Shown here: piece after piece, positions 1 through 64,000 of the stretch
Position numbering within the stretch: position 1 is the first letter of the stretch
Layout: every line of letters starts with the position of its first letter
DNA from: an uncultured Pseudomonadota bacterium
GTDB taxonomy: Bacteria; Pseudomonadota; Alphaproteobacteria; Rs-D84
Direction of reading: 5' to 3'
Assembly: GCA_902781465.1 (NCBI GenBank)
Contig: CACZJK010000001.1
Span: 142,831 to 206,830 of the forward strand
DNA: 64,000 nucleotides
The notes under the pieces: generated by a model
What the model saw: only the letters and a program-made list of their open reading frames with translations
What the model was told of the DNA's origin: nothing
Databases searched by the model: none
Translations under genes and position numbers: made by a program

Positions 1-338
1 AAACATCGGAAGACGAAATAATAGTTCGTGTAAAGTTGCCAAAATTAGAAACTGCTTCATCTATGGATGAACGCGATTCTGTGACTGTGGCGCGTGATAT
101 AGCAAGTATTTTTCAACAGATAAATATACCAGCAGAAATAAATAATGTCACAGATACTGTTTTGAATAATGGTGTCGCAGAAAATATAAATGTGACAGAA
201 GTTGCGGTTTCTTCAAAATTGATTCCTTCTGAATTTATGTATGCCTTTAAAGATTTTGATGGTGTTTATATGACATCTGTATCTTGGCGTGCAAATACAA
301 GAACATGGAATTATGAAGTTGTTATTTATACAAAATAA
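1..338 (+). CDS. C-terminal fragment of a hypothetical protein; reading frame is open to the window edge; first visible gene of a type IVb-pilus-like operon
   Basis: Frame is open from position 3 with no stop; stop at 338; tightly followed by the pilus-type operon genes. No recognisable motifs. Confidence 0.3.
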   Translation, partial: TSEDEIIVRVKLPKLETASSMDERDSVTVARDIASIFQQINIPAEINNVTDTVLNNGVAENINVTEVAVSSKLIPSEFMYAFKDFDGVYMTSVSWRANTRTWNYEVVIYTK

Positions 339-349
339 AAGGGCAAAAA

Positions 350-1015
350 ATGTTGAAAAAGTTGAATTTGATAATGGTTTTTAGTTTGTTCGCAATTGGT
401 GTGAATAATGTATCGTACGCAATCGATGAATTTATCGAAGAAGAAGTTATTGAAGAATCTGATGCTGAATTGGCAGATCAAGTTTCGGCAGATGCTTTGC
501 TTAATTACAATGTTGATGGGACTTTATTTGAAAAGATAACAACTTTGGAACAAGAAAAAGTGGTTGCACAACTGGAAAAAGAACGCGCACAACTTGATTT
601 AGATTTGGAAAGATTGAACGCTGAAAAAATCAAATTACAAATGGAATTGGATACGTTGTCTGGTCGTGCAGAACAACAACAACAAGAATTAGAAGCTGCA
701 AAAGCGCAATTGGAAATTCAAACTGAAAAATTAAAGCGTCAAATGGATTCTTTGGATGAACAACAGGAAGTGGCTGCTGCGGTTGCGCCAGAAAAAAAGG
801 AAGAAAGCAGCGTTTCCAAGAAATATAAATTGGTAAATGTAGTGGGTGTTGGTAATCAATTACAGGCGACACTTGAAGAAGTTTCAACCGGTCAAAACAG
901 ACGTATCGCCGTAGGTAAAGAATTAGATGGTTATATTGTTAAATCTATTTCTTTGAACGAAGGTATTGTTTTTGAAAAAGACGGAACAACAGAAAATTTG
1001 AATATCGGAAAATAA
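350..1015 (+). CDS. Secreted coiled-coil protein (signal peptide plus long Q/E/L-rich coiled coil), probable pilus-biogenesis accessory protein
   Basis: N-terminal signal-like MLKKLNLIMVFSLFAIGVNNVSYA; heptad-rich QQQQELEAAKAQLEIQTEKLKRQ segment; translationally adjacent to the ATPase gene (stop 1015, next start 1018). Confidence 0.5.
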   Translation: MLKKLNLIMVFSLFAIGVNNVSYAIDEFIEEEVIEESDAELADQVSADALLNYNVDGTLFEKITTLEQEKVVAQLEKERAQLDLDLERLNAEKIKLQMELDTLSGRAEQQQQELEAAKAQLEIQTEKLKRQMDSLDEQQEVAAAVAPEKKEESSVSKKYKLVNVVGVGNQLQATLEEVSTGQNRRIAVGKELDGYIVKSISLNEGIVFEKDGTTENLNIGK

Positions 1016-1017
1016 TA

Positions 1018-2637
1018 ATGGCAAATACTGAAACTGTTTTTTCACAGCAACCATCAATCCCAAGCGGTTTGGAAAACGCAAACAGTAAAGATATTCTTGA
1101 TTACTTGTTTGCGAATAATAACCGTTTGTTGACAGCGTATGCGGCGGAATTGGCCCTGCCTAAAGATACTCAGAGTTTGATTGCTTATTTTTCTGGTGGT
1201 GAAATTATAATATCACGAACACATCGATATGATGGTCGTGTGTTGGCTTTTCTTGATTTGTTAAATCAAAAAAATATGTTGGTCAAAGAACCTTTTTATT
1301 CTGATTTGGGTTTGATATCAAACATATATAAAACCAATGATGAAAGATTGGGTGGTGGGACACATTCGCGCATTGATTATGATAACCAGATGCAGAAAGA
1401 TTTTGTTGATATTATCGCACGCGCGGCCGCACAAAAGGTTTCTGATATTCATATCGAAGTTGCAGATCAAACAACAATATATTTCCGCGTTGACGGCAGT
1501 ATGCAACCAGTATTGGAATATAATTCACAGTGGGGTGAATCGTTTGTGCGTGCGGCATTTGCATCGGCCGATATTTCTAATTCCAGTTATGCACAAAATG
1601 AATATCAAACTGCACAAAAAGATGGTCGAACACCATTACGTGGAACAAAAGATTTATATTTGCCGGCCGGTATTTTGGGTATTCGTATGCAATTTAACCC
1701 GATTGCTTTTGGTTCGCAATATGTTGTTATGCGTCTGCTTTATGATAACCCAAGTGAAGGCATCAAAACAGAACAAGAATTCAATGAATATGAACAAAAA
1801 TTATTGTTAAGATTGCGTTCTGCACCAACAGGTTTGGTAATTGTTGCGGGTCCTACATCTTCTGGTAAATCAACGACATTGGTTCGTAATATGGCATTGA
1901 TGTTGAAAGAAAGAAGATATGAAATAAACCTTATTACTGTGGAAGATCCGGCGGAACAAAAGATTTTTGGCGCACATCAAATGCCGGTTGTTAATGCAGT
2001 TAATGAAGAACAAAGGGAAGAAAAGTTCACAGAAGCCCTGGCGGCTGCATTACGAAGCGACCCTGATACATTGATGGTTGGGGAAATCAGAACGCTTTCT
2101 GCGGCACAATTGACGGTAAAGGGTGCATTATCAGGTCATAATGTTTGGACAACCTTGCATGCGAATTCTGCGATGGGTGCTTTGACCCGTTTGTTGGATA
2201 TGGGTGTTGAAGCATTTAAGTTAAAAGACGAAACAATGATGCGTGGTTTGGTATCTATGCGTTTATTTAAAAAACTTTGTCCATATTGTCGTGAAAATTT
2301 AAGTAGTCATCATGAACATACCGCATATAATCGTGTCAAAGATGCCTTTGGTGAGTTGGGATTAAAACAAGTATATGTTCGTGGTGCGGGTTGTGAACAT
2401 TGTAATGGTTCTGGAACGATAGGGCGTATCAAGGCCGGCGAAATAATCATGACCAACAGTGAATTTTTAAGTTTGGCACTTTCTGGCGATACCGAAGGCG
2501 CAATGAAATATTGGTTGGAAAAAATGAATGGGCGAACATTGAAAGAAGCGGCCATAGAATTGATGTTGCGTGGAATAATTGGTGTTGATGAACTGGAACG
2601 CTGGGTTGGATTACTGGACAGACCATGGGTGTATTAA
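1018..2637 (+). CDS. Type II secretion/type IV pilus assembly ATPase (GspE/PilB family; BfpD/TcpT/R64 PilQ-like)
   Basis: Walker A GPTSSGKSTT; Asp/His boxes; tetracysteine zinc motif CPYC...CEHC typical of GspE/PilB ATPases; 539 aa. Confidence 0.85.
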   Translation: MANTETVFSQQPSIPSGLENANSKDILDYLFANNNRLLTAYAAELALPKDTQSLIAYFSGGEIIISRTHRYDGRVLAFLDLLNQKNMLVKEPFYSDLGLISNIYKTNDERLGGGTHSRIDYDNQMQKDFVDIIARAAAQKVSDIHIEVADQTTIYFRVDGSMQPVLEYNSQWGESFVRAAFASADISNSSYAQNEYQTAQKDGRTPLRGTKDLYLPAGILGIRMQFNPIAFGSQYVVMRLLYDNPSEGIKTEQEFNEYEQKLLLRLRSAPTGLVIVAGPTSSGKSTTLVRNMALMLKERRYEINLITVEDPAEQKIFGAHQMPVVNAVNEEQREEKFTEALAAALRSDPDTLMVGEIRTLSAAQLTVKGALSGHNVWTTLHANSAMGALTRLLDMGVEAFKLKDETMMRGLVSMRLFKKLCPYCRENLSSHHEHTAYNRVKDAFGELGLKQVYVRGAGCEHCNGSGTIGRIKAGEIIMTNSEFLSLALSGDTEGAMKYWLEKMNGRTLKEAAIELMLRGIIGVDELERWVGLLDRPWVY

Positions 2638-2641
2638 GACA

Positions 2642-3712
2642 ATGAATAAACTGGAACTGCTTTATGCTAAATTAGTTTTCAAGACAGACACTGAAAAGCG
2701 TATGGCGATTTCACGTAAAATTGCATCCTTGTTGCGTAATAATTTTACATTGATGGACGCACTGCATCGTATAGAAATGATTGAATCGCATAATGGGCGC
2801 AAACCTAATGAGCCTTTTGCAATCGCAATGCGTGAAATTCAACAGAACCTTGAACGTGGTATGACTTTTGCTCAGGCCACATCTGGTTGGGTGCCAAGTG
2901 AAGAAACACTGTTGTTGACTTCTGGAAATGTCAGCAGTTTGTTAATATCGCTGGAAAATGTAGGTCGTGTTGTAAATGGCATAAATCGTATCAAAAGGGC
3001 AATGTGGTCTGCGGTTGCATATCCTTTGTTTTTGTTGATTTTAACAATTGCTATTATCGTTATGGTTGGTATTTATTTGGTGCCGCCATTGGCCGAAGCC
3101 GCCGGCAGTGATGTTATATGGCGTGGCACAGCGGCATCGTTGGTATGGGTATCTGATTTCGCAAATAAATATTGGTATGGCATAGCGGTCGCGTGTTTGG
3201 TTCTATTTGGGACTGTTTGGTTGTCGTTGCCTGTATGGACCGGAAAGATAAGAACTTTCTTTGATAAATTTCCACCATATAACACATATAAATTGCAAGT
3301 TTCGGTCAGTTGGTTAATGTCTTTGGCGGCGATGGTGTCTGCGGGTGTATCTGTGCCAGATGCAATGCGTTTATTGGCTGATTCAGGAAATAAATATTTG
3401 TCAGACATATTGGAAGATGCACTGCATTATATTGCAAATGGTGAAAATTTGGGTAATGCGCTGGCGTTGACAGGTAAAGATTTCCCAAGTGAAGAAATTG
3501 TTGGCGATTTGATGATTTATTCTGATATGAACGATTTTGATAAAAACCTTGATCAAATAGCGCGCGATTATATGGAAGAATCTGTTCGTAAAATGGAAAA
3601 TATATCAAGCATTTTAAACAGCATTGGAATTATTTTGGTATCTATTATCATCGGTTGGGTTGTTTTGGGAACGTTCCAGATGCAAGAACAGATAACATCC
3701 GTCTTCATGTAA
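2642..3712 (+). CDS. GspF/PilC-family inner-membrane platform protein (type IVb pilus PilR/BfpE/TcpE-like)
   Basis: Two T2SS-F-like domains separated by TM helices; ATG at 2642 sits 4 nt after the ATPase stop. The six-frame ORF begins at 2579 but its N-terminal 21 aa overlap the ATPase. Confidence 0.75.
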   Translation: MNKLELLYAKLVFKTDTEKRMAISRKIASLLRNNFTLMDALHRIEMIESHNGRKPNEPFAIAMREIQQNLERGMTFAQATSGWVPSEETLLLTSGNVSSLLISLENVGRVVNGINRIKRAMWSAVAYPLFLLILTIAIIVMVGIYLVPPLAEAAGSDVIWRGTAASLVWVSDFANKYWYGIAVACLVLFGTVWLSLPVWTGKIRTFFDKFPPYNTYKLQVSVSWLMSLAAMVSAGVSVPDAMRLLADSGNKYLSDILEDALHYIANGENLGNALALTGKDFPSEEIVGDLMIYSDMNDFDKNLDQIARDYMEESVRKMENISSILNSIGIILVSIIIGWVVLGTFQMQEQITSVFM

Positions 3713-3789
3713 AAACAAGCAAAATAAATTATAACAGCACATCTGCTTGTCGTTATTGCGTTCATGTACCTTTGTGTACACTTCACTTA

Positions 3790-3882
3790 ATAACAACGGC
3801 GCATCTGCGCCGTTCTAATTTATTTTGACGAAGAGGTTGGTTTTTTTCTTTAATTTTTTAAACGGCGCAGATGCGCCGTTCA
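3790..3882. terminator. Two 20-bp GC-rich palindromes, AACGGCGCATCTGCGCCGTT (3794-3813) and its exact reverse complement AACGGCGCAGATGCGCCGTT (3862-3881); bidirectional terminator pair between convergent genes
   Basis: Perfect 9-bp stems read directly; T-runs follow on both strands; lies between the + operon ending at 3712 and the - gene ending at 3910. Confidence 0.5.
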
Positions 3883-3909
3883 AATTTGTTTTTTTGTAAT
3901 CGGTTATTT

Positions 3910-4479
3910 TTACACAATAAATGGTAAATTTTCCAGTGTTCCTTCGGTGACGCGGACGTTAACGTCGATAAGCATAAACACTGAATCTGGTGTTTTTTCG
4001 ATATTACACGGGAAAAGGTCAGGTGATAATAAATGGCTGGTATTAACGTTTAATCTTGTCACCAGATGGTCGTCGTCCAATAATGTATAAATTGGCCCGA
4101 TATCGCGTGGTGTGTTTTGACCGATTTCGTGTTCGTTTTGTGGACAACGAAGGCCGTCCAGTATAGTTTTAACGCGATTATCAATATCAGAGTGTGGAAC
4201 GCCTACGATTTCTGGGTGCATTAATAAAATATCTAATTCTGCAATCATTTTAAGGTTTGGACTGATAATCGGATTCCAATCAATACCGCCAATATGACGC
4301 GTTATAACAGGGCTTTTTTTTGCGTCTGGCATCATAAATTTAGTCAGGTTATTCCAAGGTTGCAGGGTCACCAATTTTTTTAACTGCGGATGAAATTGCA
4401 TGCGAATATCAGCAATATGTTGCGCCCTTTTTTTAGGGTTAGTCAATATATCGCCATAGTATAAAAGTTTGAATTTCAT
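3910..4479 (-). CDS. Hypothetical protein (189 aa)
   Basis: Clean ORF with ATG start; no recognisable motif. Confidence 0.5.
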   Translation of the reverse strand: MKFKLLYYGDILTNPKKRAQHIADIRMQFHPQLKKLVTLQPWNNLTKFMMPDAKKSPVITRHIGGIDWNPIISPNLKMIAELDILLMHPEIVGVPHSDIDNRVKTILDGLRCPQNEHEIGQNTPRDIGPIYTLLDDDHLVTRLNVNTSHLLSPDLFPCNIEKTPDSVFMLIDVNVRVTEGTLENLPFIV

Positions 4480-4573
4480 AATAGGGTCCTTTTTGGTGTT
4501 TTTTCTTAGTTTTCTCTTGCTTATTATATCATAAATTGCTATGGTTTACCTAGCAAAAAGAAAGGATTTTTAA

Positions 4574-6973
<2,400 letters not shown>

Positions 6974-6981
6974 TAAATAAT

Positions 6982-6997
6982 GCCGGGTTTTCCCGGC
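6982..6997 (+). terminator. Rho-independent terminator hairpin GCCGGGTTTTCCCGGC followed by a T-run (after gyrB)
   Basis: Stem-loop plus TTTTT read directly; the same hairpin recurs at 10207-10222. Confidence 0.6.
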
Positions 6998-7010
6998 ATT
7001 TTTCAAATAA

Positions 7011-7685
7011 ATGAATAATATGTTTTCTAAATCTTGGTTTGAAAGTCTGGATACACAATTGCGTGAAATGGGCCTGGACAGTGATGATAAATCTTTTGAT
7101 GAAATCAAAGAAATTTTATCTTGTCCGCCACATCTTTCCTCTGATGATTTTGCAAGTACAGTTTCTTATGTAATTTTGGCAGGTGGTTTTTCACAAAAAA
7201 CTGCAAAAAGAATTCATAAAATTATTATGGAAAAAATGCCAGAAAACCCGGGTGTTGATGAATTGTTAAAAATATTTAATAACAAAAATAAAATAAATGC
7301 CATTGTTAAAATTTGGAATAGTCGTGAATCTTATAGGGATGGTTTTTATAAATGTTCTGGGTTAGAAGATAAATTAAACTATCTTCAAAAATTACCACAT
7401 ATTGGAAAAATTACAGCCAATCATTTGGCGCGCAATCTTGGTGAAAATGTTGTTAAATATGATATTTGGATTCAACGTCTTGGTGTTCTGTACGGCGGAA
7501 ATCCTGGGTTATACGACAAAATAGACAATGGAAAACTGGATGCCGATATAAAAAAATGTTGTGATGATATGTTTGAACATTTGCATAAAGAAACTGATTT
7601 GCCAATTGGGTATATTGATGTCGTATTGTGGAAAAGTTGTCAAAACGGATTAATCAAAGAGTTAAAAGATGGATGTAAAAATTGA
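7011..7685 (+). CDS. Helix-hairpin-helix protein, possibly an HhH-GPD-superfamily DNA glycosylase
   Basis: HhH motif [20 protein letters not shown]; no Fe-S cysteine cluster; sits next to ung. Product call is weak. Confidence 0.4.
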
Positions 7686-8334
7686 ACAATCTTGGAAAGA
7701 TGTTTTAAGCACAGAATTCGAAAAAGAGTATTTTAAAAAACTGACTGATTTTGTGCGCGGGGAATATATTTCCGGGAAAACAATTTATCCAGAACCAAAG
7801 AATATATTCAATGCGTTTAATTTGTGTCCGCTTTACAATGTAAAGGTTGTTATTATTGGGCAAGATCCGTATCATGAACCGGGTCAGGCGCACGGTCTTT
7901 GTTTTTCTGTGGAACAAGGAACTGATTTCCCACCGTCATTGCAAAATATATATAAAGAAATTGAATCTGATTTGGGGCATAAAAGTATTACAAATGGCGA
8001 TTTGTCAGCATGGGCACGCCAGGGTGTTTTGTTGCTGAATTCTACTTTGACTGTTCAGGCGCATATCGCTGCTTCGCACAGTGGTAAAGGTTGGGAAACT
8101 TTCACAGATTCTGTTATTCGTGCTGTAAACGAAACCCAAAAAAATGTTGTTTATATGCTTTGGGGATCTTTTGCCCAGAAAAAGGCAGAATTCGTAGATG
8201 CACAAAATAATTTGATATTAAAAAGTGCGCATCCATCACCATTATCTGCATATCGTGGATTTTTTGGTAATCATCATTTTTCACGCGCCAATGAATACCT
8301 TGTCCAAAATGGCAAAAAGCCAATAGATTGGTAA
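7669..8334 (+). CDS. ung: Uracil-DNA glycosylase (family 1)
   Basis: Canonical motif [18 protein letters not shown] and C-terminal HPSPLS motif. Confidence 0.9.
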
Positions 8335-8910
8335 TTAGTAATTATATGTGACCCCAATACCGTAAAAAGCGTATGAATTATTTTCTTCCGCAGTATTAGC
8401 ATTTGAAAAATGTTGAATAAAGAATTCTGTTGCCCATTGTTTGTTGATATTGTATCCCAATGTCACTTTGAATTCGAATATTAACTTGGCGCCAAGACGT
8501 TCGTTTTCTTGGGCCTGTAAGCCGGCACCGGCACCAAGACCACCGTATAAACGCTTATAACGGAAAAGCGCAATATCTTCGGTTAAATAAAACATAGGTA
8601 TTGTATAATCCTGCCATTTCCAGCCATATTTTTCATGAAATCCCAATGTTTCAGATATGTTTATCGAACGACGTGCCGGAACACGAAAGAAAGTTGTTGG
8701 TTGGGAATATGTAAAAGTCCCAATATAAAAAGGAACAGGGCGGGTTGGTGGCGGTAAAAGCCATCCTGTATCAAAACCTTGCCCAATTCCAAAACCGATT
8801 TGTTGTTGATATGTGCCCATAAAAGGATTTTTATCAGGTAAAACACAACTATCGGCCATTGCAGGTGCAATTGAACATAATATTGGTAATACGGCTAATA
8901 ATTTTCTCAT
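8335..8910 (-). CDS. Small outer-membrane beta-barrel protein (PagL/OmpW-like size); probable start MRKLLAVLPILCSIAPAMA
   Basis: Signal peptide; alternating amphipathic strands; ends in an aromatic residue (…GVTYNY). The six-frame ORF extends to 8958. Confidence 0.5.
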   Translation of the reverse strand: MRKLLAVLPILCSIAPAMADSCVLPDKNPFMGTYQQQIGFGIGQGFDTGWLLPPPTRPVPFYIGTFTYSQPTTFFRVPARRSINISETLGFHEKYGWKWQDYTIPMFYLTEDIALFRYKRLYGGLGAGAGLQAQENERLGAKLIFEFKVTLGYNINKQWATEFFIQHFSNANTAEENNSYAFYGIGVTYNY

Positions 8911-8952
8911 ACGGGACATTATATCATAAAAAAGCAGATAAAACAAATATTG

Positions 8953-8980
8953 TTGCAAAGTAAAAAAAGTCTGTTATAAT
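8953..8980 (+). promoter_or_regulatory. Sigma70-like promoter TTGCAA-16-TATAAT upstream of the tRNA-CAU gene
   Basis: TTGCAA 8953-8958, TATAAT 8975-8980; tRNA 5' end at 8991. Confidence 0.5.
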
Positions 8981-8990
8981 GCTTTTCGCT

Positions 8991-9065
8991 GGCGGCGTAG
9001 CTCAGTGGTAGAGCAGAGGAATCATAATCCTTTGGTCAGGGGTCCGAATCCCTTCGCCGCTACCA
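8991..9065 (+). tRNA. tRNA with CAU anticodon (elongator Met or lysidine-modified Ile2; arm sequences resemble E. coli ileX)
   Basis: Cloverleaf folded by hand: acceptor GGCGGCG/CGCCGCT, D arm GCTC-AGTGGTA-GAGC, anticodon loop ATCATAA (CAT), T loop TCCGAAT, encoded CCA. Confidence 0.85.
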
Positions 9066-9208
9066 AAATAATAAACGACCCTTGTGGTCGTTTTTTATTT
9101 TGATATCTGGGATTTGGACACCGATCCCGGGGTCCGACAACAAGTAGATTTTGGAAGCGGTAGCGCACCAAAATCGTCACGGTTGCCCCGCAGGCATTTA
9201 TGCCGAGG

Positions 9209-9225
9209 GAATCCCTTCGCCGCTA
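9209..9225 (+). repeat. Direct repeat of the tRNA-CAU 3' end (GAATCCCTTCGCCGCTA; tRNA copy at 9046-9062), preceded by a second copy of the T-stem fragment GGGGTCCGA at about 9129; att-like scar or decayed partial tRNA duplicate
   Basis: Exact 17-bp match read directly; the intervening approximately 146 bp contain a terminator hairpin (GACCCTTGTGGTC) and a tRNA-like fragment GGTAGCGCA. Confidence 0.6.
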
Positions 9226-9289
9226 TTTATAAAAATTCCTTTCTTTTTAATAAATATGGTGCAATATTTACTTGGGCGAGGTATAAAAA

Positions 9290-10132
9290 ATGAAAAATAT
9301 TTTAATTACTGGTGCAAATGGTCAATTGGGGTCAGAATTGGCAAGGATTATGCCATCGGCTGTTTTGACGGGACACAATGTTTTAGATATTACTGATAAG
9401 GTTGCTGTTGATAAATTTATAAAATCAAGAAAGATAGATACTGTTATAAATTGTGCTGCTTATACTGCGGTTGATTTAGCAGAAGATAACTATGATGATG
9501 CGTATAAAATAAATGCAATTGGACCAAGAAATTTAGCACAAACAGGATGCAAAATAATTCATATATCAACAGACTATGTTTTTTCTGGAAATGCGAAAGT
9601 CCCATATAAAACAACAGATAAAACAAATCCTTTGTCTGTGTATGGTTCTACTAAATTGGCCGGGGAAAAAGCGATTTTAGAAAATTCTGAAAACGGTATA
9701 ATAATCAGAACTTCTTGGCTATATTCTGAATTTGGAAAGAATTTTGTTAAAACTATGCGCAATCTTGGTGCAAGCAGAAGTGATATTTCGGTTGTTGCGG
9801 ATCAATACGGTTTGCCAACTTATGCGGCGAATTTAGCCTTTGCTATTTTTCAAATTATCCCACAAATAAAGCCGGATAATTCAGGTATATATCATTATTC
9901 AAACTCTGGTTCAGGAATTTCTTGGTATAATTTTGCAGATGAAATAATGAAACAATCTGGTTTGAACTGTGTTGTAAAACCTATAACCACAGATCAGTAT
10001 CCAACACGTGCAGTGCGCCCAAAGTACAGCGTAATGAATACTTCTAAAATACAGAAAACTTTTGGTGTAAAGATACCAATGTGGCAAGACGCGCTGAAAC
10101 ATTGTATCAAAGAATTGGAAAAACAGCATTAA
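9290..10132 (+). CDS. rfbD: dTDP-4-dehydrorhamnose reductase-like (RmlD family) NAD(P)-dependent reductase
   Basis: N-terminal ILITGANGQLGSEL Rossmann motif and overall RmlD length (280 aa); no rmlABC nearby, so the exact substrate is uncertain. Confidence 0.65.
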   Translation: MKNILITGANGQLGSELARIMPSAVLTGHNVLDITDKVAVDKFIKSRKIDTVINCAAYTAVDLAEDNYDDAYKINAIGPRNLAQTGCKIIHISTDYVFSGNAKVPYKTTDKTNPLSVYGSTKLAGEKAILENSENGIIIRTSWLYSEFGKNFVKTMRNLGASRSDISVVADQYGLPTYAANLAFAIFQIIPQIKPDNSGIYHYSNSGSGISWYNFADEIMKQSGLNCVVKPITTDQYPTRAVRPKYSVMNTSKIQKTFGVKIPMWQDALKHCIKELEKQH

Positions 10133-10176
10133 ATATATTGAAAAAAAGTGCTTTTTATGATATAATATAAACCAGT

Positions 10177-10222
10177 TCGACGGGGGATGCCGTCGATTTT
10201 TTTTATGCCGGGTTTTCCCGGC
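10177..10222 (+). terminator. Tandem terminator hairpins (CGACGGGGGATGCCGTCG then GCCGGGTTTTCCCGGC), each followed by a T-run
   Basis: Read directly downstream of the rmlD-like gene. Confidence 0.5.
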
Positions 10223-10249
10223 TTTTTTGTTATAACAAAAGGATAAATA

Positions 10250-11164
10250 ATGAATAAATTTATATTTTCTGGAAATGGTAAAAATAAAGATTTTTATTTT
10301 ACTTTTCCTTTCTTTTCAAATGCTGATATTGTTGTAAAAATCAACAATGATTTAGCGACCGGATATGGTGTTTTCTGTATTCCTGGTACAGGCAATAATG
10401 ATTTTCCTTTTACAGGTGGCCATATTCATTTTGCAACCGCACCAAAGACAACTGATGTCATAACCATAGAACGCAAATTGCAATTAAACCGCCTGATAGA
10501 TTATCAACCAACAGCGCCTCTTAATTCAACAACAGTTAATCAAGATATGAATTATTTCTTTGAATTGCTGAAAGATGTAAAAAGTGAATTGCTGGGTTTT
10601 GCAGAAACTTATAAAGAATTCACAGATACAGAAAGTGCGCAAGAATTGTTGGCGCGCATAGATGCTGTTATCGAAGAAATAGATAATCTTGGCGATATAT
10701 CAACGATAACAAGCAGTATATCAGAACTGGGCTCGTCGATAACAAGTTTGACTAATTCTTTGAACAGTTTGACAAGCACAGTCGGTGCGCATACGACAGA
10801 TATTGTGGCGCTTAGCGCTTTCAAAGACGGGGTTCTTGATTATGTGGTTGAATCGCAAGAACCAACCGCAGAAAACAATTATACCTGGTATCGAAAATAC
10901 AAATCTGGCTGGGTCGAACAAGGAGGTCAGATAACAAACAATAATGGTACTGAAAGAACTATATCTTTACCAATAACTATGACAAATACGAACTACACAT
11001 ATAACGATTGCTTTGAAACAATTATTCGCGAAGGCGGAAGCCCATGGCGAATAGTCGACACACCAAATGTATTAACAAACAAAACAACGACATCTTTTAC
11101 AAGATATATGCCAGATTGCGCAACAATAATACGTTGGAGTGTCTATGGCATTGCAAGCAATTAA
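10250..11164 (+). CDS. Phage tail-fibre-like protein with a T7 gp17-type N-terminal tail-attachment domain, a coiled-coil/Ser-Thr-rich shaft and a C-terminal globular tip
   Basis: N-terminus FSGNGKNKDFYFTFPFFSNADIVVKINN...DVITIERKLQLNRLIDYQP parallels T7 gp17 (DGSNRDFNIPFEYLARKFVVV...TTIELRRVTSTTDRLVDF); middle SSISELGSSITSLTNSLNSLTS repeats; followed by a hairpin terminator at 11165-11195. Confidence 0.55.
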   Translation: MNKFIFSGNGKNKDFYFTFPFFSNADIVVKINNDLATGYGVFCIPGTGNNDFPFTGGHIHFATAPKTTDVITIERKLQLNRLIDYQPTAPLNSTTVNQDMNYFFELLKDVKSELLGFAETYKEFTDTESAQELLARIDAVIEEIDNLGDISTITSSISELGSSITSLTNSLNSLTSTVGAHTTDIVALSAFKDGVLDYVVESQEPTAENNYTWYRKYKSGWVEQGGQITNNNGTERTISLPITMTNTNYTYNDCFETIIREGGSPWRIVDTPNVLTNKTTTSFTRYMPDCATIIRWSVYGIASN

Positions 11165-11177
11165 AAAACGGTTGTTT

Positions 11178-12254
11178 TTACAACCGTTTTTTTCTGTTTT
11201 GTATTTTGTATTTTATCATTGCACCACCATACCAAAAACAAGAAATTATATCTGCAATATAATGTCTTATTTTTTTTAATCTACAAAACGGACGTACTAC
11301 AATCTTATAATGATTTGCAAAATGTTCTTTTAAGTTTTCAAAATATTCACCATTATAATAATCTTTATAAGATTCGTCACAATATCTTTTATAATCTTTT
11401 ACAAAAGTTGGATATAAATATATGCCATGAATCCAATCATCTGCAGCAAGATAATCTTTGTTTTTAGAAAGTTTTTTATATGTTTTTTTCTGAATATATA
11501 CACCAATTTCATTAAACCCAACCGATATAACATTATTAGCTAATAATATATGCGATAATTGAACTTTATCTAATGTATAATCTAATTGGTCTTTCATCTT
11601 GCATTCAGGAAAATAGCGAGAAAAGAAATTCATTCCAACCCATTGTTCTGGCGGAAATTTCCAAGTTGCACCTTTATCGAGTATTTTGAAACCTGTATTT
11701 TTTTCATAAAACAACGAAAAATCAGGTTCATTTGTCAACGGACAGTCATAATAATCTTTTACATCTTCAGTTAACCCAAAACACAACCAATCACTTAAAT
11801 CAAAAGGTCTATCAATAACAAATTTTGGAGATAACGTTTCTTGATAACGAGAAAATATACTATAAAATAAAACACGCTCTTTAAATATTGAATATTTTTT
11901 ATCCCGTTTTGGAAATTGTTTTGCAATATCATTTAATATTTTTGAATTTGTAAATATTAAATCGGAACGCATACGAATAACATATTTTGTTTTAACCGCA
12001 CCTAAACCAGCCTTGGAAGTCACCAAAATACGGTTGGTCATATTGCTTAAAGTTTTTGTTATTTTTGTTGCGCCAGGATCATCAGATTCAACCAAAACAT
12101 CATAATCAAGTCCATCAACATTATGATTTTTATATGTTGAAAATATAATAGTTGCCCCAGGCAAATATTTACGGATGCTTTTTATACATCTTTTTGTCTG
12201 ATGTTTTATGTTTATCCCTTGAACAACAACAGATATATCTTTTGGATTTATCAT
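11178..12254 (-). CDS. Putative LPS/polysaccharide biosynthesis protein (WavE-like family)
   Basis: N-terminal ISVVVQGINIKHQTKRCIKSIRKYLPGATIIFSTY resembles the WavE family start; Y/W-rich and AT-biased like the surrounding glycan genes. Family call is tentative. Confidence 0.35.
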   Translation of the reverse strand: MINPKDISVVVQGINIKHQTKRCIKSIRKYLPGATIIFSTYKNHNVDGLDYDVLVESDDPGATKITKTLSNMTNRILVTSKAGLGAVKTKYVIRMRSDLIFTNSKILNDIAKQFPKRDKKYSIFKERVLFYSIFSRYQETLSPKFVIDRPFDLSDWLCFGLTEDVKDYYDCPLTNEPDFSLFYEKNTGFKILDKGATWKFPPEQWVGMNFFSRYFPECKMKDQLDYTLDKVQLSHILLANNVISVGFNEIGVYIQKKTYKKLSKNKDYLAADDWIHGIYLYPTFVKDYKRYCDESYKDYYNGEYFENLKEHFANHYKIVVRPFCRLKKIRHYIADIISCFWYGGAMIKYKIQNRKKRL

Positions 12255-12979
12255 TTATAATCCTTTTTATTAAAATAATATGTATTATTTCTATCCCAAA
12301 TAAAATTACCAGATTTTAAAACTTTTGCTGGTTGTCCACAGAATATATATGGTTTTTTACTGTTTTTTGGATTTGATGCAGACGTATACAATGTTCTCGC
12401 TCCCAAAATTGAACCATCTGGAATATTCGCACCTTTTAATATTAAACATTGTGTACCAACCCAAACATGATTTCCTATCATTATATTCTTTGGTTTATTA
12501 ATGGCATCACCTTTGTCATCTATTATCGCATGTCCATCCGAAGGCCATATTGTTATATCAAAAGACAACATACAATCCTTGCCTATTTTTACAATTCTTT
12601 CTGGTTCATCATGTAACCATATTTTTGCACCTTCAACAGAACAATCAGAATCTATAAGCAACTTGCTGTATCTTGACATTCTAGCAGGTATGATTAAATC
12701 TTTTATATAAAAGTTAGTTTGTTTTATTTCTATAATATTATCATCACCTACTTCAAAATAACAATTGATAAATCTATAAGGTTCATGTATTTTTACAACA
12801 CTATTTTGCCCCAAAAATTTAATTGTTAATCCTTTGACTTTTTTTATTTCTTTTATTTTGCCATCTTTTTTAACAATTAATATTTTGTTGTTCTTTATTC
12901 TGGACAACATGTCAAAATATTTACATGTTTTACCAAAAGTTAAATGCTTTAATAATCTATATAAATTATTACGCGACAT
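12251..12979 (-). CDS. Hexapeptide-repeat (left-handed beta-helix) O-acetyl/acyltransferase
   Basis: Hexapeptide repeats IGNHVWVGTQCLILKGANIPDGSILGARTL; typical WbbJ/NeuD-like size. Confidence 0.6.
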   Translation of the reverse strand: MSRNNLYRLLKHLTFGKTCKYFDMLSRIKNNKILIVKKDGKIKEIKKVKGLTIKFLGQNSVVKIHEPYRFINCYFEVGDDNIIEIKQTNFYIKDLIIPARMSRYSKLLIDSDCSVEGAKIWLHDEPERIVKIGKDCMLSFDITIWPSDGHAIIDDKGDAINKPKNIMIGNHVWVGTQCLILKGANIPDGSILGARTLYTSASNPKNSKKPYIFCGQPAKVLKSGNFIWDRNNTYYFNKKDYK

Positions 12980-12982
12980 AAC

Positions 12983-13990
12983 CTAGCCTTTGTAATTTTT
13001 TTGATATTCAATAATTTCTTTTAATCCGTCCAATAAATCTGTTTTTGCAACATAGTCAAATTCAGCACGGACTTTGTCGCCATTACCAAGGCAATGTTTA
13101 AATACTTCTTGTTTTACGCGTTCTTTTTTCAAGTTATAACGCGCATTAAACAATTCTTCGTATTTATCCCAAAACTTTAATGGTTCACCTGTATCATATT
13201 CTAATTCTTTACCCAACGCAGCATAGATTGTTTGAGCTATTTCCATTGCAGAATATGCTTTACCGGTTGCCAAATTGAAAATATCTGCATGATATTCTTT
13301 GTCTGACATTGCCATACGATACAAATATTGCATCAAATCATAAACATAGATATAATCGCGTTTACAATCTTCTGTGTTATAAATTGTTGGTTTACGTCCC
13401 GCCAATGCTTCACGAATCAAGAAAGATGTAAATGGTGGATATTTACGTTTAAAATCTTGGTGTGGACCAAACACGTTAAAGAAACGACATATTACAATAT
13501 CCATACCATAATTTTGTGCAAATGATTTACAAATTTGTTCTGAACAATATTTAGTTGTTGCATAAACTAAATTTGGGTGAACTTCATCTGTTTCTTTGTG
13601 AACTTCATCAGATGGATTGTTTTCATAAATTGCAGATGTTGATGCGAATATAACACGTTTTACATTGCTGCGACGAACCGCATTTAATACATTAGCAGTT
13701 GCAGCCGTATTCACATCAAACGCTTTATATGGATGTGATTCACATTCTGGTAACGCAGAAATCCCAGCAAAATGATAAACAATATCAATTCCTTCTAAAT
13801 ATTTACCAAAATCAGGGTCACGAACATCTGCCATGATAAAGTTTTGTTTTAACGTTTCATTATCTTCAAAATTATCACGATAACCATATTCCAAATTATC
13901 CAACAATTTTACATTATGTCCTTGAGATAATAAAAATTTTCCCAATTCAGAACCTATGAAACCTGCACCACCTGTGATAAGAATATTCAT
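12983..13990 (-). CDS. NAD-dependent nucleotide-sugar epimerase/dehydratase (extended SDR)
   Basis: MNILITGGAGFIGSELGKFL Rossmann motif; YxxxK region; 335 aa. Confidence 0.75.
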   Translation of the reverse strand: MNILITGGAGFIGSELGKFLLSQGHNVKLLDNLEYGYRDNFEDNETLKQNFIMADVRDPDFGKYLEGIDIVYHFAGISALPECESHPYKAFDVNTAATANVLNAVRRSNVKRVIFASTSAIYENNPSDEVHKETDEVHPNLVYATTKYCSEQICKSFAQNYGMDIVICRFFNVFGPHQDFKRKYPPFTSFLIREALAGRKPTIYNTEDCKRDYIYVYDLMQYLYRMAMSDKEYHADIFNLATGKAYSAMEIAQTIYAALGKELEYDTGEPLKFWDKYEELFNARYNLKKERVKQEVFKHCLGNGDKVRAEFDYVAKTDLLDGLKEIIEYQKNYKG

Positions 13991-14005
13991 GTTTTTCCCT
14001 TTTGT

Positions 14006-15064
14006 TTAATCTATGTAATCTTTGATTGACGAATTACGCGGTAATGTGATTGCAATGCCAGAAGGATATGGATTTGTTGGTGCAAAATCATTTATAACTA
14101 CACGTGCCGCGTGATTCATTCCCATTAAAATTGCATATGGTTTTATGCCAACTTCATTTAACATTTTTTGAAGGTTTTCACGAAATTCTTCGCCACGTGA
14201 AGTTGTTATAACTATTTGTGCGCCGTTATCCTGTAATTGTTTTAATGTTTCCACATTGTCTTCCAACATGGTTGTATTGTTATACCAATTTATTTTTCCA
14301 TATTTGCCAGAATTTTTCATTATAACACCATCAACATCTACAAAATATGTGCGGTGTTGTTTTTGAACTTTTTTCCATTCAGTTAATGTTCCCCAATCAT
14401 CATAAGAATCTGCATAAACCGCCTCAAAAACATAATTATCAGATGATAACATATACGAAATTACGTGTGATATATACATTTCGCCAGAAATTTGGTGGCT
14501 TTGCATTTCTTCGTATGCTTTTACAAAATCGTTTGCGTTTTCAAAACAATATACCCCCAAACAAATTACATTTGATACAACCTGTTTTTCGATAATGTCT
14601 TGGATAACACCTTGTTCATTTACTATCAAGAAACTTTTCCCTGGGATATTTGTGACGTCACGATGTTTATGCAAATCATACCCAACAATCATATTTTTTA
14701 TTTGTTTATCAAAATGAACACCAACACGATTATCTGAATCTTTGATAACAAAAGAACCTTCGACATTCATTTTCTTTAGTGTTAAATATATTGTTTCGCT
14801 GGCGCTTGAAGTAAAATCGTCCAATAAACAAATTTCTACCTTTGGATTGTTTTCAAAGACTTGATGCATAATAAGGTTTGCTTCGTATTTATCGTCGTGT
14901 GGTTTTACGATTGTAATTATGATACGGTCAAAAACGTCAATATTGATGTTTTCCATAGCCTTTTCAATCATTAATTTTCCATCTGGATGAGTAAGCATAT
15001 ATTTGGGTTTCATATTTGGGAAACGACTTGATTTTCCAGCACATGGAATTATAAGGGTATTCAT
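14006..15064 (-). CDS. Bifunctional sugar-phosphate/phospho-alcohol nucleotidyl(cytidylyl)transferase (LicC/IspD-like N-domain) fused to a HAD-family phosphatase domain
   Basis: N-terminus LIIPCAGKSSRFPNMKPKYML (nucleotidyltransferase G-loop); C-terminal YFVDVDGVI...TTSRGEEF (HAD motifs I-III). Confidence 0.55.
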   Translation of the reverse strand: MNTLIIPCAGKSSRFPNMKPKYMLTHPDGKLMIEKAMENINIDVFDRIIITIVKPHDDKYEANLIMHQVFENNPKVEICLLDDFTSSASETIYLTLKKMNVEGSFVIKDSDNRVGVHFDKQIKNMIVGYDLHKHRDVTNIPGKSFLIVNEQGVIQDIIEKQVVSNVICLGVYCFENANDFVKAYEEMQSHQISGEMYISHVISYMLSSDNYVFEAVYADSYDDWGTLTEWKKVQKQHRTYFVDVDGVIMKNSGKYGKINWYNNTTMLEDNVETLKQLQDNGAQIVITTSRGEEFRENLQKMLNEVGIKPYAILMGMNHAARVVINDFAPTNPYPSGIAITLPRNSSIKDYID

Positions 15065-15924
15065 TATTTATTCTCCTTATTATCTAAAATGTTATTCAAT
15101 TTCGTGATTGCGTTATGTAAAAATGTCCGTGTAGTATCATCTTTTGCGTATGGGACAATTCGCATAACATTTAAAAGCAAGATGTAATAAATCTGTAAAA
15201 CTTTTTTATTACCATCCGGTAATTCAGAAATGTATTTAATTAAGCCATCGCGCGCGACCGCCAATCTTAATTCAAGATTTGACGATATTTCTTCATGACG
15301 ATAAGACCATTGTAATTCAAGATCTTGTAATAGTTTTGCCACATCTATCATCCAAGAATCGAAAAATGAATCTAAAAAGTCTATTAAATAAATATTGCCT
15401 TTGACGTCTAATAATATGTTTTCTAAAGTTAAATCACCGTGACATTTAGAATACGGAATTTCAGAAAAATTAAAACCTTCCAATCTTTTTAGTGCGTTTA
15501 TATAAATGTCTTCGGTTGGAATATTGTTATAAAGCGATTTAATTTTCTTTTGAAAAATTTCATTTGTTTCTGGCATAACAACACTATCATCAATGTGTAA
15601 TTCATTAACAACCCATTCAACAAATGCAGGTATTTCTTTGATTGATACTGTTTCCATATACTTCGCCATTGTACAGCAATTCAAATATTCCATATCAAAA
15701 TAAAAAATACCATCTTGGATACCTGTTTTATAAATTTGCGGAACACGAATATTTGAATTTTTCGATGATTTATAACCAACTTGTTTTGCGATTTGTATTC
15801 GTAATCTTTTGTTATAATCTGGACGCCCCGCTGTTTTACGGACGAAGAAAAGATCATTTTCGCGGAACAGTGAAATTTCACATCCACTGTGTCCCGATAA
15901 ATTTTTTATAAATTGTTCTGACAT
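15064..15924 (-). CDS. Choline/aminoglycoside-kinase-family small-molecule kinase (LicA-like)
   Basis: Brenner motif HGDLTLENILLD and DFLDSF metal-binding motif of the APH/ChoK fold; stop/start is coupled with the cytidylyltransferase gene. Confidence 0.55.
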   Translation of the reverse strand: MSEQFIKNLSGHSGCEISLFRENDLFFVRKTAGRPDYNKRLRIQIAKQVGYKSSKNSNIRVPQIYKTGIQDGIFYFDMEYLNCCTMAKYMETVSIKEIPAFVEWVVNELHIDDSVVMPETNEIFQKKIKSLYNNIPTEDIYINALKRLEGFNFSEIPYSKCHGDLTLENILLDVKGNIYLIDFLDSFFDSWMIDVAKLLQDLELQWSYRHEEISSNLELRLAVARDGLIKYISELPDGNKKVLQIYYILLLNVMRIVPYAKDDTTRTFLHNAITKLNNILDNKENK

Positions 15925-15946
15925 TATTTTTTCCTAAAATATTCAA

Positions 15947-16834
15947 TTAATCAAATTTTCCAATTGAAAAGACAAAACTAAACCAGTTAAACAAATTGAT
16001 ATCTATGTTCGTTATTGGCGGTAAAATACGCAATAAGTGAATAAAGATACCTTTTTTCCTTAAATGGAAACTTATTATGTTTGAACGGTTTAATTTTATT
16101 TGTGCAAAGCGTTTAATCTTGAAAGATTTTATATATTGATACGAACCAAGATATACTGGACGTAAATTATGTGATAAAATATTATCTATTAAAAAACCTT
16201 CGGCATGATAATCTATGTTATCTCCTTTTTTTGCAGGCACTTTTAATTTGTCGCAAAGTTTTGATATTGCTTTTGCACCACCAAAAAATAATAAATCGAC
16301 AGTTTCAACATAATTTAATCCATACATATCACGATCTGGGGTGTGTCCTGCCAGATATATATTTGTCCCATCTTGATTAAATTTATCGTTTATGTATTTT
16401 TCAATCTTCAAATCTTCTAACAACACAACATCAGGTCTTATACAAACAACCATATCGTATTTAATCTTGTGTTTTTTTTGGTAATCTTCGCGTAATTTAT
16501 TAACTGTTTTAATAGAATGATATACAGACATTAAACCTTGAAGAGCGAATTCGTATCCGTGGACTATAATTTTATCGTCAGTATATAATTTTTGATGTTC
16601 GATTTTGATTTGTTCTGGCAAAATACCGAGTTTTTGTATTATTTGTTCTTGATTAACTTTCTTATTTACATTTTTGAAATTATTATGCCAAGTCTTTGAA
16701 TTATGGTTGTATGTATCCCATGTATGCATAAAAATATCGCACTCATAGCGATTTAATAAGTGTCTTTTTATTGACGGCAGGCATTTTTCAAATGTCCTTA
16801 AATGACCAAAAAATTGAACCGCTATGCGTGGCAT
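15947..16834 (-). CDS. Hypothetical protein, possible sugar transferase; first gene of the minus-strand glycan operon
   Basis: 295-aa ORF immediately outside IR-L of the invertible segment; no firm motif. Confidence 0.45.
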   Translation of the reverse strand: MPRIAVQFFGHLRTFEKCLPSIKRHLLNRYECDIFMHTWDTYNHNSKTWHNNFKNVNKKVNQEQIIQKLGILPEQIKIEHQKLYTDDKIIVHGYEFALQGLMSVYHSIKTVNKLREDYQKKHKIKYDMVVCIRPDVVLLEDLKIEKYINDKFNQDGTNIYLAGHTPDRDMYGLNYVETVDLLFFGGAKAISKLCDKLKVPAKKGDNIDYHAEGFLIDNILSHNLRPVYLGSYQYIKSFKIKRFAQIKLNRSNIISFHLRKKGIFIHLLRILPPITNIDINLFNWFSFVFSIGKFD

Positions 16835-16860
16835 AAAAAACTCTTTTTTTCTATAAAAAC

Positions 16861-16881
16861 CAATCGGTCGTTTGATGTTTA
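16861..16881. repeat. IR-L: CAATCGGTCGTTTGATGTTTA, left arm of a 21-bp perfect inverted repeat (hix/gix-like recombination site)
   Basis: Exact reverse complement of 17577-17597; contains the imperfect palindrome ATCAAACGACCGATTGAT, whose half-site ATCAAAcgACC resembles the Hin/Gin half-site ATCAAAAACC. Confidence 0.8.
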
Positions 16882-17489
16882 CAGGTTTTGACTGTGCAAA
16901 AATGCGTAAAGTGTTGGTGGGGAAATTTTGAATTTTCTGGCTATTTTGGTCTTTGGCATGTCTTTGGCATACCTTGTTTTATCATATTTATTATTTTGTT
17001 TTCGTTGCCATCGATTTTATGATGCGTGTTTTTACTGCCAAAACGCCGCCCAAGAATCACACCTGCTTCGCGACGGCGCGCCAAGGCTTCACGTGTGCGC
17101 AGACTGATTAAATCTCGTTCTATTTCTGCGGAAATTCCAAACGCAAAAGCCAATACTTTCGATTGAATATTGTCACCCAATTCATAGCCGTCTTTGACGG
17201 TATAAACATAAGCCCCACATTTCATACAATGTTCCAAAATTCGCATAATCATAAATAATTTTCGGCCCAGGCGCGATAATTCAGAACAGATAATAATGTC
17301 GCCGGTTTTCAGTTTTTTCAAAATTCCACCAAGTGCACGATTATTTGGTTCGACTGTCCCAGAAATTCCAGAATCCATAATATATTTATCTATTGTTATT
17401 CCCATAGATTTGGCCTTGGTTATAATTCCTGTTTTCTGGTTTTCACAGTCTTGTTTATCTGTGCTGACGCGAATATATCCGTATATCAT
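16879..17489 (-). pseudogene. Hin/Gin/Cin-family small serine DNA invertase, frameshifted by an 11-bp tandem duplication; the present ORF (16941-17489) lacks the C-terminal HTH
   Basis: N-terminus MIYGYIRVSTDKQ (catalytic Ser) and resolvase core. The + strand shows GTCTTTGGCAT twice in tandem (16949-16959, 16960-16970). Removing one copy restores ...GMPKTKIARKFKISPPTLYAFLHSQNL* with a Hin-type HTH and a stop at 16879-16881 inside IR-L. Confidence 0.7.
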
Positions 17490-17543
17490 TTTGTTTTCCT
17501 TTTTTTGTGTTGTTATATCCAAATAGGAAAACAAACAAACGCT

Positions 17544-17572
17544 TGATATTAAAGAAACTTATTTGTATAGTA
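17544..17572 (+). promoter_or_regulatory. Near-consensus sigma70 promoter TTGATA-17-TATAGT inside the invertible segment, reading outward across IR-R into the + glycosyltransferase operon
   Basis: TTGATA 17544-17549, 17-nt spacer, TATAGT 17567-17572; RBS AAGGA then ATG at 17623. Confidence 0.55.
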
Positions 17573-17576
17573 TTCA

Positions 17577-17597
17577 TAAACATCAAACGACCGATTG
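17577..17597. repeat. IR-R: reverse complement of IR-L (AAACATCAAACGACCGATTG plus flanking base)
   Basis: Exact 21-bp inverted match to 16861-16881. Confidence 0.8.
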
Positions 17598-17622
17598 ATT
17601 TTAATAAAATAAGGATTTTTAT

Positions 17623-18702
17623 ATGGCAAAAAAGATTTTCGTTTCTTTGAAAAAATTTTCTATTAATTTTGTGGGGTTAAGGTTTAAAAGACATCATATT
17701 AAAAATAATACTATTTTATTACTGGAAACTAATGTTTGTCATGGTGAAGTTATGTCGGGTTATATCGAATACTTCAAAAGATTGGGATATAATATAGATT
17801 GCGTTTTACATACAGATTTTTTACAAGATAATCCTTTTTCAAGACATGATATGTCAAAAATAAACTGTTTTTATTTAAATAAAATTTGTATGAAAAGATT
17901 TATAAAATACAAAAATATTCGTAAATATAAACATGTTGTTATTATGTCTAGTACTTATTATGGAGATTTTGGTTGGGAAGGCGTGATTGATTTTGCGCCT
18001 GAATTAAAACGCCACCCTTCTGTTTATCTTGTCGAACACGAATTGAATTGTATCGAACCGCAAAACGAACAAGAATACCTTGATAAAAATCATATAATAG
18101 TTCTTGGTAAGTTTGATCGTGGTGTTTTTGTGAACCCGCATTTGTTTGGTAATGTAAAAATTACCAAAAAGAACAAAATTCCAACTTTTATAAGTGTTGG
18201 TGGAATTATGGCATTCAGGAAAAATCATGCCGAATTGATTTCTGCAATACAGGAATTGGTTAAACAAAAACAGAAGTTTAAAGTGGTTGTTATTGGGCGT
18301 GGAAAATTAAATGATTTGCCAGATGAAATCAAACCTTATATTGAAATTACAGGGCGTTTAAATTTTCCAGAAATGTTTGAACAAATGGAAAAAGCAGACT
18401 TTTTCCTGCCTTTACTTGATCCAAATAATCCAGACCATGAACGCTATATTACAACCGGTGTGACAGGTTCTGCTCAATTGATATACGGTTTTGAAAAGGT
18501 GCCTGTGATACAAAAAAAGTTTGCAAAGTTTTATCGTTTCAACAATAAAAACGCGATAGTTTTTGAAAAAAGTTTGGCAACCGCCATGTCAAAAGCCATT
18601 TCTTTATCAGGACAAGAATACAATACTTTGCAATCAAATTTACACAAAACCGCACAAGAAATTCAAAAAGAAAGCTTTGATAATTTGAAAAGGATATTTT
18701 AA
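17623..18702 (+). CDS. Hypothetical protein, possible GT-B-fold glycosyltransferase; first gene of the + glycan operon
   Basis: C-terminal KVVVIGRGKLNDLP...EITGRLNFPEMFEQMEKADFFLPL resembles the C-domain of GT4-like enzymes; weak. Confidence 0.4.
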   Translation: MAKKIFVSLKKFSINFVGLRFKRHHIKNNTILLLETNVCHGEVMSGYIEYFKRLGYNIDCVLHTDFLQDNPFSRHDMSKINCFYLNKICMKRFIKYKNIRKYKHVVIMSSTYYGDFGWEGVIDFAPELKRHPSVYLVEHELNCIEPQNEQEYLDKNHIIVLGKFDRGVFVNPHLFGNVKITKKNKIPTFISVGGIMAFRKNHAELISAIQELVKQKQKFKVVVIGRGKLNDLPDEIKPYIEITGRLNFPEMFEQMEKADFFLPLLDPNNPDHERYITTGVTGSAQLIYGFEKVPVIQKKFAKFYRFNNKNAIVFEKSLATAMSKAISLSGQEYNTLQSNLHKTAQEIQKESFDNLKRIF

Positions 18703-19658
18703 TGAAAATATCAATTGTTGCACCGATTTATAACACTGGAAAATTCTTACCAGAGTGTATTGATAGTGTATTAAATCAAACTTTCCAAGATTGGGAATTG
18801 ATTCTGGTGAATGATGGATCACCAGATAACAGCGAAGAAATTTGTAAAAAATATATAAAGAAAGATAAAAGAATACGGTATTTTTATCAAAAAAATTCTG
18901 GTGTTTCTGTGGCGCGCAATTTAGGTATATCAAAGGCAAAAGGTGAATATGTTTTTTGTATGGATTCTGACGATACTTTGGATTCCAGATTTATTGAAAC
19001 TTCTTATGATGTCGCAATTAAAAATGATTCTGATATAGTCGTTATTGGTGATTGGTTTGCATGTCGTTTGCCACGGCCCGCAGCACTGCCAACTTGTGCA
19101 ATGTTATTGCGTAAAAGTTTTTTAGATAACCACAAAAATATTCGTTACCCCATTGGAATACAACCATGTGAAGATGGTCTTTTTTCACATCAATTATTGG
19201 CATTGACTGATAAAATCGCTTTTAATCCAATGGGAATATATAATTATCGTGAACACGAAAACGGAAACCATATTGCAATAAATAAATCATGTGAAAAAGT
19301 GTTAAAGCAAATTCCACAATGGTTTGAAATATTGGAAAAGTTTTATGATAAATATGATCTTTGGGATAAACATGGTTCGCATCTTTTGAAATTTATAGAA
19401 CACGAACCTTTTGATTTCAGATTTAGATCGATGCCATTTTCTTCAGATCAAAAAGAATTTTTATTTAAAATAATACACGATTTTATGAATAAACATAATT
19501 TAAGAAAGTATAGAAATAGAAAATTGTCAAAGCGATTTAGATTGTTTTTGTTAGCTTCTTCTTATATAAAATATGAAAAATATATATGCATATATAATTC
19601 TATAGTCAAATTTTTACATACATTTAAACAGCGCAGACCAGAAAAGGATAACACATGA
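18702..19658 (+). CDS. Glycosyltransferase family 2
   Basis: ISIVAPIYNTGKFLPECIDSVLNQTF...ILVNDGSPD...MDSDD (GT-A DXD). Confidence 0.85.
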   Translation: MKISIVAPIYNTGKFLPECIDSVLNQTFQDWELILVNDGSPDNSEEICKKYIKKDKRIRYFYQKNSGVSVARNLGISKAKGEYVFCMDSDDTLDSRFIETSYDVAIKNDSDIVVIGDWFACRLPRPAALPTCAMLLRKSFLDNHKNIRYPIGIQPCEDGLFSHQLLALTDKIAFNPMGIYNYREHENGNHIAINKSCEKVLKQIPQWFEILEKFYDKYDLWDKHGSHLLKFIEHEPFDFRFRSMPFSSDQKEFLFKIIHDFMNKHNLRKYRNRKLSKRFRLFLLASSYIKYEKYICIYNSIVKFLHTFKQRRPEKDNT

Positions 19659-20815
19659 AACTGTTGTTAGTTGTAAATTCGTCTCTTATTAATTCTACCG
19701 GTGGTGTTGAGCACGTTTTGTGTGATATGGCAAATGAAATGGAAAAACGTGGTTTTGATGTTCATATTGCAACAATGGAAAACAAAGAAGGAAAGCCTTT
19801 TTTCTATTTAAATAAAAATATAAGTTTTAAGAATTTGTACCCAGAATTGAGCAATAAAAATAAATTTATAAAAAAATTGATATCGCTATTTTTGAAGATA
19901 GCAGGCAAAAATAATTATAGGGATTTTTATTTCAAATCTTTAGTTTATCAAAAATATATACATTCTATTCAACCAGATTTAATAATAGCTTTTTCTTTGC
20001 CGACATTATTGGAGATGACATATACGAATAAAGGAAAATGTCCAATTATATTGACTGTTCATGGAAACCCAGTTAATGATTATACAGATAGGTTTTGGTC
20101 AAGGCCAACTTATATGAATAAATTATTTAGAAAAACTTATAAAAATGCAGATGTTATACAGGTCCTTTTGGATAGTTATAAATCTTTTGTTCCAAAAGAA
20201 TATAAGGGTGAAGTAATAACAATTGGAAATATAGCACCTTTTGTCTCAAAAGAACCGTTGTCATTAGATAAACAAAAAATTACAAGTATTGGACGACTTT
20301 GTTTGGAAAAACATCAAGATTTATTAATAAAGGCTTTTGCTAAAATCAGTGATAAATTTCCAAATTGGTCTTTGGATATATATGGTGAAGGTTATTTAAG
20401 AGAAGAATATCAAAGCCTGATTGATAAATTAAAAATGACAAAAAAGATTCATTTAAAAGGTACTAGCAAGAAAACGAAAGAAATTTTAATAAATTCTTCC
20501 TTATTTGTTTTACCGTCACATGTTGAAGGGTTCCCTTTGGTGTTAGCAGAAGCAATGGGAGTAGGGTTGCCTTGTATTGGATTGCAAGATTGTGATGGGA
20601 CAAATGAAATTATAAAACATAAAGAAACAGGTTTTTTGGTTGCTGATGATGAAAATGATTTGGCAAAAGCGATGAGTTTGTTGATGTATGATTCTAAATT
20701 AAGACAAAAATATGGAAAAAACAGCCAACATGAAATGTTGCAATATTCATCTAATATAATTTGGGATAAATGGGAAGATTTAATTAAAAAAACAATCAAC
20801 GAAAAGAGAAAATAA
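19655..20815 (+). CDS. Glycosyltransferase family 4 (GT-B)
   Basis: C-terminal EGFPLVLAEAMGVGLPCIG motif; overlaps the upstream gene by 4 nt. Confidence 0.85.
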   Translation: MKLLLVVNSSLINSTGGVEHVLCDMANEMEKRGFDVHIATMENKEGKPFFYLNKNISFKNLYPELSNKNKFIKKLISLFLKIAGKNNYRDFYFKSLVYQKYIHSIQPDLIIAFSLPTLLEMTYTNKGKCPIILTVHGNPVNDYTDRFWSRPTYMNKLFRKTYKNADVIQVLLDSYKSFVPKEYKGEVITIGNIAPFVSKEPLSLDKQKITSIGRLCLEKHQDLLIKAFAKISDKFPNWSLDIYGEGYLREEYQSLIDKLKMTKKIHLKGTSKKTKEILINSSLFVLPSHVEGFPLVLAEAMGVGLPCIGLQDCDGTNEIIKHKETGFLVADDENDLAKAMSLLMYDSKLRQKYGKNSQHEMLQYSSNIIWDKWEDLIKKTINEKRK

Positions 20816-20816
20816 T

Positions 20817-21695
20817 ATGAAAAAGAATTTACCGGTTTGTAATCTTAGTGTAAAAGCTGGGTTGGGAAATAGGATAAAAGGATTGTTTTCTTTTATTCGT
20901 CAATATCAACCAAAAGAAATGATTTTAATTTGGCCTAAAACTCTTGTCAAAAAATCTTTTTTAGAATTATTTTGCTTTGATTATCCTGTAAAAATTTATG
21001 AAAAAGATATTCCAAATTATAATATCCCTGAACAGTCTTGGCGTTTTTATGTGTCAGAATCCGACAATATTTCAAAAAACTTTTCAAAAATTCCATTAGA
21101 TTTTAATGACCCTGTTTTTGATTTGGAATACAATAGAACACCAAAAAGAATGGTAAAAGTATATTCGCAATATTTTCAAAAATTAAAACCAAACGCAAAT
21201 ATTCAAAAAATTATTAATTCTGTTATATTGCCAAAAAATACAGTTGCTTTGCATGTTCGAAACCATTCTGATTGGAAAGATGGTGGTAGAAATACAAATT
21301 TGAAAGAATTTACCAAATGTATGGATAAATATTCTAAGGATACTTTTTTCTTTTTATCTGCTCATGATAAAGATATATCTGATTATTTTAAGAAAAAATA
21401 TAAAATAATAGAAGTTCCAAATAAAAATTATTCATCAATAGAATATGCGATTGCTGATTTATATTTATTATCAAAATGTAAAGAAGCAATTTATTCTTGT
21501 GGTTCTACTTTTTCAGAAATCTCTTGGTGGATTGGCGGGTGCAAGGCCAAAGCGCATGTTATAGGCTCTTATGATGATTGGGTTGAAGTAAATAAAAGAA
21601 TTAAATTTTTCAGAATAGAAAAAACTGAAAATCGTACAAGATTTTACTTTTTTGGTAAAAAAATATTATCGATAAAAAGACCTACTAAAAAATAG
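20817..21695 (+). CDS. Putative fucosyltransferase-like glycosyltransferase (GT11-like motifs)
   Basis: HVRNHSDW (compare GT11 HxRRGDY) and C-terminal CGSTFSEISWWIG (compare GT11 SNSTFSWWAA). Confidence 0.4.
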   Translation: MKKNLPVCNLSVKAGLGNRIKGLFSFIRQYQPKEMILIWPKTLVKKSFLELFCFDYPVKIYEKDIPNYNIPEQSWRFYVSESDNISKNFSKIPLDFNDPVFDLEYNRTPKRMVKVYSQYFQKLKPNANIQKIINSVILPKNTVALHVRNHSDWKDGGRNTNLKEFTKCMDKYSKDTFFFLSAHDKDISDYFKKKYKIIEVPNKNYSSIEYAIADLYLLSKCKEAIYSCGSTFSEISWWIGGCKAKAHVIGSYDDWVEVNKRIKFFRIEKTENRTRFYFFGKKILSIKRPTKK

Positions 21696-21707
21696 CAGGT
21701 CTAATAT

Positions 21708-22013
21708 TCATGCCTTTGGATATTTTGATTTTATCTCGGCAATTTTTTCTTGCCATTTGTTTGTGTTGTTAACTTTATCCCAATATATCATATCCAGTTG
21801 TTCTGAAATGCTTGGATATTCATTTTGCCTTTTTTCAACGTAAGTTTTTTCTGGTTCAATTGGTGCATAACCTTTGACATACAAAAGTCCATCATATCCG
21901 GTTTCTGTTTCGCCTGTATAAACTTCCATGCCCCATTTTTTTACTCGTTCTTGATTGTTTTTTGTATCAAGCCATTCATTTAATATAAAACTATTTTTTT
22001 CTTTGACTAACAT
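21708..22013 (-). CDS. Small phage-associated protein (about 101 aa), probable tail-fibre assembly/chaperone-type partner; start MLVKEKNS overlaps the upstream stop (TAATG)
   Basis: TAATG stop/start overlap with the tail-fibre-like gene; acidic, W/Y-rich. The six-frame ORF extends further to 22088, inside the upstream gene. Confidence 0.4.
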   Translation of the reverse strand: MLVKEKNSFILNEWLDTKNNQERVKKWGMEVYTGETETGYDGLLYVKGYAPIEPEKTYVEKRQNEYPSISEQLDMIYWDKVNNTNKWQEKIAEIKSKYPKA

Positions 22014-22540
22014 TATAAACTCCCTTTTAACGGAAAAATTTTTAAAGATCTGTCCACGTTGCGACCGCCAACCATTTTCCAATACCACCCTTTTGGAACA
22101 TAAAATTCACCAGAAATTTTAAAAGAACCAGAGCCTGCATTTGATTCACGTAATGTTGTAAAAGTATTGCCATCAGAAGACACACATGGGGCAACATTAG
22201 GATTTCCATCAATGTGATTAGTCTGATAATTAACAACACAATCATAATCTGCTAAATATGTTGTGTCCCAATTCTTACTGACAGGTGCAGAATAATCTGG
22301 CGTTGATAGGTTAGATATAACTTTTTTACCTGTTGTGCTTATGTTATCCATATCTGTATTGGCTTTTGATGTGACGGTTGGTATTTCGCTTTGTTTGGCC
22401 AATTTTATGCCGCCTGCGGTTTCACCATCGTGAACACGTAATGTTTTATTTGTTGTGTCCATGGTGACTTCGCCAATTGCGCCGGTAAAGGCATCATTTT
22501 CCGTCGCTGTTCCGCGACGAATTTGTATTTGTCTTGACAT
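22013..22540 (-). CDS. Small phage tail-fibre-like protein carrying the HylP/tail-fibre N-terminal motif
   Basis: IQIRRGTATENDAFTGAIGEVTMDTTNKTLRVHDGETAGGIKLA matches the conserved N-terminal block of phage hyaluronidase/tail-fibre proteins (…RxxxAxW…L..GE.G.ETDT..lK.GDG). Confidence 0.5.
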   Translation of the reverse strand: MSRQIQIRRGTATENDAFTGAIGEVTMDTTNKTLRVHDGETAGGIKLAKQSEIPTVTSKANTDMDNISTTGKKVISNLSTPDYSAPVSKNWDTTYLADYDCVVNYQTNHIDGNPNVAPCVSSDGNTFTTLRESNAGSGSFKISGEFYVPKGWYWKMVGGRNVDRSLKIFPLKGSL

Positions 22541-22674
22541 TAAATTACTCCATTTTTATATAAAAAAGGCCGGCATTTGCCGGCAATTAAACAAATAAAA
22601 ACGACGGTTTTGCCCCATCGAATTGCTTTTATTATATCATAATTTCAATAAAAAATCAATGTTTTGCTTTTTAT

Positions 22675-22702
22675 TTGATTTTTTGCGATTCATGGGTATA
22701 AT
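22675..22702 (+). promoter_or_regulatory. Sigma70-like promoter TTGATT-16-TATAAT for tRNA-Thr
   Basis: TTGATT 22675-22680; TATAAT 22697-22702; tRNA starts at 22714. Confidence 0.5.
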
Positions 22703-22713
22703 ATCTGGCGATT

Positions 22714-22787
22714 GCCCTAATAGTCTAGTGGTAAAACACGTCCTTGGTAAGGACGAGTCGCAAGTCCGATTCTTGCTTAGGGCACCA
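22714..22787 (+). tRNA. tRNA-Thr (GGU)
   Basis: Acceptor GCCCTAA/TTAGGGC; anticodon stem CGTCC/GGACG with loop TTGGTAA; T arm GCAAG-TCCGATT-CTTGC; encoded CCA. Confidence 0.85.
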
Positions 22788-22948
22788 GGTTTTTTCAAAT
22801 ATGTTGATGCGACTGACAACCGCGGAGTGTTTGTGAAATCTTAAAAGTAAGAAAAGCAGGGTGGCACCGCGCGAAAAAATCTTAGCGCCCCTGTGATTTA
22901 AGATTTGAATTGGTGCCGTATCCAAAAATTTTATTACGACACCGAAAT

Positions 22949-22972
22949 CCCACTTCGCCAAGGCTTCGTGGG
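22949..22972 (+). repeat. Conserved hairpin motif CCCAC-TTC-GCC-AA-GGC-TTC-GTGGG (copy 1 of 2; copy 2 at 55151-55176)
   Basis: Shared core CTTCGCCAAGGCTTCG; the outer stem differs by compensatory changes (CCCAC/GTGGG versus CCCGCC/GGTGGG). Confidence 0.4.
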
Positions 22973-22995
22973 ACAAGCAAAAAAAGGTGTAAAAA

Positions 22996-24765
22996 ATGCT
23001 TTCTTTGAAATCTAAATACAGAACGCATACCTGTGGTGAATTGACTGAAAAAAACGTTGGTGAAGTTGTCACTTTGTCAGGTTGGGTTCATCGTAAACGC
23101 GATCATGGTTCTTTGTTATTTGTTGATTTGCGTGATAATTATGGAATAACTCAGTGTGTGTTTGATGGCGGGGATGAAAATTTAGAAAAAATTCGTCCTG
23201 AATCTGTTATCAGAATTACTGGTAAAGTCGTTGCGCGTGATGCAGAGGCGATTAATGATAAAATCCCAACTGGTCATATTGAAATAAAATCTGAAAATTG
23301 GGAAGTTTTAACAAACGCAGAAGTTTTGCCTTTCCAAGTTTTTGGCGATGAAGATACCAGTGAAGAATTGCGTTATAAATATCGTTTCTTAGACTTGCGT
23401 CGTGAAAAATTACACCACAATATTTTAATGCGCAATAAAATGATGAAGTGGTTGCGCGATAAAATGTGGGATATGGGATTCAGTGAATTCCAAACACCTT
23501 TGTTGACGGCTGATTCCCCAGAAGGTGCACGTTGTTTCTTGGTCCCAAGTCGTTTGCATCATGGTAAATTCTATGCGTTGCCTCAGGCGCCACAGATGTT
23601 CAAACAATTGTTGCAAGTATCTGGGTTCGACAGATATTTCCAAATTGCACCTTGTTTCCGTGATGAAGATTTGCGCGCAGACAGATTGTTAGAATTTTAT
23701 CAATTAGATATCGAAATGTCCTTTGTGGATCAATCTGATATTCAGGCGGTTGGTGAAAAATTGATGCCTGAATTTGTAAAGGCTTTTGCGCCAGATGCAA
23801 ATGTATATCCTGAAATTCCACATATTTCTTTTGACGATGCGATGTTGAAATATGGTTGCGATAAACCAGATCTTCGTAATCCTATTTTGATATCAGATGT
23901 GACGGATGTTTTCCGTGGTTCAGATTTCGGAATATTCGCAAATGCAATTGAAAACGGTGCGGTTGTGCGTGCTGTTCCTGCGCCAAAATCATCTGATAAA
24001 CCACGTTCTTGGTTTGATAAATTAGGTGATTATGCGGTCAAAGAATTAGGTCTTGGTGGGTTAGGTTATATAGTTTTTGCCGAAGAAGCCAAAGGTCCAG
24101 TTGCAAAGAAATTGGATGCAGACCGTATCGCCAAATTACACGAAATTGCAGGCGATAATTCTTCGATATTCTTTATTTGTGATATGGAAGAAAAGGCTGC
24201 AAAAACCGCCGGTAAATTACGTAATAAATTGGGTGAAGATTTGGGCTTGGTCAATCCACGTGATTTTGCTTTTTGTTGGGTTGATAATTTCCCGTTCTTT
24301 GAACCAGATGAAGAACGTGCAGGTGCACCAAAGTTCACACACAATCCGTTCTCTTACCCAATTGCGACATTGGAAGAACTGAATACAAAAGATCCTTTCT
24401 CTATCAAGGCGGCGCAATTTGATATGGTGTTAAACGGTATTGAAATTTGCAGTGGTGGTTTGCGTAACTATAACCCAGATGTTATGAAAAAATGTTTTGA
24501 TATCGCGGGTTATCCAATCGAAGCCGTTGAACAAAACTTTAATGCTTTGTACACTGCGTTCAAATATGGCGCACCACCACACGGTGGATGTGCGTTTGGT
24601 ATTGAAAGATTGGTTTCTGAAATCTTGGGCGATGGTGAAAGCGTTCGTGAAATCGTTGCGTTCCCTGCGAACCAGCGTGGCCAAGATTTGTTAATGGGAT
24701 CGCCAAACGAAGTGACTGAACAACAATTACGTGATGTACATATTCAAGTACGTAAACGTGGTTAA
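22996..24765 (+). CDS. aspS: Aspartate--tRNA ligase
   Basis: 589 aa; class II aaRS motifs (FRDEDLRADR, GGCAFGIERL); N-terminal OB anticodon-binding domain. Confidence 0.95.
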   Translation: MLSLKSKYRTHTCGELTEKNVGEVVTLSGWVHRKRDHGSLLFVDLRDNYGITQCVFDGGDENLEKIRPESVIRITGKVVARDAEAINDKIPTGHIEIKSENWEVLTNAEVLPFQVFGDEDTSEELRYKYRFLDLRREKLHHNILMRNKMMKWLRDKMWDMGFSEFQTPLLTADSPEGARCFLVPSRLHHGKFYALPQAPQMFKQLLQVSGFDRYFQIAPCFRDEDLRADRLLEFYQLDIEMSFVDQSDIQAVGEKLMPEFVKAFAPDANVYPEIPHISFDDAMLKYGCDKPDLRNPILISDVTDVFRGSDFGIFANAIENGAVVRAVPAPKSSDKPRSWFDKLGDYAVKELGLGGLGYIVFAEEAKGPVAKKLDADRIAKLHEIAGDNSSIFFICDMEEKAAKTAGKLRNKLGEDLGLVNPRDFAFCWVDNFPFFEPDEERAGAPKFTHNPFSYPIATLEELNTKDPFSIKAAQFDMVLNGIEICSGGLRNYNPDVMKKCFDIAGYPIEAVEQNFNALYTAFKYGAPPHGGCAFGIERLVSEILGDGESVREIVAFPANQRGQDLLMGSPNEVTEQQLRDVHIQVRKRG

Positions 24766-24784
24766 TAATAAATCTTGAAAAAAT

Positions 24785-24809
24785 ACCCCGATTTGTTCGG
24801 GGTGTTTTT
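24785..24809 (+). terminator. Rho-independent terminator CCCCGATTTGTTCGGGG followed by a T-run (after aspS; also serves the convergent asmA-like gene)
   Basis: Read directly. Confidence 0.6.
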
Positions 24810-24813
24810 TTTA

Positions 24814-27318
24814 TTAAAACTGATTATGAAATCTTATGAATTCACGCATATATTCAGGATCAAAATTTATCATAATTTGCGATAATGAAAATTCACGTGA
24901 ATTATCTGGGAATATCATTAAATCAACCGGTTCTGGCGATGCAGATGTTCCACGTAAAATGATTTTTAATTGGGCGCGCATTTCATTGTTTTCAATTTGT
25001 AAAATACCGGTCGCTTCTGCGTGAGGCATGGATAAACTGAATGGTTCTGTGGTTTTTATATTTCCATTATTATAGGTCCCAACTATGTGCATTTTTTTCA
25101 GTGGTGTAATCCCATTTTTTAACGCGTTGTATAAAGATCTTTCACCATCTTGTTTCGTTGTAAATACAGGGGCTGATGCATAAAATTCTGCCAATCCCAG
25201 GCCATAAAGTTTGCCGCCTTCGAATGATGCATCGAATGTTCCATTAAGGTTATTTATAATATCATGCGCTATCATTCCATAAGTATTCAATTTTATTTCT
25301 GCGGTGATTGCGGTATCAGAAATGTTAAGTGGCATAAAGTCAGGCAATAAATTCCCATCAAATACAAATTTATTTAATTGTATGTTTATTGCGTACTTAA
25401 TATTATCTTTCTTGATAGATGCCAACATATTTCCGCGGTTAGAATCTGTTATAGAAAACGTCTGAGTATTTTGGTTCAGCGAATATACAAAATTGTTATA
25501 TTCTGTATCTTTGTATACCAGTTTGTTTGCAGACAATGCAACATTTACATCTGTTTCAAATGGTAATAATACAGGATGATTTGTAAAGAAAGACAGATCT
25601 TCGAATTTTTCAACAAAAGATTGATTTATAAACGGTGTTATATTAAAAATATCTGTCTTTAATGTAATTGATTTCCCAGATAATATCCCAGTAAGTTTAT
25701 GGCCTGCAATTTCAACAACGAAATCTGAAATGGTTCCGTTTTTATAATTTCCGGATAAAATATAAGGCAAATCATTAAAGGCCTGTAAATCAACTTTGCG
25801 TGTTAAACGTTTGAAATTTTCACCGCGTAATATAAAGAAGTCTGTACTTTTAGACAACTGCCATTGTTTTGAATTTGGAGTAAATATCATAACCCCATTA
25901 GTCCATACGAAATCACCAGGTTCGTCTTTCATAAAGTCTGGCAAGAATTTTAAATTGATTTTTGCCTGGTTCAATGATTTGTTATCAAGGCGTGTATAAT
26001 CAACGGTATAACTGTCCTTGCCAAGGTGTAATGTCCCAACCATATCAGGATAATAAAATCTTACTTCACCACTGGAAGCCAGTTTTCTTATTGTGACGAC
26101 GAAAGGTTTCATATCTGCGTATATTGCGGTTGAATAAACATCTGCATCAATTACATCATCTTTGACTGAAAAAACAGAAGTAATATTGTTTCCATGTGAA
26201 TATTCTTTACAATACCAATTTGTTGGTGTTCCGTTGAACAGGCATTTTGTATGAAGACCGGATAATGGACCAGCTATATTAACATCGTGTGCGCCATTTT
26301 CATCAATATAACCACCGTTTATATGTGTTTCATCTGCGATAATTGTATCGATATTTATTTGTTTGTCGTTTCCATTGGTAAGTATTCTTAGATGATTTAT
26401 TTTATGGTTCATAAAAGTCATGTTGCCATAAAAATCTAAATCAAAATATGCGTTTTGTAATATTTCAGGACTGTCCAAGAAAAAAGACATATCATAATCT
26501 GCGTTATCAGATCTTAATTTTATTATTCTGTATCCATCGTCTTTTAATTCAATACTGCCATAGACGCCATTTGCAGAAATATTGTCAAACTTTATTCCAT
26601 AGTTTCCGTCCCAGAAAACATCAGCAGTTATTGGAAATTGTCCGTTTATACGAGGCTTTTCAAATTCAAACCATCTGTTCACATTTTGCGCGATAATACT
26701 GATTTTTCCGCGCGCAGTACCGTCTTTGAATAATTTTCCGGTTAAATTCAAATCATTGTTTTTATTTTTTATAACAAAATTATTACCTGTCGATTGAATT
26801 TCGTATTTATGCTGATCTGTACGGACAAAGGCTTCGGTATTATTTTTTGAAAGTTCGGCGTGAATAATCTTGTATTCTTTGTTAAGGAATTTTATATCTG
26901 AATCATTGACAATGATTTTTTTATTTATTTCAAAAGGAACGATTTTTTCAATATAAAGCGATGCACCGTTAACCTGAATATCACCGTATATATCAGCCTT
27001 TTCAATATTAAATATATCAACAAGAGGAAACCCAAATTCAATTGAAGATATAACACCATTTGGAACAGATACATTATGGACCACAATTGCAGCCTTGCCC
27101 ATCAAACTGAAATGAACATTACCATGAATCTTGGCTTGGATACCTGTTTGGGTAAAAATAGCGTTTTCTATTTTTGGTTTAAGGCTATTAAGAGTTATTT
27201 GTGTTGGCACAACAATAACCGCCAGCACAACAAATGCGACAAAAGCCAACAAAGATATTAAAATTCTGTTAGTGTATTTAGATTTTGTGGACATCATTCT
27301 CTTTCCTTGTAATTTCAT
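24814..27318 (-). CDS. AsmA-family outer-membrane-biogenesis protein (N-terminal anchor plus long beta-rich periplasmic domain)
   Basis: N-terminus ILISLLAFVAFVVLAVIVVPTQITLNSLKPKIENAIFTQTGIQAKIHGNVHFSL resembles the AsmA N-domain; 834 aa of repetitive beta-strand pattern. Confidence 0.55.
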   Translation of the reverse strand: MKLQGKRMMSTKSKYTNRILISLLAFVAFVVLAVIVVPTQITLNSLKPKIENAIFTQTGIQAKIHGNVHFSLMGKAAIVVHNVSVPNGVISSIEFGFPLVDIFNIEKADIYGDIQVNGASLYIEKIVPFEINKKIIVNDSDIKFLNKEYKIIHAELSKNNTEAFVRTDQHKYEIQSTGNNFVIKNKNNDLNLTGKLFKDGTARGKISIIAQNVNRWFEFEKPRINGQFPITADVFWDGNYGIKFDNISANGVYGSIELKDDGYRIIKLRSDNADYDMSFFLDSPEILQNAYFDLDFYGNMTFMNHKINHLRILTNGNDKQINIDTIIADETHINGGYIDENGAHDVNIAGPLSGLHTKCLFNGTPTNWYCKEYSHGNNITSVFSVKDDVIDADVYSTAIYADMKPFVVTIRKLASSGEVRFYYPDMVGTLHLGKDSYTVDYTRLDNKSLNQAKINLKFLPDFMKDEPGDFVWTNGVMIFTPNSKQWQLSKSTDFFILRGENFKRLTRKVDLQAFNDLPYILSGNYKNGTISDFVVEIAGHKLTGILSGKSITLKTDIFNITPFINQSFVEKFEDLSFFTNHPVLLPFETDVNVALSANKLVYKDTEYNNFVYSLNQNTQTFSITDSNRGNMLASIKKDNIKYAINIQLNKFVFDGNLLPDFMPLNISDTAITAEIKLNTYGMIAHDIINNLNGTFDASFEGGKLYGLGLAEFYASAPVFTTKQDGERSLYNALKNGITPLKKMHIVGTYNNGNIKTTEPFSLSMPHAEATGILQIENNEMRAQLKIILRGTSASPEPVDLMIFPDNSREFSLSQIMINFDPEYMREFIRFHNQF

Positions 27319-27353
27319 TATAATGAATTATATTAATGTATGTGAATAAAAAA

Positions 27354-29351
27354 ATGAAAGATATTGAAAGTATTTTTTCTTTGGAATCTGATTTTGCGCC
27401 GATGGGGGATCAACCAACGGCGATTGCTGAATTGGTTGAAGGTGTCCAAAACGGTAAAAAATCCCAGGTTTTATTGGGTGTGACTGGTTCTGGTAAGACA
27501 TTTACAATGGCCAATGTTATTCAAAATTTAGGGCGTCCGACAATGATAATGGCGCCTAATAAGATATTGGCGGCACAATTATATACGGAAATGAAGGCGT
27601 TTTTCCCGCATAACCATGTGGAATATTTTGTGTCTTTTTATGACTATTATCAACCAGAGGCCTATGTTCCAACCACAGACACATATATAGATAAAGATGC
27701 ATCTATAAACGAACAATTGGATCGTATGCGCCACAGTGCTACGCGTGCCATGTTGGAAGAAAGGGACGTTATCGTTGTGTCATCTGTATCTTCTATTTAT
27801 GGTATTGGGTCGCCAGAACAATACAGCGAAATGAAATTAGTATTGAAAACAGGGGACAAGATATCTGAAAAAGATGTAATGCGTTCCCTTGTTGATATTC
27901 AGTATAAAAGAAACGAAATGGGATTTAATCGTGGTGATTTTCGTGCCCGTGGTGATACACTTGATATATTTCCTTCGCATTCCCAAGACAGGGCCTGGAA
28001 ATTATCCTTTTTTGGTGATGAAATTGACGAGATTTGGGAATTTGATACCTTAACAGGTGGTAAATTACACAAATTGGACAGGATTGTAGTTTATCCAAAT
28101 ACACACTATGCAACACCTATGCCATCTGTATTACAAGCAATAGGGCAAATTCGAACTGATTTGGAAGAAAGATTAAAATACTTTCATGATAATATGAAAT
28201 ATGTCGAAGAACAAAGATTACGCGAACGTGTGAACTTTGATATCGAAATGATGGAATCGACCGGAACTTGTCGTGGAATTGAAAACTATTCCAGATATTT
28301 AACCGGACGCCTGCCGGGCCAACCGCCACCAACCTTATTCGAATATTTACCAAAAGATGCTCTTTTATTCTTGGATGAAAGTCATGTGACGGTTCCTCAA
28401 ATTGGGGCGATGTCGCGTGGGGACAGGGCGCGCAAGGAAACACTTTCTCAATATGGATTTCGTTTGCCGTCTTGTGTTGATAATCGTCCTTTGACTTTTG
28501 AAGAGTGGGATATGTTGCGTCCGCAAACTATATTTGTTTCTGCAACGCCGGCACAATGGGAATTGGAACAATCAAACGGTATTGTAAGTGAACAGGTTAT
28601 TCGTCCAACCGGATTGTTGGACCCGATATGTGAAGTGCGCCCAACCAAAAATCAGGTTGATGATTTGCTCTATACCGTTAAAAAGACCAAAGGACGCGTT
28701 ATTGTCACGACGTTAACCAAGAAAATGGCAGAACAATTAACAGACTATTTTATTGAAAATGGTGTTCGTGCGCGTTATTTGCATTCTGATATTGAAACAT
28801 TGGAACGCATTGATTTATTGCGTGATTTAAGATTGGGTAAATATGATGTTTTGGTTGGCATAAATCTTTTACGCGAAGGTTTGGATGTCCCAGAATGCGA
28901 ATTGGTTGCGATTATGGATGCGGACAAAGAGGGCTTTTTGCGTTCAACACGTTCGTTGATTCAAACAATAGGACGTGCAGCGCGTAATGCAAACGGACGT
29001 GTAATTTTGTATGCGGATACTATAACCGAATCTATGCGTGCTGCGCTGGATGAAACTGCGCGTCGTCGTGAAAAGCAAGAAAAGTATAACAAAGAACATA
29101 ACATAACACCAAAGACTATATCAAAGTCTGTATTCGAAGAAGTTAAAGAAAAAGAAGAAAAAACTGACAAAACCAAAAAATTTGTTTATAGTAAAGATGG
29201 TGGTGTTATGGACGCAGAATCTTTGCGCAAGGAAATCAAGGCACTTACCAAGACTATGCAAAAACATGCCGAGAATTTAGAATTTGAACAGGCTGCTCAG
29301 GTTCGTGATTTGATTCATGCGCTGGAAGATGATTTATTATTGGTGGAATAA
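27354..29351 (+). CDS. uvrB: Excinuclease ABC subunit B
   Basis: [12 protein letters not shown], beta-hairpin [10 protein letters not shown], helicase motifs, C-terminal UvrB/UvrC interaction helix; ATG at 27354 matches the E. coli start alignment (the ORF is open from 27336). Confidence 0.95.
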
Positions 29352-29352
29352 A

Positions 29353-29751
29353 ATGAAAGAATATATATTAAATAATATTGAAGAAACAAGACAATTTGCA
29401 CGTGACTTTGCAAAGACTTTGCATGCACCAGTGACCGTTGCATTGCATGGTGATTTGGGTATGGGTAAAAGTGAAATTGCGCGAACCATAATAAAAACAT
29501 TGCGTGGCGAAGATACCGTGGTGCCAAGTCCGACTTTTACTCTGGTTCAAAATTATGATGGTATTTCGCATTTTGATTTGTACAGAATAGGGGATGCATC
29601 TGAATTGGAAGAAATTGGATTGCGATATGCAATTGATAATGATATTACGTTGATAGAATGGCCTGATATTGCAAAAGATATATTGCCAGAAAATACAATT
29701 CATATTTATATTACACAAAACGGAGATGGTCGTAAATTAGTGATTCAATAA
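29353..29751 (+). CDS. tsaE: tRNA threonylcarbamoyladenosine biosynthesis protein TsaE
   Basis: HGDLGMGKSEIAR P-loop and SPTFTLVQNY motif; starts 2 nt after the uvrB stop. Confidence 0.8.
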   Translation: MKEYILNNIEETRQFARDFAKTLHAPVTVALHGDLGMGKSEIARTIIKTLRGEDTVVPSPTFTLVQNYDGISHFDLYRIGDASELEEIGLRYAIDNDITLIEWPDIAKDILPENTIHIYITQNGDGRKLVIQ

Positions 29752-31521
29752 ACTTTGTACTGCCAATGGAAAATCGGTTGTGTTTGCAAGGTAGGAACCA
29801 CTGACCAATAAATCAGCACCGGCGTTCCAACAAAGTTTTGCGGTTTCTGGATTTATGCCACCATCAACACTGATTATATATTTAAGGCCGTGTTTTTTAC
29901 GTGTGTAATTTAATACTTTTATTTTTTGTAGAACGTTTTCATCAAATTCTTGACCTGCGGCGCCTGGTTTAACAGCCATTAACATTACTTCATCAATTTG
30001 TTTCAAAATTGGTATTAAAATTTCAACATTTGATTCTGGATTAAGGGCGATGCCAACGCGTTTCCCCGCATCTTTTACAATTTTAATTGCGTTTTTTACC
30101 CCGGATGTATTTGTTGAAATTATAACGGTATCTGCACCAACGTTTATTACATCACGCGCCCAAACAGATGGGCTTTCTGTCATTAAATGAACATGTAAAT
30201 GCGATTTAGTTTTTTCACGTATGTTTGCCAATTCATCAATGCCACCGGCAATTTTATCTACATAAAATCCGTCCATTATATCAACGTGTATCATTGAAAT
30301 TCCGGCACTTTTAAACATTGTGTATGTTGACATATCGTTCATGTTAAAGCAAAGCGTGCTTGGCAATATCGGAACAAATTTATGTTTTTTTACTTTTGGT
30401 TTATGTTTAAAAAGATGTGTTATTTTATCAATAGTATTATGTATTTTTTCGCGTTTTTGTATATAAGCATTTCTTTCTGGTAAATATGTGTTCCAGATAT
30501 ATTCTGACAGGGCGTTGACGCTGGCGCTGTCCCCCAGGTTTTCCACAGGCAACTTAAACACGCGTTCAAAAATAGTATTGATATTATTTACTGTTGCGCC
30601 ACCGCCGGTCAGTATTATTTTTTCAGGTTTATATTGTTCAATATATTTAATAGATTGTTCGTGTATATTTCGCAGCAATTCTTTTATACAAGGAATAAAT
30701 ATATCATTTATATCAGCACGTGAAAATGCGGCAAATTTTTCAGAAGAATCGGCCGGTGTAAATCTGTCCATTTCATTTGGTGTTGCGCATGCGACGGATA
30801 TTTTTAATGTATCGGCATCCACAGTTCCAATATGTAATCCAGATGCAATAGCATTTGTAATATCGTGTCCACCAAACTTTATTTTATTAAAATATAATGG
30901 TCCACGCATAGTCCATATAGATACTGTTGTAAATTCGTTCCCCAGGTCTATGAACATAACCTTTTCATTTTGACGGCGATAAATTGAATTTTGTAAAAAT
31001 GTTGGGTCTAAGAATCCGCTGGATTGAATATGCGAACGGCGCAAGATATCAGATAAATATCTTGTTTTATCTGTTTCGTATGAAATTACACTGAATATAG
31101 ATTTTAATTGTGTGTCGATATGTCCAATTGGTGTATTGCTGATATTTTTTATGGTTGGCGTGCTGTAAAACACAGGAATTATATGCATTGCATAAAAATC
31201 ATCAGGCACAGTTATTTTTGCAATTTGATGTTTTAAATCCAGTTCGTTGATTTTATGTTCATCATGCCAAGATATTGTATCAGAAACTGTTTTGAAATCA
31301 GCCGCCCCAAAATTACCAGTAATAAATGCTGAATTAAAATGAGTGTTTAATTGTTGTTCCAGTTCATCAATAACGCTTTTTAGTGCAAATATAGTGTTTG
31401 TGTTTTTTACAAAGTGCATCGCAGATTGAACTATTTTTGCATCCCGAACACAATGCGCCAATCCGCGAACGCCATAGGTTCCAATATCAAGACATAAAAA
31501 AGAAGAATTAGCAAGCCTCAT
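29737..31521 (-). CDS. In-frame fusion of an FtsA-like actin-fold cell-division protein (about 385 aa) with ribulose-phosphate 3-epimerase (about 205 aa)
   Basis: N-part: LCLDIGTYGVRGL, FIDLGNEFT, GGHDITNAIA, ILTGGGA (FtsA phosphate/adenosine motifs), directly downstream of ftsQ. C-part: ILPSTL…HVDIMDG…HLHVHLM…ISVDGG (Rpe catalytic His/Asp). There is no stop between them; the junction is A-rich (…KHKPKVKKHKF/VPILPS). Confidence 0.6.
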   Translation of the reverse strand: MRLANSSFLCLDIGTYGVRGLAHCVRDAKIVQSAMHFVKNTNTIFALKSVIDELEQQLNTHFNSAFITGNFGAADFKTVSDTISWHDEHKINELDLKHQIAKITVPDDFYAMHIIPVFYSTPTIKNISNTPIGHIDTQLKSIFSVISYETDKTRYLSDILRRSHIQSSGFLDPTFLQNSIYRRQNEKVMFIDLGNEFTTVSIWTMRGPLYFNKIKFGGHDITNAIASGLHIGTVDADTLKISVACATPNEMDRFTPADSSEKFAAFSRADINDIFIPCIKELLRNIHEQSIKYIEQYKPEKIILTGGGATVNNINTIFERVFKLPVENLGDSASVNALSEYIWNTYLPERNAYIQKREKIHNTIDKITHLFKHKPKVKKHKFVPILPSTLCFNMNDMSTYTMFKSAGISMIHVDIMDGFYVDKIAGGIDELANIREKTKSHLHVHLMTESPSVWARDVINVGADTVIISTNTSGVKNAIKIVKDAGKRVGIALNPESNVEILIPILKQIDEVMLMAVKPGAAGQEFDENVLQKIKVLNYTRKKHGLKYIISVDGGINPETAKLCWNAGADLLVSGSYLANTTDFPLAVQSLLNH

Positions 31522-32207
31522 TTTCTTGTTTTAACCAAAATTCTGGCGTTATCGCGCATATCGATTATTTCAATATCGCGTGATAATAATTTATGTGTTT
31601 GGTTCAATGTCTTTATTTTATTTACTGCGACACTTGGATTGTTTTCTGGTAAATATATTGTTATGCCGTTTTTAGTGTGTATATTCCAACGACGTGATTC
31701 AATCATATTCATATAATCAATATATTCAGATAACCCAGATACGCCGTTTATGATTTCTGTTAAATTTTCAGGAATTGTTCCCTGGAAAACAATAGTGTTT
31801 GTGTTGCGTTCTGTTGTTGGGGTATCTATTTTTGTTCCGTCCACAGACAAAGGATAATAATAAACACCGTCAAACCATTGGGCAGCAACCTTGTGTTGTT
31901 CGGTTTTTATAATAATGTCGCCATTGGCCAGGCGGCGAACGGACGAATTTTTTATCCCAGGAATTTTTGAAACCCGATGGTTTATTTGATACAAATCAAC
32001 AGATTTTATATTTGTTCCACTGTTTATGCCAGTTGCAACCATAATAGGTTCAAAATCTGTTGTCTTGGAATCACTTAATATCGAGATATGCTTTACATAA
32101 GATACAGGACCGCGTCCCATAAGACTGGTTATAATACGGGTTGAAAAATACACCGCCAATATAATTGACGCAACAAAATACAACCAAAAGAATATGGATT
32201 TCTTCAT
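31518..32207 (-). CDS. ftsQ: Cell-division protein FtsQ (POTRA domain)
   Basis: N-terminal TM; SSVRRLANGDIIIKTEQHKVAAQWFDG and IDMRDNARILVK blocks typical of FtsQ; 4-nt overlap with the ftsA-like start. Confidence 0.65.
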   Translation of the reverse strand: MKKSIFFWLYFVASIILAVYFSTRIITSLMGRGPVSYVKHISILSDSKTTDFEPIMVATGINSGTNIKSVDLYQINHRVSKIPGIKNSSVRRLANGDIIIKTEQHKVAAQWFDGVYYYPLSVDGTKIDTPTTERNTNTIVFQGTIPENLTEIINGVSGLSEYIDYMNMIESRRWNIHTKNGITIYLPENNPSVAVNKIKTLNQTHKLLSRDIEIIDMRDNARILVKTRK

Positions 32208-32256
32208 AACATACTTATTATATCATATTTTTAGAAAATAACCAACAATCAAGTTA

Positions 32257-32637
32257 TTATTTTGCACGCAGCAAATAACCGCGTCTTAACATACATTTAC
32301 GGTAATAACCGACTGTTTTTGATGCGGTATTAGGTGGCACAGACAATAATGCGCGTTGGCCGACATCTTTATATTCGTTCGATTGAAATGTCACCCAAAG
32401 ACCGTCCCAATCTGGCATTTGTGCGCTTTGATTAGGAGATAACAATTTTGCGATTCTGGAACGCGGTACATAATTTTTGTCTTTTATCCCAAGGCAAGAT
32501 TTATGATCGCGAACGAATTGTTCTGTGGTCACCGCGTCGTTTTCCCAATTTAATATTGTTGCGTCGTCAATCGAGCCACGATTAGCAGAAGCACAGGCTG
32601 TTAATCCTAATAATAAAAATAAATATCTTGTTTTCAT
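32257..32637 (-). CDS. Small lipoprotein (lipobox LTAC), hypothetical
   Basis: Signal peptide MKTRYLFLLLGLTAC. Confidence 0.5.
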   Translation of the reverse strand: MKTRYLFLLLGLTACASANRGSIDDATILNWENDAVTTEQFVRDHKSCLGIKDKNYVPRSRIAKLLSPNQSAQMPDWDGLWVTFQSNEYKDVGQRALLSVPPNTASKTVGYYRKCMLRRGYLLRAK

Positions 32638-32712
32638 AATTTACATTATAATTTAATTGCGTTTGTGTGGCAATAGTTTTTATAATGTAAAAAACAAACC
32701 AGGGGAAAGGCA

Positions 32713-33036
32713 ATGGCAATAAATGTTCAAAATTATATAAAATTGGCTAATTTTTATAACGAAATGTCGCGCATTTTATCTGCGATTTGTGTGGAAAAGG
32801 GCGGAATTGCGCTGGAAAATTATGTTGGACGCTTTTTTGCGGCAGATGTCCTTGAATATATCGTAGAATATGGAAACAGGCTTAAAAAATCTGGTGTTCA
32901 AATTGATTCAAATGTTATAGATGCGATGAATTTATTTGAAAAGCAGTTTGAAAATGTAAAAAGTTTGGTGACCCCAAACCAAAAACCTATTTACGAAATG
33001 TCGTTGGAAGAGTTTGAAAAAATTATGAATATATAG
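32713..33036 (+). CDS. Hypothetical protein (107 aa)
   Basis: ORF only. Confidence 0.4.
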   Translation: MAINVQNYIKLANFYNEMSRILSAICVEKGGIALENYVGRFFAADVLEYIVEYGNRLKKSGVQIDSNVIDAMNLFEKQFENVKSLVTPNQKPIYEMSLEEFEKIMNI

Positions 33037-33074
33037 TATATATCACATAAGGAAAGCAAAAAAAGGAAAGAAAA

Positions 33075-34403
33075 ATGGCACAAAACAATATTAAACAAAC
33101 CCTTGTTCTTGTTTGTACAATGTGTGCAATGATGATTTCTGGGTGTGCAAATCAGCAACAAAATATGCAACTTTATGATACAGTCAATGTTGTTGAAAAT
33201 ACTGTGATTGATGAAAATTCTGTGCCTATCTTTCCAAAAAAGGCAGCATTGACAACTGATACAGCGCAAAGATTTGCTTTGGATTTACCAAAAAGATGTA
33301 CGGTTGATTGGAATAACCAGAGTGTCGTAAGTGTTGTCCCAGAAGAAAAGATAGAAATTGTTCGCCTTAATACAGGGGACGATTTGCCTGATTTAAAGGT
33401 TTCTGATTATGAATTCAAAAAAATGTATGTGAAAGATGCACTGGAAAAATTATTAGATGATACAGATATTTCTGTCATAGAAGACCAGGCTACATTTGAA
33501 AAGATTTCTGGAACAATTTCAACCAGTTCTTTGGCTGATGCGGTTGAATTGATGGCGAAACTTGGTCGTGTGTATTATTCTTATGATGCGGAATTTGGTG
33601 AAATTCATTTAACAGGTAATGGTAAATGGATGATAAAAATGCCAAAAGACGAAACAATCATAATGGCTCTGTTGGATGCTATGCGTGGGGCCGATGTGCG
33701 TAATTTGTTGGTGAACTGGCAAGACAAAACCGTTGTATTCGAAGGAAATTATCAAACAGAACGCGAAGTTTCAAAAATAATTGCAGATGTTGCGTCCAAA
33801 AAATATGTTTTGGCATGGGACATAGATGTTTATCGTGTTTATCCAAAAACAGATAATCCTATTATTTGGATGAATATGTTGCCTGCATTTGGTGAAAATA
33901 ATATTCGTATGTCTATTCCTGGGGTTGTGGGGCGTGCGCTGGTGGTAAGTCCTGAAATCAATACAAAAACTTTGCAAGAATTTATATCACAACAGGCAAA
34001 TATGGTTTTGGTTTCCCAAGGAACATTTGCGATCCCAAACGGATGGCAATCCAGATTTGATATTGGCCAATGTGGCAAAGAAGACAGATTAGAAACTGAT
34101 TTGATAATTGGTGCAACGGGAACTTATGGCAATTATGGTGGGTATAAAAAGATTGATGCAAAAATAGTTTTATCAACAACTAATGGCGAATTGTCTTCGT
34201 TTAAGATACCATCTAATGTTGGTGATAATTATGTGATTGTTGGTATTCCTACACACTCTTTTGTCACAACACCTGAAACTTTGATTTCACCATTTGCTGA
34301 ATTGGTTGTATTTATGTCGCCACGTTTAATATCTATTGTTGATGCCGGCGAAGCAGGCAAGGTTTTGTCTGGTGATGATTTACGTGATTTTTTGAATCAA
34401 TAA
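33075..34403 (+). CDS. Large lipoprotein (lipobox ISGC), hypothetical; upstream of lolCD
   Basis: Signal peptide with lipobox; 442 aa; no firm family. Confidence 0.5.
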   Translation: MAQNNIKQTLVLVCTMCAMMISGCANQQQNMQLYDTVNVVENTVIDENSVPIFPKKAALTTDTAQRFALDLPKRCTVDWNNQSVVSVVPEEKIEIVRLNTGDDLPDLKVSDYEFKKMYVKDALEKLLDDTDISVIEDQATFEKISGTISTSSLADAVELMAKLGRVYYSYDAEFGEIHLTGNGKWMIKMPKDETIIMALLDAMRGADVRNLLVNWQDKTVVFEGNYQTEREVSKIIADVASKKYVLAWDIDVYRVYPKTDNPIIWMNMLPAFGENNIRMSIPGVVGRALVVSPEINTKTLQEFISQQANMVLVSQGTFAIPNGWQSRFDIGQCGKEDRLETDLIIGATGTYGNYGGYKKIDAKIVLSTTNGELSSFKIPSNVGDNYVIVGIPTHSFVTTPETLISPFAELVVFMSPRLISIVDAGEAGKVLSGDDLRDFLNQ

Positions 34404-34414
34404 CGGGGTAAAAT

Positions 34415-35671
34415 ATGTTATTTAGTGCATTAGAAAAAAAAATAGCATTCAGATATTTACGTGCAAAAAAACGCGGGTTTGGTTCTGTTGTTTCATGGGT
34501 ATCTTTGATTGGAATTACATTGGGTGTTGCAACATTGATTGTTGTTATGTCTGTGATGGGTGGTTTTCATGATACTCTGCTTTCGCGTATTATTGGTATG
34601 AACGGACATGTTGTTGTATATCATCAAAACGGAACAATATCTGATTATGATTTCTTGATTGACAAAATGCGCCAAAATAAAGTGGTTGCTAAGTATGCCA
34701 CATCAATTGTTCCAATTGCCGAAGGTCAGGTGATGGCGTCTGCAAATGGAAATAATTCAGGTGCTATGATTCGTGGTATTCGTATGCCAGATTTAGTTTC
34801 TAAGACAAGTTCTGGAACACGTATATATGGAAAAAGTTTAGATGCCATCAAAGATGGGGAATTGATAATCGGTTCGTCTTTGTCGCGTAATTTGCGTGTG
34901 ACGGCTGGTGATAAAGTGTCATTGATTTCTGCAAATGGTGGAACGGCTACTCCATTTGGAACAGTACCACGTATTATGGCGTATCCGGCAGTTTCTTCGT
35001 TCTTTGCTGGTATGTATGAATATGACAATGGTTATATTTTTATGCCACTTTCTACGGCGCAAAAATATTTGAATATTGAAAATTCTGTCACACATATTGA
35101 TTTGTTTTTAAGTGATGCAGAACAAAGTGAAGTTGTTGTCAAAGCCTTGGATGCTTTGTTGCCAGATGGTTTTGTTATTCGTGATTGGCGCGATTTGAAT
35201 CGTGGTTTTGTTGGCGCATTACAGGTTGAATCCAGTGTTATGTTTTTGATTTTGTTATTGATAGTTATTGTTGCGGCTTTTAATATAATTTCTTCTTTGG
35301 TTATGTTGGTCAAAGACAAGAATAAAGATATTGCTGTATTGCGTACTTTTGGTGTATCTCGCAAATCTATGATGAAGATATTTATTTTATCAGGAACTTC
35401 AATTGGAATTATTGGTGCAACATTTGGAACTTTCTTTGGGGTATTGATGGCGGTGTATATCGAACCTATACGAAAGTTTTTCCAGTTTATAACCGGTCGT
35501 GATTTATTCCCGGCACAATTATATTCTCTTTCTGAATTACCATCTAAATTGGTTCCGTCAACTGTTATAAGCATCGCGATAATTGCAATAGCATTGGCTT
35601 TCCTTGCAACATTATATCCGGCATGGCGTGCCGCAAATACAGATCCAGTTGAAACATTACGTAACGAATAG
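34415..35671 (+). CDS. lolC: Lipoprotein-releasing system permease LolC/LolE (FtsX-like)
   Basis: 418 aa; N-terminal TM, MacB-like periplasmic domain, three C-terminal TM helices; followed by lolD. Confidence 0.8.
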   Translation: MLFSALEKKIAFRYLRAKKRGFGSVVSWVSLIGITLGVATLIVVMSVMGGFHDTLLSRIIGMNGHVVVYHQNGTISDYDFLIDKMRQNKVVAKYATSIVPIAEGQVMASANGNNSGAMIRGIRMPDLVSKTSSGTRIYGKSLDAIKDGELIIGSSLSRNLRVTAGDKVSLISANGGTATPFGTVPRIMAYPAVSSFFAGMYEYDNGYIFMPLSTAQKYLNIENSVTHIDLFLSDAEQSEVVVKALDALLPDGFVIRDWRDLNRGFVGALQVESSVMFLILLLIVIVAAFNIISSLVMLVKDKNKDIAVLRTFGVSRKSMMKIFILSGTSIGIIGATFGTFFGVLMAVYIEPIRKFFQFITGRDLFPAQLYSLSELPSKLVPSTVISIAIIAIALAFLATLYPAWRAANTDPVETLRNE

Positions 35672-35680
35672 GTGATACAT

Positions 35681-36391
35681 ATGGCAAGTATATTGAATTC
35701 TTTATCAAAAATATCAAAAAAAGATATAGTGTTATCTGTTCGTGATATCAAAAAAACTTTTGTCGAAGCAGGCCAACCATTAAATATTTTGCGTGGCGGT
35801 GGTTTTGATTTATATCGTGGCGAAATAGTTGCGCTTGTTGGACAAAGTGGTTCTGGAAAATCAACACTTTTACAATGTGTTGGATTATTGGATAAACCAA
35901 CCAGTGGTGATATATTTATAAATGGTCATCCAATTGATAAAATAGACGAAGAAACACGCACATTATTGCGTCGTCAAAAAATGGGTTTCGTTTATCAAAA
36001 GCATAATTTGCTGACTGATTTTACGGCACTGGAAAATGTAGTGATGCCGATGATGGCAAATGGTTTGAATGAAAATACAGCCTGTGCGCGTGCGATGAAA
36101 TTATTAAAGTTGGCAAATGTAGCGCACCGCGCAACACATTTCCCAAATGAAATGTCCGGTGGTGAACAACAACGTGTTGCGATAGCACGCGCGATTGCGA
36201 ACAGTCCAGAAATTTTATTGGCGGATGAACCAACGGGTTCTTTGGATCCAAATCATGCGACGGTTATATTTGATTTGTTGCTGGATTTAGTGCGTAAATC
36301 AAAAATGTCTATGTTATTTGTGACTCATGATATGAATTTGGCGAAACGCGCAGACAGAATAATCACCATCAGAGATGGTATTGTAAAATAA
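35681..36391 (+). CDS. lolD: Lipoprotein-releasing system ATP-binding protein LolD
   Basis: Walker A GQSGSGKST, signature LSGGEQQR, Walker B LLADEPT; RBS AGGTGA before the ATG at 35681. Confidence 0.85.
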   Translation: MASILNSLSKISKKDIVLSVRDIKKTFVEAGQPLNILRGGGFDLYRGEIVALVGQSGSGKSTLLQCVGLLDKPTSGDIFINGHPIDKIDEETRTLLRRQKMGFVYQKHNLLTDFTALENVVMPMMANGLNENTACARAMKLLKLANVAHRATHFPNEMSGGEQQRVAIARAIANSPEILLADEPTGSLDPNHATVIFDLLLDLVRKSKMSMLFVTHDMNLAKRADRIITIRDGIVK

Positions 36392-36422
36392 ATAAACAAA
36401 ATAAAAACCAGAGGAGAGAAAA

Positions 36423-36962
36423 ATGAAAAAATCAAACGCAGAATATAAAAAATATCGCCTTTACGGCACTATTGGTATGGTTGCATTGTTTTTAATGGGT
36501 GCAATTGTTGGATTTATTATAAGTGGCTTTTCAGGTTTTAATCGTCCAATGAAACAACATGTGCATGCAAAAGTTGCCCATGTTGAACAAGTGGTTTTAC
36601 AACACAGAACATGTGAAAAAATAGAAAAAGTTTTATCTAAAAAGTTAGTTAACGATGATTCTGATACAAACGCTTGGAATCATATAAATGATGCACAAGT
36701 TTATGCTAATTTGTCAGAACGCGGATGTCCTGAAAATTCTGAAAAATATAAAGCATTGGCTTCGCAAGAATTAGAAATTGCGCGTGCTTTGACAGATGAT
36801 AATATTGAACAAGAACCAAATGAATCGGTTGAGATAGTTGAAACTTATAAAAGATTGCAAATGCAGGCAGAGGCAGAACGTATGATTGAAAAGGCTAAAA
36901 AATTGACTAACCCTGCAATAGATTTTATAATACAATTGGAAAAAATAATTGATGAAGATTAA
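36423..36962 (+). CDS. Membrane-anchored hypothetical protein (179 aa)
   Basis: Single N-terminal TM; acidic C-terminus. Confidence 0.45.
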   Translation: MKKSNAEYKKYRLYGTIGMVALFLMGAIVGFIISGFSGFNRPMKQHVHAKVAHVEQVVLQHRTCEKIEKVLSKKLVNDDSDTNAWNHINDAQVYANLSERGCPENSEKYKALASQELEIARALTDDNIEQEPNESVEIVETYKRLQMQAEAERMIEKAKKLTNPAIDFIIQLEKIIDED

Positions 36963-36972
36963 GGTATGAAAA

Positions 36973-37251
36973 ATGAAAAAGAAAGTTGTTAAAAAATCAG
37001 TCAGCAAACCACAAACAAAAAAATGTAAATCTTGGATTTGGATTTTTGTTGCTTTTGTATTGGGTGGTATGATTGGCTATACGGCACATTACTTGGTTGT
37101 TAATTGGAACGGATTTTTTGTGACTTGCGCTGATGGTACGCGTCCGGATAAAAATGGTTGTTGTGTCGGCGAAGTTTATACAGATGCTGGCGATGGCTGG
37201 ATGGTGTGTTGTCCGGACGGGGGTGATAACTGTTTCCCACCACTGAAATAA
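36973..37251 (+). CDS. Small membrane protein with a Cys-rich C-terminus (92 aa)
   Basis: TM helix plus CADGTRPDKNGCCVGE...VCCPDGGDNC. Confidence 0.4.
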   Translation: MKKKVVKKSVSKPQTKKCKSWIWIFVAFVLGGMIGYTAHYLVVNWNGFFVTCADGTRPDKNGCCVGEVYTDAGDGWMVCCPDGGDNCFPPLK

Positions 37252-37270
37252 CAAAACACCGGCAAATGCC
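37248..37270 (+). terminator. Terminator hairpin ACCGGCAAATGCCGGT plus T-run (member of the recurring hairpin family)
   Basis: Read directly. Confidence 0.6.
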
Positions 37271-37336
37271 GGTTTTTTTATATCTTGAAAACGCACAATT
37301 TTTATATAAGAATAAAATAAAGAAAAGGTTGTTCTT

Positions 37337-37723
37337 ATGAATAAAGCAAAAATAAAAAAAGAGTGGGGCCAGGTTGGGTTGATTCGTTTAGGGATGAAAG
37401 AGAATACCCCGTTTATACCAATTAGTTTACAAGGAATTAAACCACCAGCAAAACCGAAATGGCAAAAACTATTGCAGTTCTTTGGTTTGTATAGATACAA
37501 AGAATATGAATATAAATATAAACCAGAAGAAAGTTTGATGCGGAATATTTTGCGTTATGCATTGATAGCAGATACTTTTACGACAGAAGAAATAAGATAT
37601 GTTTTTGGTAAAAAAGGCGAACAAGAATTAGAAAAATTGACAGCAATTGGCTATCTTAACAAAGGTTTCCCTTCACAAATAACAGAAAAGCAATGGGAAG
37701 AATTTACAGCAAGAAAAAGATAA
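37337..37723 (+). CDS. Hypothetical protein (128 aa)
   Basis: ORF only. Confidence 0.4.
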   Translation: MNKAKIKKEWGQVGLIRLGMKENTPFIPISLQGIKPPAKPKWQKLLQFFGLYRYKEYEYKYKPEESLMRNILRYALIADTFTTEEIRYVFGKKGEQELEKLTAIGYLNKGFPSQITEKQWEEFTARKR

Positions 37724-37729
37724 AAACAA

Positions 37730-38410
37730 ATGAAAAAATTGTTAATCTGGGATTTTGATGGTGTTATTGCAGACAGTGAAAAACTGTGGGTTCGTGCTTG
37801 GGATGAAATTTTAGTAAGTGAAAGAAATATAAAACTAAATGATGCTGAAAAAGCCGATTTGTTGGTCGGTGTGTCGGATAAAACGCGTCGTGAAAGACTG
37901 GAAAAATATATCTCTGGTTTGGTCTTAGATGATAATTTTATAAACAAGATTAATGAAAGGGAAATTTATCTGGGGACTAATTGTATGGTTGCAATAGATG
38001 GTGTTGAAAAAGTTATGGACAATAATAATTTTGAACATTGTATTGCAACAGGGGCAACAGCCACACAACACAAATGGAAAATGACCAGTTTTCAATGGAT
38101 AAAAAACTATATGTCAGACAAAGATTTTTTTACCGTTGATATGGTTGAACATGGAAAACCAGAACCTGATTTATTTTTATTGGCCGCTAAAACAAAAAAT
38201 TATGAACCAAAAGATTGCATAGTTATTGGTGACAGTGTTAACGATTTTATTGCTGCAAAATCTGCTGGTATGGATTGTATAGCATTTACAGGCGCCACAG
38301 GAAATAACACAAAAGAATATTCTGATAAATGTAAATTACTTGGTGTTTTTGCGGTTTGCGATAATATGGATGATGTAAATAAAAGTCTGAATAATTGGTT
38401 AGAAAAGTAA
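37730..38410 (+). CDS. HAD-superfamily hydrolase (beta-phosphoglucomutase/phosphatase-like)
   Basis: Motif I DFDGVI; motif IV GDSVNDFIAAKSAG. Confidence 0.7.
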   Translation: MKKLLIWDFDGVIADSEKLWVRAWDEILVSERNIKLNDAEKADLLVGVSDKTRRERLEKYISGLVLDDNFINKINEREIYLGTNCMVAIDGVEKVMDNNNFEHCIATGATATQHKWKMTSFQWIKNYMSDKDFFTVDMVEHGKPEPDLFLLAAKTKNYEPKDCIVIGDSVNDFIAAKSAGMDCIAFTGATGNNTKEYSDKCKLLGVFAVCDNMDDVNKSLNNWLEK

Positions 38411-38416
38411 GAAAAT

Positions 38417-38440
38417 ACCGGCAAATGCCGGTGTTTTGTT
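38417..38440 (+). terminator. Terminator hairpin ACCGGCAAATGCCGGT plus T-run
   Basis: Read directly. Confidence 0.6.
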
Positions 38441-38771
38441 GCTTTGTAAATTTTTGGCGTTAATGTGGGGGTGGGGTGCGCCTTGATAAACAATAACCAA
38501 ACCTAAATGCAAAAACTCTATTAAAAATATCCGCTTTTGCAGGTTTGCTAATTGTTCATCTGCGTATACGCCATGCGCTTCGCTCTGGCGGATCCACCCA
38601 AGGGTGGATTGGCTCGGCATAAATGCCTGCGCCGCATTCGTAATGTGTTTGCTGCATTTTATTTGCAAACACAAACTCATAGACGAACCAAACAACTTCG
38701 TTGTATGGCCTAATACCATAAACCACATCACAGCAAAACAAAAACCACCCAAAAGGGTGGTTTTAGTTTTG

Positions 38772-38858
38772 TGGTGGGAGTGGGTGGATTCGAACCACCT
38801 CAGTCGTAAGACAACAGATTTACAGTCTGCCCCGGCTCTCCAACTCCGGCGCACGCCC
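38772..38858 (-). tRNA. tRNA-Tyr (GUA), class II (long variable arm)
   Basis: Anticodon stem-loop GCAGA-CTGTAAA-TCTGT; T arm GGTGG-TTCGAAT-CCACC; encoded CCA; 87 nt. Unusual C at position 8 and one acceptor-stem mismatch (4:69 C-U). Confidence 0.75.
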
Positions 38859-38888
38859 AAAACTTTTTGGCTGCGTCCGCCACAATCT

Positions 38889-38911
38889 ATGGTGCGAGCA
38901 GAGGGAATCCG
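38889..38911 (-). repeat. Duplicated 3' end of tRNA-Gly (TGGTGCGAGCAGAGGGAATC plus CGAAC), 92 bp downstream of the intact gene; att-like scar
   Basis: 21-bp exact match to 39004-39024, read directly; the intervening sequence contains a non-tRNA hairpin GTTGC-GTTATTA-GCAAC. Confidence 0.6.
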
Positions 38912-39003
38912 AACGTATAAGAACACAATGAGTTGCGTTATTAGCAACGAATTGATGTTCGCGTCGCAAGGATACCCGATTCATACGCTACCCGCTACAT
39001 CCC

Positions 39004-39078
39004 TGGTGCGAGCAGAGGGAATCGAACCCTCATTTCAAGCTTGGAAGGCTTGCATTCTAGCCTTTGAACTATGCTCGC
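39004..39078 (-). tRNA. tRNA-Gly (UCC)
   Basis: Acceptor GCGAGCA/TGCTCGC; anticodon stem CAAGC/GCTTG with loop CTTCCAA; T arm GAGGG-TTCGATT-CCCTC; encoded CCA. Confidence 0.85.
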
Positions 39079-39130
39079 TGTTATCTTTAAGCCCCTTGAT
39101 TATATCTTATTTTTTTATAAACGCAAGTGT

Positions 39131-40732
39131 TTATTCTGTGACTTCTACGCTGTCGATATATTTACGGGATACTTTTTCCAATTTTACCGGTTGAAATTCT
39201 TCTGATGATATGGTTTCTTTTTCTGTGCTGGCATAGATTTGAATTGGTGCATCATTTATTTCAGTTGTTTCTTCGGATACATAGTTCGCGCCGATTGTTT
39301 TTGTTTTGTATTCCGATTTACGACGTAAGTATTCTGGGATTTTTATATAATCGCCAGGATTGATTCCGCGTGTTTTTAATTCTTTTTCTGAAACGGTCTT
39401 CAAATCAGATATGTTCACACTGTACAAAGGAACCAAAAAATTTGTTGGTGCATTTTTAGATTCTGTGACTTCACCAGAACCGTTTAATTCCATTATTCGT
39501 AATGCGCGTTCTGATTCCCCAGATGGCTGAATACGGAACATACCGGTTGTTCCAATATAACCGCTTGGGTCAAAAAGGTATGCGTCTTTTGATTTTTGTG
39601 TATAGAGCATGCCTAATGATAAATTCGCGGCATCATAACCAAACGCGGCCAAAAAGTCAGGGTCTTTGCCGGAAACCATATTATAAAGCGCGACAAAATT
39701 ATCTGATACAGGTGGCAATGTCGCGTATTTGGCGCCACTCATTGTGAAATCCGATGCGATATCTGAACCGTGCCAAAGTGTTGTCCCGTACATTGCCGCA
39801 TCGCGATTTCCAACGCCGTAATAGCGCAAGAAAGATGTGATTGTTTTCGCGTCTTCGCCAGACCCAAGGAACAATATGGAATCATAAGGTACCGGCCCCA
39901 AAGTTTCTGTGCGTGATATTTTTTCCAATTGGTTTTCAAGGTTTTTTCTGGTTGTATAATCCACGCTTTCTTTGTTTATGATATCAGACAAAACTTCGCG
40001 GGCGCGAGTGTTTGCACTGCTGCGTGCGTTATACATAGATGCGCGCATGGCAACATCTTTGATTGATTCTGAATTTCCTGATTTATAATAAAACAGTCCG
40101 TTTATTGGCATGTCGTAAGCATCTGAAATCTTCGTTGCAGCGGCCGCCATTTGTTTTCCAGAGTTATCGTCAGGTGCCAAAACCAACATCGTTTTTGCAC
40201 CGTCAGATTGCATTTGACGAACTATTGTTTCGATACTCTGGGTTGGAATAAGGTTCATGGTCACCAAATTATCACCCAAAGCATTTACATCAGAAGTAAA
40301 TGAAATTACCGGGGTTTTTGATGGTTTAGCACTGCGTAATTCGTTTGCATCTTCGGCGAATAATGGACCGATAATGACGTCTGGATTTGTGTTTAATGCA
40401 TCCCTTATAACCAAATCGCGTCTTGATTTTTCCCCAGATAAATCATAAAAAGAAACGCGTATATTTTCTGCGGGTTTGCTTAAAAAAGCGGTTTCAATAG
40501 ATGTTTTTATGTTTTGACCAACTGTCTTAGCAGGTCCGTTCATAGGTAATAATACGGCAATATTTGCGTTTGGACCCGCATCGTCAGACCCGTACATTGA
40601 CGAAGAATAAAGAAAATCGCCAGATAAATCTGTTGGGTTAGATGTGACAACAGGGACTGTTTTAGTAATCTGGGTTGTGCCACAAGACGCAACCAAAAGA
40701 GCAGACAAAATTAAAAATTTATTCATATACAT
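39131..40732 (-). CDS. LpoA/LppC-family periplasmic lipoprotein (PBP activator-like, periplasmic-binding-protein fold)
   Basis: Lipobox LLVASCG; LIVBP-like domain; divergent from rsmI as in the E. coli yraL/yraM pair. Confidence 0.5.
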   Translation of the reverse strand: MYMNKFLILSALLVASCGTTQITKTVPVVTSNPTDLSGDFLYSSSMYGSDDAGPNANIAVLLPMNGPAKTVGQNIKTSIETAFLSKPAENIRVSFYDLSGEKSRRDLVIRDALNTNPDVIIGPLFAEDANELRSAKPSKTPVISFTSDVNALGDNLVTMNLIPTQSIETIVRQMQSDGAKTMLVLAPDDNSGKQMAAAATKISDAYDMPINGLFYYKSGNSESIKDVAMRASMYNARSSANTRAREVLSDIINKESVDYTTRKNLENQLEKISRTETLGPVPYDSILFLGSGEDAKTITSFLRYYGVGNRDAAMYGTTLWHGSDIASDFTMSGAKYATLPPVSDNFVALYNMVSGKDPDFLAAFGYDAANLSLGMLYTQKSKDAYLFDPSGYIGTTGMFRIQPSGESERALRIMELNGSGEVTESKNAPTNFLVPLYSVNISDLKTVSEKELKTRGINPGDYIKIPEYLRRKSEYKTKTIGANYVSEETTEINDAPIQIYASTEKETISSEEFQPVKLEKVSRKYIDSVEVTE

Positions 40733-40781
40733 TGAAAAACCTACTTTTTATATGTATTATTCTACTATAAAAGGATAAAAA

Positions 40782-41567
40782 ATGCAATCAGGGCTTTATG
40801 TTGTCGGAACACCAATTGGAAATTTGTCTGATATGTCGCCACGTGCAATCGAAGTTTTGCGTGATGCAGATTTAATTGCGGCCGAAGATACACGCGTATT
40901 TGGAAAACTGGCACATCATTTTGATATAAAAACTAAAACTGTGTCGTGCCATGAACATAATGAACGCGAAGTTGTTGATTCTTTGGTTGAAAAGATGTTA
41001 AATGGGCAGTCAATTGCGACTGTATCTGATGCGGGGATGCCAGGGATAAGTGATCCTGGATTTCGTCTTATTCGTGCGGCACGTGCGGCGCATGTTCCGG
41101 TGTTTGTTGTTCCAGGACCGACTGCGGCGATATCTGCACTGGTTTTAACAGGATTTCCAACAGACAGATTTACTTTCTGTGGATTCTTTGATGAAAAGAA
41201 AGTTCGTGAAGATAACCGAATTCGCCATACTATAATTTATTACGAAAGCCCGAACAGGGTTATGGATACTATAAAAGTATTGGCGTCTGTTATGCCGGAA
41301 CGCGAAATTGCAATTGTTCGTGAAATTACCAAAATTCATGAAGAAACTATTATTGGATATCCGGCTGATTTGTTAAACATAGAACCACCGCGTGGGGAAA
41401 TAGTTATCGTGGTTGCGCCGGCACCCGATAAAAAGATGACCGATGATGAAATCAGTGAAATCGTAAATGATATCGTATCAAACTCTACGAAATCTGCGGC
41501 GGCTGAATTGGCAGCACGTGCGGGTATTTCAAAAAAAGAAGCATATAAAAAATTGGTGAATAAATAA
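40782..41567 (+). CDS. rsmI: 16S rRNA (cytidine1402-2'-O)-methyltransferase
   Basis: N-terminus LYVVGTPIGNLSDMSPRAIEVLRDADLIAAEDTR typical of the tetrapyrrole-methylase-fold RsmI. Confidence 0.85.
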   Translation: MQSGLYVVGTPIGNLSDMSPRAIEVLRDADLIAAEDTRVFGKLAHHFDIKTKTVSCHEHNEREVVDSLVEKMLNGQSIATVSDAGMPGISDPGFRLIRAARAAHVPVFVVPGPTAAISALVLTGFPTDRFTFCGFFDEKKVREDNRIRHTIIYYESPNRVMDTIKVLASVMPEREIAIVREITKIHEETIIGYPADLLNIEPPRGEIVIVVAPAPDKKMTDDEISEIVNDIVSNSTKSAAAELAARAGISKKEAYKKLVNK

Positions 41568-42121
41568 TGATTAAATTTGTCGGATCTTTTGAAACAGTTA
41601 AATCACTGCCAAATACACAGTTCGCAGAATACGCTTTTGTTGGGCGCAGTAATGTTGGTAAATCTTCGTTAATAAATGCTGTGCTGGGTGAAAAGGTTGC
41701 ACGAACTTCTAATACCCCAGGGCGTACCCAAAGTCTAAATTTATTTAATATGGATGATAAGTCAATGATTGTTGATTTGCCGGGTTATGGCTTTGCGCGT
41801 GTATCAAAGGCTGACGCAATGCGCTGGCTGGAAAGATTGGAAGAATATTTATTAAATCGTTCACAATTACGCAGGTTATTTGTTTTAATTGATTCGCGTA
41901 TTGGACCAAAAGATTCTGATTTAGATTTGATGGATTTTTGCGATAAAAATGGAATTTGTTATCAGGTTGTTTATACAAAGAAAGACAAAAAAATTCGTGA
42001 AAGCGACCAAGTAAAACTTTCGCATGAAAATCATCCTGCGATGATTGAAAGGGTTTTAGAAACTTCTGCGGAAAAGAAATATGGCCTTGATGAATTAAGA
42101 GATATTATCGGTGTTAAATAA
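41567..42121 (+). CDS. engB: Ribosome biogenesis GTP-binding protein YihA/EngB
   Basis: G1 GRSNVGKSS, G3 DLPGYG, G4 TKKD. Confidence 0.85.
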   Translation: MIKFVGSFETVKSLPNTQFAEYAFVGRSNVGKSSLINAVLGEKVARTSNTPGRTQSLNLFNMDDKSMIVDLPGYGFARVSKADAMRWLERLEEYLLNRSQLRRLFVLIDSRIGPKDSDLDLMDFCDKNGICYQVVYTKKDKKIRESDQVKLSHENHPAMIERVLETSAEKKYGLDELRDIIGVK

Positions 42122-44591
42122 TAACATTTTTAATGTTTCTAATCCGATGCGTATGCTGGATGCGCTGTGGTTTCAAATCGCGCAATATAAAAATGATTTT
42201 TCAAATGTTTTGATATTTTTGCCTTCGCGTCGTGCTATACGCAGTGTTGAAAGATTTATTTTTGAAAAAATAGGGCATGCGGTTATTTTACCAAATCTGG
42301 TTCCTTTGGGTGATGGTGTGGACGATGAAGAAGAAGTTTATGCTGACACCATATCAAATCGTGAACGCATAATTATACTGGCGCGTTTATTATCAATGGA
42401 CGCCAATGTTAAAAATATTGCAACTGCATTACCGCTTAGTCGTGATTTTATTCGTATGCAAGATTATATGGAAAATGAAGGCGTTCGAATAAATGATATA
42501 GATTGGACATCTTTAATTGATGATAAATATGCAACGCATTTCCAAAATAAAGCGCGCATACTGGATATATTAAAACAATTACCAGATGACAGATTGACGA
42601 CAACCCAAAAAAGAAATTCTGATATACGCGCATGGAAAAATCATTTGGATAAATATGATTGTGTTATTGTTTGTGGTTCAACGGCATCGGTGCCTGCTAC
42701 GGCAGATTTAATGGAATATGTGGCGGGGCTTTCAAATGGTAAAATTATTTTATCTGGGAAAATAAATGGTAATGAAACTGATTTTGAATTGGATACTAAT
42801 CCGTACCACAGTGAAAATTTATTTTTGAAAAGGTTGGGTTTGTCATTTGCTGATGTTCAAACTATTGATGTTGGGGACAGTGTGATTGATATTATGAATA
42901 CGGCCTTTGGAAATACTGGCGAACATATAGATAACAAGTTAGATAATTGTAAATTGATTGAATGTGCACGTGAAAGCGAAGAAGCCTTGGCCGCAACATA
43001 TATCGCAAAGCGTGCGATAAAAGAAAATAAATCTGTGTTGATAATTACACCCGATGCAGCGGCGAATCAGCGTATTAAATCAGAAATGGTGCGCGTGGGA
43101 ATTGATGCAGATTTTTCATCTGGCTTGTCTGGGACAATGACTAATCTTGGGCGTGCAATATTAAATTTATTTGATAATTGGATTGAAAATAATTGTGGTG
43201 AATTTGAAAAACTGTATGCACAAAGTAATTATAATTTATTTAATATGTTGGTGTCTTTTGTTGATTCTGAAAACAATTATGACTTTCAACCAAACTTCAC
43301 AATTGAAAATGAAAGCGATATTCCAATCTGGAACGCGATAAAAGAAACGGCTGATATATTATGTGCCAATGAAATAGTATTAAATATATTTGATGCGCGC
43401 GCGTTTATAGCCGATGCGATTGGATCTGTTTCAATTCGCCCGAATAAAAGTGATGATTGCAAGGTTTGTGTTTTGGGAACGATTGAATCGCGTATGCAGA
43501 CCGCAGATGTTATTATATTGACCGGACTTAACGAAGGGATGTTTCCGTCTTTGGGTTATGAAAATGCTTGGTTGCCACGTGATATAGCAAACAAGATTGG
43601 TTTGCCGTCGCCAAATCGCAAAGTATCTTTGATGGCATTAGATTTTATGAATTTATCGTGTGGGGCAGAGGTTTATTGGTTGCGTTCAAAACAATCTGGC
43701 GGAACATTGACGACAGAATCACGTTTCCTTTCGCGTGTTCGTGTTGCAATTGGCGATATAGAAACTGATGATGAAATATTGAATATGGTAAGGTTGACGG
43801 ACGATGTACCATATCAGCCTTTGGATTATTCACCGCCAACACCACCGATTGATAAAAGTGATATCTTTGTGACGGACATAGAATTACTGATTCATAATCC
43901 GTATGCGTTTTATGTTAAACATATTTTAAAACTGCGCAAAAAAGATGATTATTGGGTTTTGCCTGATGCGCGTAATTTTGGAATTTTAATACATGATGTA
44001 ATTGAAAATGCGCGGGATTTTAATGCCGACAATTTGATAAAAGAAATGGATACTCGTGCAAAACAAGTTTTGCCACCTGATTCAATATTGTTTTATTTTT
44101 GGCATAAAAGATTTTGTGAAATCGCACCTTTTGTCGAAGAATTTTTTAAGAATAAATCGATTAAATACAAAGAAGTCTTGGGCAGTGTAAATATTATGGG
44201 GCGCAATGTTCGTGCACGTGCTGATATTATCTGGGACGGTGTGGTTATGGATATAAAAACTGGTTCTGCACCAAGTAAAAAACAGTTGTTGGATGGTACG
44301 ATGCCGCAATTACCATTGGAAGCATTTATAATGCAAAACAATGGTTTTCCATTGAAAATGAGTGATGTTTCAATTACACCGATAATACAATTTTTACAAT
44401 TGAAAAATGGTAATCCTGAATTGATAGAATACAGTGATGATATTGCACGCGAAATGATTGAAAACAGTGTTCAAAAAGTTCGCGAATTATTCGGACAATA
44501 CAGCACTGATAAAATTGCATCATACGAATACCGCGAAGCAACCGGCGCCAAATATCATGAATACGATGACCTGGCACGTGTAAGCGATTAA
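42111..44591 (+). CDS. addB: Double-strand break repair protein AddB (alphaproteobacterial type, short form)
   Basis: N-terminus DALWFQIA...VLIFLPSRRAIRSVERFIF matches the AddB N-terminus; C-terminal RecB-like nuclease motif MDIKTGSAPSKKQLLDGTMPQLPLEAF; no addA adjacent. Confidence 0.65.
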   Translation: MLNNNIFNVSNPMRMLDALWFQIAQYKNDFSNVLIFLPSRRAIRSVERFIFEKIGHAVILPNLVPLGDGVDDEEEVYADTISNRERIIILARLLSMDANVKNIATALPLSRDFIRMQDYMENEGVRINDIDWTSLIDDKYATHFQNKARILDILKQLPDDRLTTTQKRNSDIRAWKNHLDKYDCVIVCGSTASVPATADLMEYVAGLSNGKIILSGKINGNETDFELDTNPYHSENLFLKRLGLSFADVQTIDVGDSVIDIMNTAFGNTGEHIDNKLDNCKLIECARESEEALAATYIAKRAIKENKSVLIITPDAAANQRIKSEMVRVGIDADFSSGLSGTMTNLGRAILNLFDNWIENNCGEFEKLYAQSNYNLFNMLVSFVDSENNYDFQPNFTIENESDIPIWNAIKETADILCANEIVLNIFDARAFIADAIGSVSIRPNKSDDCKVCVLGTIESRMQTADVIILTGLNEGMFPSLGYENAWLPRDIANKIGLPSPNRKVSLMALDFMNLSCGAEVYWLRSKQSGGTLTTESRFLSRVRVAIGDIETDDEILNMVRLTDDVPYQPLDYSPPTPPIDKSDIFVTDIELLIHNPYAFYVKHILKLRKKDDYWVLPDARNFGILIHDVIENARDFNADNLIKEMDTRAKQVLPPDSILFYFWHKRFCEIAPFVEEFFKNKSIKYKEVLGSVNIMGRNVRARADIIWDGVVMDIKTGSAPSKKQLLDGTMPQLPLEAFIMQNNGFPLKMSDVSITPIIQFLQLKNGNPELIEYSDDIAREMIENSVQKVRELFGQYSTDKIASYEYREATGAKYHEYDDLARVSD

Positions 44592-44615
44592 AAATTTTTT
44601 TAGTATTTTTATTTC

Positions 44616-44644
44616 TTGTGAATGTTTTTGTTTAATGTTATAAT
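44616..44644 (+). promoter_or_regulatory. Sigma70 promoter TTGTGA-17-TATAAT driving the structured leader and secreted-protein operon
   Basis: TTGTGA 44616-44621; TATAAT 44639-44644. Confidence 0.5.
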
Positions 44645-44650
44645 TTTTCC

Positions 44651-44848
44651 ATCAGGAAGAGTTTTCCTGATGGGACTCAAAACCCTTGCCAACGAGTTGT
44701 CCTTTGAAGGACGTAAAAGAACTCCAACTTATGGTTGGAGGGTCGTGAATATATTGAATAAGCGCGCAATTTCTCGTTGAATTGTTTTGAGCCTCCAACC
44801 GCCCGATTTTCTGGCGGTATTTTGTTGAAAGCAAACAGGGAGGAAATC
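44651..44848 (+). ncRNA. Structured 5' leader (about 200 nt) with alternative pairings, an anti-SD CCUCC element and an intrinsic terminator; candidate riboswitch/attenuator
   Basis: Hairpin CCATCAGGAA/TTCCTGATGG; long-range pairs CTCAAAAC(44676)/GTTTTGAG(44784) and CAACGAG(44690)/CTCGTTG(44773); GGTTGGAGG (44733) can pair either with CTCCAAC (44722) or with CCTCCAACC (44792), which also complements the SD AGGGAGG (44837); terminator CCGCC-cgattttct-GGCGG plus U-run at 44799-44826. Confidence 0.45.
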
Positions 44849-45547
44849 GTGAAAAAGATTTTAATAATATTATCAATGCTGTGTTTTGGTGCGTATGCTG
44901 AACAAATAACGATAAATTGGGGTGTTGATAATAAGTCTTATACAACAACAACATGTGAAATTGGTGGCGATGTCGTATTGCCAGTCGTATCAAAACGTGG
45001 CTATGTTTTTCGTGGCTGGAAAGCAGAACATTTTGATCGTGGAACGTTTGCAAATTGGACTACAGTTCCAAATATTGTTAATGGTTATGCAAGTGATTCT
45101 TATGGTAGCCAGATGCCAAAAAAGGGAGATTATATAATAATTAGTGATGCAAGTGACTATAACACAGTAAAAATTTATTCTGTGCAAGTGAATTCTCCAA
45201 GTTTTCATAAAAATTTTACAGTAACGTATCAAGGAGTTATACATGAATATAAAAACATAGAACAAGGAAACCAAGATTTTTATATTTTAGATGGTGCTAT
45301 ACGTATAACATCTACAAAAAACACATGGCGATATATAGCCGTACAAGATATTGAATATAAAAATGTTGTTTATCATAGTGGCGAGGTTTTTGTTGCGAAT
45401 AATAGCTGGTATTACGTAGATTTAACTGTAAATGCCAGTTTATATTCAGATAAAATATCTGGTACATGGAAATTCGTATATGACGGTGTATGGGAGCAAG
45501 ATGGTATATCTGGTTGGAAACCAGTCGAACAAATAATTGGTGAATAA
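44849..45547 (+). CDS. Secreted protein with Listeria-Bacteroides (Flg_new-type) repeat; GTG start after RBS AGGGAGG
   Basis: Signal peptide VKKILIILSMLCFGAYA; repeat signature ITINWGVDN...GDVVLPVVSKRGYVFRGWK. The six-frame ORF start at 44777 would run through the leader. Confidence 0.55.
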   Translation: MKKILIILSMLCFGAYAEQITINWGVDNKSYTTTTCEIGGDVVLPVVSKRGYVFRGWKAEHFDRGTFANWTTVPNIVNGYASDSYGSQMPKKGDYIIISDASDYNTVKIYSVQVNSPSFHKNFTVTYQGVIHEYKNIEQGNQDFYILDGAIRITSTKNTWRYIAVQDIEYKNVVYHSGEVFVANNSWYYVDLTVNASLYSDKISGTWKFVYDGVWEQDGISGWKPVEQIIGE

Positions 45548-46022
45548 TATGAAATATATATTGGTTGTTTTTCTGTTGTTTTCTTTTCCTGTTTTGGCCG
45601 ATGATTTATATACAAATGATATTATCGGTGGTTGCGGTGACGCGTATTATTACACTGCTGAATTTGAACCAATTTCTTATACGTGTTTGTCTGGACAGTT
45701 TCTACCTGCGGGTGCAATATCTTGTCTGCCATGTCCGGATGGTTATACCTGTTCTGGTGGAACATATGCTTTCAACGCAAATCAAACCCAGGGTATTAGT
45801 GAAGGCGATATATTGGTCACCAATGCAATTGGCAGTTGTTCACCACAATTCAACCAAAGTTTTAGTGCGATATTTGAACCAAATACAATAACGATAAACT
45901 GGGACGATGGGACGAATACTGTTCAAAATACTTGCATATACGGACAATCAATAACTTTGCCCCCAACACCAGTTCGTCCGGGTTATAAATTCGGGGGGTG
46001 GCGGGTAAAACGTAAAGATTGA
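45537..46022 (+). CDS. Secreted Cys-rich protein with a Listeria-Bacteroides repeat
   Basis: Signal peptide MKYILVVFLLFSFPVLA; ITINWDDGTN...GQSITLPPTPVRPGYKFGGWRV. Confidence 0.55.
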   Translation: MVNNMKYILVVFLLFSFPVLADDLYTNDIIGGCGDAYYYTAEFEPISYTCLSGQFLPAGAISCLPCPDGYTCSGGTYAFNANQTQGISEGDILVTNAIGSCSPQFNQSFSAIFEPNTITINWDDGTNTVQNTCIYGQSITLPPTPVRPGYKFGGWRVKRKD

Positions 46023-46023
46023 T

Positions 46024-46797
46024 TTAATCTTTGATTTCCAACATCAACCCGCAATGGTCGGTTGGTTTGTCGGCCAATCTTGGTTCTATATCTATTTCAC
46101 AATTTTTAATCATTTTTGCGGCCGTTTTATTACAAAGGAAATAATCCAGGCGTAATCCTTGTTTATTGCCCACTGTGTCGCGACCACGATATCCGTACCA
46201 TGTATAATCTATGTCGTTTGGATGTAATGTTCGCCATGCGTCCACCCAACCCATATCCAACCATTGTTGCATAATATCGCGTGCCGCCGGTGCAGATATA
46301 GATGAACCTATATAATTTTTCGGATTCCAAATATCGCGGTCTTCAATTGCAACATTATAATCGCCTGCGATGATAACCGGTTCTTCGCTATCGATATATT
46401 GCGATATATATTGTGTAAATGCGCGCATCCAATCCAATTTATATGGAAACTTTGGTGATTCAATACAATCGCCATTTGGCATATATACGTTTATCAGACG
46501 AACACGTCCGTCAATTACACTTTCCAAAAATCTGGCGTTTATATCAGGGTATGTCGGCATGCCCATAGTGACATCTTCGATTGAATACTTTGAAAAAGTT
46601 GCAACCCCGTTCCAAGATTTTTGACCAAAAACTTTTATATTATATCCGTATTCATCCAATAAATTATATGGGAAATTAGCATTTTCTACTTTTAATTCTT
46701 GGACCAATATTGTGTCGTATTCATTTTTGCGCAAAATATCCATAAAACTTTCAATGTGTGCGCGAATTGAATTGATATTTAATGTTAGTATTTTCAT
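46024..46797 (-). CDS. xthA: Exodeoxyribonuclease III
   Basis: MKILTLNINSIRA…LVQELK…DYNV…DHCGL (EEP-fold Xth motifs). Confidence 0.9.
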   Translation of the reverse strand: MKILTLNINSIRAHIESFMDILRKNEYDTILVQELKVENANFPYNLLDEYGYNIKVFGQKSWNGVATFSKYSIEDVTMGMPTYPDINARFLESVIDGRVRLINVYMPNGDCIESPKFPYKLDWMRAFTQYISQYIDSEEPVIIAGDYNVAIEDRDIWNPKNYIGSSISAPAARDIMQQWLDMGWVDAWRTLHPNDIDYTWYGYRGRDTVGNKQGLRLDYFLCNKTAAKMIKNCEIDIEPRLADKPTDHCGLMLEIKD

Positions 46798-46867
46798 AAT
46801 TGCAATCTTTTTTTTATAAGTCTATAATACACAATGTCCAATATAAAAACAACAAGGATTTTATGTT

Positions 46868-48460
46868 ATGAATATGTATCAAGTGTTCAAGCAAGTGGCG
46901 AAAGAATCGCCAGATGCTTTGTTTCTGGTACGCGAAAAAATCACTTTCAAAAAAGCGTTATCAATGATTCATGCACGTGCAACTGCATTGCACAAGATGG
47001 GGGTGAAAAAAGGCGATGTTGTTGGTTTGTTATCGCATAATATACCTGAATTTCCATTGACTCTTTTCGCGATATGGTATTTGGGTGGAACTGTTTTGTT
47101 GCTGGATACAAATTTAACACCGTTTGAATATGACAATATGACTAAATTGGTTAAGTGTAAATTTGTATGTGCGGAAAAATCTTTTTTCTATAAAGCAAAA
47201 GGTTTCAAGTTCTTTGATATTCAAACCCCAGATGAAAAGGCTGATTCTAAATTAAAACCGGCAGAATTAGACGAAAATGATATTGCGACTTTATCATTTA
47301 CGTCTGGTTCAACTGGCAATCCAAAGGTTGTTCCGTTAACACATGGTAATTTGAAAAATTCTTCTGATTATTATGCAGATATGGGCGATTGGATTCATAA
47401 AAATGAAATAATGTATGGATTTTTACCATTGTATCATATCTTTGGTTTTGCGGCTGGTATTTTGGCACCAATGTATTTTCATATGGGAATATTATTACAA
47501 CCAACAGTCAATCCGCGTAATATCTTGGAAGATTTCAAGATTTATAAACCACATTGTATTCCTGCGGTTCCGCGCCTTTATGAAGTTTTTCGTAATAAAA
47601 TTATCGAAGGCGTCAAAGAAAAACGCATGTGGTGGTTCGTATCTTTTGTGTTAAAACATCAAAAGTTTTTACGTGCGATTGGTTTGGGCAAGTTGGTTAA
47701 AAAAGTCCAAAAGCCTTTGCGTGATATCTTTGGCGGTCGTGTGAATTTGATGATTGCCGGGGGTGCTGCGACCAAGCCAGAGGTTGAAAAATTCTATGAA
47801 TCACTGGGTATTACCTTTGTCCAAGGCTATGGTATGACAGAAACAGTAGGGCCTTTCTGTTGTTCGCGTCCATCAAAACATCGGGTGCCATTTGCATTTG
47901 GAACACCTATTGGTTGTTCTGAATGTACAATTCGTGATGCCGATGAAAAAGGTATTGGAACGCTTTGGGTTCGTGGACCAAATATCTTCAAAGGCTATCT
48001 GAATAATAAAGAAGCCAATAAAGATTCTTTTGATAAGGACGGTTGGTTTAATACGGGTGACCTTGTTTATCTGGATAAATATAATCAATATCATTTCGCC
48101 GGTCGTAAAAAACAAGTAATTGTTTTGGACAGTGGTAAAAATGTATATCCGGATGAATTAGAAGCATTGTTTATGGAAATAGATGGTGTTAAAAATGTTG
48201 CAGTCTTTGAACATAAAATCAAAGATAAAACTGTCACTTATGCTGTGTTACAAGTTGAAAAGGGTACGACACTTATAAAATTAGGTGCCCAGATTGCACT
48301 GGCTAATCGCAAGGTTGCGCCTTATAAATGGGTGACACACTTTGCAATGACAACTGATGATTTGCCTGTGACCAGTACTCAAAAGGTAAAACATCATCTT
48401 GTGCGTCAGAATTTAATTGATGGAAAATATCCGAATAATACAGAAAATATTTTAAGGTAA
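46868..48460 (+). CDS. ANL-superfamily adenylate-forming enzyme (acyl-CoA synthetase/AMP-ligase-like), paralog 1 of 3
   Basis: Motifs TSGSTGNPKVV (A3), GYGMTET (A5), GWFNTGDL (A7), GRKKQVIVLDSGKNVYPDELE (A8). Confidence 0.8.
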   Translation: MNMYQVFKQVAKESPDALFLVREKITFKKALSMIHARATALHKMGVKKGDVVGLLSHNIPEFPLTLFAIWYLGGTVLLLDTNLTPFEYDNMTKLVKCKFVCAEKSFFYKAKGFKFFDIQTPDEKADSKLKPAELDENDIATLSFTSGSTGNPKVVPLTHGNLKNSSDYYADMGDWIHKNEIMYGFLPLYHIFGFAAGILAPMYFHMGILLQPTVNPRNILEDFKIYKPHCIPAVPRLYEVFRNKIIEGVKEKRMWWFVSFVLKHQKFLRAIGLGKLVKKVQKPLRDIFGGRVNLMIAGGAATKPEVEKFYESLGITFVQGYGMTETVGPFCCSRPSKHRVPFAFGTPIGCSECTIRDADEKGIGTLWVRGPNIFKGYLNNKEANKDSFDKDGWFNTGDLVYLDKYNQYHFAGRKKQVIVLDSGKNVYPDELEALFMEIDGVKNVAVFEHKIKDKTVTYAVLQVEKGTTLIKLGAQIALANRKVAPYKWVTHFAMTTDDLPVTSTQKVKHHLVRQNLIDGKYPNNTENILR

Positions 48461-48472
48461 GGAATAGAAATT

Positions 48473-50053
48473 ATGACAATGTATGAATTACTGGAAAAAA
48501 CAGTAAAAGAAAATCCAAAGACTTTGTTTTTGGTTCGTGAAAATGTCACTTTTGCAGAATTCCCAAATTTGGTAAAAGCACGTGCGGCAACTTTACATAA
48601 TTTGGGTGTTAAACCAGGTGATGTTGTCGGTTTGCTTTCGCATAATATACCTGAATTTGTATCAACATTGTTCGCAATATGGTATCTGGGCGGAACAGTT
48701 TTATTGTTGGATACAAATCTGGCATCTGCGGAATATGAAAATATGACAGAACGCGTTGGTTGTAAATTTGTATGTGCGGAAAAATCTTTTTTCTATGAAA
48801 CAAAAAAATTTAAGTTCTTTGATATTCAAACGAAAGATAAAGGTGTTGACGAATCTTTGAAGCCATATCCATTAAAAGACAGCGATATCGCAACTTTGTC
48901 TTTTACTTCTGGTTCAACAGGAACACCAAAAGTTGTGCCACTGACACATTTTAATTTAGTTTCTTGTTCTGATAATTTGGAATATTTGAATCAATGGTTA
49001 AAACCTGGTGAAATGTTCTATGCGTTTTTACCGCTTTACCATGTGTTTGGATTTGCAGTTGGTTTCTTGGCACCACTTCATTTCGGTATGGGAATATTAT
49101 TGCAATCAACCATCAATCCAAATGCGATTATGGCAGACTTTGCACAATATAAGCCTCAGGTTATACCGGCTGTGCCAAAGTTATGGGAAATATTCCGTAA
49201 AAAGATTATCGAAGGTATCAAAGCCAAAAAGAAATGGGGATTGGTATCTTTCATTATGAACAATCAAAAAATGTTGCGCATGCTTGGTTTGTCGAAATTG
49301 GTCGATAAAGTCTTGAACCAAATTCGCGGTATTTTTGGTGGTCGTGCAAGATTGTTGGTTGCCGGTGGTGCCGCCACAAAACCGGAAGTCGAAAAGTTTT
49401 ATACTCAACTTGGTATGGCTTTCGTTCAAGGTTATGGTATGACAGAAACCGTTGGGCCAATCTGTTGTTCAAGACCGCTTAAAAAACGTGTTGCGTATGC
49501 TTTTGGTGCACCAATGGGCGATAACGAAGTTCAAATCCGTAATAAAGATGAAAATGGTATCGGTATGTTATGGGTCAAAGGCAACCAAATCTTTGGCGGC
49601 TATATGAATAATGATGCGGCCAACAAAGAATCTTTTGATAAAGAAGGTTGGTTCTGCACAGGTGATTTGGTTTGGATGGATAAAAATGGCGAATTGCATT
49701 TTGCTGGTCGTAAAAAACAAGTAATTGTTTTGGACAGTGGTAAAAATGTATATCCTGATGAACTGGAAGGCTTGTTTATCGAAATCGAAGGTGTAAAAAG
49801 TGTTGCCGTATTTGAACATGAAGTAAATGGAAAAACTGTTGCATACGGAGTATTCAGCGTTGAACCAGATATGACAATGGATAAATTAGCAGCCGCCATC
49901 ACAGAAAAAAATAAAAAAGTTGCGTCATATAAATGGGTGACACACTTTGCGATGACAACAGACGATTTGCCTGTGACCAGTACACAAAAAATAAAACACC
50001 ATGTTGTTCGTCAATGGTTGATTGATGGTAAATACACAGACAGACATGAGTAA
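48473..50053 (+). CDS. ANL-superfamily adenylate-forming enzyme, paralog 2 of 3
   Basis: Same motif set; about two-thirds identical to paralog 1 by eye; shares identical DNA stretches (for example GTAATTGTTTTGGACAGTGGTAAAAATGTATATCC). Confidence 0.8.
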   Translation: MTMYELLEKTVKENPKTLFLVRENVTFAEFPNLVKARAATLHNLGVKPGDVVGLLSHNIPEFVSTLFAIWYLGGTVLLLDTNLASAEYENMTERVGCKFVCAEKSFFYETKKFKFFDIQTKDKGVDESLKPYPLKDSDIATLSFTSGSTGTPKVVPLTHFNLVSCSDNLEYLNQWLKPGEMFYAFLPLYHVFGFAVGFLAPLHFGMGILLQSTINPNAIMADFAQYKPQVIPAVPKLWEIFRKKIIEGIKAKKKWGLVSFIMNNQKMLRMLGLSKLVDKVLNQIRGIFGGRARLLVAGGAATKPEVEKFYTQLGMAFVQGYGMTETVGPICCSRPLKKRVAYAFGAPMGDNEVQIRNKDENGIGMLWVKGNQIFGGYMNNDAANKESFDKEGWFCTGDLVWMDKNGELHFAGRKKQVIVLDSGKNVYPDELEGLFIEIEGVKSVAVFEHEVNGKTVAYGVFSVEPDMTMDKLAAAITEKNKKVASYKWVTHFAMTTDDLPVTSTQKIKHHVVRQWLIDGKYTDRHE

Positions 50054-50087
50054 GTTTTAACAAAAAGATATAAAGGTAGGTATTAAA

Positions 50088-51668
50088 ATGAATATGTATC
50101 AAAAATTAGAAAATGCAGTTGCACAATGGCCTGAAAATTTATTTTTGGTTCGTGAAAATGTCACTTATTCTCAATTCTTGGAACAAGTGCGCGCACGTGC
50201 TGCAACTTTGAACAAGGCCGGTGTGAAACACGGTGATGTTATTGGGGTATTGTCACATAATTTGCCACAATTTCCATTAACTCTGTTCGCGATTTGGTAT
50301 TTGGGTGCAACAGCATTGATGTTGGATACAAATCTTACACCATTGGAATACGATAAAATGTGTGAAATTGCAGGTTGTAAATTTGTTTGTGCAGAACCTT
50401 CGTTCTTTTACAAGACGAAGCAATTTAAATTCTATGACATCACAAAGAAAGACGGTGCAATCGATTATGATTTAAGACCTTATCCATCTGAATCAACAGA
50501 TGTTGCAACAATGTCTTTCACATCAGGATCAACAGGAACACCAAAAGTTGTGCCATTAACACATTTTAATTTAACAGAATGTGCAAATTCTTTGGAAGAT
50601 ATGTCAGATTATTTCCATTCAGGTGATGTTATGTATGGATTTTTACCATTGTATCATATCTTTGGTTTTGCGATTGGTATTTTGGCAACTGTTCATTATG
50701 GGGCATCATTGGTTTTGCAACCAACAGTCAATCCTAAATACATTTTGGACGATTTCAAGAAATTCCAACCTCACGTTATACCGGCTGTGCCACGTGTTTG
50801 GGAATTGTTCCGTAATAAAATTGTCACAACAATGAAAGAACAAGGCAAATGGCGCGTTGCATCTTTTATTTTAAGAAATCAAAAAACATTGAAAGATATG
50901 GGTTTGGAATTTTTTGTTCGCAAAGTTCAAGAACCAATTTTAAGTGTTTTTGGTGGACGCGCTAAATTATTGATTGCCGGTGGCGCTGCGACCAAACCAG
51001 AGGTTGAAAATTTCTATGAATCTTTGGGTATGGCATTTATCCAGGGTTATGGTTTAACAGAAACTGTTGGGCCAATCTGTATTTCAAAACCAACAAATAA
51101 AAGATTGGCTTATTCGATTGGCGCCACAACATCTAACAATGAATTCCAAATTCGTGATAAAGACGAAAATGGTGTTGGAACATTATGGTTGCGTGGACAT
51201 CAGGTATTTAACGGCTATCTGAATAATCCAGAAGTTAACGCCGAAGTTTTTGATCAAGATGGTTGGTTTAACACTGGCGATATGATGTACACGGATAAAA
51301 ATGGTGAATTACATTTTGCCGGCCGTAAAAAACAAGTAATTGTTTTGGACAGTGGTAAAAATGTATATCCTGATGAATTGGAAGGTTTGTTTATCGAAAT
51401 ACCTGGCGTTAAAAATGTAGCAGTCTTTGAACACAAAGTAGGTGATAAAACTGTTGCCTATGGCGTATTCAGTGTCGATAAAGAAATGACAATTGATAAA
51501 TTGGCCAAAGAAATTGCAGAACAAAATAAAAAGGTTGCATCTTATAAATGGGTGACCCATTTTGCGATGACAACAGAAGATTTACCAATGACCAGCACAC
51601 AAAAGGTTAAACACCACGTTGTGCGCAAGAATTTGATTGATGGTAAATATCCAGACAGAAAAGAATAA
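50088..51668 (+). CDS. ANL-superfamily adenylate-forming enzyme, paralog 3 of 3
   Basis: Same motif set; tandem with paralogs 1 and 2. Confidence 0.8.
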   Translation: MNMYQKLENAVAQWPENLFLVRENVTYSQFLEQVRARAATLNKAGVKHGDVIGVLSHNLPQFPLTLFAIWYLGATALMLDTNLTPLEYDKMCEIAGCKFVCAEPSFFYKTKQFKFYDITKKDGAIDYDLRPYPSESTDVATMSFTSGSTGTPKVVPLTHFNLTECANSLEDMSDYFHSGDVMYGFLPLYHIFGFAIGILATVHYGASLVLQPTVNPKYILDDFKKFQPHVIPAVPRVWELFRNKIVTTMKEQGKWRVASFILRNQKTLKDMGLEFFVRKVQEPILSVFGGRAKLLIAGGAATKPEVENFYESLGMAFIQGYGLTETVGPICISKPTNKRLAYSIGATTSNNEFQIRDKDENGVGTLWLRGHQVFNGYLNNPEVNAEVFDQDGWFNTGDMMYTDKNGELHFAGRKKQVIVLDSGKNVYPDELEGLFIEIPGVKNVAVFEHKVGDKTVAYGVFSVDKEMTIDKLAKEIAEQNKKVASYKWVTHFAMTTEDLPMTSTQKVKHHVVRKNLIDGKYPDRKE

Positions 51669-51789
51669 AAGTAGATTACACAAACGAAGTGCAGTGTAAT
51701 CGTCACGTTATACGCGCAGCCGGCACAGTTTGTGCCGTGCGAGCGAATAAAAACTTTTGGAAGTACAATGTACCAAAATCATTAAAAAA

Positions 51790-51815
51790 CCGCCCAATTG
51801 GGCGGTGTTTTTTGT
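51790..51815. terminator. Bidirectional terminator CCGCCCAATTGGGCGG flanked by A/T runs (between paralog 3 and yebC)
   Basis: Read directly. Confidence 0.6.
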
Positions 51816-51828
51816 TAATTATATTTAA

Positions 51829-52545
51829 TTAAGCAGCGGCAGTGAATACTTTTTGAACGTCGTCATTAGCATCCAAAGCATCAACTAATTTTTCGATTTT
51901 TGCATACGCTTCGTCATCTAAATCCATTGGCATATTTGGAACCCATGTGATTTCCGCATTTTCTGGTTCACCCAGTTTATCAGCCAAAGCCTTTTGAATA
52001 TTCATAAAATTATCTGGTTTTGTTGTGATGATGAAACCTTCTTCGGATGTTTCCAGGTTATCCGCATCAACTTCCATAACCAATTCCATCATTTCATCTT
52101 CTGTTTTACCGATTGATGCAGGGTACATAATCTGACCAACGTGAGAGAACATGAAAACAACAGAACCTTCTTCGCCCATATTTCCACCGTTTTTGGCAAA
52201 GATATTACGAACTTCTGGTACTGTACGACGTGGATTATCAGTCAAGGCTTCTACGATAACAGGGACGGCATTTGGACCATAACCTTCATAACGCACTGCT
52301 ACAAAGTTATCTGTATTTGCACCAGATGCCTTTTCAATTGCGCGTTTAATGTTATCGTTAGGCATAGATGCTTTACGAGCCTGTAAAATTGCCAAACGCA
52401 ATCTTGGGTTATTATCTGGATTTTTATCACCCAATTTTGCCGCCATAGTTATTTCACGCGCCAATTTAGTAAACAAACCGCTGCGTGCTGCATCAACCAA
52501 TCCTTTTTTGTGTTGGATGTTGTGCCATTTACTGTGTCCACTCAT
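51829..52545 (-). CDS. yebC: YebC/PmpR-family transcriptional regulator
   Basis: MSGHSKWHNIQHKKG N-terminus is diagnostic. Confidence 0.9.
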   Translation of the reverse strand: MSGHSKWHNIQHKKGLVDAARSGLFTKLAREITMAAKLGDKNPDNNPRLRLAILQARKASMPNDNIKRAIEKASGANTDNFVAVRYEGYGPNAVPVIVEALTDNPRRTVPEVRNIFAKNGGNMGEEGSVVFMFSHVGQIMYPASIGKTEDEMMELVMEVDADNLETSEEGFIITTKPDNFMNIQKALADKLGEPENAEITWVPNMPMDLDDEAYAKIEKLVDALDANDDVQKVFTAAA

Positions 52546-52595
52546 ATTTGACCTTTTGATTTTATTATATTAAAATTACACCAAAAGGATAACAA

Positions 52596-53162
52596 ATGAT
52601 TGGAAAATTGCAAGGTGTAATTGATTATATTGGCTCTGATTATATTATTTTAATGGTCGGGGGCGTTGGGTACAAGGTTTATACCCCTGAAATGTTCGCT
52701 TTGAACACGCCTGTCACGCTTTGGATTGAAACGATTGTGCGTGAAGATTCGATAAGATTATTCGGTTTTTCAACGGTTGCCGGACAAAACCTGTTTAACC
52801 AATTGACGACAGTTTCAGGCGTTGGACCAAAGGTCGCATTGGCAATTATGGGTACTATTAAAACAGATACCTTGATGACGGCAATTGCAACTGGGGATGC
52901 AAAAACAATTGCAACTGCACCAGGCGTTGGTAAAAAAGTAGCCGAAAAAATCATAGTTGAATTAAAAAATAAAATGGGTGGCGCGAACTTTGATTTTGGA
53001 AATGAAAGTGGCGTATTACCAGATTTGTTGGCGGCACTGGAATCATTAGGTTATCGCCGTATGGATATAATTGACATGGCGCAACATTTGGTATCTGATA
53101 ATCCAATGGCTGATGTCGCAAAACTGGTTCCAATGGCATTGAAAGAAATAAGCGGTAAATAA
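52596..53162 (+). CDS. ruvA: Holliday junction branch-migration complex subunit RuvA
   Basis: MIGKLQGVI N-terminus; two HhH motifs (LTTVSGVGPKVALAIM); C-terminal domain III. Confidence 0.85.
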   Translation: MIGKLQGVIDYIGSDYIILMVGGVGYKVYTPEMFALNTPVTLWIETIVREDSIRLFGFSTVAGQNLFNQLTTVSGVGPKVALAIMGTIKTDTLMTAIATGDAKTIATAPGVGKKVAEKIIVELKNKMGGANFDFGNESGVLPDLLAALESLGYRRMDIIDMAQHLVSDNPMADVAKLVPMALKEISGK

Positions 53163-54458
53163 ATGGAAAATAACGATAATATTTTTGCTCTGTCTTCTGC
53201 ACCTGGGAAATCAGGTGTTGCCGTCGTTCGTATCAGCGGTGGCGATTTGGGCGATTTATTTAAACGTATTATAGATAAAAAAGAATTTGAATCGCGTCAT
53301 GCTTATTTTACCAACTTTCGCGACAACAACGGCGAATTGATAGACCAATGTATCGCAATATTTTTTGCTGCGCCGAATTCTTTTACAGGTGAAGATATTA
53401 TTGAAATTCATTCGCATGGTGCGATGGCTGTTATAAATAAAATATTTGATTTCTTGCGCGAACATAATTGTCGTATTGCAACACGTGGCGAATTTTCAAG
53501 ACGCGCTTTCTATAACAATAAAATGGATTTGGCTGATGTAGATGGTTTGATTGCTTTGTTGGATGCGCAAACAGATAAACAGCGTGCAATCGCGTTAAAA
53601 TCTTTAACTGGGAAGGATTCAAAAATCTATCAAAATTGGCGCGAACAAATGATTGAAATATCGGCCTATGCGGCGGCTATTCTGGATTATGATTCTGACG
53701 ATTTGCCGGCAAATATTGATAAAAAGATTTTATCGCAAGCACAAAATTTATTGGATGAAATAAAAACATCTATGTCTGGATATCGTGCAACACGCGCAAT
53801 TCAAAATGGTTTTAATATAGTGTTGGTTGGTGAAACTAATGTTGGTAAATCATCTATATTTAATAAACTGGTTGGGTCAAATCGTGCGATAGTGTCAAGT
53901 ATCGCTGGCACAACACGCGATGTGGTGTCGCAACAAATTGATATAGATGGATATTTGGTGAATCTATCTGATACAGCCGGTATAAGGGATGCATCTGATA
54001 CAATTGAAAAAATAGGTATCGAACGCACCCAGGCCGAGGCTGATAAAGCAGACCTGATTATCCATGTATATAATGAATTGCCAGAAATAATAAACGAAAA
54101 TGAAATTACAGTTATAAATAAATCTGATTTATTAAAAGACAAATCAAATAAAAATGTAATTTATACATCCGTAAAAAATAATGATGGTTTTGATATATTG
54201 TTAAACACAATCAAAACGAAAATGCATGAATTGATGGGTGGTTCTGAATCACGTATAGCAATCAATGAACGCACATACGAATTATTAAATGAAACAGTTT
54301 TTGAATTAGACACCGCAATAAAAAATTATGATGGTAATTATGATATATTCGCAGAACACGTTAGACGCGGCGGTGATTCAATCGGGAAAATATTAGGTGT
54401 CATAACAACAAATGAAATCGCCGACGCCACTTTTTCAAGGTTGTGTTTGGGAAAATAA
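53163..54458 (+). CDS. mnmE: tRNA modification GTPase MnmE
   Basis: G-domain GETNVGKSS, DTAGIR; C-terminal C(L)GK motif; stop/start overlap with ruvA (TAAATG). Confidence 0.9.
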   Translation: MENNDNIFALSSAPGKSGVAVVRISGGDLGDLFKRIIDKKEFESRHAYFTNFRDNNGELIDQCIAIFFAAPNSFTGEDIIEIHSHGAMAVINKIFDFLREHNCRIATRGEFSRRAFYNNKMDLADVDGLIALLDAQTDKQRAIALKSLTGKDSKIYQNWREQMIEISAYAAAILDYDSDDLPANIDKKILSQAQNLLDEIKTSMSGYRATRAIQNGFNIVLVGETNVGKSSIFNKLVGSNRAIVSSIAGTTRDVVSQQIDIDGYLVNLSDTAGIRDASDTIEKIGIERTQAEADKADLIIHVYNELPEIINENEITVINKSDLLKDKSNKNVIYTSVKNNDGFDILLNTIKTKMHELMGGSESRIAINERTYELLNETVFELDTAIKNYDGNYDIFAEHVRRGGDSIGKILGVITTNEIADATFSRLCLGK

Positions 54459-54464
54459 AAAAAC

Positions 54465-54488
54465 ACCGGCATTTGCCGGTTTTTATGT
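54465..54488 (+). terminator. Terminator hairpin ACCGGCATTTGCCGGT plus T-run (after mnmE)
   Basis: Read directly. Confidence 0.6.
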
Positions 54489-54517
54489 TTGATTTTTTGG
54501 ATAATCCTATTTATAAT
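54489..54517 (+). promoter_or_regulatory. Sigma70 promoter TTGATT-17-TATAAT for structured leader B
   Basis: TTGATT 54489-54494; TATAAT 54512-54517. Confidence 0.5.
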
Positions 54518-54523
54518 AACGCA

Positions 54524-54725
54524 TGAATCCGATGGGAATTGGGTTTGGGATTTAGAACATCCCATAGTAGTGCGGTGCATAAAGCATCGTAATCTGTTTA
54601 TGGTGCTTTTGTGCCATATCCCTGACTTATATGGTCGGGGTGCCACTTTGGTGGAGCATTCACTACTATGCTGTTCTAACCCCCGACCGCTTATTTTTTG
54701 GCGGTCTTTGTTTTTTATAAAAAAC
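54524..54725 (+). ncRNA. Structured leader B (about 200 nt): long interrupted closing helix, internal hairpins, antiterminator/terminator alternative; candidate transcriptional riboswitch
   Basis: TTAGAACA(54552)/TGTTCTAA(54672) and CATAGTAGTG(54563)/CACTACTATG(54661) form an 18-bp interrupted helix around about 90 nt; GGTCGGGG (54633) complements CCCCGACC (54681), which overlaps terminator stem GACCGC/GCGGTC (54685-54706) plus U-run; the ORF RBS follows at 54726. Confidence 0.45.
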
Positions 54726-54735
54726 AAGGAACGAT

Positions 54736-55110
54736 ATGAACAATTCAATTTTTATCAAAGGCGTTAAATTTCAAAGAACAACGCCAAAAGCAATAAGAAA
54801 AGATATTTCGTCAAATATATTATTTTTTATGATATCACAATCTGGCGCAATTGACAGGCGCGGAACAATCTATTTCTTTACACCAACCGGTGCTTACTTT
54901 ATGGAACGGGAAGATTATACAGCCGAATTCAAAGATGAACTTTTTCTGTTTGCCTCTGAATGGAATTTAGTAAATGCATATTTTTGTGATTTTTTGATTA
55001 TAAGACCAGATATTTATGATTCTTTTGTTCGTGAATTATGCGCACGAAATCAACCTTACTTTTGGTTTGATACAGCAATAGAAGTTTATGGAACTAAATA
55101 TTGTGATTAA
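54736..55110 (+). CDS. Hypothetical protein (124 aa) downstream of leader B
   Basis: RBS AAGGA then ATG; no recognisable motif. Confidence 0.5.
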   Translation: MNNSIFIKGVKFQRTTPKAIRKDISSNILFFMISQSGAIDRRGTIYFFTPTGAYFMEREDYTAEFKDELFLFASEWNLVNAYFCDFLIIRPDIYDSFVRELCARNQPYFWFDTAIEVYGTKYCD

Positions 55111-55115
55111 AAAAA

Positions 55116-55135
55116 ACACCGGCAAATGCCGGTGT
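55116..55135 (+). terminator. Terminator hairpin ACACCGGCAAATGCCGGTGT plus T-run
   Basis: Read directly. Confidence 0.6.
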
Positions 55136-55150
55136 TTTTGATATTGTTTT

Positions 55151-55176
55151 CCCGCCTTCGCCAAGGCTTCGGTGGG
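55151..55176 (+). repeat. Conserved hairpin motif copy 2: CCCGCC-TTC-GCC-AA-GGC-TTC-GGTGGG
   Basis: Same core as 22949-22972 with a compensatory outer stem. Confidence 0.4.
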
Positions 55177-55204
55177 CGCTCAATTTTTCTAAATAAAAAA
55201 GGTA

Positions 55205-55232
55205 TCAAATGATACCTTTTTATTAACCAAAA
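55205..55232. terminator. Bidirectional terminator AAAAAGGTATCAAATGATACCTTTTT (serves secB on the - strand)
   Basis: Read directly. Confidence 0.55.
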
Positions 55233-55238
55233 TTGGCG

Positions 55239-55688
55239 TTACTGATTTGCAGGTTGTTGTGCCGCTGCGCCTTTTTGTCTTTGTTCATAAAGGTCTGCGA
55301 AATCAACCAATGGCATAGAAAGTGGAGGAAAACCAGATTCTGCGGTCAATCTTGTCACCATTGCGCGAACATAAGGGAACAATACGGTTGGAACATCAAT
55401 CAACAATGTTTTCTTTTTGATTTCTTCGTCTTTTTCTTCGTATTGAACCATTCCTGTATATGTAGATTCAATCAAGAATACTGTTTTGTCGTCTTTTTCC
55501 AATTTAGAATGAACGCGTGTAATCAAATCAACCATAAATAAATTGTTTTCAGCACCTTTGATATTGATATCGATATTGATTTCCATTTTTGCCTGGCCAC
55601 CGTCCTGTTTAAAGAATAATTCTGGGACATTTGGGCTTTCAAAAGAGATATCTTTTAAGAATTGAGATATAATATTAAACTTTGGCAT
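55239..55688 (-). CDS. secB: Protein-export chaperone SecB
   Basis: MPKFNIISQF...; overall SecB length and conserved blocks; RBS AGGAG before the ATG at 55688. The six-frame ORF extends to 55877 without RBS support. Confidence 0.85.
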   Translation of the reverse strand: MPKFNIISQFLKDISFESPNVPELFFKQDGGQAKMEINIDINIKGAENNLFMVDLITRVHSKLEKDDKTVFLIESTYTGMVQYEEKDEEIKKKTLLIDVPTVLFPYVRAMVTRLTAESGFPPLSMPLVDFADLYEQRQKGAAAQQPANQ

Positions 55689-55770
55689 ACGATTGCTCCT
55701 TTTTTTATCCATCGTTTTGTGATAATATAGCATTAAGAAATAGTTTTTACAAGTGGGGGGAATAATTAAA

Positions 55771-56865
55771 ATGTCATTATTTAATAATTTTGTTCGTTTT
55801 TGTGGTATTTCTTGTATTGTGGCTTTGGTTTCGGGTTGTGATTTGTCTGCGCCAATGCACGAAGGCGACAATTCCAAGATACCATCAAATTTAACGGCTG
55901 TTTCTTATTCTGCCTTGCCAGGTTGGCGCGATGATGATGTAAGATATGCGTTGCAGGCGTTCCGTAATACTTGTAAAGCAAAGATACAATACAGTGGTTC
56001 TGTTATCCCAGATCCTGAATTGTTGCGCGAAAAATGTAATATGTTGCCAAGTGCTTCTGCGGATGTTAAAACAGTGCGCGCTTGGTTTGAATCTAATTTC
56101 CAACCATATCAGGTTCATAATGAAAAAGGTGGAAAAACCGGAACTTATACTGGGTATTATTCACCTGTGATTCCGGGCTGTAAAACAAGAACTGCGCAAT
56201 GTAATGAACCAATTATGGGTGTGCCTATTGATGGACGTGGATATAAAGGCGTTTCAAAACGGGATATTGTAAATAAAAAAATAGGTCGCGTTTTATATTG
56301 GGCAAATATTGTTGATGTTCAAAACTTGCAAATCCAAGGCAGCGGTATGTTAAAACTGGAAGATGGGCAAATGGTAAAATTGAATTTTGCGGCTGTTAAT
56401 GATATGCCTTTTAAGTCTATTGGGGCGCAATTACAGGAACGCGGAATTAAACCAGCGGGTGGATACAGTGCAGATGCTGTTTGGTCGCATTTGAAACAAA
56501 ATCCAACTTTGGCCAAAGAAGTAATTTACAATAATCCGCGTTATGTATATTTTTATGAAACACCACAACATAGTGTTGTTGGAAAACTGGGGACACCGCT
56601 TTCAAAAATACGAAGTGTTGCCATGGATGACAGTTTGTATACGTTGGGTTTGCCGGTGTATATAAATACCAGTTTGTCTGATGGACGTTCTTTTAATCGT
56701 TTAATGATTACCCAAGATACTGGTGGTGCAATTCGTGGCTGGATACGTGCAGATATATTCTTTGGGTCGGGGGACGAAGCATATCAGGTTGCACATGGTC
56801 AACATTCACAAGGTCAAATGTTTATTTTAATGCCAAAAGAATACAGTTATGTTAAACCAAGATAA
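55771..56865 (+). CDS. mltA: Membrane-bound lytic murein transglycosylase A
   Basis: Lipoprotein signal (VALVSGC); MltA and 3D domain blocks (GYYSPV...; C-terminal DTGGAIRG...D.F.G); RBS GGGGGGA before the ATG at 55771. Confidence 0.75.
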   Translation: MSLFNNFVRFCGISCIVALVSGCDLSAPMHEGDNSKIPSNLTAVSYSALPGWRDDDVRYALQAFRNTCKAKIQYSGSVIPDPELLREKCNMLPSASADVKTVRAWFESNFQPYQVHNEKGGKTGTYTGYYSPVIPGCKTRTAQCNEPIMGVPIDGRGYKGVSKRDIVNKKIGRVLYWANIVDVQNLQIQGSGMLKLEDGQMVKLNFAAVNDMPFKSIGAQLQERGIKPAGGYSADAVWSHLKQNPTLAKEVIYNNPRYVYFYETPQHSVVGKLGTPLSKIRSVAMDDSLYTLGLPVYINTSLSDGRSFNRLMITQDTGGAIRGWIRADIFFGSGDEAYQVAHGQHSQGQMFILMPKEYSYVKPR

Positions 56866-57184
56866 AAAAATAAATTTGGAAACACGTAAGGCACGACCAC
56901 AAACCCTGGCGTCTGCGTTTGGTGGATTGCTGGAAATGTTTGGGGCGCGTGTAAGTGATGCAGATTTGGCAAATAATTGGGGACGCGTTGTTGGACCTGA
57001 TATATCAAAGATATCAAATGTGGTGGCTATAAAAATAGGGCGCGATAAAAAATTTAATATCGTGTTAAGGCCTAAATCGCCTGCGTTTGCGCTGGAATTA
57101 TCTTATAAACTTGATGAAATAAAGACCGCTGTAAATAAATATTATGGTCGTGATGCAACTGGTAAAATAACAATACGGAAATAA
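56849..57184 (+). CDS. DUF721-like small protein (DciA-like?), hypothetical
   Basis: Small basic ORF overlapping the mltA end; family assignment is from memory of the DUF721 pattern and is weak. Confidence 0.4.
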   Translation: MLNQDKKINLETRKARPQTLASAFGGLLEMFGARVSDADLANNWGRVVGPDISKISNVVAIKIGRDKKFNIVLRPKSPAFALELSYKLDEIKTAVNKYYGRDATGKITIRK

Positions 57185-57186
57185 AG

Positions 57187-57666
57187 ATGAAAAGAATTAT
57201 TGGAATTGATCCAGGGCTTTTACATACAGGTTGGTCGATTATAGATATCGCTGGTTCAAACAGAAAATATGTCGCCAGTGGTGTTATTTTGCCGCCAACA
57301 AAATTACCATTGCCGGAAAGGCTGGCTTTCATCTTTAATGGTGTAAATGATTTGTGTAAAGAATTTGAACCAACCGAATGCAGTATCGAAGTTATATTTG
57401 TTAATAAAAACGGAAAAACAACATTGTTGTTGGGGCATGCACGTGCGGCGGCCATAACTGCGGTTGCAGTGAATAATATACCTGTGTTTGAATACGAACC
57501 AAATAAAGTAAAGAAAGCACTGACCGGAATAGGGCATGCTGATAAAGACCAGATTTATAAAATGTTGACGATTTTATTACCGGCTGCACATCCAAAGACG
57601 GCGGACGAAAGTGATGCGATTGCGATTGCTTTGACACATGCGAATACATCCCGCTTTGATAAATAA
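57187..57666 (+). CDS. ruvC: Crossover junction endodeoxyribonuclease RuvC
   Basis: MKRIIGIDPGL; catalytic acidic residues (D8, E, D, D); 159 aa. Confidence 0.9.
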   Translation: MKRIIGIDPGLLHTGWSIIDIAGSNRKYVASGVILPPTKLPLPERLAFIFNGVNDLCKEFEPTECSIEVIFVNKNGKTTLLLGHARAAAITAVAVNNIPVFEYEPNKVKKALTGIGHADKDQIYKMLTILLPAAHPKTADESDAIAIALTHANTSRFDK

Positions 57667-57704
57667 AAAAATAAGTTTATAAAATATTTAGTTGTGTTAT
57701 ATTT

Positions 57705-58937
57705 TTGTTGAGGAAGAGAGAGTTGAAAAAAGAAAAATATCTTGCAATAAATAATAATGTAACCGGTTTTTCTTTTGCAAATCTGGGGTTGTTTACAGGC
57801 TTTGCAAATGGAATAGTTAATGCTGTTTATTCATTGGTGTTATTGGGTATTTTCAAATTGTTTTTTAATGAAGAAATGGCATCAGCGGCTGTCGGTGTGT
57901 ATGCGGCGATTTATGCGGCATTTGCGGTTGTTGTTGGAATTTTTTCTGTGGAAATTTTACACTGGTTCACAAAAACCAGATTGCTTTATATAACAATGGC
58001 GGCACTGGGTGCGTGTTATAGTATGATGAGTTTTTCTGTGAAACCATCAACGTTTATCATACTTGATTATGTTGCGAATTTTGCACTGACAATGTTTGGG
58101 ATTTTGTTGCCACTGTTTATGTCTGAATTTTCGCGCGGAATAGGTATGGCAAAACTTAATGCGCGCCGATTGTTGTTGGAAAATATTGGTGCACTTGTTG
58201 CGCCTGTATTTGCGATGACGGTTGTGAATTTCTTTAACGATGATTACAGAATGCCTTTCTTAGCAGCCGGTATGATTTATTTCTTTGGTCTGCTTTTCTT
58301 TAAGCATTTTGGAATTGTCCAACAAGATAAAATTATTAAACCAGTAAAACTTCGGCGGACTGTTCGTGCGTTGCGCATAAATGCAAAATCTTTTTTCAGA
58401 AAACGCGGAATGTTTCGTGCTTATTTGGTGAATTTTGGTTTTTATGCTTTGCGTGCTATGCGATTGTTATATGTTCCGATTGTGGTCATAGAAAACGGTT
58501 TTTCAAATGAAACTTTGGGTATTGTTTTATCAATCGGAATTATTCCGTACATAGTTGTAAATTTATTTATTGGTAAATTGATACAAAAATATGGTGTTCG
58601 TATATGGATGACGATGGGATTTGTATCTTTTGCAGTATTTTCAATAATGGCAATGATGGTAAGTGGTTATGCTTTGTTATCTATATTTATTTTATGGCAA
58701 ATATCTGGCGCCCTGATGGAGGCATCGCACGATTTGCTGTTCTTTAATGATATGCCAAAGCGCGAACAAGCAAAATATTATGGCGTGTTCAGAACGTCTG
58801 TGAATTTCCCAAGTGTTGTTGTTCCGGCGCTGGGGACAGTTGCAATTGCTTTATTTGGTTCGACATCTGCGGTATGGATAATCACTGCAAGCATGGCGCT
58901 TTTGTCAACTTTTGTTTTATGGTTTTGGCATAAATAA
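57705..58937 (+). CDS. MFS-type transporter (12 TM)
   Basis: Twelve hydrophobic segments; MFS-like loop between TM2 and TM3; the true start may be the TTG at about 57723 after a purine-rich RBS. Confidence 0.65.
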   Translation: MLRKRELKKEKYLAINNNVTGFSFANLGLFTGFANGIVNAVYSLVLLGIFKLFFNEEMASAAVGVYAAIYAAFAVVVGIFSVEILHWFTKTRLLYITMAALGACYSMMSFSVKPSTFIILDYVANFALTMFGILLPLFMSEFSRGIGMAKLNARRLLLENIGALVAPVFAMTVVNFFNDDYRMPFLAAGMIYFFGLLFFKHFGIVQQDKIIKPVKLRRTVRALRINAKSFFRKRGMFRAYLVNFGFYALRAMRLLYVPIVVIENGFSNETLGIVLSIGIIPYIVVNLFIGKLIQKYGVRIWMTMGFVSFAVFSIMAMMVSGYALLSIFILWQISGALMEASHDLLFFNDMPKREQAKYYGVFRTSVNFPSVVVPALGTVAIALFGSTSAVWIITASMALLSTFVLWFWHK

Positions 58938-58999
58938 TACCCCTTGCGTTGGGTTGTTTTTCTTAGTATGATTTCGGTATAAAACGAAAGGGGTATTTT

Positions 59000-60070
59000 A
59001 TGGCAAAAAAAGAAGTAGTTAAAGAAGCCGCGCCTGCAAAAAATCCTGCATTAGAATCGGCGTTGGCGCAAATTCAAAAACAGTTTGGTAAAGAAGCTAT
59101 CATGAAAATGGGTGATGGTTCCCAACAAAATATCGAAGCAATTTCTACTGGTTCGTTGGGACTGGATATTGCTTTGGGAATTGGTGGTTATCCAAAGGGA
59201 CGTATTGTTGAAATTTATGGTCCTGAATCTTCGGGTAAAACAACATTGGCGTTGCATGCTGTCGCAGAATCTCAAAAGAAAGGTGGCACATGTGCATATA
59301 TTGATGCAGAAAATGCATTGGATCCAAGTTATGCTAAAAAATTAGGTGTTGATGTTTCTAATTTAATTATATCACAACCTGATTCTGGTGAACAAGCTTT
59401 GGAAATTGCAGATACTCTTATTAAGTCTGGCGCGGTTGATGTTGTTGTAATTGACTCGGTTGCGGCATTGGTGCCAAAGGCCGAATTGGAAGGCAATATC
59501 GGTGATACTTATATGGGGACAACTGCGCGTTTGATGTCCCAATCTTTGAAAAAATTGGCGGGCAGTGTTTCACGCAGTAATACACTTTTGATTTTTATTA
59601 ATCAGATTCGTATGAAAATTGGTGTTATGTTTGGAAGCCCAGAAACAACATCTGGTGGTAACGCGTTAAAGTTCTATGCTTCTGTGCGTTTGGATATTCG
59701 CAGAACTGGCGCAATCAAAGATAAAGAAAATGTTATCGGTAACGAAACACGTGTAAAGGTTGTTAAAAATAAAGTTGCACCACCTTTCCGTACAGTTGAT
59801 TTTAAAATTATGTATGGCGAAGGTATTTCAAGAATAAGTGAAATACTGGATATGGGTGTAAAATATAATTTAATCGAAAAGGCTGGTTCTTTCTATTCTT
59901 ATAACAATGAACGTATTGGCCAAGGTGAAGCAAATGCGCGTCAATGGTTAAAAGATCATGAAGAAGCCCAGAAAGAATTGCTGGATAAAATTATGGCAAA
60001 AGCAAATGGTATTGCCGAAGAAATGACAACTGGGCCAATTGACGACGAAGACGAAGTTTCTGAAGAATAA
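59000..60070 (+). CDS. recA: Recombinase A
   Basis: GPESSGKTT Walker A; L1/L2 loops; acidic C-terminus. Confidence 0.95.
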
Positions 60071-60084
60071 TCAAGGGGGATATC

Positions 60085-60972
60085 ATGAACATATCACGCG
60101 CATGGGCTTTGACACAAATTGTAGTTCGGGCACATATCTTAAATTGGGTATGGCGCCCACGTGCAGTACGCAGTGCTGTGCGTTGTGATGTGTTTGCTGA
60201 TATTGCAGTTCGTTATTTCAAACGTTATTTACCGGCGGCGACAAAGGTTCAAGAAACGCCAATAGTCAAAGATGACAAGAATGAAAAAATTTGGACTATG
60301 TGGCAACAAGGTGAAGAAAAAGCGCCTGCGTTAATAAAGTCTTGTTTCAAAAGTATTCGAAAACATTGTAGCCAAGAATTGGTTGTTTTGGATGATGATA
60401 ACTTTGAACAATATGTTAATTTGCCAAGTGAAATAGTTGAAAAATATCGTGCTGGTAAAATAAGACGTGCGCATTTTGCAGATATCGTTCGTGTTGAATT
60501 GCTTTATGAGCATGGCGGTATATGGCTTGATTCTACTGCCTTTGTGACAGAACCAATTCCAAAATGGATTATCGATTTAGATTTCTTTGTCTTTATGGTT
60601 GGCAATGTTGGACAAAAGTATTCTTATATGCAAAACTGTTTTATAAGGGCGCGCAAAGGTGCTTATTTATTGGCGGCATGGCGCGCGATGATACTGGACT
60701 ACTGGATGCATGAAAATCACAGTTTTGATTATTTTATGCATCAGTTATTATTCAAAACTTTGGTTGAAAACGATCCACGTGCGATAAAGTATTTTGCTGA
60801 AATGCCACATATAGACCAGGATCCAACACATGCACTTTGGCACGAATATAAACATAAACCATATGATGCAAAATTATTCAAAAAACTGACGAAAGATTCT
60901 TTCTTTCAAAAGTGTGCTTATGCGGATGCGCCATTACCGGGGACATTTGCAGAAGCAATAACAAAAATGTAA
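60085..60972 (+). CDS. Glycosyltransferase with GT32/Caps_synth-type DXD sugar-binding region
   Basis: KIWTMWQQGEE... and AHFADIVRVELLYEHGGIWLDSTAF (GT32 Gly_transf_sug motif); the N-terminal 60 aa may be over-extended. Confidence 0.55.
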   Translation: MNISRAWALTQIVVRAHILNWVWRPRAVRSAVRCDVFADIAVRYFKRYLPAATKVQETPIVKDDKNEKIWTMWQQGEEKAPALIKSCFKSIRKHCSQELVVLDDDNFEQYVNLPSEIVEKYRAGKIRRAHFADIVRVELLYEHGGIWLDSTAFVTEPIPKWIIDLDFFVFMVGNVGQKYSYMQNCFIRARKGAYLLAAWRAMILDYWMHENHSFDYFMHQLLFKTLVENDPRAIKYFAEMPHIDQDPTHALWHEYKHKPYDAKLFKKLTKDSFFQKCAYADAPLPGTFAEAITKM

Positions 60973-60987
60973 AACAAAGGTGCGTAT

Positions 60988-62007
60988 ATGCGACCAAAAA
61001 TATCGATAATAATTCCTATGTGGGGTGTTGAAAAATATTTGCGCAGATGTTTGGACAGTGTTAAAAATCAAACTTTTCAAGATTGGACGGCAATATGTGT
61101 TGATGATGGGTCGCCTGATAAATCTGGGGAAATCGCCGAAGAATACGCAAAACAAGATAAAAGATTTATTGTTGTTCACAAGGAAAATGGTGGTTTATCT
61201 GATGCGCGAAATGCCGGTCTGCCATTTGCCAAAGGTGAATATATAATGTATCTGGACAGTGATGATTTTATTCATCCCCAGACTATGGAAATTGCTTTTG
61301 ATACAGCACAAAAGACAAAATCAGATATTGTATCGTTTACTTATGACAGATTTTACAGACCGCAATTGATGGTGCGTCATGTATTGCATCTTGATACGGA
61401 TAATGTTGTGCCTTTTGGAATCAAGAAAAAATATAATTTGAATAAAATTCCAATGCGTACAACAGATGATGTTTTTGAATTGGCGACGGAACGTGCGCAT
61501 AATAAAACAAATCCAAATCGTAAATGGTTGATTAAACATTGCCAGGTTTGGAAAAATCTGTATAAAAAATCTTTAATCAAAGATACCCCTTTTATCAAAG
61601 GAATTTTGTTCGAAGATTTTCCATGGTGGTCTGCGATTATGTTGAAAAAACCACGAACAACAGTTGTTCCTTTGCCTCTTTATTATTATATACCTAATTT
61701 TGGTGGCATAGTATTAAGTGCAAAACAATTAAAGATTATGAAAAGTTTGTGTACTGGTATAAAAACCGCATATCAATTATATGCAAAAAAAGCAGATTCT
61801 GAACAAATGGCAAAATGGCAATCACAATTTATGTGGTTGTTTGTGAATTGGGCTTTTCGTAAGTTGAAATATTTGAAAACAGATGCTGAATTTGATGAAG
61901 CACGTGCTGAATTTACAGAAATGAACAATATGGGTGTTTTTGATAATGTTCCAAACGAATGGTATGATTTGCGTGAAAATATTTACAAATTCATAGGTGT
62001 AAAATAA
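60988..62007 (+). CDS. Glycosyltransferase family 2 (paralog A)
   Basis: ISIIIPMWGVEKYLRRCLDSVKNQTFQDWTAICVDDGSPD...LDSDD. Confidence 0.85.
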   Translation: MRPKISIIIPMWGVEKYLRRCLDSVKNQTFQDWTAICVDDGSPDKSGEIAEEYAKQDKRFIVVHKENGGLSDARNAGLPFAKGEYIMYLDSDDFIHPQTMEIAFDTAQKTKSDIVSFTYDRFYRPQLMVRHVLHLDTDNVVPFGIKKKYNLNKIPMRTTDDVFELATERAHNKTNPNRKWLIKHCQVWKNLYKKSLIKDTPFIKGILFEDFPWWSAIMLKKPRTTVVPLPLYYYIPNFGGIVLSAKQLKIMKSLCTGIKTAYQLYAKKADSEQMAKWQSQFMWLFVNWAFRKLKYLKTDAEFDEARAEFTEMNNMGVFDNVPNEWYDLRENIYKFIGVK

Positions 62008-62997
62008 ATGAAATCTGTAAAGCCTAAAATATCAATAATAATACCTGTATATAATGTTGAAAAATATTTGCGCAGATGTTTGGACAGTGTTAAAAACCAA
62101 ACTTTTCAAGATTGGACGGCAATATGTGTTGATGATGGATCATCTGATAAATCTGGTAAAATTCTTGATGAATATGCCAAAAAAGATAAGAGGTTTATTG
62201 TTATTCATAAAGAAAATGGCGGTGTGTCAAGCGCGCGTAATGACGCAATGAAAAAGGTAAAAACGCCGTATCTTATGTTTTTAGACAGCGATGATTGTAT
62301 TCATCCGCAGGCTATGGAAATTATTTATAGTTTAATAGAAGAAAACCACGCAGATATAGTTTCTTTTAGATATATTCATGCTGGTTCGTCTATAGATATT
62401 CCTGATTGGTTCAAAACGCGATATAACAAGAAAAATATAAAAGTTAAAATCACAAATAATTTATTAAAATATACTACAAATCGTTATAAAAGCGATAATT
62501 CGTGGTTGGTTCAACAATGTATGATTTGGCAACATATGTACAGATTTGACCTTATTAAATCTGTTCGGTTTGTGTCTGGAATATCGGTTCTTGAAGATTT
62601 TATTTTTTGGTCGAATGTTTTATTTCGTAAACCACGCGCTATTATAACAAAGATACCATTGTATAGTTATACGGAAAATACAACATCTATTTTACATACA
62701 GTAAATTATTATAAAAGTTGTATTGATTTAATCAATGCTGCAAAATTTGCGAATGCTGATTTCAAAAAATTAAATATCTCATGGATAAATCGTCGCAGAT
62801 GGCGCATCAGATTTTTATGGGAAGTTTTAGCGTGTGCTTATATGTATATTAAACACATAGATGATAAAGATTTATTAAAAGATATTCGTAATTCTTTGAT
62901 GAATCTGCAAAAGCATGGTGTATTTGATAATCCGCCTGATTTTCACGCAGTGCGATATAAACGCAGAATTGAAAAATTTATATCCCAGATTTCTTAA
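62008..62997 (+). CDS. Glycosyltransferase family 2 (paralog B, recent tandem duplicate)
   Basis: ISIIIPVYNVEKYLRRCLDSVKNQTFQDWTAICVDDGSSD...LDSDD; about 80 bp of the 5' coding region is nearly identical at DNA level to paralog A. Confidence 0.85.
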   Translation: MKSVKPKISIIIPVYNVEKYLRRCLDSVKNQTFQDWTAICVDDGSSDKSGKILDEYAKKDKRFIVIHKENGGVSSARNDAMKKVKTPYLMFLDSDDCIHPQAMEIIYSLIEENHADIVSFRYIHAGSSIDIPDWFKTRYNKKNIKVKITNNLLKYTTNRYKSDNSWLVQQCMIWQHMYRFDLIKSVRFVSGISVLEDFIFWSNVLFRKPRAIITKIPLYSYTENTTSILHTVNYYKSCIDLINAAKFANADFKKLNISWINRRRWRIRFLWEVLACAYMYIKHIDDKDLLKDIRNSLMNLQKHGVFDNPPDFHAVRYKRRIEKFISQIS

Positions 62998-63817
62998 ATC
63001 TGCTTGGTATTTTTACAACCACTTTTAATCCCAACATTGCCGGTTTGCGCAACGCGTATATTGGACGGATATAAGTTTGTAAAATGCGCGCAATTTGCAA
63101 CCATTTTTCAGATTTTAACTTTGATTTTGTGACAGAATTTATTGTTCCATTACCACGTCTTTTAAGATGTTTTAACCAATCGCTGCCGCGTTTTTTTGCT
63201 TTTTCTTCCAACATGTTCATATCAATTGCCCCAAAATGAAGCAAATATAAATTTTTATCAATATGGAAATTATGGTGACGAATACTGTGAAAACCACTGC
63301 CCCAGGTTATAGGTTTGTTTATAACAACTGGTTTTGTATAACGCGTTGAAAGCAGGGCATATTCACGCTGTTCAAGGAAAGGTGCGGTTTTATCAAGCAT
63401 TGCTTCAAAATATAAATGTTGGCCAATGTCCAGACCAAGTCCTGAAAGTGTTGTGTGTATCTTTTTGTTTGATAAATACTTTGATAATGTTGTGTGCAAT
63501 TTTGGATCAACAATTAAAAATTCATCGCTGTCACATCCAATTACAATATCGTAATCTTTTAATAATTCGTGTGCCAATTCTGATAATTTGTTTATTCTGT
63601 ATTTGTCCCCTGCGGCGCGTGATAATTGTTCGTGTGGTAATTTAGTTATGTGTGCATTGCCGGCATTTTCAGGAGTGCCTTGGTCAATACCGTCCAATAA
63701 AATATATAAATTTTCGGTTCCAAATTGTTTGCCGTAATATGCAATCCAACGGGACAAGAAAAACTCATCGTCGCGTGCCATTGTTATTGCTGCTATCTTT
63801 TTCTGTTTTTTTACCAT
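62978..63817 (-). CDS. Putative glycosyltransferase (GT-A-like, DxD-containing), hypothetical
   Basis: AAITMARDDEFF...ILLDGIDQG...GCDSDEFL; weak family call. Confidence 0.4.
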   Translation of the reverse strand: MVKKQKKIAAITMARDDEFFLSRWIAYYGKQFGTENLYILLDGIDQGTPENAGNAHITKLPHEQLSRAAGDKYRINKLSELAHELLKDYDIVIGCDSDEFLIVDPKLHTTLSKYLSNKKIHTTLSGLGLDIGQHLYFEAMLDKTAPFLEQREYALLSTRYTKPVVINKPITWGSGFHSIRHHNFHIDKNLYLLHFGAIDMNMLEEKAKKRGSDWLKHLKRRGNGTINSVTKSKLKSEKWLQIARILQTYIRPIYALRKPAMLGLKVVVKIPSRFKKSGI

Positions 63818-63823
63818 TTTTTA

Positions 63824-64000
63824 TTTCCATATTTTATTGGTTATATATTTTATGTTTCGTATAAATGTTTTCAAAGAATTAGATTTCAAAAGCCAATTTA
63901 CATATTTTTCACCATATAAACGATTTGCGGTTTTTAAAATAGCCTTGCATGCGGAAGGTTGGCAATGTTTTAATACATATTTAATCTGATTTCCGCATGC
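63824..64000 (-). CDS. C-terminal end of a minus-strand gene that runs off the window edge (partial), probably the same glycan operon
   Basis: Open frame from the window end to TAA at 63821-63823, immediately upstream of the 62978-63817 gene start. Confidence 0.3.

Follow-up and report, generated by a model that had tools for sequence, protein, structure and literature searches.

Phage-type fibre genes and adjoining surface-glycan genes in a hypervariable locus of gut Alphaproteobacteria

What are two phage tail-fibre-like genes doing at the ends of a surface-glycan locus in Candidatus Enterousia and the order Rs-D84, gut Alphaproteobacteria with genomes of less than 1 Mb (PMC12306168)? A first-pass annotation of the window, the whole 64-kb stretch of DNA analysed here, took the locus for a decayed prophage between two tRNA genes, whose seroconversion cassette had expanded into a glycan locus, or alternatively for a place where fibre-like proteins had been kept as surface lectins for the glycan made next door. 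The genes and the order that it described (rmlD, fibre genes, divergent operons, invertible segment, coupled small gene) are present:

8991-9065, + strand: tRNA-Met (CAT), left border, backbone (ARAGORN and Rfam); inside the 93%-identical backbone common to the related locus L044
9066-9226, + strand: tRNA-Met-fragment scar, a small separate insertion site (fragments 9129-9139 and 9209-9225)
9290-10132, + strand: rmlD-like dTDP-4-dehydrorhamnose reductase gene (Pfam RmlD_sub_bind, E 8e-99)
10138-10249, + strand: TF1 leader with promoter, two hairpins, palindrome and Shine-Dalgarno sequence (promoter/terminator scan)
10250-11164, + strand: TF1 (fibre-like gene 1)
10250-10925, + strand: conserved part of TF1, codons 1-225 (PHROG, PDB and Foldseek matches)
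10926-11164, + strand: hypervariable tip of TF1, last ~80 aa (similarity to L044 stops at 10926)
11178-16834, - strand: six-gene left glycan operon, next to TF1 (Pfam)
16846-17612, no strand: invertible segment with left repeat (IRL), invertase gene, outward promoter-like site and right repeat (IRR)
16941-17489, - strand: serine invertase gene
17623-21695, + strand: four-gene right glycan operon (Pfam)
21708-22013, - strand: gene for a 101-aa protein, the TF2 partner
22013-22540, - strand: TF2 (fibre-like gene 2)
22541-22660, - strand: TF2 leader, laid out like the TF1 leader (50-nt inverted match to it)
22714-22787, + strand: tRNA-Thr (GGT), divergent from TF2 (ARAGORN and Rfam)

Two glycan operons around an invertible segment

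The two AT-rich glycan operons are divergent, with the invertase gene and its flanking inverted repeats between them. The left operon encodes WavE-like and hexapeptide acyltransferase-like proteins, an NDP-sugar epimerase/dehydratase, a nucleotidyltransferase+HAD protein, a kinase and a DUF7796 protein; the right operon encodes a GT1-like protein (359 aa), a GT2, a GT4 and a 292-aa protein of unknown function. The glycan made here is probably LPS outer core or lipooligosaccharide. The whole island had been called markedly AT-rich, a description that holds for the glycan genes (about 26-32% GC; 27-33% in the left operon, 26-30% in the right), but not for rmlD (34%), TF1 (36%), the invertase gene (39%) and TF2 (39%), which are close to the core flanks (37-40%).

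The inverted repeats (IRL 16846-16881, IRR 17577-17612) are 36 nt long, 89% complementary and the only such pair in the 64 kb. Of their 20-nt core the window has exactly two copies, where 0.01 would be expected, and the core is conserved in the related loci L044 and L051. Within the segment, the promoter scan places an outward-facing promoter-like site (TTGATA-17-TATAGT, 17543-17571, + strand). The invertase matches the Resolvase family of Pfam (E 3e-30) and the Mpi family model NF009949 of NCBIfam (E 1.8e-71). These matches show what is, judged by sequence, an Mpi-like invertase between conserved inverted repeats, and it probably flips the promoter between the two operons. We infer inversion from contig breaks: five assemblies (L001, L002, L003, L045 and L051) break off within the segment or at its edge, and because of such breaks at the repeats both orientations are indicated in populations. 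The first pass had likened the enzyme to phage tail-fibre switches; its nearest family is that of the Bacteroides Mpi polysaccharide-promoter invertases, and its segment lies between glycan operons, which speaks against that reading.

The arrangement resembles the Mpi capsule loci of Bacteroides fragilis in its Mpi-family serine invertase, in the short inverted repeats around a promoter segment upstream of glycan operons, and in the mixed orientations that contig breaks indicate for populations. It differs in that the invertase scores 240 bits, under the equivalog cut-off of 272, in that the invertase gene lies inside the flipped segment, as in hin, and in that one segment between two divergent operons would act as an either/or toggle, whereas B. 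fragilis switches many loci on and off. Moreover, there is a single repeat pair per 64 kb, and the host is an alphaproteobacterium, not a Bacteroides. Inversion would turn the outward promoter towards one operon or the other, left or right, and the operon that it faces would be transcribed; in the orientation of the window this would be the right one.

Borders of the locus and the question of a prophage

The last 17 nt of tRNA-Met are repeated exactly at 9209-9225, 147 bp away from the gene, where no such copy is expected by chance. The duplication noted at first pass is real, but it belongs to a scar of its own: at the same point L044 carries a 2-kb insert, with a VanY peptidase gene and a gene for a 109-aa protein, beside a 27-nt tRNA fragment, and the far border of the island has no copy of either tRNA end. 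On this comparison, the copy is a separate small insertion scar and not a boundary of the 13.5-kb island. The same alignment identifies rmlD (92% identity to L044, pN/pS 0.049/0.229) as a conserved backbone gene outside the swapped cassette described below. The position between two tRNAs is correct for this window but, as far as the aligned relatives tell, is not conserved among them, housekeeping genes standing between the two tRNAs in L121. What recurs is a tRNA directly upstream of a fibre gene and divergent from it; the tRNA-Thr/fibre pair is also present in L121.

The 195 TF1 relatives all come from Enterousia or Alphaproteobacteria gut MAGs, with 2-3 copies per MAG. In 66 of 70 Candidatus Enterousia/Rs-D84 loci, the TF1 homologue lies between housekeeping genes, its upstream neighbours, and a glycan cluster whose first gene is convergent with it (median gap 29 nt), an arrangement that spans relatives with TF1 proteins just 30-76% identical. 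The downstream neighbours include GT2 (20), hexapeptide transferase (10), epimerase (9), GT1 (7) and GT11 (6) genes, and GC content is 34.7% downstream versus 39.4% upstream. The convergent geometry is not universal, the layout being co-directional in L134 and divergent in L075 and L105. Some loci adjoin restriction-modification genes.

These data bear directly on the idea of a decayed prophage at a tRNA, in which the conversion cassette grew and nothing of the phage remains but the two fibre genes and the invertase. Its attraction is plain, given phage-derived fibre domains, fibre tips that real phages carry as well, flanking tRNAs with a duplicated tRNA-Met 3' fragment, and one phage contig with a GT-like gene beside a fibre gene preceded by the same leader. 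However, domain and repeat searches of the island found no integrase, no att repeats at its borders and no gtr-type genes, the tRNA fragment is part of the separate 150-bp scar, and the fibre genes are host-like in GC and pN/pS. Some 70 diverged genomes have this architecture, at many different places in the chromosome, and in none of them is a phage structural gene present within 10 kb of the fibre gene. The exact leader motif stands before 55 or more of the roughly 70 chromosomal TF1 genes, but among the 2.9 million contigs of IMG/VR it occurs on 1. The first-pass annotation had itself named one gene order across distant relatives, with host-like composition, as a result that would speak against a prophage, and this is what 66 of 70 loci and the composition of the fibre genes show; the prophage reading is largely refuted by this synteny, and we regard it as highly improbable. 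The alternative offered at first pass, that the fibres recognise the adjacent glycan, seems to fit better, because each fibre tip is passed on together with its neighbouring glycan genes as a single cassette.

Serotype-converting prophages (P22, Shigella SfV/SfX, epsilon15) also have glycan-modifying genes beside a tail-fibre or tailspike gene near a tRNA, and the phage contig just mentioned, of Enterousia type, adds to the likeness. The present locus differs from them in lacking an integrase, att sites, gtrABC and phage structural genes, and in being conserved throughout an entire order, where theirs is a sporadic arrangement.

Conserved anchors, variable tips and an exchanged cassette

The tail-fibre similarity of both reading frames is borne out by profile, sequence and fold searches. 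Codons 1-225 of TF1 comprise a podovirus-fibre-type N-terminal anchor (aa 1-110), a coiled-coil shaft and the motif DYV.ESQ.PT..NNYTWYRKYKSGWVEQGG. The N-domain matches the tail families PHROG 30017 and 1640, the LME-1 tail fibre (PDB 9EFK, E 4.7e-6) and P-SSP7 gp17, and Foldseek returns the fibre N-domains of LME-1, Carin-1, Kp7 and T7. The tip, hypervariable in the family alignment, is predicted to be a beta-sandwich receptor-binding domain and part of the swapped cassette, with a fold like that of R-pyocin fibre tips and an H-type lectin. On 33 IMG/VR contigs, fibres of 400-1100 aa carry homologous C-termini, and the tips are common to real phage fibres at up to 81% identity.

TF2 consists of an Mtd_N anchor (aa 1-55; Pfam E 3.7e-12, PDB 1YU4 E 6e-10, PHROG 9648, a tail family) and a variable C1q/TNF-like tip; Foldseek ranks Mtd first, then C1q/TNF domains. 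In its family the N-terminus is 85-95% identical and the C-terminus variable, and Mtd_N fibres adjoin a glycan cluster in all six loci examined (L041, L043, L121, L123, L133 and L134). The TF2 stop codon is overlapped by the ATG of the 101-aa gene (TAATG), and the two are translationally coupled. The C-terminus of the 101-aa protein matches PHROG 9114 (E 5e-13), and homologues occur only after fibres with the '..FPLKG' tip type, irrespective of the N-terminal anchor; the protein is a candidate tip-type-specific chaperone.

Both fibre genes have similar leaders (78% column identity in a pairwise alignment). That of TF1 has a promoter, TTGAAA-17-TGATATAAT (10138-10166, scoring 11/12), two terminator-like hairpins, each with a T-run (10177-10196 and 10207-10222), and then the palindrome TTTTGTTATAACAAAA and the Shine-Dalgarno sequence; the scan found three terminator-like sites against 0.1 expected. 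About 65 of the 71 TF1 loci keep this layout, their stems varying in sequence while staying paired, and it also precedes other chromosomal Mtd_N fibre genes. In 2.1 Mb of DNA from Enterousia loci, exact copies of the palindrome precede TF1 genes, the remaining matches listed having one mismatch or being the same site on the opposite strand. The leader is laid out like that of a phage late gene. Its hairpins might serve to keep the mRNA stable or to insulate the gene instead of ending transcription.

Against L044, the conserved part of TF1 is 92% identical, with a pN/pS (0.031/0.209) similar to that of rmlD. Between genomes, the anchors are conserved as protein and not as DNA, with third codon positions ~60% identical (the TF2 anchor included) and a pN/pS of 0.15, and TF1 reading frames remain whole and do not change in length in about 70 loci, in genomes that discard DNA without a use. 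At the level of sequence, TF1 and TF2 are thereby shown to be intact host genes with real phage-fibre domains, and their 5' parts, leader plus anchor, to be vertically inherited backbone under purifying selection.

The window and L044 are 93% and 92% identical as far as TF1 codon 225; beyond it, no similarity is found across the tip and the left operon, not even to the L044 operon at the same position, and the right operons have only their first gene (78%) in common. The alignment shows fibre tips and adjoining glycan genes replaced as one cassette, with the breakpoint inside the fibre gene. Across the lineage, TF1 pairs with tips at least 60% identical have a downstream glycan homologue (at least 50% identity) in common in 67% of cases, versus 1-2% for pairs with unrelated tips; the highly similar tips amount to 6 pairs, with 22 further pairs at 40-60% identity. 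No similar-tip pair shares upstream genes, and the anchors of such pairs are as little as 45% identical. Loci at unrelated positions in the chromosome thus have similar glycan genes where they have similar tips. Replacement flexible genomic islands (glycotype or O-antigen) likewise hold unrelated low-GC glycan genes at the same site between 92-93% identical flanks, with no mobility genes; here, by contrast, the recombination arm on one side is part of a phage-type fibre gene, and therefore the receptor-binding tip is exchanged together with the glycan genes.

Such a breakpoint could mean that the fibre genes have no function in the cell and are landing pads, their leader and anchor being the homology arm by which phages and transforming DNA move tip-plus-glycan cassettes. 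Two flanking paralogues in L041 are 97% identical across their 5' parts, and one phage has the same leader and anchor. We nevertheless consider it very unlikely: between genomes these anchors are conserved as protein and not as DNA, the reading frames are intact in genomes shedding useless DNA, and the tips retain a folded domain and a chaperone.

Possible roles of the fibres

The reading that we favour, and hold to be somewhat more probable than its rivals taken together, is that of a hypervariable surface-glycan locus in which operons stand tail-to-tail with stand-alone phage-type receptor-binding fibre genes, a locus type found order-wide. Each fibre tip would be matched to the glycan of the neighbouring operon, most likely binding it, and the fibres may be produced under certain conditions only, since transcription from the near-consensus promoter would have to pass two intrinsic terminators before it reaches the start codon.

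Host copies of phage tips might instead be an anti-phage decoy, covering the cell's own glycan on sister cells or spoiling virion assembly. If the tips match those of phages that attack the cell's own glycan, each glycan type travels with a matching decoy. The resemblance to free phage fibre tips, the co-inheritance of tip and glycan genes, the restriction-modification genes beside some loci and a terminator-bearing leader that would permit induction upon infection all suit this idea, as does the failure to find a host particle. It does not explain why receptor masking should go with a strictly conserved N-terminal virion-attachment domain, or how fibres would leave the cell, since ORF and domain searches found no signal peptide, membrane anchor or autotransporter domain in TF1 or TF2. 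The TF1 anchor type is present in 1 of 34 viral loci and its close relatives are mostly about 300 aa, so there would be little phage assembly to poison. PADLOC gave no family match, the lone hit being AbiTi (E 0.003) on the coiled coil. A decoy therefore strikes us as unlikely.

Less likely still are lectin fibres on the cell surface, the first-pass alternative, serving as adhesins for the cell's own glycan type (kin aggregation) or for the surface of a partner cell in a lineage thought to be an obligate symbiont or parasite. The lectin-like or C1q-like tip folds and the linkage of tips to glycan genes would suit adhesins, and the Rs-D84 genomes point to a reliance on other cells (PMC12306168). 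The missing export and anchoring signals do not, nor do anchor domains homologous to phage-tail docking domains, a leader laid out as in a phage late gene and a retained phage-style tip chaperone.

On the favoured reading of matched fibres and glycans, we infer a function, because the attachment target of the anchors was not found. The conserved anchors would attach the fibres to a conserved host-encoded phage-like particle. This step is the weakest, because searches turned up no particle of that kind: the sole phage with a TF1-type anchor has structural proteins without a homologue in 2.1 Mb of Enterousia DNA, and its sheath family is never on large chromosomal contigs, occurring on contigs of about 50 kb or less and on two longer ones, of 55 kb and 103 kb. 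R-type pyocins offer a partial parallel, in that the TF1 tip fold resembles the LPS-binding C-termini of R1/R2 pyocin fibres and a tip-specific small chaperone candidate lies directly downstream of TF2; they differ in that no sheath, tube or baseplate genes are found here, nearby or in the 2.1 Mb, and in fibre size (about 175-300 aa versus about 700 aa).

The closest precedent is the gene transfer agent of Rhodobacter capsulatus (RcGTA). Its fibre and head-spike genes lie outside the main cluster, and their products attach to the capsule of the producing bacterium itself (PMC10218006). There as here, an alphaproteobacterium maintains phage-type receptor-binding proteins (rcc00171, ghsA/ghsB; PMC10218006, PMC5026251), with two fibre types per genome and fibre genes apart from any head-tail cluster. 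The present anchors are of podovirus-fibre and Mtd type, with no RcGTA match in the PDB profile search, no GTA or other particle cluster was found, and the fibre genes abut glycan operons in one swappable cassette.

To our knowledge, the last of these features has not been described for RcGTA. As the unlinked fibre and head-spike genes of RcGTA do, the fibres would equip a phage-like particle; the RcGTA proteins bind the capsular polysaccharide of their producer, and tips that bind the neighbouring glycan would likewise aim the particle at cells of the same glycan type.

Anatomy and composition of the island

All the genes named in the first-pass annotation could be located between tRNA-Met and tRNA-Thr, and the layout described there is largely correct:

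Features of the island (window coordinates)
8991-9065, tRNA-Met(CAT)
9290-10132, + strand, rmlD-like gene (Pfam E 8e-99)
10250-11164, + strand, TF1, tail-fibre-like gene at the left edge, 304 aa
11178-16834, - strand, six-gene operon (WavE-like, hexapeptide transferase-like, NDP-sugar epimerase, nucleotidyltransferase+HAD, kinase, DUF7796)
16941-17489, - strand, serine invertase
17623-21695, + strand, four-gene operon (GT1-like, GT2, GT4, protein of unknown function)
21708-22013, - strand, gene for a 101-aa protein, its ATG overlapping the TF2 stop codon
22013-22540, - strand, TF2, tail-fibre-like gene at the right edge, 175 aa
22714-22787, tRNA-Thr(GGT)

Since the island genes include no flippase, polymerase or ABC exporter, and since WavE is an LPS-core family, we infer that the product is probably an LPS outer-core or lipooligosaccharide variant, not a capsule. 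The description of the island as markedly AT-rich holds for the glycan genes, to which the AT-richness is confined (26-32% GC); it does not hold for rmlD, TF1, the invertase and TF2, which have a core-like 34-39% GC (36-39% for the fibre genes), gyrB and aspS having 40%.

Outside the island, the gene at 7011-7685 encodes a 224-aa protein without Pfam match that fits the PADLOC model 'OGG' (E 4.5e-19). The uracil-DNA glycosylase gene (7669-8334) begins inside this gene, and the pair is kept beside gyrB in two loci from relatives (L044, L121). Three tandem paralogues of the AMP-binding / acyl-CoA-ligase type, about 526-530 aa long and with similar N-termini, lie at 46868-51668. At the same position, the locus L133 of another relative has one copy, followed by a fibre gene with a TF2-type N-terminal domain (Mtd_N) and a glycan cluster, both absent there in the window. 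A second glycan region begins at 60988 and runs off the window end (64000), with tandem GT2 paralogues (60988-62007 and 62008-62997) and a GC content down to 30%.

The fibre proteins and their small partner

TF1 and TF2 are genuine relatives of phage fibres. The similarity that had been claimed for the two ORFs is borne out by profile matches in PHROG, PDB and Pfam and by the folds retrieved with Foldseek. Residues 1-110 of TF1 match podovirus fibre N-domains (PHROG 30017, E 2.6e-12; PHROG 1640, tail). The N-terminus also matches the tail fibre of Legionella phage LME-1 in a profile search (PDB 9EFK, E 4.7e-6) and P-SSP7 gp17 by tblastn, and a Foldseek search with the N-domain returned those of the LME-1, Carin-1, Kp7, PhiM1 and T7 fibres. 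In LME-1, this domain touches adaptor and nozzle (PMC12407071). According to the AF2 model (pLDDT 75), TF1 starts with a beta domain, continues with long helices (residues 93-195) and ends in a beta sandwich. The shaft may be a trimeric coiled coil, its profile matching sigma-1, fibritin and trimeric adhesin coiled coils with E values of 5e-4 to 0.03. Residues 184-304 resemble the C-termini of 400-1100-aa fibres from 33 IMG/VR contigs (33-67% identity to the window protein), and the modelled fold of this variable C-terminal part, the tip, appears similar in Foldseek to R-type pyocin fibre C-termini and the H-type lectin. The highest tip identity between a chromosomal and a phage fibre is 81% (L054 versus L009). 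NCBIfam contains no model for TF1, TF2 or the 101-aa partner, and PADLOC assigns no defence family to these proteins or the invertase, an AbiTi match (E 0.003) falling on the coiled coil.

TF2 carries the N-terminal domain of Mtd (Pfam PF18454, 46.4 bits with a cut-off of 26.3; PDB 1YU4, E 6e-10, residues 1-73), but is only 175 aa long, compared with 381 aa for Mtd. Its C-terminal domain has its best fold matches among C1q/TNF jelly rolls and lacks the C-type-lectin-fold variable region of Mtd. This different C-terminal fold, together with the lack of a reverse-transcriptase domain in the 20 proteins scanned from the island and its immediate flanks (7011-27318) and of a repeat pair (a repeat search found no direct repeat involving the TF2 3' end), leads us to reject TF2 as a DGR target protein.

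The conserved N-terminal part of TF2, its anchor, is functionally constrained, because the protein is kept (75-90% identity across genomes) while third codon positions have diverged (only about 60% identity). The same divergence rules out gene conversion between genomes as the source of anchor conservation. Domain shuffling is common, with TF1 anchors joined to TF2-type tips (P0033, P0038) and Mtd_N domains joined to TF1-type tips (L121, L123, L125). Homologues of the 101-aa partner occur only after fibres with '..FPLKG' tip ends, be the anchor of TF1 or of TF2 type. As they track the tip type and not the anchor type, the partner is probably a tip-specific fibre chaperone.

Distribution, island borders and the exchange of tips with glycan genes

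One genome per species was scanned. The 195 TF1 relatives obtained come without exception from MAGs of gut or rumen that carry the label Candidatus Enterousia, Alphaproteobacteria or proteobacterium. The carriers belong to the order Rs-D84 and have genomes below 1 Mb (PMC12306168). Each MAG has 2-3 TF1 copies, and homologue clusters amount to more than 1150 for TF1 and more than 520 for TF2. In 66 of 70 loci the first gene 3' of TF1 is convergent with it, the median gap being 29 nt. Glycan-biosynthesis families dominate among the two genes downstream, and the two upstream are housekeeping genes (such as those for ribosomal protein S1, ABC transporters, M48 peptidase, DsbA, adenylate kinase and LpxK). 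GC content is 34.7% downstream versus 39.4% upstream, the downstream value being the lower one in 42 of 50 loci. In the loci examined, Mtd_N fibre genes likewise adjoin a glycan cluster, and one of these loci (L041) has two Mtd_N fibres, one on each side of two divergent glycan operons, like TF1 and TF2 in the window. Over the first 150 nt, the L041 fibre genes (10001-10519 and 19882-20394 of that locus) have 97% identity, third codon positions included; they constitute long inverted repeats through which the entire glycan locus could be inverted or homogenised.

The first-pass annotation had suggested that the island, bracketed as it is by tail-fibre-like genes, is a decayed prophage with a seroconversion module. 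Despite the confirmed kinship of these genes with phage fibres, the prophage interpretation is not supported. The island contains no integrase, its sole recombinase being the small serine invertase; it is not bracketed by att repeats, the ends of tRNA-Thr have no second copies, and no copy of either tRNA end is present at the far border. Phage structural genes are absent within 10 kb of the fibre gene, both in the window and in about 70 relatives. What had been named beforehand as speaking against a prophage, a gene order conserved in relatives combined with host-like composition, is what we found, since the layout is lineage-wide (the same 66 of 70 loci) and the fibre genes are host-like in GC content.

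The duplicated tRNA-Met 3' end is present as an exact 17-nt copy at 9209-9225. It does not lie at an island boundary and is a local scar, 147 bp from tRNA-Met. The copy marks a separate small insertion site, because a 2-kb insert sits exactly there in L044, the locus of a close relative with a 93%-identical backbone. Right after tRNA-Met there is a small insertion hot spot, where the window has tRNA fragments only (9129-9139 and 9209-9225, within 9066-9226). At the same spot, the L044 insert (6915-8884 of that locus) encodes a VanY/M15 peptidase and a 109-aa protein, a pair that could be a lysis-type cassette, and is flanked by a 27-nt tRNA fragment.

Comparison with L044 separates an inherited frame from replaced contents:

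Similarity of window segments to L044
2183-9138, core flank: 93%
9129-10926, rmlD and TF1 codons 1-225: 92%
10927-16853, last 80 TF1 codons and entire left operon: no similarity
16854-17675, invertible segment: 85%
17680-18711, first right-operon gene: 78%
beyond 18711, remaining right operon: no similarity except one 170-nt match (66%) between GT2 genes

As in a replacement flexible genomic island, flanks that are 92-93% identical enclose unrelated operons with 26-32% GC. The shared part of TF1 is vertically inherited and under purifying selection, because its pN/pS (0.031/0.209) is like that of rmlD and its synonymous divergence like that of gyrB. To relate tips to glycan genes, TF1 pairs were compared across 62 loci, and sharing was defined as a downstream glycan homologue at least 50% identical. 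Such a homologue was shared by 67% of the pairs with tips at least 60% identical (six pairs, with no upstream genes in common and with anchor identity down to 45%), by 18% of those with tips 40-60% identical, and by 1-2% otherwise. Judging by these sequence comparisons, the fibre tip and the adjoining glycan genes are exchanged as one cassette.

Expression, probable switching and possible function

The upstream regions of TF1 and TF2 are alike. In order, these leaders comprise TTGatt-17-TGnTATAAT, a hairpin with T-run, a second hairpin with T-run, an AT-rich palindrome (TTTTGTTATAACAAAA in TF1), GGAG and ATG. The layout is found in about 65 of 71 TF1 loci and in most chromosomal Mtd_N fibre genes examined; the stems vary in sequence between loci and keep their pairing. 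Folding of each sequence against shuffled controls gave at least one terminator-like hairpin in 43 of 44 leaders versus 28 of 220 shuffled sequences, and two in 27 of 44 versus 2 of 220. RNAalifold returned no pairs on the MAFFT alignment of the 44 leaders, because stems of unequal length were misaligned. In the 2.1 Mb of Enterousia loci, exact copies of the palindrome precede TF1 genes, the other matches listed having one mismatch or being the same site on the opposite strand; in IMG/VR, the exact leader motif occurs on one contig. Apart from the two tRNAs, an Rfam search of 8800-23200 with E values up to 1 gave nothing but noise, so the leaders do not fall in a known RNA family. Since two terminators separate a near-consensus promoter from the start codon, the arrangement suggests that fibre expression would need read-through or antitermination, like that of phage late genes. 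With its promoter, two terminators and palindrome, the leader is a candidate for a new regulatory element.

The extended -10 motif TTATGATATAATA is present at five sites (0.6 expected), namely 4522-4534, 8917-8929, 10155-10167, 22630-22642 and 32216-32228, one of them upstream of pagL; it appears to be the organism's strong housekeeping promoter type, not a fibre-specific signal. The aspS leader contains a 25-nt GC-rich hairpin, CCCACTTCGCCAAGGCTTCGTGGGA (22949-22973), which occurs once in the window. This sequence or close variants are inserted in the TF1 leaders of L050, L075, L098 and L105 (exact in L050), and it looks like a small REP/MITE-like mobile hairpin. A weak Rfam T-box match (E 0.28) lies just upstream of the hairpin, at 22795-22895, and does not overlap it.

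The invertase (Pfam Resolvase, E 3e-30; PHROG 125, DNA invertase, E 2e-35) is closest to the Mpi family of polysaccharide-promoter invertases from Bacteroides (NCBIfam, E 1.8e-71, 240 bits versus an equivalog cut-off of 272). The invertible segment is flanked by 36-nt inverted repeats (16846-16881 and 17577-17612) that are 89% complementary and share a 20-nt core with exactly two occurrences in the 64 kb. On both sides of the homologous invertase in L044 (29 nt, perfect) and in L051, another relative's locus (19 nt, perfect), this core is found again. In L051, the left repeat is duplicated (16000-16055 of that locus), and the two copies of AAACGGTCGTTTGATGTTT, 37 nt apart, would allow alternative inversion end points. 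By pattern match only, a promoter-like TTGATA-17-TATAGT (17543-17571, 10 of 12 consensus positions) is located at the inner edge of the right repeat and points at the right operon. Inversion would turn it towards the left operon, and the locus may in this way alternate between two glycoforms, with one fibre for each operon. Five independent assemblies stop at or inside the segment (L001, L002, L003, L045, L051), and two contig names point to assembly k-mers of 87 and 141, longer than the repeats. As the repeats are shorter than the assembler k-mers, the contig breaks suggest that both orientations may be mixed in the sampled populations.

The fibre genes are stand-alone, have their own leader, are under purifying selection and occur in several copies per genome, as would GTA accessory fibres that the host keeps as unlinked genes. 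RcGTA offers the closest parallel, in that its unlinked fibre and head-spike proteins attach to the capsule that the producer itself makes (PMC10218006). No head-tail particle cluster was found in the window or in the 2.1 Mb of loci, a set with a bias towards the surroundings of fibre genes. Most close relatives of the TF1 anchor are proteins with a length of 250-350 aa, and the anchor type occurs in 1 of 34 viral loci. Because the TF2 anchor is constrained and the TF1 anchor rare in viral loci, a conserved host-encoded docking partner would be plausible.

The viral contig with a TF1-type anchor, which is also the one IMG/VR contig with the leader (IMGVR_UViG_3300033463_010496, L007/L127; followed across L007, L126, L127, L130 and L131), belongs to a contractile-tailed phage. 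The stretch that separates its baseplate genes from the fibre gene contains, about 3.5 kb upstream of the fibre, a gene block on the opposite strand, one product of which is a 314-aa protein with 47% identity to a gene from the L069 chromosomal glycan cluster. The structural proteins of this phage have no homologue in the 2.1 Mb of Enterousia loci. Its sheath family is found on contigs of up to about 50 kb, except for one of 55 kb and one of 103 kb, and is absent from large chromosomal contigs. Among the genes of the phage only the fibre has the leader, and this use of a host-type leader and anchor suggests that fibre and glycan modules are exchanged between phage and host.

Tentatively, and with low confidence, we propose that these loci are self-recognition cassettes, in which a glycan operon is combined with a tip that recognises the same glycan. 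The fibres would either arm a domesticated phage-like particle or act alone. Glycan type, itself toggled by the invertase, would then decide where DNA delivery, killing or adhesion is aimed. The fibres might also be decoys, adhesins or pure recombination arms. If the self-recognition model is true, a phage fibre gene and a glycan operon would make up a hard-wired ligand-receptor ('greenbeard') module.

The diversity of bacterial surface glycans is usually put down to phage escape, while the receptor-binding proteins are seen as evolving on their own in the phages. In the present case, hosts whose lineage has fewer than about 900 genes retain several phage-type receptor-binding genes of their own at the ends of glycan operons, and tip and glycan genes are swapped as a unit. 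The locus is a new lineage-wide variant in which a glycan island that can be replaced is joined to an Mpi-like promoter switch and to phage receptor-binding genes kept by the host; its new element is the coupling of the fibre tip with the glycan genes. If the tips bind the neighbouring glycan, pairs of lectin domains and glycan gene sets would be readable from sequence for an uncultured group, and phage host range would become predictable from host genomes. The locus may then exemplify a self-recognition module, or the targeting of GTA-like particles outside the known GTA clades.

Follow-up and report, generated by a model that had tools for sequence, protein, structure and literature searches.

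Why a cellular glycan locus should hold a gene for a phage tail fibre, with no phage beside it, is the question raised by one open reading frame of the 64-kb window analysed here (the window being the whole stretch of DNA, from a gut alphaproteobacterium of the order Rs-D84). The original prediction, drawn from the letters of the window, described the product as a stand-alone fibre of the phage T7 gp17 type, with a tail-attachment N-terminus, a repetitive shaft and a C-terminal tip, and with no visible virion to attach to. The open reading frame is real, and the fibre does stand alone among cellular glycan genes, the 64-kb window containing neither capsid, portal, terminase or tail genes nor a paralogue of the fibre. 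Here we describe two properties of this gene and its relatives. First, it belongs to a chromosomal family in which the receptor-binding knob and the glycan genes beside it are replaced as one unit. Second, genomes of the same lineage carry, elsewhere, a conserved T7-like head-and-tail gene set, which the fibre most likely arms.

A miniature tail fibre

The features of the locus, with the evidence for each, are as follows.

10138..10166, plus strand: sigma-70-type promoter of the fibre gene, TTGAAA, 17-nt spacer and TG-extended TATAAT (11 of 12 consensus matches)
10177..10204, plus strand: leader hairpin 1 (10177-10196) with a T8 run, terminator-like (hairpin prediction, family comparison)
10207..10228, plus strand: leader hairpin 2 (10207-10222) with a T6 run, terminator-like (hairpin prediction, family comparison)
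10223..10240, plus strand: invariant palindrome TTTTGTTATAACAAAA, overlapping the Shine-Dalgarno sequence (invariant columns in the leader alignment)
10250..11164, plus strand: fibre coding sequence, 304 aa (open reading frame confirmed)
10250..10549, plus strand: fibre residues 1-100, T7-gp17-type tail-docking N-domain (Pfam, PHROGs, tblastn, Foldseek, similarity to the cluster stub)
10550..10837, plus strand: fibre residues 101-196, coiled-coil shaft with repeats of variable length (model helices, indels in the alignment)
10838..10927, plus strand: fibre residues 197-226, invariant neck motif DYV..Q.P...NNYTWYRKYKSGWVEQGG, a recombination breakpoint (invariant alignment columns, end of homology to sister strain L137)
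10928..11164, plus strand: fibre residues 227-304 and stop codon, hypervariable receptor-binding knob, gp53 / R-pyocin-tip-like (Foldseek, Pfam match of a family member)
11163..11192, no strand assigned: hairpin like a bidirectional terminator, common to the convergent fibre and WavE genes (13-bp stem, A- and T-runs on both sides)
11178..16834, minus strand: convergent glycan operon of WavE, hexapeptide transferase, epimerase and three further genes (Pfam, exchange relative to L137)
16846..17612, no strand assigned: far cassette boundary, a resolvase gene (16941..17534, minus strand) between 36-nt inverted repeats (resumption of L137 homology, inverted repeat)

The encoded protein is a complete miniature phage fibre, in which a docking N-domain and a coiled coil are joined to a knob through an invariant neck motif (…YTWYRKYKSGWVEQGG). 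Judged by sequence alone, the homology of its N-domain to those of T7-type fibres is real and weak: the Pfam profile Phage_T7_tail (PF03906) aligns over residues 6-94 (profile positions 11-91) at E=0.012, with 15.8 bits against a gathering score of 25.2 bits; in PHROGs, phrog_30017 matches at 2.6e-12 and phrog_1640 ('tail protein') at 4.3e-6; and tblastn finds the N-terminal parts of the fibres in P-SSP7 and in a Pelagibacter podophage. A search of PDB sequences with the single protein returned nothing but coiled-coil noise, and a profile of the whole family reached 9efk orf22 at 6.8e-6. Structure prediction settles the T7-type identity of the domain as modelled. Compared by Foldseek, the N-domain of an AlphaFold2 monomer model (pLDDT 81) matches, at probability 1.0, fibres of the podoviruses LME-1 (9efk_AE, E=1.3e-5), Carin-1 (8ck1_B, E=5.6e-5), Kp7, P-SCSP1u and PhiM1 and T7 gp17 itself (7ey7/7ey9/7boz), the entries matched at this probability including 7y22, 8i4m, 8vbx and 9jz0, so that the gp17-like N-terminus is confirmed by fold at a sub-threshold Pfam score.

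The proposed plan of shaft and tip is also borne out by the model, which has a helical coiled coil at residues 93-195, similar to trimeric adhesin and sigma-1 coiled coils, followed by a beta-domain of about 80 aa. Indels in the family alignment are located in the shaft. Foldseek places the knob with the R1/R2-pyocin fibre tips 6ct8, 6cl6 and 6cl5 (E 1e-3 to 2e-3); searched against Pfam on its own, the window knob has no match, and the family member P0016 scores 29.2 bits on PF21882 (Gp53-like_C; gathering threshold 24.9). Neither a signal peptide nor a recognisable secretion signal is present in the protein.

A leader private to the fibre gene

It had been suggested that the fibre gene might be transcribed together with the rmlD-like gene upstream. 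This does not hold, as the fibre gene has its own promoter and is separated from rmlD by two terminator hairpins, and the same leader is also found where the upstream gene is divergent. Throughout the family the fibre gene has a private leader, in which a strong promoter is followed by two terminator hairpins and by the invariant palindrome. The same pair of -35 and TGnTATAAT boxes aligns in 39 family leaders. Of 67 loci, 61 have a hairpin with a T-run 5' of the fibre start codon, and many have a second one farther upstream, kept in position and variable in sequence. Hairpin 2 is about 43-52 nt from the fibre ATG in most loci, so near that no space is left for a promoter 3' of it. The palindrome TTTTGTTATAACAAAA is essentially restricted, in about 2 Mb of loci examined, to the region upstream of N-domain fibre genes. 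RNAalifold, run on a MAFFT alignment of the leaders, recovered the palindrome alone because the variable hairpins misalign; these were instead established sequence by sequence. No Rfam family reaches threshold on the leader. We considered whether the leader is a phage late-promoter signature and rejected this, since its exact 19-mer occurs in just two of 2.9 million viral contigs, one a chance match and the other a junction (contig L011) discussed below.

At the other end of the gene, the bidirectional terminator that the fibre was predicted to share with the minus-strand glycan operon is matched by the hairpin at 11163-11192, which overlaps the stop codons of both convergent genes.

The fibre family is chromosomal and under purifying selection

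The fibre has 1,151 homologues, unannotated, in Candidatus Enterousia (order Rs-D84), a group whose genomes measure 0.75-1.0 Mb and contain few pseudogenes. The best 120 of these homologues are mostly about 285-330 aa long, and several lie on contigs of up to 969 kb. One family member (locus L063) is carried by the closed Rs-D84 genome OZ007020.1 (958,618 bp). Fibre genes occur at glycan loci in one to three copies per genome, in a stereotyped setting: in 65 of 66 loci the fibre gene and its nearest downstream neighbour converge, at a median gap of about 30 bp, with the knob end facing into the variable glycan locus. Downstream neighbours (n=129) are mainly glycosyltransferases, sugar epimerases and acyltransferases, and upstream neighbours (n=118) are housekeeping genes. 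The family is chromosomal and under purifying selection, with dN/dS of 0.13 for codons 1-225 and 0.21 for the N-domain (residues 1-100), beside 0.19 for rmlD. In one species, a variable defence island that includes restriction-modification and toxin-antitoxin genes lies next to the fibre gene.

Knob and glycan genes are exchanged as a block

The knob and the glycan genes next to it are exchanged together. Compared with the sister strain L137, the window shows 92-93% identity as far as position 10926 (codon 226), has no homology over 10927-16852, and is homologous again from 16854, beside a resolvase gene assigned through a Pfam Resolvase match of its L137 orthologue. At the same place L137 carries GT2, GT2 and GLF genes; the knob and five glycan genes have been replaced as a single block, and the crossover point is the invariant neck motif. 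Across the family, knobs and N-domains occur in shuffled combinations. In a comparison of 946 locus pairs, those whose knob identity is 0.45 or higher have 4.0 downstream ORFs in common and the rest 0.3-0.4, and pairs alike in the N-domain (identity at least 0.75) with different knobs have 0.5; a permutation test of knob similarity against common downstream glycan genes gives p = 2e-4. Since the tip lies within an exchangeable glycan cassette, a strain that gains a new glycan would gain the matching tip in the same recombination. The co-transfer could in part reflect linkage beside the sole conserved crossover sequence, and not matched specificity.

A T7-like structural cluster in the same lineage

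That the fibre has no virion to attach to is true inside the window and not beyond it. The Candidatus Enterousia lineage has a syntenic cluster of about 14 kb that encodes scaffold, capsid, tubular A (the adaptor, 172 aa), tubular B (the nozzle, 570 aa), a tip-less N-domain stub (182 aa), a two-piece terminase and a portal, together with DnaB and a 335-aa HTH regulator. Genes for T2SSE, FKBP, LpxI and a tRNA methyltransferase flank it on one side and UPF0102 on the other, with the same content and flanks in two species. Homologues of tubular B number more than 1,000; almost all have a length of exactly 570 aa, and many lie on Alphaproteobacteria MAG contigs of 120-320 kb. Identity to the reference copy (L286), over 6-7 genomes, is 78-91% for portal, 84-94% for capsid and 71-85% for DnaB; the GC content of the cluster is 0.36, that of the window 0.356; and in each of the eight loci seen an inverted block with DnaB interrupts the terminase. 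As in GTAs, the structural genes are chromosomally fixed, vertically inherited and under purifying selection.

The original prediction had named two possible homes for the fibre elsewhere in the genome. A tailocin is ruled out by the capsid, scaffold, portal and terminase genes, and sheath and tube genes are absent from the cluster. As to an intact T7-like prophage, which was to count against a stand-alone fibre, structural genes were indeed found, but their syntenic position and separate stub do not fit an intact prophage of the autographivirus type, and in the loci of about 21 kb around the cluster (L286-L289) none of the called genes, judged by the Pfam matches of each product, was recognised as an integrase, an RNA or DNA polymerase or a lysis gene; within the cluster, no internal ejection proteins were recognised either. 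Two variants of its attachment genes were seen: one locus (L080) lacks the stub gene and has a mini-fibre 3.4 kb beyond the portal, and some genomes encode, next to the portal, a distinct protein of about 150 aa that combines Mtd_N with a knob.

The fibre as a probable part of the cluster's particle

The cluster stub scores 26.1 bits on PF03906, above the gathering threshold, and the fibre N-domain has 32% identity with the same organism's stub (E=1e-23). Fibre contig and cluster contig are tied by co-occurrence in three samples in place of a closed genome: the nozzle P0283 is found in ERZ28613905, ERZ1029112 and ERR3224611, exactly the samples that hold the window fibre, and so is the contig (L289) with tubular A and B, capsid, portal and terminase. 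The MAG IKF41 contains both fibre and nozzle. Through this co-occurrence the fibre has gp11-like adaptor and gp12-like nozzle partners in what would be the same genome. As attachment genes of GTAs may do, the fibres lie away from the main cluster, at glycan loci.

Since the cluster is syntenic, is conserved to the degree that DnaB is, has a stub of its own and shows no recognised integrase, the fibre is best read as a dispersed accessory gene of a domesticated element. We consider it somewhat more likely than not that it serves in trans as the strain-matched receptor-binding fibre of a GTA-like domesticated podovirus; that it docks we infer from homology, and particle production is likewise inferred. 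Two observations weigh on the other side. The low identity between fibre N-domain and same-organism stub would count against docking, as far as sequences can tell, and the GTTATAAC leader is absent from the T7-like cluster, so that it lends no support to co-regulation of fibre and cluster.

In the mechanism that we propose, fibre trimers would dock through their N-domains at the adaptor-nozzle junction of the particles, where they would replace the tip-less stub or sit beside it. The knob would bind the glycan produced by the linked operon, released particles would target cells of the same glycan type, and each new glycan cassette would arrive with its own matching tip. The leader terminators may hold fibre expression off until an antiterminator or a palindrome-binding protein frees it when particles form.

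A myovirus was also considered as partner of the fibre, and dropped on the evidence of source contig and attachment N-terminus. On the IMG/VR contig L011, sheath and baseplate genes adjoin a gene for a fibre of 801 aa that has this N-domain and this leader. Its source contig has host lpxC and lpxK on the fibre side, and free relatives of the phage attach their fibres by another N-terminus, having only shaft and knob in common with it; L011 is therefore read as the junction of a prophage with its host, or else as an assembly made chimeric by shared modules. All sheath homologues of the habitat are on phage-sized contigs (at most 103 kb).

Alternative explanations

The best-surviving alternative, which we regard as unlikely, is that the cluster is an active, tiny temperate podovirus or phage-like replicon, nearly fixed in the lineage, and the fibre a displaced structural gene in the service of a selfish virus. 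With its own DnaB and 335-aa HTH regulator beside terminase, portal, capsid and tail genes, the cluster could be a very small replication-competent temperate element, and parts of it are classed as viral in IMG/VR. The same is suggested by long fibres that have this N-domain and leader and adjoin a real myovirus prophage, and by the occurrence of the shaft and knob modules in phages as well. Such a virus would have to be reconciled with flanks that are the same in two species, with the lack of a recognised integrase or polymerase among the called genes of the roughly 21-kb loci, with a terminase split by an inverted block wherever it was seen, and with structural proteins that diverge in step with DnaB at the GC content of the host. 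Parasites, moreover, are rarely kept everywhere by genomes of less than 1 Mb with few pseudogenes, and a host-range gene outside the packaged unit could not travel to a new host.

We find it improbable that the fibre is instead an anti-phage decoy made on infection, which would occupy the docking sites of progeny tails or, released by lysis, block the glycan receptor of kin, by either route lowering phage spread to sister cells. The protein has no signal peptide and its release would require lysis; its knob type is also found in many phage fibres of the same habitats (46 viral loci); a knob that goes with the producer's own glycan locus would suit receptor blocking; a phage late antiterminator could act on the terminator-gated leader; and there is the one species with the gene beside a defence island. 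Yet the Enterousia-type N-domain is almost missing from viruses, an N-domain-based scan of 2.9 million viral contigs having returned just chromosomal fragments and one host-prophage junction, and the habitat's myophages attach through a different N-terminus. The cell's own cluster, with adaptor and nozzle, is the obvious partner, and blocking of receptors leaves the strict conservation of a docking domain unexplained.

Slightly less probable still is a particle-free surface adhesin or lectin, anchored to the cell's own polysaccharide or attaching the cell to partner cells, on which an organism of reduced genome probably depends. A trimeric coiled coil like an adhesin stalk and a knob linked to a glycan locus would suit this role; a protein devoid of signal peptide or recognisable secretion signal would not, and a hypervariable tip fits poorly with a C-terminal secretion signal. 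Its most conserved part, besides, is a virion-docking domain with a paralogue inside a capsid and tail cluster.

A lone phage-like gene in a window free of phage neighbours might also suggest that the fibre has no function and is left over from an old prophage, next to a glycan locus by chance. This reading is very improbable and already contradicted by more than 1,100 family members of uniform length, by a dN/dS of 0.13, by the conserved leader, and by an orientation and position fixed in 65 of 66 loci and persisting in genomes of less than 1 Mb.

Comparison with known systems

The podovirus fibres matched above (T7 gp17, 7ey7/7ey9/7boz; LME-1, 9efk; Carin-1, 8ck1; Foldseek probability 1.0) have the same docking fold, and gp17-type fibres the same plan of N-domain, trimeric shaft and C-terminal receptor-binding part. 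The window fibre differs from gp17-type fibres in its length of merely 304 aa, its plain coiled coil and its gp53 / R-pyocin-type knob, and in its place at a glycan locus, apart from structural genes and behind a terminator-gated leader. R-type pyocin fibres (6cl5, 6cl6, 6ct8) and the AP22 gp53-like domain (PF21882), which bind lipopolysaccharide or other surface glycans, appear to share the knob fold (Foldseek E about 1e-3). R-pyocin fibres, however, join a contractile-tail baseplate through a different N-terminus and go with no capsid, whereas Enterousia combines a podovirus-type N-terminus with capsid genes. In branched podovirus systems (KP32-like, SP6/K1-5-like) an anchor protein with a gp17-like N-domain is combined with a second tailspike. 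The cluster stub, an N-domain with a short helical tail, resembles such anchors; the mini-fibre, unlike them, unites anchor and knob in one chain encoded at a glycan locus.

Among GTAs, RcGTA recognises recipients through surface polysaccharide. All GTAs known from Alphaproteobacteria are, to our knowledge, siphovirus-like. RcGTA and CcGTA (with accessory fibre and head-spike loci and GafYZ antitermination) resemble the Enterousia element in their chromosomally fixed structural genes and in attachment genes dispersed in the genome, and terminators within transcription units likewise suggest antitermination control. RcGTA-type elements have HK97-type head and tail modules, in contrast to the T7-like tubular A and B, portal, scaffold and terminase nuclease of Enterousia. 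There is precedent for GTA accessory genes located elsewhere in the genome and controlled by antitermination (bioRxiv 10.1101/2023.11.12.565669). In the gut bacterium Faecalibacterium prausnitzii, FpGTA, a GTA-like element of presumed podovirus-like morphology, is spread over more than one locus, a receptor-binding protein included, and has been called the first podovirus-like GTA (PMC12946183). It differs from the Enterousia element in belonging to another phylum and in being backed by packaging data, while the Enterousia particle is predicted from its genes. As far as we found, no GTA has been described in which the fibre tip is physically coupled to a glycan cassette.

Implications

We tentatively suggest, at somewhat less than even confidence, that Candidatus Enterousia, and Rs-D84 generally, keep a hitherto unrecognised podovirus-derived GTA whose targeting is hard-wired to the cell's own surface glycan through an exchangeable tip. 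If so, it would follow FpGTA as just the second proposed GTA-like element of podovirus type, an independent case and the first in Alphaproteobacteria, and genomes of less than 1 Mb would devote about 1.5-2% of their length to a domesticated T7-like particle and its strain-matched fibres, implying that these matter to the cell. The glycan-linked tip would then be a built-in confinement of DNA exchange to one serotype. Chromosomal fragments of the Enterousia T7-like element account for some of the 'viral contigs' in public collections. The physical fusion of a receptor-binding tip to a glycan gene cassette is a new genetic arrangement, which links surface-glycan diversity, in a testable way, to the specificity of gene exchange or particle targeting, and its many pairs of knob and glycan locus provide a natural catalogue from which phage-receptor specificity may be learned.

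A miniature T7-type fiber on an ordinary chromosome

The fiber gene (10250..11164, + strand) encodes a 304-aa product, as the original prediction had it, and lies in ordinary chromosome: in the window, type IV pilus genes, gyrB, UDG, PagL, tRNA-Met and rmlD precede it, and glycan genes of low GC content follow it over about 11 kb, succeeded by aspS, uvrB, ftsA/Q, recA and ruvABC. The 64-kb window indeed holds no phage structural genes, nor any fiber paralogue. Elsewhere in it (46868-51668) stand three paralogous AMP-binding (acyl/aryl-CoA ligase-type) genes in tandem, of 526-530 aa.

Taken from sequence only, the likeness to T7 gp17 is suggestive and below threshold: against Pfam Phage_T7_tail the fiber scores 15.8 bits (residues 6-94 on profile positions 11-91), under the gathering score of 25.2 bits. 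Phage protein families match it better (phrog_30017, 2.6e-12; phrog_1640 'tail protein', 4.3e-6), and in tblastn it matches the fiber N-termini of two phages, cyanophage P-SSP7 and a podophage of Pelagibacter. The predicted T7-gp17-like N-domain is upheld by structure: in an AlphaFold2 model built from 39 homologues (pLDDT 81), Foldseek matches the N-terminal 110-130 residues, with probability 1.0, to the fiber N-domains of LME-1, Carin-1, Kp7, P-SCSP1u, PhiM1 and T7, which are resolved in cryo-EM tail complexes. Residues 93-195 are modeled as a single long helix region, as typical for trimeric coiled coils, and the C-terminal beta-domain aligns to R1/R2-pyocin fiber tips. Since docking domain, shaft and receptor-binding knob are all recognized in the model, the protein is predicted to be a complete miniature fiber.

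We found 1,151 homologues; lengths of 285-330 aa predominate among the best 120, which are unannotated, and several of these lie on contigs of 200-969 kb. In species-representative genomes the hosts are Candidatus Enterousia and relatives within the order Rs-D84, Alphaproteobacteria of gut and rumen with genomes of 0.75-1.0 Mb and few pseudogenes (PMC12306168), and the gene is present in one to three copies per genome. The family alignment has four parts:

Part 1, N-domain, conserved
Part 2, coiled coil, repeats of variable length
Part 3, invariant neck, D197-YV..Q..P...NNYTWYRKYKSGWVEQGG-226
Part 4, hypervariable knob, about 65-90 aa

Unrelated tips occur in 13 of the 67 full-length genomic members, and different N-domains were found bearing identical knobs.

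The knob is inherited with the glycan cassette

The gene next downstream is encoded on the strand opposite to the fiber at 65 of 66 genomic loci (median gap about 30 bp); the orientation of the upstream gene is mixed. Pfam scans of the two nearest genes on each side identified GT2 (24 proteins), hexapeptide transferases (9), GT1 (7), sugar dehydratases/epimerases (6), and further GT8, GT11, FkbM methyltransferases, LicD, Glyphos_transf and others downstream, housekeeping genes such as rpsA, lpxK, an ABC transporter, adk and dsbA upstream, and phage families on neither side.

In a sister strain (L137), synteny with the window is kept for the pilus genes through rmlD, and the 92-93% nucleotide identity over window positions 2183-10926 ends exactly after fiber codon 226, where the neck motif ends. 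The following segment of the window (10927-16852), comprising the knob and five minus-strand glycan genes, corresponds in the sister strain to an unrelated knob with GT2, GT2, GLF and other genes, and similarity restarts at 16854, at a resolvase gene:

16941..17534, minus strand, resolvase (serine recombinase) gene between two divergent glycan operons, at the far edge of the cassette

Inverted repeats of 36 nt, 89% complementary, lie on either side of this gene (16846-17612) and recur at its sister-strain orthologue, an arrangement that looks like an invertible switch.

We compared 44 non-redundant loci in 946 pairs. Where knob identity reaches 0.45 or more (10 pairs), a mean of 4.0 downstream ORFs is common to both loci, with at least 2 in 9 of the 10, against 0.3-0.4 for the remaining pairs; where the N-domains are at least 0.75 identical and the knobs dissimilar (265 pairs), the mean is 0.5 (label-permutation p = 2e-4 for knob similarity against common downstream ORFs). 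In one MAG an 11-kb glycan locus lies between two full-length fiber genes whose knob ends point inward, toward each other (L070/L079; JAKSTC010000009.1, ~22.3-35.0 kb), and a third copy is on a separate contig. From the sister-strain breakpoint and the pair statistics it follows that the knob is passed on with the glycan cassette to which it belongs, and not with the rest of the fiber gene.

Strains also differ elsewhere around these loci. The sister strain has about 1.9 kb extra beside tRNA-Met (L137 6700-9040 against window 8959-9290), encoding a VanY-type peptidase and one further ORF; bounded by a 27-bp tRNA repeat, it looks like a small integrated element. In one abundant species (L004/L006 against L005, 1-10000), the region directly upstream of the fiber gene is strain-variable, holding either Eco57I-type restriction-modification, methyltransferase and SocA/Panacea toxin-antitoxin genes or an integrase-bearing element, and the downstream side is constant.

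A common leader precedes the fiber genes

The fiber gene of the window is preceded by these elements:

10138-10166, near-consensus promoter TTGAAA-17-TGaTATAAT, between rmlD and the fiber gene
10177-10196, GC-rich hairpin 1, then a T-run, in the fiber leader
10207-10222, hairpin 2, then a T-run, in the fiber leader
3' of hairpin 2, 16-bp palindrome TTTTGTTATAACAAAA, running into the Shine-Dalgarno sequence

This promoter and the two terminator-like hairpins argue against co-transcription with rmlD, which had been thought possible; the bidirectional terminator proposed at the other end fits a 13-bp-stem hairpin at the fiber 3' end, shared with the convergent WavE gene. A terminator-like hairpin lies 5' of the fiber start codon at 61 of 67 genomic loci, most with the same general layout, independently of the direction of the upstream gene. 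Hairpin sequences vary and their positions are fixed, as is the palindrome, and the space between hairpin 2 and the start codon is too short for a promoter. Across about 2 Mb of fetched loci the palindrome motif occurs essentially only 5' of N-domain fiber genes; it matched no Rfam family. We infer from this architecture that the fiber gene is transcribed alone and gated by termination, and an antiterminator or palindrome-binding factor would release its transcription. Comparable termination-based control is documented for the Caulobacter gene transfer agent (GTA) (bioRxiv 10.1101/2023.11.12.565669).

Phages exchange tips and shafts with the chromosomal fibers

Many rumen and gut viral contigs have only the knob in common with the fiber family, on long fibers. 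One viral contig (L011) encodes an 801-aa fiber with the N-domain, leader and knob of the chromosomal fibers, together with terminase, portal, capsid, sheath, tube and baseplate. Its E217-like myovirus was rejected as the fiber's partner: on the fiber side the source metagenome contig runs into host lpxC, lpxK and DUF374; the fibers of free relatives attach via a different N-terminus and have only shaft and knob modules in common with chromosomal fibers; and among 2.9 million viral contigs the exact leader occurs only in L011 and in one chance match. The T7-type N-domain and the leader are therefore chromosomal hallmarks, tips and shafts being exchanged with phages, and L011 either spans a host-prophage junction or was assembled through common modules.

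A contig extending L011 by 4 kb (L211, 1-10126) places the 801-aa fiber between host lpxC/lpxK/DUF374 and the E217-like myovirus prophage, which suggests homologous-recombination integration via the fiber gene, or chimeric assembly. Between wedge gene and recT the prophage has a GC-richer, ORF-free stretch of about 870 bp that matched no Rfam family. Related myophages carry recT, then the fiber gene, then a resolvase, and their fiber tip may be invertible (coordinates for the ORF-free stretch and this arrangement: L282 10470-12125; L227 12900-13760). Other viral contigs (L045 1611-6311, L047 1758-10324, L023 8393-10327, L049 6737-11533) have 3-4 tandem ORFs ending in a WYRKY..GW.EQGG knob, some only 126-167 aa long and resembling spare tip cassettes.

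A T7-like structural gene cluster in Enterousia chromosomes

A scan of viral contigs for virion genes with an N-domain-only profile recovered, besides L011, only 'viral' contigs of 5-14 kb, one of them (L034) known from an earlier search. Their gene order is capsid, tubular A (adaptor), tubular B (nozzle, 570 aa), a 115-aa protein and a tip-less 182-aa N-domain stub, followed by terminase, DnaB helicase, HTH regulator and portal. Homologues of tubular B number more than 1,000, nearly all of them exactly 570 aa long (62-100% identity), many on 120-320 kb contigs labeled as Alphaproteobacteria MAGs. The cluster (L289 4842-19109; also in L286-L288, L285, L034, L040, L080, L218 and L284) occupies a common chromosomal site in two species:

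Left flank: T2SSE (319 aa), FKBP, LpxI, tRNA U5-methyltransferase
First part: small ORFs, T7-type scaffold, capsid, tubular A, tubular B, 115-aa protein, stub, terminase ATPase half
Inverted block, 3.3 kb: 213-aa protein, HTH regulator (335 aa), DnaB
Last part: terminase nuclease half, portal, two small ORFs
Right flank: UPF0102

The DnaB block separates the terminase ATPase and nuclease ORFs in all 8 loci seen, and the GC content of the cluster, 0.36, equals that of the window. The ~21-kb loci around the cluster yielded no recognized integrase, polymerase or lysis gene among their called genes.

Identity of cluster proteins to one reference locus
Capsid, 84-94%
Portal, 78-91%
DnaB, 71-85%
Tubular B, 50-67%

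Set against DnaB, these ranges indicate that the structural genes diverge at a pace similar to that of a presumably essential host gene. Four contigs listed as viral genomes in IMG/VR (L285, L034, L040, L284) have the gene order of 96-103-kb chromosomal contigs, DnaB included, and are pieces of the cluster on the Enterousia chromosome.

The statement that the fiber has no visible virion holds only within the 64-kb window; beyond it, a T7-like structural cluster occurs in the same three samples. Its nozzle P0283 is present in ERZ28613905, ERZ1029112 and ERR3224611, the three samples with the window's fiber, and on one NCBI contig; one MAG holds both a tubular B homologue and the fiber P0038. 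The stub of P0283's cluster scores 26.1 bits against PF03906, above the gathering score, and is 32% identical to the window fiber over 190 residues (E=1e-23). One cluster (L080) is without the stub gene and has a mini-fiber 3.4 kb past the portal, and three other genomes encode a ~150-aa protein with Mtd_N and knob after the portal.

Discussion

The most economical reading, which we favor with some reserve, is that Enterousia harbors a domesticated T7-like, GTA-like particle, for which the glycan-locus fibers serve as receptor-binding proteins docked by their N-domain. Enterousia would make such particles, presumably containing DNA, from the chromosomal cluster, and the fiber would dock at the stub's docking place. 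That the cluster is instead an active, tiny temperate element appears unlikely; its capsid and portal are as conserved as DnaB, and among the genes called in the ~21-kb loci around it no integrase or polymerase genes were recognized. We give little credence to the fiber as an anti-phage decoy, and slightly less to an adhesin independent of any particle. A dead remnant is highly improbable, dN/dS between window and sister strain being 0.13 for fiber codons 1-225 (rmlD 0.19, gyrB 0.02).

No phages or GTAs of Rs-D84 were found in the searchable literature, and the sole GTA proposed to be podovirus-like is the Faecalibacterium element FpGTA, the first such GTA according to its authors (PMC12946183). 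Attachment genes at separate loci are already known from GTAs, and the putative Enterousia element would be likewise arranged. A T7-type GTA in Alphaproteobacteria would be new, as would a fiber tip embedded in a glycan cassette; neither is known to have been described.

Each conditional step of the domesticated-particle reading is directly testable. The knob moves with the glycan cassette, and so its specificity probably corresponds to the glycan of the producing cell. With a matched knob, particles would be targeted at cells sharing that glycan type, and cassette exchange, carrying the knob too, would keep tip and target matched.

Follow-up and report, generated by a model that had tools for sequence, protein, structure and literature searches.

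Phase variation of surface glycans is central to how bacteria of the gut deal with phages and with the immunity of the host. In the Salmonella H segment (hin, hixL/hixR and the fljBA promoter), an invertase gene and an outward promoter lie together inside the invertible segment. Inversion at the sap locus of Campylobacter fetus is RecA-dependent; it proceeds through homologous 5′ regions of the sap genes, moves a segment much larger than the one described below and involves no dedicated serine invertase. The paradigm for surface glycans in gut bacteria is Mpi from Bacteroides; each promoter region inverted by Mpi is about 170–200 bp long, and inversion switches a single locus ON or OFF. In Bacteroides fragilis these promoters belong to surface-polysaccharide operons (PMC4747536, PMC3090145), and Mpi, encoded outside its targets, inverts 13 short promoter regions in trans (PMC4747536).

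Here we describe, in a 64-kb window (the whole stretch of DNA that was analysed), a locus that appears to use the same recombinase family in another architecture, with the invertase inside the segment and one promoter common to two divergent operons. The best explanation, which we consider probable from the sequence features given below, is that positions 16861–17597 form a self-contained invertible cassette, which would comprise two inverted hix-like dyad sites, an Mpi-family invertase gene and an outward promoter, P_out. Switches of this general kind are known; the arrangement and the lineage are new, and a literature search found no published description of this switch. Relatives of the host are gut Alphaproteobacteria. 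The locus has the following features:

11178–16834, minus strand: glycan/LPS operon A, six genes from DUF7796 through WavE.
16835–16860, minus strand: flank A leader, 26 nt from IR-L to the ATG of the DUF7796 gene.
16859–16876: left predicted crossover site, dyad ACCAATCG-GT-CGTTTGAT, with its centre GT at 16867–16868.
16861–16881, unstranded: IR-L, the left 21-bp perfect inverted repeat.
16879–17489, minus strand: gene for a small serine DNA invertase of, or close to, the Mpi family, with matches to PF00239 and NF009949; in the window it is a pseudogene.
16949–16970, unstranded: 11-bp tandem duplication (GTCTTTGGCAT twice), which frameshifts the invertase.
17490–17576, unstranded: 5′ control region inside the segment (87 bp); its plus strand carries P_out, its minus strand the ribosome-binding site of the invertase.
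17543–17571, plus strand: P_out, an outward sigma-70-type promoter motif, TTGATA-17-TATAGT.
17577–17597, unstranded: IR-R, the right 21-bp perfect inverted repeat.
17582–17599: right predicted crossover site, dyad ATCAAACG-AC-CGATTGAT, with its centre AC at 17590–17591.
17598–17622, plus strand: flank B leader, 25 nt from IR-R to the ATG of the first glycosyltransferase (GT) gene.
17623–21695, plus strand: glycan operon B, with GT1_4-like, GT2 and GT4/GT1 genes and a 292-aa gene.

The 21-bp repeat, CAATCGGTCGTTTGATGTTTA, has two copies in the 64 kb even when up to three mismatches are allowed, against an expectation of 0.01; the inverted repeats are far beyond chance. Both copies lie where a preliminary description of this DNA had placed them, bounding a segment of 737 bp, and the similarity continues imperfectly to 36 nt at 89%. 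The predicted crossover palindrome reaches 2 nt past the perfect repeat, with one mismatch on the left. In a related genome, L092, the dyad is perfect (CAAACG-AC-CGTTTG), and the CGGTC core of the site is invariant in seven related cassettes. Like the repeat, the core site occurs only twice within the 64 kb. The locus has, in these dyad-symmetric inverted sites with a 2-bp non-palindromic centre, a trait of the Hin, Gin, Cin and Pin systems, and cleavage would be expected at the central dinucleotide from serine-recombinase chemistry. The palindromic site and its T-run were also considered as a terminator; folding was no better than that of shuffled sequence, and this candidate was rejected.

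Operon A encodes a DUF7796 protein, an APH/choline-kinase-like protein (weak match), an IspD-like cytidylyltransferase–HAD fusion (weak match), an NAD-dependent epimerase, a hexapeptide-repeat acyltransferase-like protein (weak match) and WavE. The epimerase and WavE of the preliminary description are retained, its kinase, cytidylyltransferase–HAD and acetyltransferase correspond to the weak matches, and its sugar-transferase-like gene is reassigned to DUF7796. Operon B had been read as four glycosyltransferase genes; three carry GT domains, and the fourth, the 292-aa gene, has no Pfam match. The products of both operons are presumably surface or LPS glycans. A Pasteurellaceae origin, to which the LicA/WavE flavour of the locus had pointed, was rejected, as uptake signal sequences are not present. 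With leaders of just 25 and 26 nt, the operons are left without space for promoters of their own: the flank B leader has a ribosome-binding site and is too short for a promoter, and in the flank A leader the motif TTTCTATAAAAA beside the site is kept in L092 and two further relatives, L003 and L094. The first GT gene of operon B carries an 84-bp in-frame (28-aa) deletion in the window that is specific to this assembly. An upstream start inside the segment was considered for the difference between a 387-aa and a 359-aa GT, and was ruled out by this internal deletion.

P_out ends 5 nt inside IR-R and now faces the plus-strand GT operon. The motif had been recognized before, one position off, at 17544–17572. 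By itself, P_out is statistically ordinary, with 11 promoter-like sites in this AT-rich region versus 8.5 expected. All seven aligned cassettes keep its -35 TTGA, its -10 T.TA and the 17-nt spacing, at a mean column identity of 68%. Strict sigma-70 matches for P_out are missing in L092, L003 and a third relative, L097. The minus strand of the control region also holds a weak candidate promoter for the invertase, and none of the six cassettes scanned has a strict sigma-70 match in that direction.

The invertase gene starts with an ATG at 17489 on the minus strand, fills almost the whole segment and matches the resolvase domain PF00239 (E = 2e-30; repaired protein, E = 3e-30). In the window, the 11-bp duplication sits just ahead of the recognition part of the C-terminal helix-turn-helix (HTH), which is lost through the frameshift; the disrupted frame has 182 aa, with its stop at 16941–16943. 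Removal of one copy of the duplication yields a 199-aa invertase with an HTH_7 domain (E = 1e-7), in agreement with the earlier proposal of a frameshifted recombinase with a C-terminal HTH, and the repaired frame ends at a TAA formed by the inner 3 nt of IR-L. The repaired protein has both the N-terminal catalytic domain, with its nucleophilic Ser, and the C-terminal HTH, and it retains all the residues that are invariant across the family, R7, S9 and the SRLGRK motif among them.

By sequence, this invertase belongs to, or adjoins, the Mpi ('master DNA invertase') family. Against NF009949, the NCBIfam model of Mpi-family master DNA invertases, the repaired protein scores 259 bits (E = 2.8e-77; residues 1–197 of 199, model positions 1–196 of 203), 13 bits under the curated equivalog cut-off of 272 bits; the next-best NCBIfam model reaches only 34 bits. 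Its identity to annotated members of the family from Parabacteroides, Prevotella and Treponema is 47–54%, compared with about 32% for a phage Hin (E = 6e-7). The label 'Hin-type', given to the locus at first, suits the layout and not the protein. Membership in the Hin/Gin group is not supported by the sequence, which is no closer to Gin (49 bits) than to gamma-delta resolvase (52 bits).

Four other assemblies of this species (L001, L002, L104 and L106; 98.5–100% identical) lack the duplication. P0001, an intact invertase, is 100% identical to the repaired one, and an intact version with this 100% identity is present at the same locus in another assembly, in which the DNA of 16780–17675 is otherwise identical; samples that hold the intact allele include ERR3224611/SAMEA5383933, DRR855086 and SRR27787428. 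Because these four same-species assemblies have the intact allele, the window genome is probably phase-locked through the frameshift. Its own copy, from which the duplication removes the HTH, is most likely held in the present orientation, barring a second invertase that works in trans. In sister genomes the gene is intact and the segment appears to switch. With a frameshifted invertase and a 28-aa GT deletion, the system may be decaying in the window genome.

Several comparisons point to inversion of the segment. When the window is aligned with L092, in which the invertase is 89% identical, flank A with IR-L (16827–16881) and the GT gene (17704–18719; orthologues 65% identical) align forward, whereas the segment (16854–17628) aligns reversed. 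L003 and L092, which are sister genomes, share 95% identity over the segment but have the same GT2 flank at opposite ends. The preliminary description had suggested looking among relatives for the opposite orientation, and related genomes do carry it. Beside a homologue with 70% identity, a 93-bp promoter segment is inverted between two orthologous loci, which suggests that the wider family inverts promoters too. Taken together, the comparative evidence fits inversion of promoter segments between inverted repeats upstream of polysaccharide loci.

Contig ends in the window's own species give a second kind of evidence. Three contigs (L100, a scaffold; L102, k = 87; L108, from Logan; k-mer sizes partly from contig names) have their first base at precisely 17577, which is the inner edge of IR-R; as they may share or have related rumen samples, they are independent as assemblers and not as biological samples. 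A break at a fixed inner repeat edge at any k argues for inversion heterogeneity, since a multicopy repeat predicts a shift that depends on k. Further, L002 (760 bp) begins exactly at 16861, the outer edge of the repeat, another contig (L109, 762 bp) both begins and ends at a repeat's outer edge, with a perfect repeat in inverted orientation, about 36 nt long, at its two ends, and a third (L105) has its start 1 nt into IR-L, where it reads 'A', as the flipped state would predict. Among contigs of the window's own species, none has a flipped junction over more than one base. The opposite orientations and the contig breaks at the repeats support the core of the original proposal, in which a segment that lies between divergent glycan operons, and that encodes an invertase and carries an outward promoter, can invert, and from these sequence comparisons we hold with fair confidence that the segment is a real phase-variation switch.

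In the mechanism that we propose, an invertase tetramer would synapse both sites, cut the central AC/GT dinucleotide and rotate, leaving the segment flipped. Depending on orientation, one operon would be given P_out and the other only read-through from the invertase gene, whose promoter is weak; in the window orientation, P_out would drive the GT operon at 17623–21695 and the invertase gene would read into the DUF7796–WavE operon. The flipped state would give a junction of flank A-IR-TGAATACTATAC... together with the reciprocal junction. We infer catalysis by this invertase, the crossover position, the promoter activity and the expression outcome. The strict reciprocal ON/OFF behaviour that had been put forward is not established, as at the end opposite P_out the invertase gene runs on into the operon that happens to lie there, with no terminator in between. 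The flip may exchange a strong promoter for weak read-through rather than bring about a full OFF, and the 'off' operon may still be transcribed.

The same architecture is found in five further lineages at 76–92% identity, always heading glycan operons. Among 80 GTDB loci, the repeat-flanked architecture occurs in L003 only. For 78 more distant homologues (L004–L082; at most 75% identity), searches with exact seeds gave no flanking inverted repeat, nor did a sensitive ungapped search, run against shuffled sequence as a control, in the 72 that were testable, which suggests that the layout with the invertase inside is specific to this clade. In L097 an operon is present on the P_out side only, so the two-operon toggle is not universal in the clade. 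We lean slightly towards the view that a gut/rumen clade has turned an Mpi-family invertase into a toggle cassette that swaps one promoter between two divergent LPS/glycan operons.

The inversion could be real without acting as an ON/OFF switch, with both operons transcribed either way and the flip altering their ratio or mainly regulating the invertase. The invertase stop lies inside IR-L and is followed by 44 nt without a stable hairpin before the next ATG (z-scores 0.24 and 1.39), as this account would have it, and the single operon of L097, on the P_out side alone, also favours it. We nevertheless consider it unlikely: the lack of a strict sigma-70 match toward the invertase in six cassettes means that read-through is probably weak, the core of the outward promoter is conserved, and both operon starts are kept 25–26 nt from the sites, which is hard to explain if orientation is irrelevant. 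That the switch is a decaying relic in this lineage, the segment now being a fixed bidirectional promoter region, seems to us distinctly improbable. Such decay would explain the 11-bp invertase duplication and the 84-bp GT deletion, both specific to this assembly, but the repeats are still perfect, the invertase sequence is intact in the four same-species assemblies (98.5–100% identical), and contig breaks in those samples point to ongoing inversion. For this one genome, a relic is compatible with the phase-locked state in the best explanation.

The segment might also be a small mobile, IS-like serine-recombinase cassette, with the repeats as element ends and the contig breaks as signs of multiple copies. 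The invertase family is indeed very large, about 70% conserved over many MAGs; several genomes carry 2–3 invertase paralogues, many matches lie on contigs of about 0.7–1.1 kb, and the flanking genes vary by lineage (DUF7796 in one, GT2 in others). Against this, the repeat and the core site occur only twice in the 64-kb window, which holds no invertase paralogue, and a scan of JGI metagenome contigs for the flipped junction, with the repeat pattern AAWCGGTCGTTTGATGTTTR, gave nine matches, all by chance and with no recombinase near. In six lineages the cassette keeps its position ahead of glycan operons, and the leader is conserved; the flank contigs begin at the inner repeat edge regardless of k-mer size; the distant homologues (72 of 78 testable) have no flanking inverted repeat; and the protein is of the invertase/resolvase type of about 200 aa with a C-terminal HTH, not of the transposase type. 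We therefore regard a mobile element as highly improbable, and the possibility raised at the outset that the repeats are the ends of a common IS element is at odds with the single copy of the cassette in the window.

If the invertible-cassette reading is correct, the switch would produce mutually exclusive surface glycotypes, and no phase-variation system would have been described before it for this lineage, which is related to Ca. Enterousia (order Rs-D84, genomes <1 Mb). Hin-like and two-sided in its architecture, it would be a case of Mpi-type switching beyond the Bacteroidales, and it may also be a portable module, able to stand before different sets of glycan genes. This barely studied lineage of Alphaproteobacteria from gut and rumen has reduced genomes and lacks cultured members, and the cassette would offer a testable handle on its surface variation and possible phage evasion, with existing metagenomes able to yield orientation ratios. 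It would also be a compact two-output genetic toggle of about 740 bp, of which the 11-bp duplication would be a natural 'locked' allele. For MAG assembly, it is a caution that such cassettes break contigs systematically.

Compared with known systems, the locus shares with Gin, Cin and Pin a small serine invertase acting, as predicted here, on inverted dyad sites. In those systems, however, the invertase gene adjoins the segment, tail-fibre coding sequences rather than promoters are switched, and the sequence relationship to the present protein is low (Gin, 49 bits). As at C. fetus sap, one outward promoter would be moved between opposed surface-structure genes with reciprocal expression; the RecA-dependent sap system differs in its larger segment and in its lack of a dedicated serine invertase. 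The layout of the Salmonella H segment, with the invertase gene and an outward promoter inside, is found here too, as are dyad sites with an ATCAAA-type half-site, judged against known hix sequences, a non-palindromic central dinucleotide and a small serine recombinase with a C-terminal HTH. The likeness in layout claimed in the preliminary description covers this internal placement, with differences: the promoter here diverges from the invertase gene, whereas in Salmonella it lies downstream of it, and operons lie on both sides here and on one in Salmonella.

The closest likeness in protein is to Mpi/FinA of B. fragilis, from the same or an immediately neighbouring family (NF009949). The B. 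fragilis Mpi repeat consensus is ARACGTWCGT, a string that a literature search did not find; site similarity was not used as evidence. In both systems a serine invertase flips, or here would flip, a promoter bounded by inverted repeats that heads surface-polysaccharide operons in a gut bacterium. Action in trans on many dispersed sites from a gene outside them, as in Mpi, has no counterpart in the 64-kb window, which contains two sites. Unlike Mpi, the invertase gene here lies inside its own segment of about 740 bp, with one visible pair of sites and two divergent operons, and the host is an alphaproteobacterium, with relatives in order Rs-D84, rather than a member of the Bacteroidales.

The 737-bp segment at 16861–17597 is bounded, as the preliminary description had it, by perfect 21-bp inverted repeats: CAATCGGTCGTTTGATGTTTA at 16861–16881 (IR-L) and its reverse complement at 17577–17597 (IR-R). 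Even with 3 or fewer mismatches allowed, the 21-mer has 2 copies in 64 kb, compared with 0.01 expected, and the inverted repeat stretches imperfectly to 36 nt (89% match). Each arm holds a dyad-symmetric site with a non-palindromic central dinucleotide, oppositely oriented in the two arms, which is what inversion by a serine recombinase requires. No copies of the core pattern CAAWCG-NN-CGWTTG beyond the two arms were found in the 64-kb window. The repeat-bounded segment is therefore confirmed, and its interpretation as an invertible promoter switch is largely right, with corrections to the recombinase family, to reciprocity and to the state of the window's own copy.

Features of the locus in the window
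16859–16876: left dyad-symmetric site, ACCAATCG-GT-CGTTTGAT
17582–17599: right dyad-symmetric site, ATCAAACG-AC-CGATTGAT
16834 (ATG), minus strand: first gene of operon A, DUF7796, starting 26 nt outside the repeat
16834–11178, minus strand: operon A, encoding DUF7796, an APH/choline-kinase-like protein, an IspD-like cytidylyltransferase-HAD fusion, an NAD-dependent epimerase, a hexapeptide-repeat protein and WavE
17623 (ATG), plus strand: first gene of operon B, a glycosyltransferase (GT), starting 25 nt outside the repeat
17623–21695, plus strand: operon B, encoding GT1_4-like, GT2 and GT4/GT1 proteins and a protein of unassigned function
22013–22540, minus strand: Mtd_N gene (also at 4866–5393 in L001, 14337–14798 in L092 and 45–494 in L097, loci in other assemblies)

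Within the segment, a minus-strand open reading frame (ATG 17489) matches PF00239 (Resolvase, E = 2e-30) and ends early after GMPKTCQRPK, with KIARKFKISPPTLYAFLHSQNL and a stop continuing in another frame. The frame is broken by an 11-bp tandem duplication (2× GTCTTTGGCAT, 16949–16970). Removing one copy yields a 199-aa protein with an HTH_7 domain (E = 1e-7), bearing out the predicted frameshifted serine recombinase with a C-terminal helix-turn-helix; its stop codon, TAA, is formed by the innermost 3 nt of IR-L. The repaired invertase is 100% identical to the database protein P0001, encoded at the same locus on the 310-kb metagenome contig L001, and over 16780–17675 the missing 11-bp duplication is the sole difference between L001 and the window. 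The duplication is also absent from contigs L002, L104 and L106 of the window's species (98.5–100% identity), which argues for a recent lesion private to the window's assembly, or an assembly error.

The preliminary description called the system Hin-type, which holds for its layout, an invertase and an outward promoter inside the segment, and fails for the protein family. The repaired protein matches NF009949 (‘master DNA invertase Mpi family serine-type recombinase’) over its full length at 259 bits (E = 2.8e-77), 13 bits under the cut-off of 272 bits, and the second-ranked NCBIfam model scores 34 bits. Identity is 47–54% to annotated Mpi-family proteins from plasmids of Treponema, Prevotella, Parabacteroides, Lactococcus and Campylobacter and 52% to a Bacteroides phage invertase, versus 32% to a phage ‘hin’. 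On these grounds the protein classifies as Mpi-like, not Hin/Gin-like; scored against solved structures, it reaches 49 bits with Gin and 52 bits with gamma-delta resolvase, which puts Gin no nearer. The family-invariant residues (R7, S9, SRLGRK and the AEIER motif) are all kept.

The outward promoter motif (P_out), TTGATA-17-TATAGT at 17543–17571 on the plus strand, ends 5 nt inside IR-R. It is not distinctive alone (11 promoter-like sites in the region compared with 8.5 expected), and the earlier claim of an outward promoter draws its support from conservation instead. In an alignment of 7 cassettes (76–92% identity between the proteins, mean column identity of 68% in the DNA), the −35 TTGA and −10 T.TA are invariant and their 17-nt spacing is constant, as the indels lie outside this interval, between the −10 element and the repeat. 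Strict sigma-70 matches occur in the window and in loci L093 and L094, with weaker versions and no strict match in L092, L003 and L097; no strict match towards the invertase was found among the cassettes scanned. As the operons start 25–26 nt outside the repeats, their transcripts must start inside the segment or run across it. Judged by their domains, the products of both operons would fit lipopolysaccharide or surface-glycan synthesis. Operon B had been described as four glycosyltransferase genes, and three of these carry GT domains.

The glycan locus (~9000–22800) is a low-GC island, 28–32% compared with 35–40% around it, bracketed by tRNA-Met (8991–9065) and tRNA-Thr (22714–22787), a setting suggestive of a horizontal-exchange hot-spot. 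At its edge, a gene for a 149–175-aa protein with the N-terminal domain of the major tropism determinant (Mtd_N, PF18454) recurs in several lineages. A second assembly-specific lesion adjoins the switch: the first GT gene (17623–18702) has an in-frame 84-bp deletion at 17668–17676, removing 28 aa near the N terminus, that is absent from the 387-aa versions on contigs L001, L100, L102 and L108 and from the L092 orthologue. In L094, the two divergent GT2 genes on either side of the cassette have homologous 5′ ends (9710–9865 versus 10697–10849), which pair as extended, imperfect inverted repeats of 39 nt (74%) and 112 nt (76%); they share their first codons, MPR(V/I)(S/A)V, and leader with flank-A genes in the window, L092 and L093.

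The preliminary description proposed looking for relatives with the module in the opposite orientation, and such relatives exist. The Logan contig L092 carries the same cassette between divergent glycan operons, with an invertase 89% identical to the window's and 28-nt inverted repeats 705 nt apart. In blastn against the window, flank A with IR-L (16827–16881) and the first GT gene (17704–18719; proteins 65% identical) align forward and the segment (16854–17628) aligns reversed, indicating a flipped cassette between collinear flanks. Likewise, the cassettes of L003 (RUG14344) and L092 are 95% identical, yet a common GT2 flank adjoins the 3′ end of the invertase gene in L003 and the 5′ end in L092. 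A ~38-bp tandem duplication in L003 (725–800), which could be an assembly artefact, spans the crossover site and neighbouring flank, giving the cassette two sites at one of its sides; a switch of Bacteroides fragilis has been reported with inverted repeats duplicated at a single end of its invertible promoter (PMC3090145, PMC4747536).

Contig ends bear both on inversion and on the alternative that the cassette is a mobile multicopy element whose repeats are the ends of a common IS. The scaffold L100, L102 (named k87) and the Logan contig L108 all have as first base the equivalent of 17577, the inner edge of IR-R, with assembler k-mer sizes taken in part from contig names. Where both orientations are present, a de Bruijn flank unitig must end exactly at this edge for any k, whereas for a multicopy repeat it would run k−1 bases into the cassette and thus vary with k. 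The three may share the same or related rumen samples and so are independent as assemblers, not as biological samples. L002 (760 bp, same sample as L100) has 16861, the outermost base of IR-L, as its first base, L109 (762 bp, invertase 81% identical) has a perfect ~36-nt inverted repeat at both ends, and L003 and L093 likewise end at the repeat. L105 begins one base inside IR-L with the flipped-state base A (G in the window), a weak pointer to the flipped state; no flipped junction longer than one base was found among contigs of the window's species. A mobile element is unlikely given these k-independent breaks, a cassette that is single-copy in the window and in the same position in six lineages, a protein of invertase type, and the lack of flanking repeats in the 72 more distant homologues (of 78) searched for them.

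Between L012 and L019, orthologous Candidatus Enterousia loci with a 70%-identical invertase homologue and 91% identical flanks, a 93-bp segment directly after the invertase gene (10594–10686 in each) is inverted and carries TTGATT-17-TACAAT; promoter inversion is therefore a behaviour of the wider invertase family. The operon downstream encodes a 227-aa protein without assigned function, an Eco57I-type N6 DNA methylase and a ResIII/T5orf172 helicase; it resembles a restriction-modification or defence operon under phase variation. Across one genome per species, 80 loci encode proteins 63–89% identical to the invertase, nearly all in uncultured gut or rumen Alphaproteobacteria, many labelled Ca. 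Enterousia, with 2–3 copies in several MAGs. Ca. Enterousia belongs to order Rs-D84, whose members have ~0.7–1 Mb genomes without the TCA cycle and respiration (PMC12306168); GC content in the window is ~36%. The 2–3 paralogous Mpi-like invertases present in several Rs-D84 MAGs of under 1 Mb (for example, CAMWON01, JAAVBP01, CAZJGX01 and SUUQ01) may form a multi-switch ‘phasome’. The catalytic domain is ~70% conserved across the family, and >8000 database proteins match.

We propose that an intact invertase would bring the two sites together in a synapse and recombine them at the central AC/GT dinucleotide by strand exchange, inverting the 737-bp segment. Each operon would keep its own leader and ribosome-binding site, and the stop codon of the invertase would travel with the segment. 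P_out would then drive operon B through a ~44-nt leader in the window's orientation and operon A through a ~45-nt leader when inverted, with the invertase gene always reading out of the end opposite P_out. The 44 nt from the invertase stop to the next ATG show no more folding than shuffled controls, so the operon without P_out may be weakly transcribed by read-through and not fully OFF. Inversion without reciprocal ON/OFF may thus apply: of the switch between two operons originally described, the flipped cassettes support the inversion, and reciprocity is not proven. In L097 an operon lies on the P_out side only; an ON/OFF switch is therefore the simple form, on which the two-operon toggle elaborates. 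The 11-bp duplication takes away the DNA-binding helix-turn-helix of the window's invertase, and no paralogue was found in the 64-kb window. Barring action in trans by a paralogue from elsewhere, the window's cassette is presumably fixed in the orientation that gives P_out to operon B. A reading of the switch as a relic applies at most to the window's genome.

The layout, with invertase and outward promoter inside the segment, is common to the Salmonella H segment, which uses a different protein family. The sap switch of Campylobacter fetus likewise shuttles a promoter between opposed genes, by a different mechanism. Our literature search found no paper on this cassette or on phase variation in Rs-D84/Enterousia. 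Broad inverton surveys exist (PMC11602134), and invertible promoters are a well-known class; the cassette adds a compact, well-supported switch with two outputs from an uncultured and unstudied lineage. By family, the nearest system is Mpi/FinA of B. fragilis, in which one serine recombinase inverts 13 regions, 7 of them capsular-polysaccharide promoters (PMC4747536, PMC3090145). The two have in common the same or a neighbouring protein family, a gut habitat and a promoter flipped before polysaccharide genes; unlike Mpi/FinA, the invertase described here lies inside its own segment, with one visible site pair, two divergent outputs and an alphaproteobacterial host.

Follow-up and report, generated by a model that had tools for sequence, protein, structure and literature searches.

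A Hin-like DNA invertase, encoded within the cassette that it would invert, carries a frameshifting 11-bp tandem duplication in an uncultured gut/rumen alphaproteobacterium. The reading that we consider probable for this stretch of DNA (the window, 64,000 nucleotides or 64 kb) is that the duplication has created a recent loss-of-function allele of the cis-encoded, Hin-like invertase, and that the cassette is now frozen in its current orientation.

On the plus strand, positions 16940 to 16975 consist of GCTATTTTG, two tandem copies of the 11-mer GTCTTTGGCAT (16949-16959 and 16960-16970), and ACCTTG. Tandem Repeats Finder (TRF) returns a single array at 16949-16970, with a period of 11, 2.0 copies and a 100% match; thus, both the sequence and TRF bear out the tandem repeat that a preliminary description of this DNA had placed here. 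No further copy of GTCTTTGGCAT is present beyond this array in the 64-kb window, and the array is the longest perfect two-copy tandem duplication that the window contains. When 60 random sequences with the composition of the window were drawn from a first-order Markov model, 4 contained a perfect duplication with a period of at least 11 (mean 0.07 per window), and the repeat by itself exceeds chance only modestly. The case for a true duplication event is made because single-copy alleles are known from comparison (see below), not by repeat statistics. There is no microhomology at the borders of the duplication: copy 1 is preceded by G and copy 2 by T, and the base that follows copy 1 is G, while A follows copy 2.

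The invertase gene starts at the ATG at 17489 (minus strand), which is preceded by AAGGAAAACAAA. In its current form, the protein ends in ...KQGMPKTCQRPK* after 182 aa, at a premature TAG (16941-16943). Removing one 11-mer yields a protein of 199 aa that ends in ...KQGMPKTKIARKFKISPPTLYAFLHSQNL*, with a stop at 16879-16881 inside the left inverted repeat (IR-L). The frameshifted minus-strand translation, its restoration upon removal of one copy and the position of the restored stop within IR-L are therefore all as they were initially described. A Pfam search finds the catalytic domain (PF00239) at residues 2-144 (E=2e-30) in both the current and the restored protein. The helix-turn-helix (HTH) domain HTH_7 (PF02796) is found at residues 160-193 (E=1.2e-7) in the restored protein only; the current 182-aa protein has no match to it in Pfam, and the HTH said to be regained after removal of one copy is indeed regained. 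The broader statement that the duplication deletes the HTH needs to be narrowed. In an alignment that uses gamma-delta resolvase (1gdt, 1zr2) and Gin (4m6f) as references, the break falls between HTH helix 1 (NENKIINMIKQG), which is retained, and helices 2-3 (KIARKF / SPPTLYAFL), which are gone. Ser9 in YIRVSTDKQ is aligned with the catalytic Ser of gamma-delta resolvase and Gin. The phmmer scores for gamma-delta resolvase (E=4.6e-13) and for Gin, the nearest solved invertase (E=3.5e-12), are alike; the similarity to known members appears to be at the family level only, a level at which sequence does not separate resolvases from invertases. The ancestral gene is a member of the small serine recombinases, and the current allele appears to be a truncated pseudogene. 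Since a catalytic domain that is deprived of its DNA-binding domain does not find its sites in the case of gamma-delta resolvase and Hin, the 182-aa allele is presumably inactive.

Table 1. Features of the invertible cassette and of its surroundings (window coordinates)
Feature	Position	Strand	Remarks
Minus-strand glycan operon	11178..16834	-	DUF7796, APH-like kinase, nucleotidyltransferase/HAD fusion, epimerase/dehydratase, unknown protein, WavE
Left site, IR-L	16855..16880	+	half-sites AAAAACCAATCG / CGTTTGATGTTT; 2-bp core GT at 16867-16868
Rest of ancestral invertase ORF, out of frame (HTH helices 2-3)	16879..16948	-	same as in the intact allele, with no additional mutation
Serine recombinase (DNA invertase) gene, current form	16941..17489	-	182 aa, catalytic domain only; identical to public P0123
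11-bp unit GTCTTTGGCAT, second copy in gene sense	16949..16959	-	TRF, sequence
11-bp unit GTCTTTGGCAT, first copy in gene sense	16960..16970	-	frame +2 from here
Invertase leader hairpin	17490..17535	-	Shine-Dalgarno region (AGGAAAACAAA) paired with upstream complement
Outward sigma-70-like element, TTGATA-17-TATAGT	17543..17571	+	consensus match and conservation
Right site, IR-R	17578..17603	-	core AC at 17590-17591 (GT on minus strand)
First glycosyltransferase (GT) gene of the promoter-proximal operon	17623..18702	+	GT4-type; 359 aa here
Plus-strand glycan operon	17623..21695	+	Glyco_trans_1_4, GT2, GT4/GT1, unknown 292-aa protein

Intact alleles are known from the same species. The restored 199-aa protein is 100% identical to the public protein P0001, which is encoded on contig k141_945248 (310,225 bp) of assembly ERZ27280330. 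Over the 20.6 kb compared (window 6879-27405), this contig shows 0 mismatches and exactly two indels, one of them the 11-bp unit and the other 84 bp in length. The scaffolds of a second assembly, ERZ28613905, are 100% identical to window positions 1-12637, 17676-23658 and 26423-64000, and in its 760-bp cassette contig the 11-mer occurs once and mismatches number 0. Together, these twin assemblies contain no mismatch or SNP over about 60 kb of the window; near 38.8 kb, what at first resembled a third difference from ERZ28613905 was discarded as a 100-N scaffold gap with a 55-nt overlap. A single copy of the 11-mer is also present in L084, L112, P0121 and P0122; L086, which shares the gene layout of L084, probably has one too. 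In all, the single-copy form is found in at least six same-species assemblies. Among species-representative genomes, each of 80 relatives (80/80; uncultured rumen and gut Alphaproteobacteria, many of them labelled Candidatus Enterousia) gives one uninterrupted full-length match that extends through the HTH, at 62-89% identity, and the duplicated form is thus not the conserved allele. In public data, the 182-aa form is represented solely by P0123, which lies on a single contig of 309,873 bp (NCBI, ENA) that is probably the window's own source. Because the near-identical assemblies and the 80 relatives all carry the intact form, the duplication is derived, very recent and private to one assembly rather than conserved, and the suggestion of a recent inactivation finds support in the strain comparison.

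Unusual copies of the invertase are also present elsewhere in the family. A paralogous invertase (67% identity; L055 6001-6228, MAG Lapin-005 bin117) has an unrelated premature stop after 75 aa, and its tblastn match is full length despite this stop; it represents another inactivated family copy. P0122, which lies on L113 (ERZ27280375 k141_84127, positions 1-1258), is a hybrid invertase. Its C-terminal two thirds match the window, as do IR-L and the flank with DUF7796 (88.8% nt). The 60 aa at its N-terminus, like the 550 bp upstream, are unrelated to the window and GC-richer, and an upstream repeat is lacking. This locus may be a recombinant or a chimeric contig.

The invertase gene is located inside a 723-bp cassette, between two hix-like 26-bp sites in inverted orientation. 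With their extended arms, these sites form 36-nt inverted repeats (16846-16881 and 17577-17612) that are 89% complementary. Each site contains 12-bp half-sites with 9/12 dyad symmetry around an asymmetric 2-bp core, an arrangement that follows the hix/gix design, and the ancestral stop codon of the invertase forms the inner edge of the left site. The 22-nt site core pattern occurs at these two places only in the window (0 expected by chance), and the 64 kb contain neither a further copy of the site nor a second invertase gene. When metagenome contigs of JGI were scanned for the site core AAWCGGTCGTTTGATGTTT, there were 10 matches, none with an invertase homologue or with similarity to the window; most are on GC-rich contigs, and they were dismissed as relatives of the cassette, having the look of chance matches.

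An orthologous cassette, whose invertase is 89% identical, inverts in nature. It is found in both orientations: in L099, as in the window, the 5' end of the invertase adjoins the Glyco_trans_1_4 operon, whereas in L098 it is the 3' end that does so. The L098 and L099 cassettes are co-linear at 94.7%, their flanks are reversed on opposite sides (90.8% over 2.1 kb), and the outer half-sites and flanks have been swapped exactly at CGGTCG, the site core. For the strain of the window, assembly ERZ28613905 is cut into a left scaffold, the 760-bp cassette contig and a right scaffold, with 55-nt overlaps. One break is at 16861, directly after the single mismatch of the outer arm, and the other is at 17577, where IR-R has its inner edge; L002 corresponds to window 16861-17631, L088 starts from window 17577, and scaffold_21 ends near window 16915. 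Such breaks would be expected in the assembly graph if a minority of reads, and of cells, had the inverted junction, and we infer from them, indirectly, that the cassette of this very strain may also invert. L085 starts inside IR-L.

Since 77 distant paralogues (62-75% identity) are without tight flanking inverted repeats, of which none was seen within 220 bp upstream or about 120 bp past the stop, the cassette architecture appears to be specific to the closest clade. Only a few short inverted-repeat pairs occur around these paralogues, in flanks that extend up to 6 kb to either side. In other Enterousia-like MAGs, inverted-repeat pairs of 21-22 nt surround about 75-80 bp at L058 1488-1611 and L062 2652-2766, at a distance of 3-4.5 kb from paralogous invertase genes; these pairs may be small invertible promoters that are served in trans.

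The cassette separates two divergent surface-glycan (LPS/LOS-type) operons. The minus-strand operon begins 44 bp past the ancestral invertase stop. There is no terminator in these 44 bp between the invertase and the DUF7796 operon, and invertase transcription probably reads into that operon. At the other end of the cassette, the TTGATA-17-TATAGT element is positioned between the invertase ATG and IR-R, and is aimed through IR-R at the GT ATG at 17623. The corresponding element in L098 and L099 is TTGATT-17-TACACT, with both the position and the -35 hexamer conserved. A promoter scan gave 10 sites versus 6.7 in shuffles, and in AT-rich DNA a consensus match alone is weak. We treat the outward element as a putative promoter, whose direction would tell which operon is ON; the assertion that the plus-strand GT operon is promoter-proximal is consistent with this anatomy, in which the outward element faces the GT gene. 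The leader of the invertase is predicted to fold into a hairpin with arms UUGUUUUCC/GGAAAACAA in the window and GUAUUUUUCC/GGAAAAAUAC in L098 and L099 (about 5960-6000), the changes between them being compensatory. With a fold z=-3.5 in the window, the hairpin probably acts as a translational brake that keeps invertase levels low.

Just beyond the plus-strand glycan operon, positions 22013-22540 (minus strand) encode a 175-aa protein that matches Mtd_N (PF18454), followed by a 101-aa ORF. Mtd_N is the N-terminal domain of the major tropism determinant of diversity-generating retroelements. Positions 46868-51668 (plus strand) contain three tandem paralogous genes for AMP-binding enzymes (530, 526 and 526 aa) with ~72% nucleotide identity.

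In the mechanism that we propose, the intact invertase would flip its own 723-bp cassette by crossover at the 2-bp core of the sites. Because the outward promoter lies beside the invertase 5' end, the flip would re-aim it from one operon to the other, and the invertase transcript would probably run into whichever operon lies past the invertase 3' end. The 11-bp duplication shifts the frame after Thr177. The product lacks helix 2 and the recognition helix, and what remains is the catalytic domain with the E-helix, followed by the arm region and HTH helix 1. Such a truncated invertase would no longer be targeted to the sites, and the cassette would be frozen with its outward promoter toward the plus-strand GT operon, unless the duplication collapses or a paralogous invertase from another part of the genome recognises the sites. 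Tandem duplications are intrinsically unstable, and the 11-bp duplication can revert by slippage. The switch would in this way be locked, a term that may be wrong because related MAGs often hold 2-3 paralogous invertases; the recognition helices of these paralogues differ from that of the window.

How far this mechanism applies depends on whether the duplication is present in the organism, and a second lesion bears on this question. The first GT gene of the plus-strand operon has a private, in-frame 84-bp deletion at 17675/17676, which removes 28 aa (LFFFWNKNIRRRVKDFLRDFHIFSFLEM). The 387-aa form of this GT is present in all of the other assemblies (ERZ27280330, ERZ28613905 and SRR27787361), and the 28 deleted residues are conserved in the orthologues of L098 and L099. 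No microhomology is present at the borders of the deletion; the recurrence of ACAAAAATATTCGT in the 84-bp segment, at 17909 and at 19132 was discounted, being at chance level for a 14-mer in AT-rich DNA. In about 60 kb, the window differs from the twin assemblies solely by this deletion and the 11-bp duplication, and the two lie only ~700 bp apart, the duplication 68 bp inside IR-L and the deletion 63 bp outside IR-R. This clustering fits both a local mis-assembly or mis-polishing where the two orientations coexist and selection on a phase-variable surface locus. We lean toward the view that the lesions are real mutations. In that event, the 84-bp deletion probably damages the operon that the frozen promoter faces. 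The opposite view, which we hold to be rather unlikely, is that the contig presents an artefact of assembly or polishing, or a minority variant taken as the consensus, such that the organism's invertase is intact; both lesions would then have arisen during contig building, in a region with mixed reads of the two orientations. Two assemblies of the same strain that have neither lesion and 0 SNPs over about 60 kb speak for an artefact, as do the proximity of the two differences to each other and to inverted repeats, where inversion heterogeneity confounds read mapping, the lack of border microhomology at both of them, and the breakage of the ERZ28613905 assembly graph exactly at the repeats, which indicates heterogeneity there. 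A comparable discrepancy exists between L100 (= L003, RUG14344; positions 725-800) and its near-identical twin L099 (positions 6610-6665). The only indel between these two sequences, which are 99.3% identical, is a 37-bp tandem duplication that holds the whole downstream recombination site; it is either a second tandem duplication at such a switch or an assembly problem. However, De Bruijn assemblers need reads that contain the novel junction CAT/GTC in order to produce it, the two copies match perfectly and are joined in exact register, and elsewhere the 64 kb are free of the indel noise that is typical of poorly polished long-read assemblies. In addition, selection on a phase-variable surface-glycan locus likewise predicts clustered real lesions. 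A stronger version of this last idea, in which both lesions are real and were co-selected in the animal gut to give a phase-locked, glycan-remodelled escape variant, such as might arise under pressure from phages or antibodies, seems improbable to us.

Other readings accept the duplication as real and differ on what it does or where it came from. It might be a reversible, second-order switch, a lesion that reverts at high frequency and so turns the invertase, and with it phase variation, off and on. The general instability of tandem duplications, a background that is otherwise identical to that of the intact-allele assemblies, and the presence of another tandem duplication at the orthologous switch in L100 are compatible with this idea, but the duplicated allele is a single occurrence, set against more than 80 relatives and at least six assemblies of the species, the spot has neither a repeat tract nor microhomology that would make the duplication recur, and the L100 duplication differs in both place and length. 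We regard such a switch as very unlikely. We give as little credence to a split gene that is still functional, with a 182-aa fragment and a 26-aa peptide that work together, or with the fragment as a dominant-negative or regulatory subunit. The ATG at 16959-16957, supplied by the second copy, opens an orphan ORF, MPKTKIARKFKISPPTLYAFLHSQNL, which is in frame with helices 2-3, overlaps the end of the first ORF and continues to the ancestral stop at 16879-16881; moreover, the catalytic domain and the E-helix, which provide the dimer and tetramer interfaces, are intact. Against this, the 26-aa peptide is without HTH helix 1, the arm region and a good Shine-Dalgarno sequence (the nearest candidate is an AAGG 12 nt upstream), and no relative has a split architecture. 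In addition, from what is known of Hin and gamma-delta resolvase, a catalytic domain alone does not bind its sites, nor do short HTH fragments of Hin bind hix. A transposon footprint, that is, an 11-bp target-site duplication left behind, was rejected, there being no IS remnant present; it is also unlikely given that cut-and-paste excision in bacteria normally leaves no clean duplicated target site. A programmed frameshift was rejected as well, since no relative has the duplicated arrangement.

The loss-of-function allele that we favour can be compared with several characterised systems. Like the Salmonella Hin/H-segment, the cassette is an invertible segment of <1 kb that encodes its own small serine recombinase, has 26-bp sites with two 12-bp half-sites and an asymmetric 2-bp core in inverted orientation, and carries within the segment an outward promoter (here, a promoter-like element) that would decide expression outside. 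Salmonella that is defective in hin is phase-locked, and a frozen cassette would be expected here too upon loss of the recombinase. Unlike the Hin system, the half-sites are unrelated to hix, the predicted toggle is between two divergent glycan operons rather than ON/OFF for one operon, the promoter-like element is at the 5' side of the invertase, the left site contains the end of the invertase ORF, and the host is an alphaproteobacterium with a reduced genome. Inversion systems of the Hin/Gin type require a recombinational enhancer bound by Fis; in an alphaproteobacterial lineage, another accessory factor may serve instead, or none at all. The phage tail-fibre invertases Gin, Cin and Pin share the protein family and the type of 26-bp site. 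However, their genes are outside the invertible segment, and inversion swaps the coding 3' ends of tail-fibre genes with no promoter being moved; nothing phage-related is seen at the present locus. Bacteroides fragilis Mpi and other gut invertons resemble the cassette in that a serine recombinase inverts promoters of alternative surface polysaccharide loci in a gut commensal. In contrast to the present case, in which the recombinase is inside the single segment to be flipped and the 64 kb contain only two sites, Mpi is encoded apart from the many small promoter segments that it inverts in trans; by this layout, the cassette is not a trans system of the Mpi type. Phase-locked recombinase mutants are a familiar phenomenon, one example being recV mutants of C. 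difficile (PMC7446863). In recV and hin mutants, as proposed here, recombinase loss freezes the switch in the orientation held at that time. Those mutations are mostly from the laboratory or from clinical isolates and affect characterised systems, whereas the present one is a natural frameshift in one metagenome-derived contig, known from sequence alone.

The frameshift is an ordinary event, a routine pseudogenisation in a conventional kind of switch. For annotation, the gene is to be described as a frameshifted invertase and not as a short resolvase, and the locus is flagged as one at which assemblies of one strain disagree. Genomes of the order Rs-D84 / Enterousia are smaller than about 1 Mb (PMC12306168), and with such genomes the retention of a switch is mildly interesting. 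The cassette is minimal and self-contained, with an invertase, a putative outward promoter and two hix-like sites that would toggle two divergent glycan operons. Were the co-selection of both lesions true, a reduced-genome symbiont would have been caught disabling its own bet-hedging switch. Provided that the frameshift is real, this strain represents a phase-locked variant from nature, which may be used to ask what purpose the switch serves.
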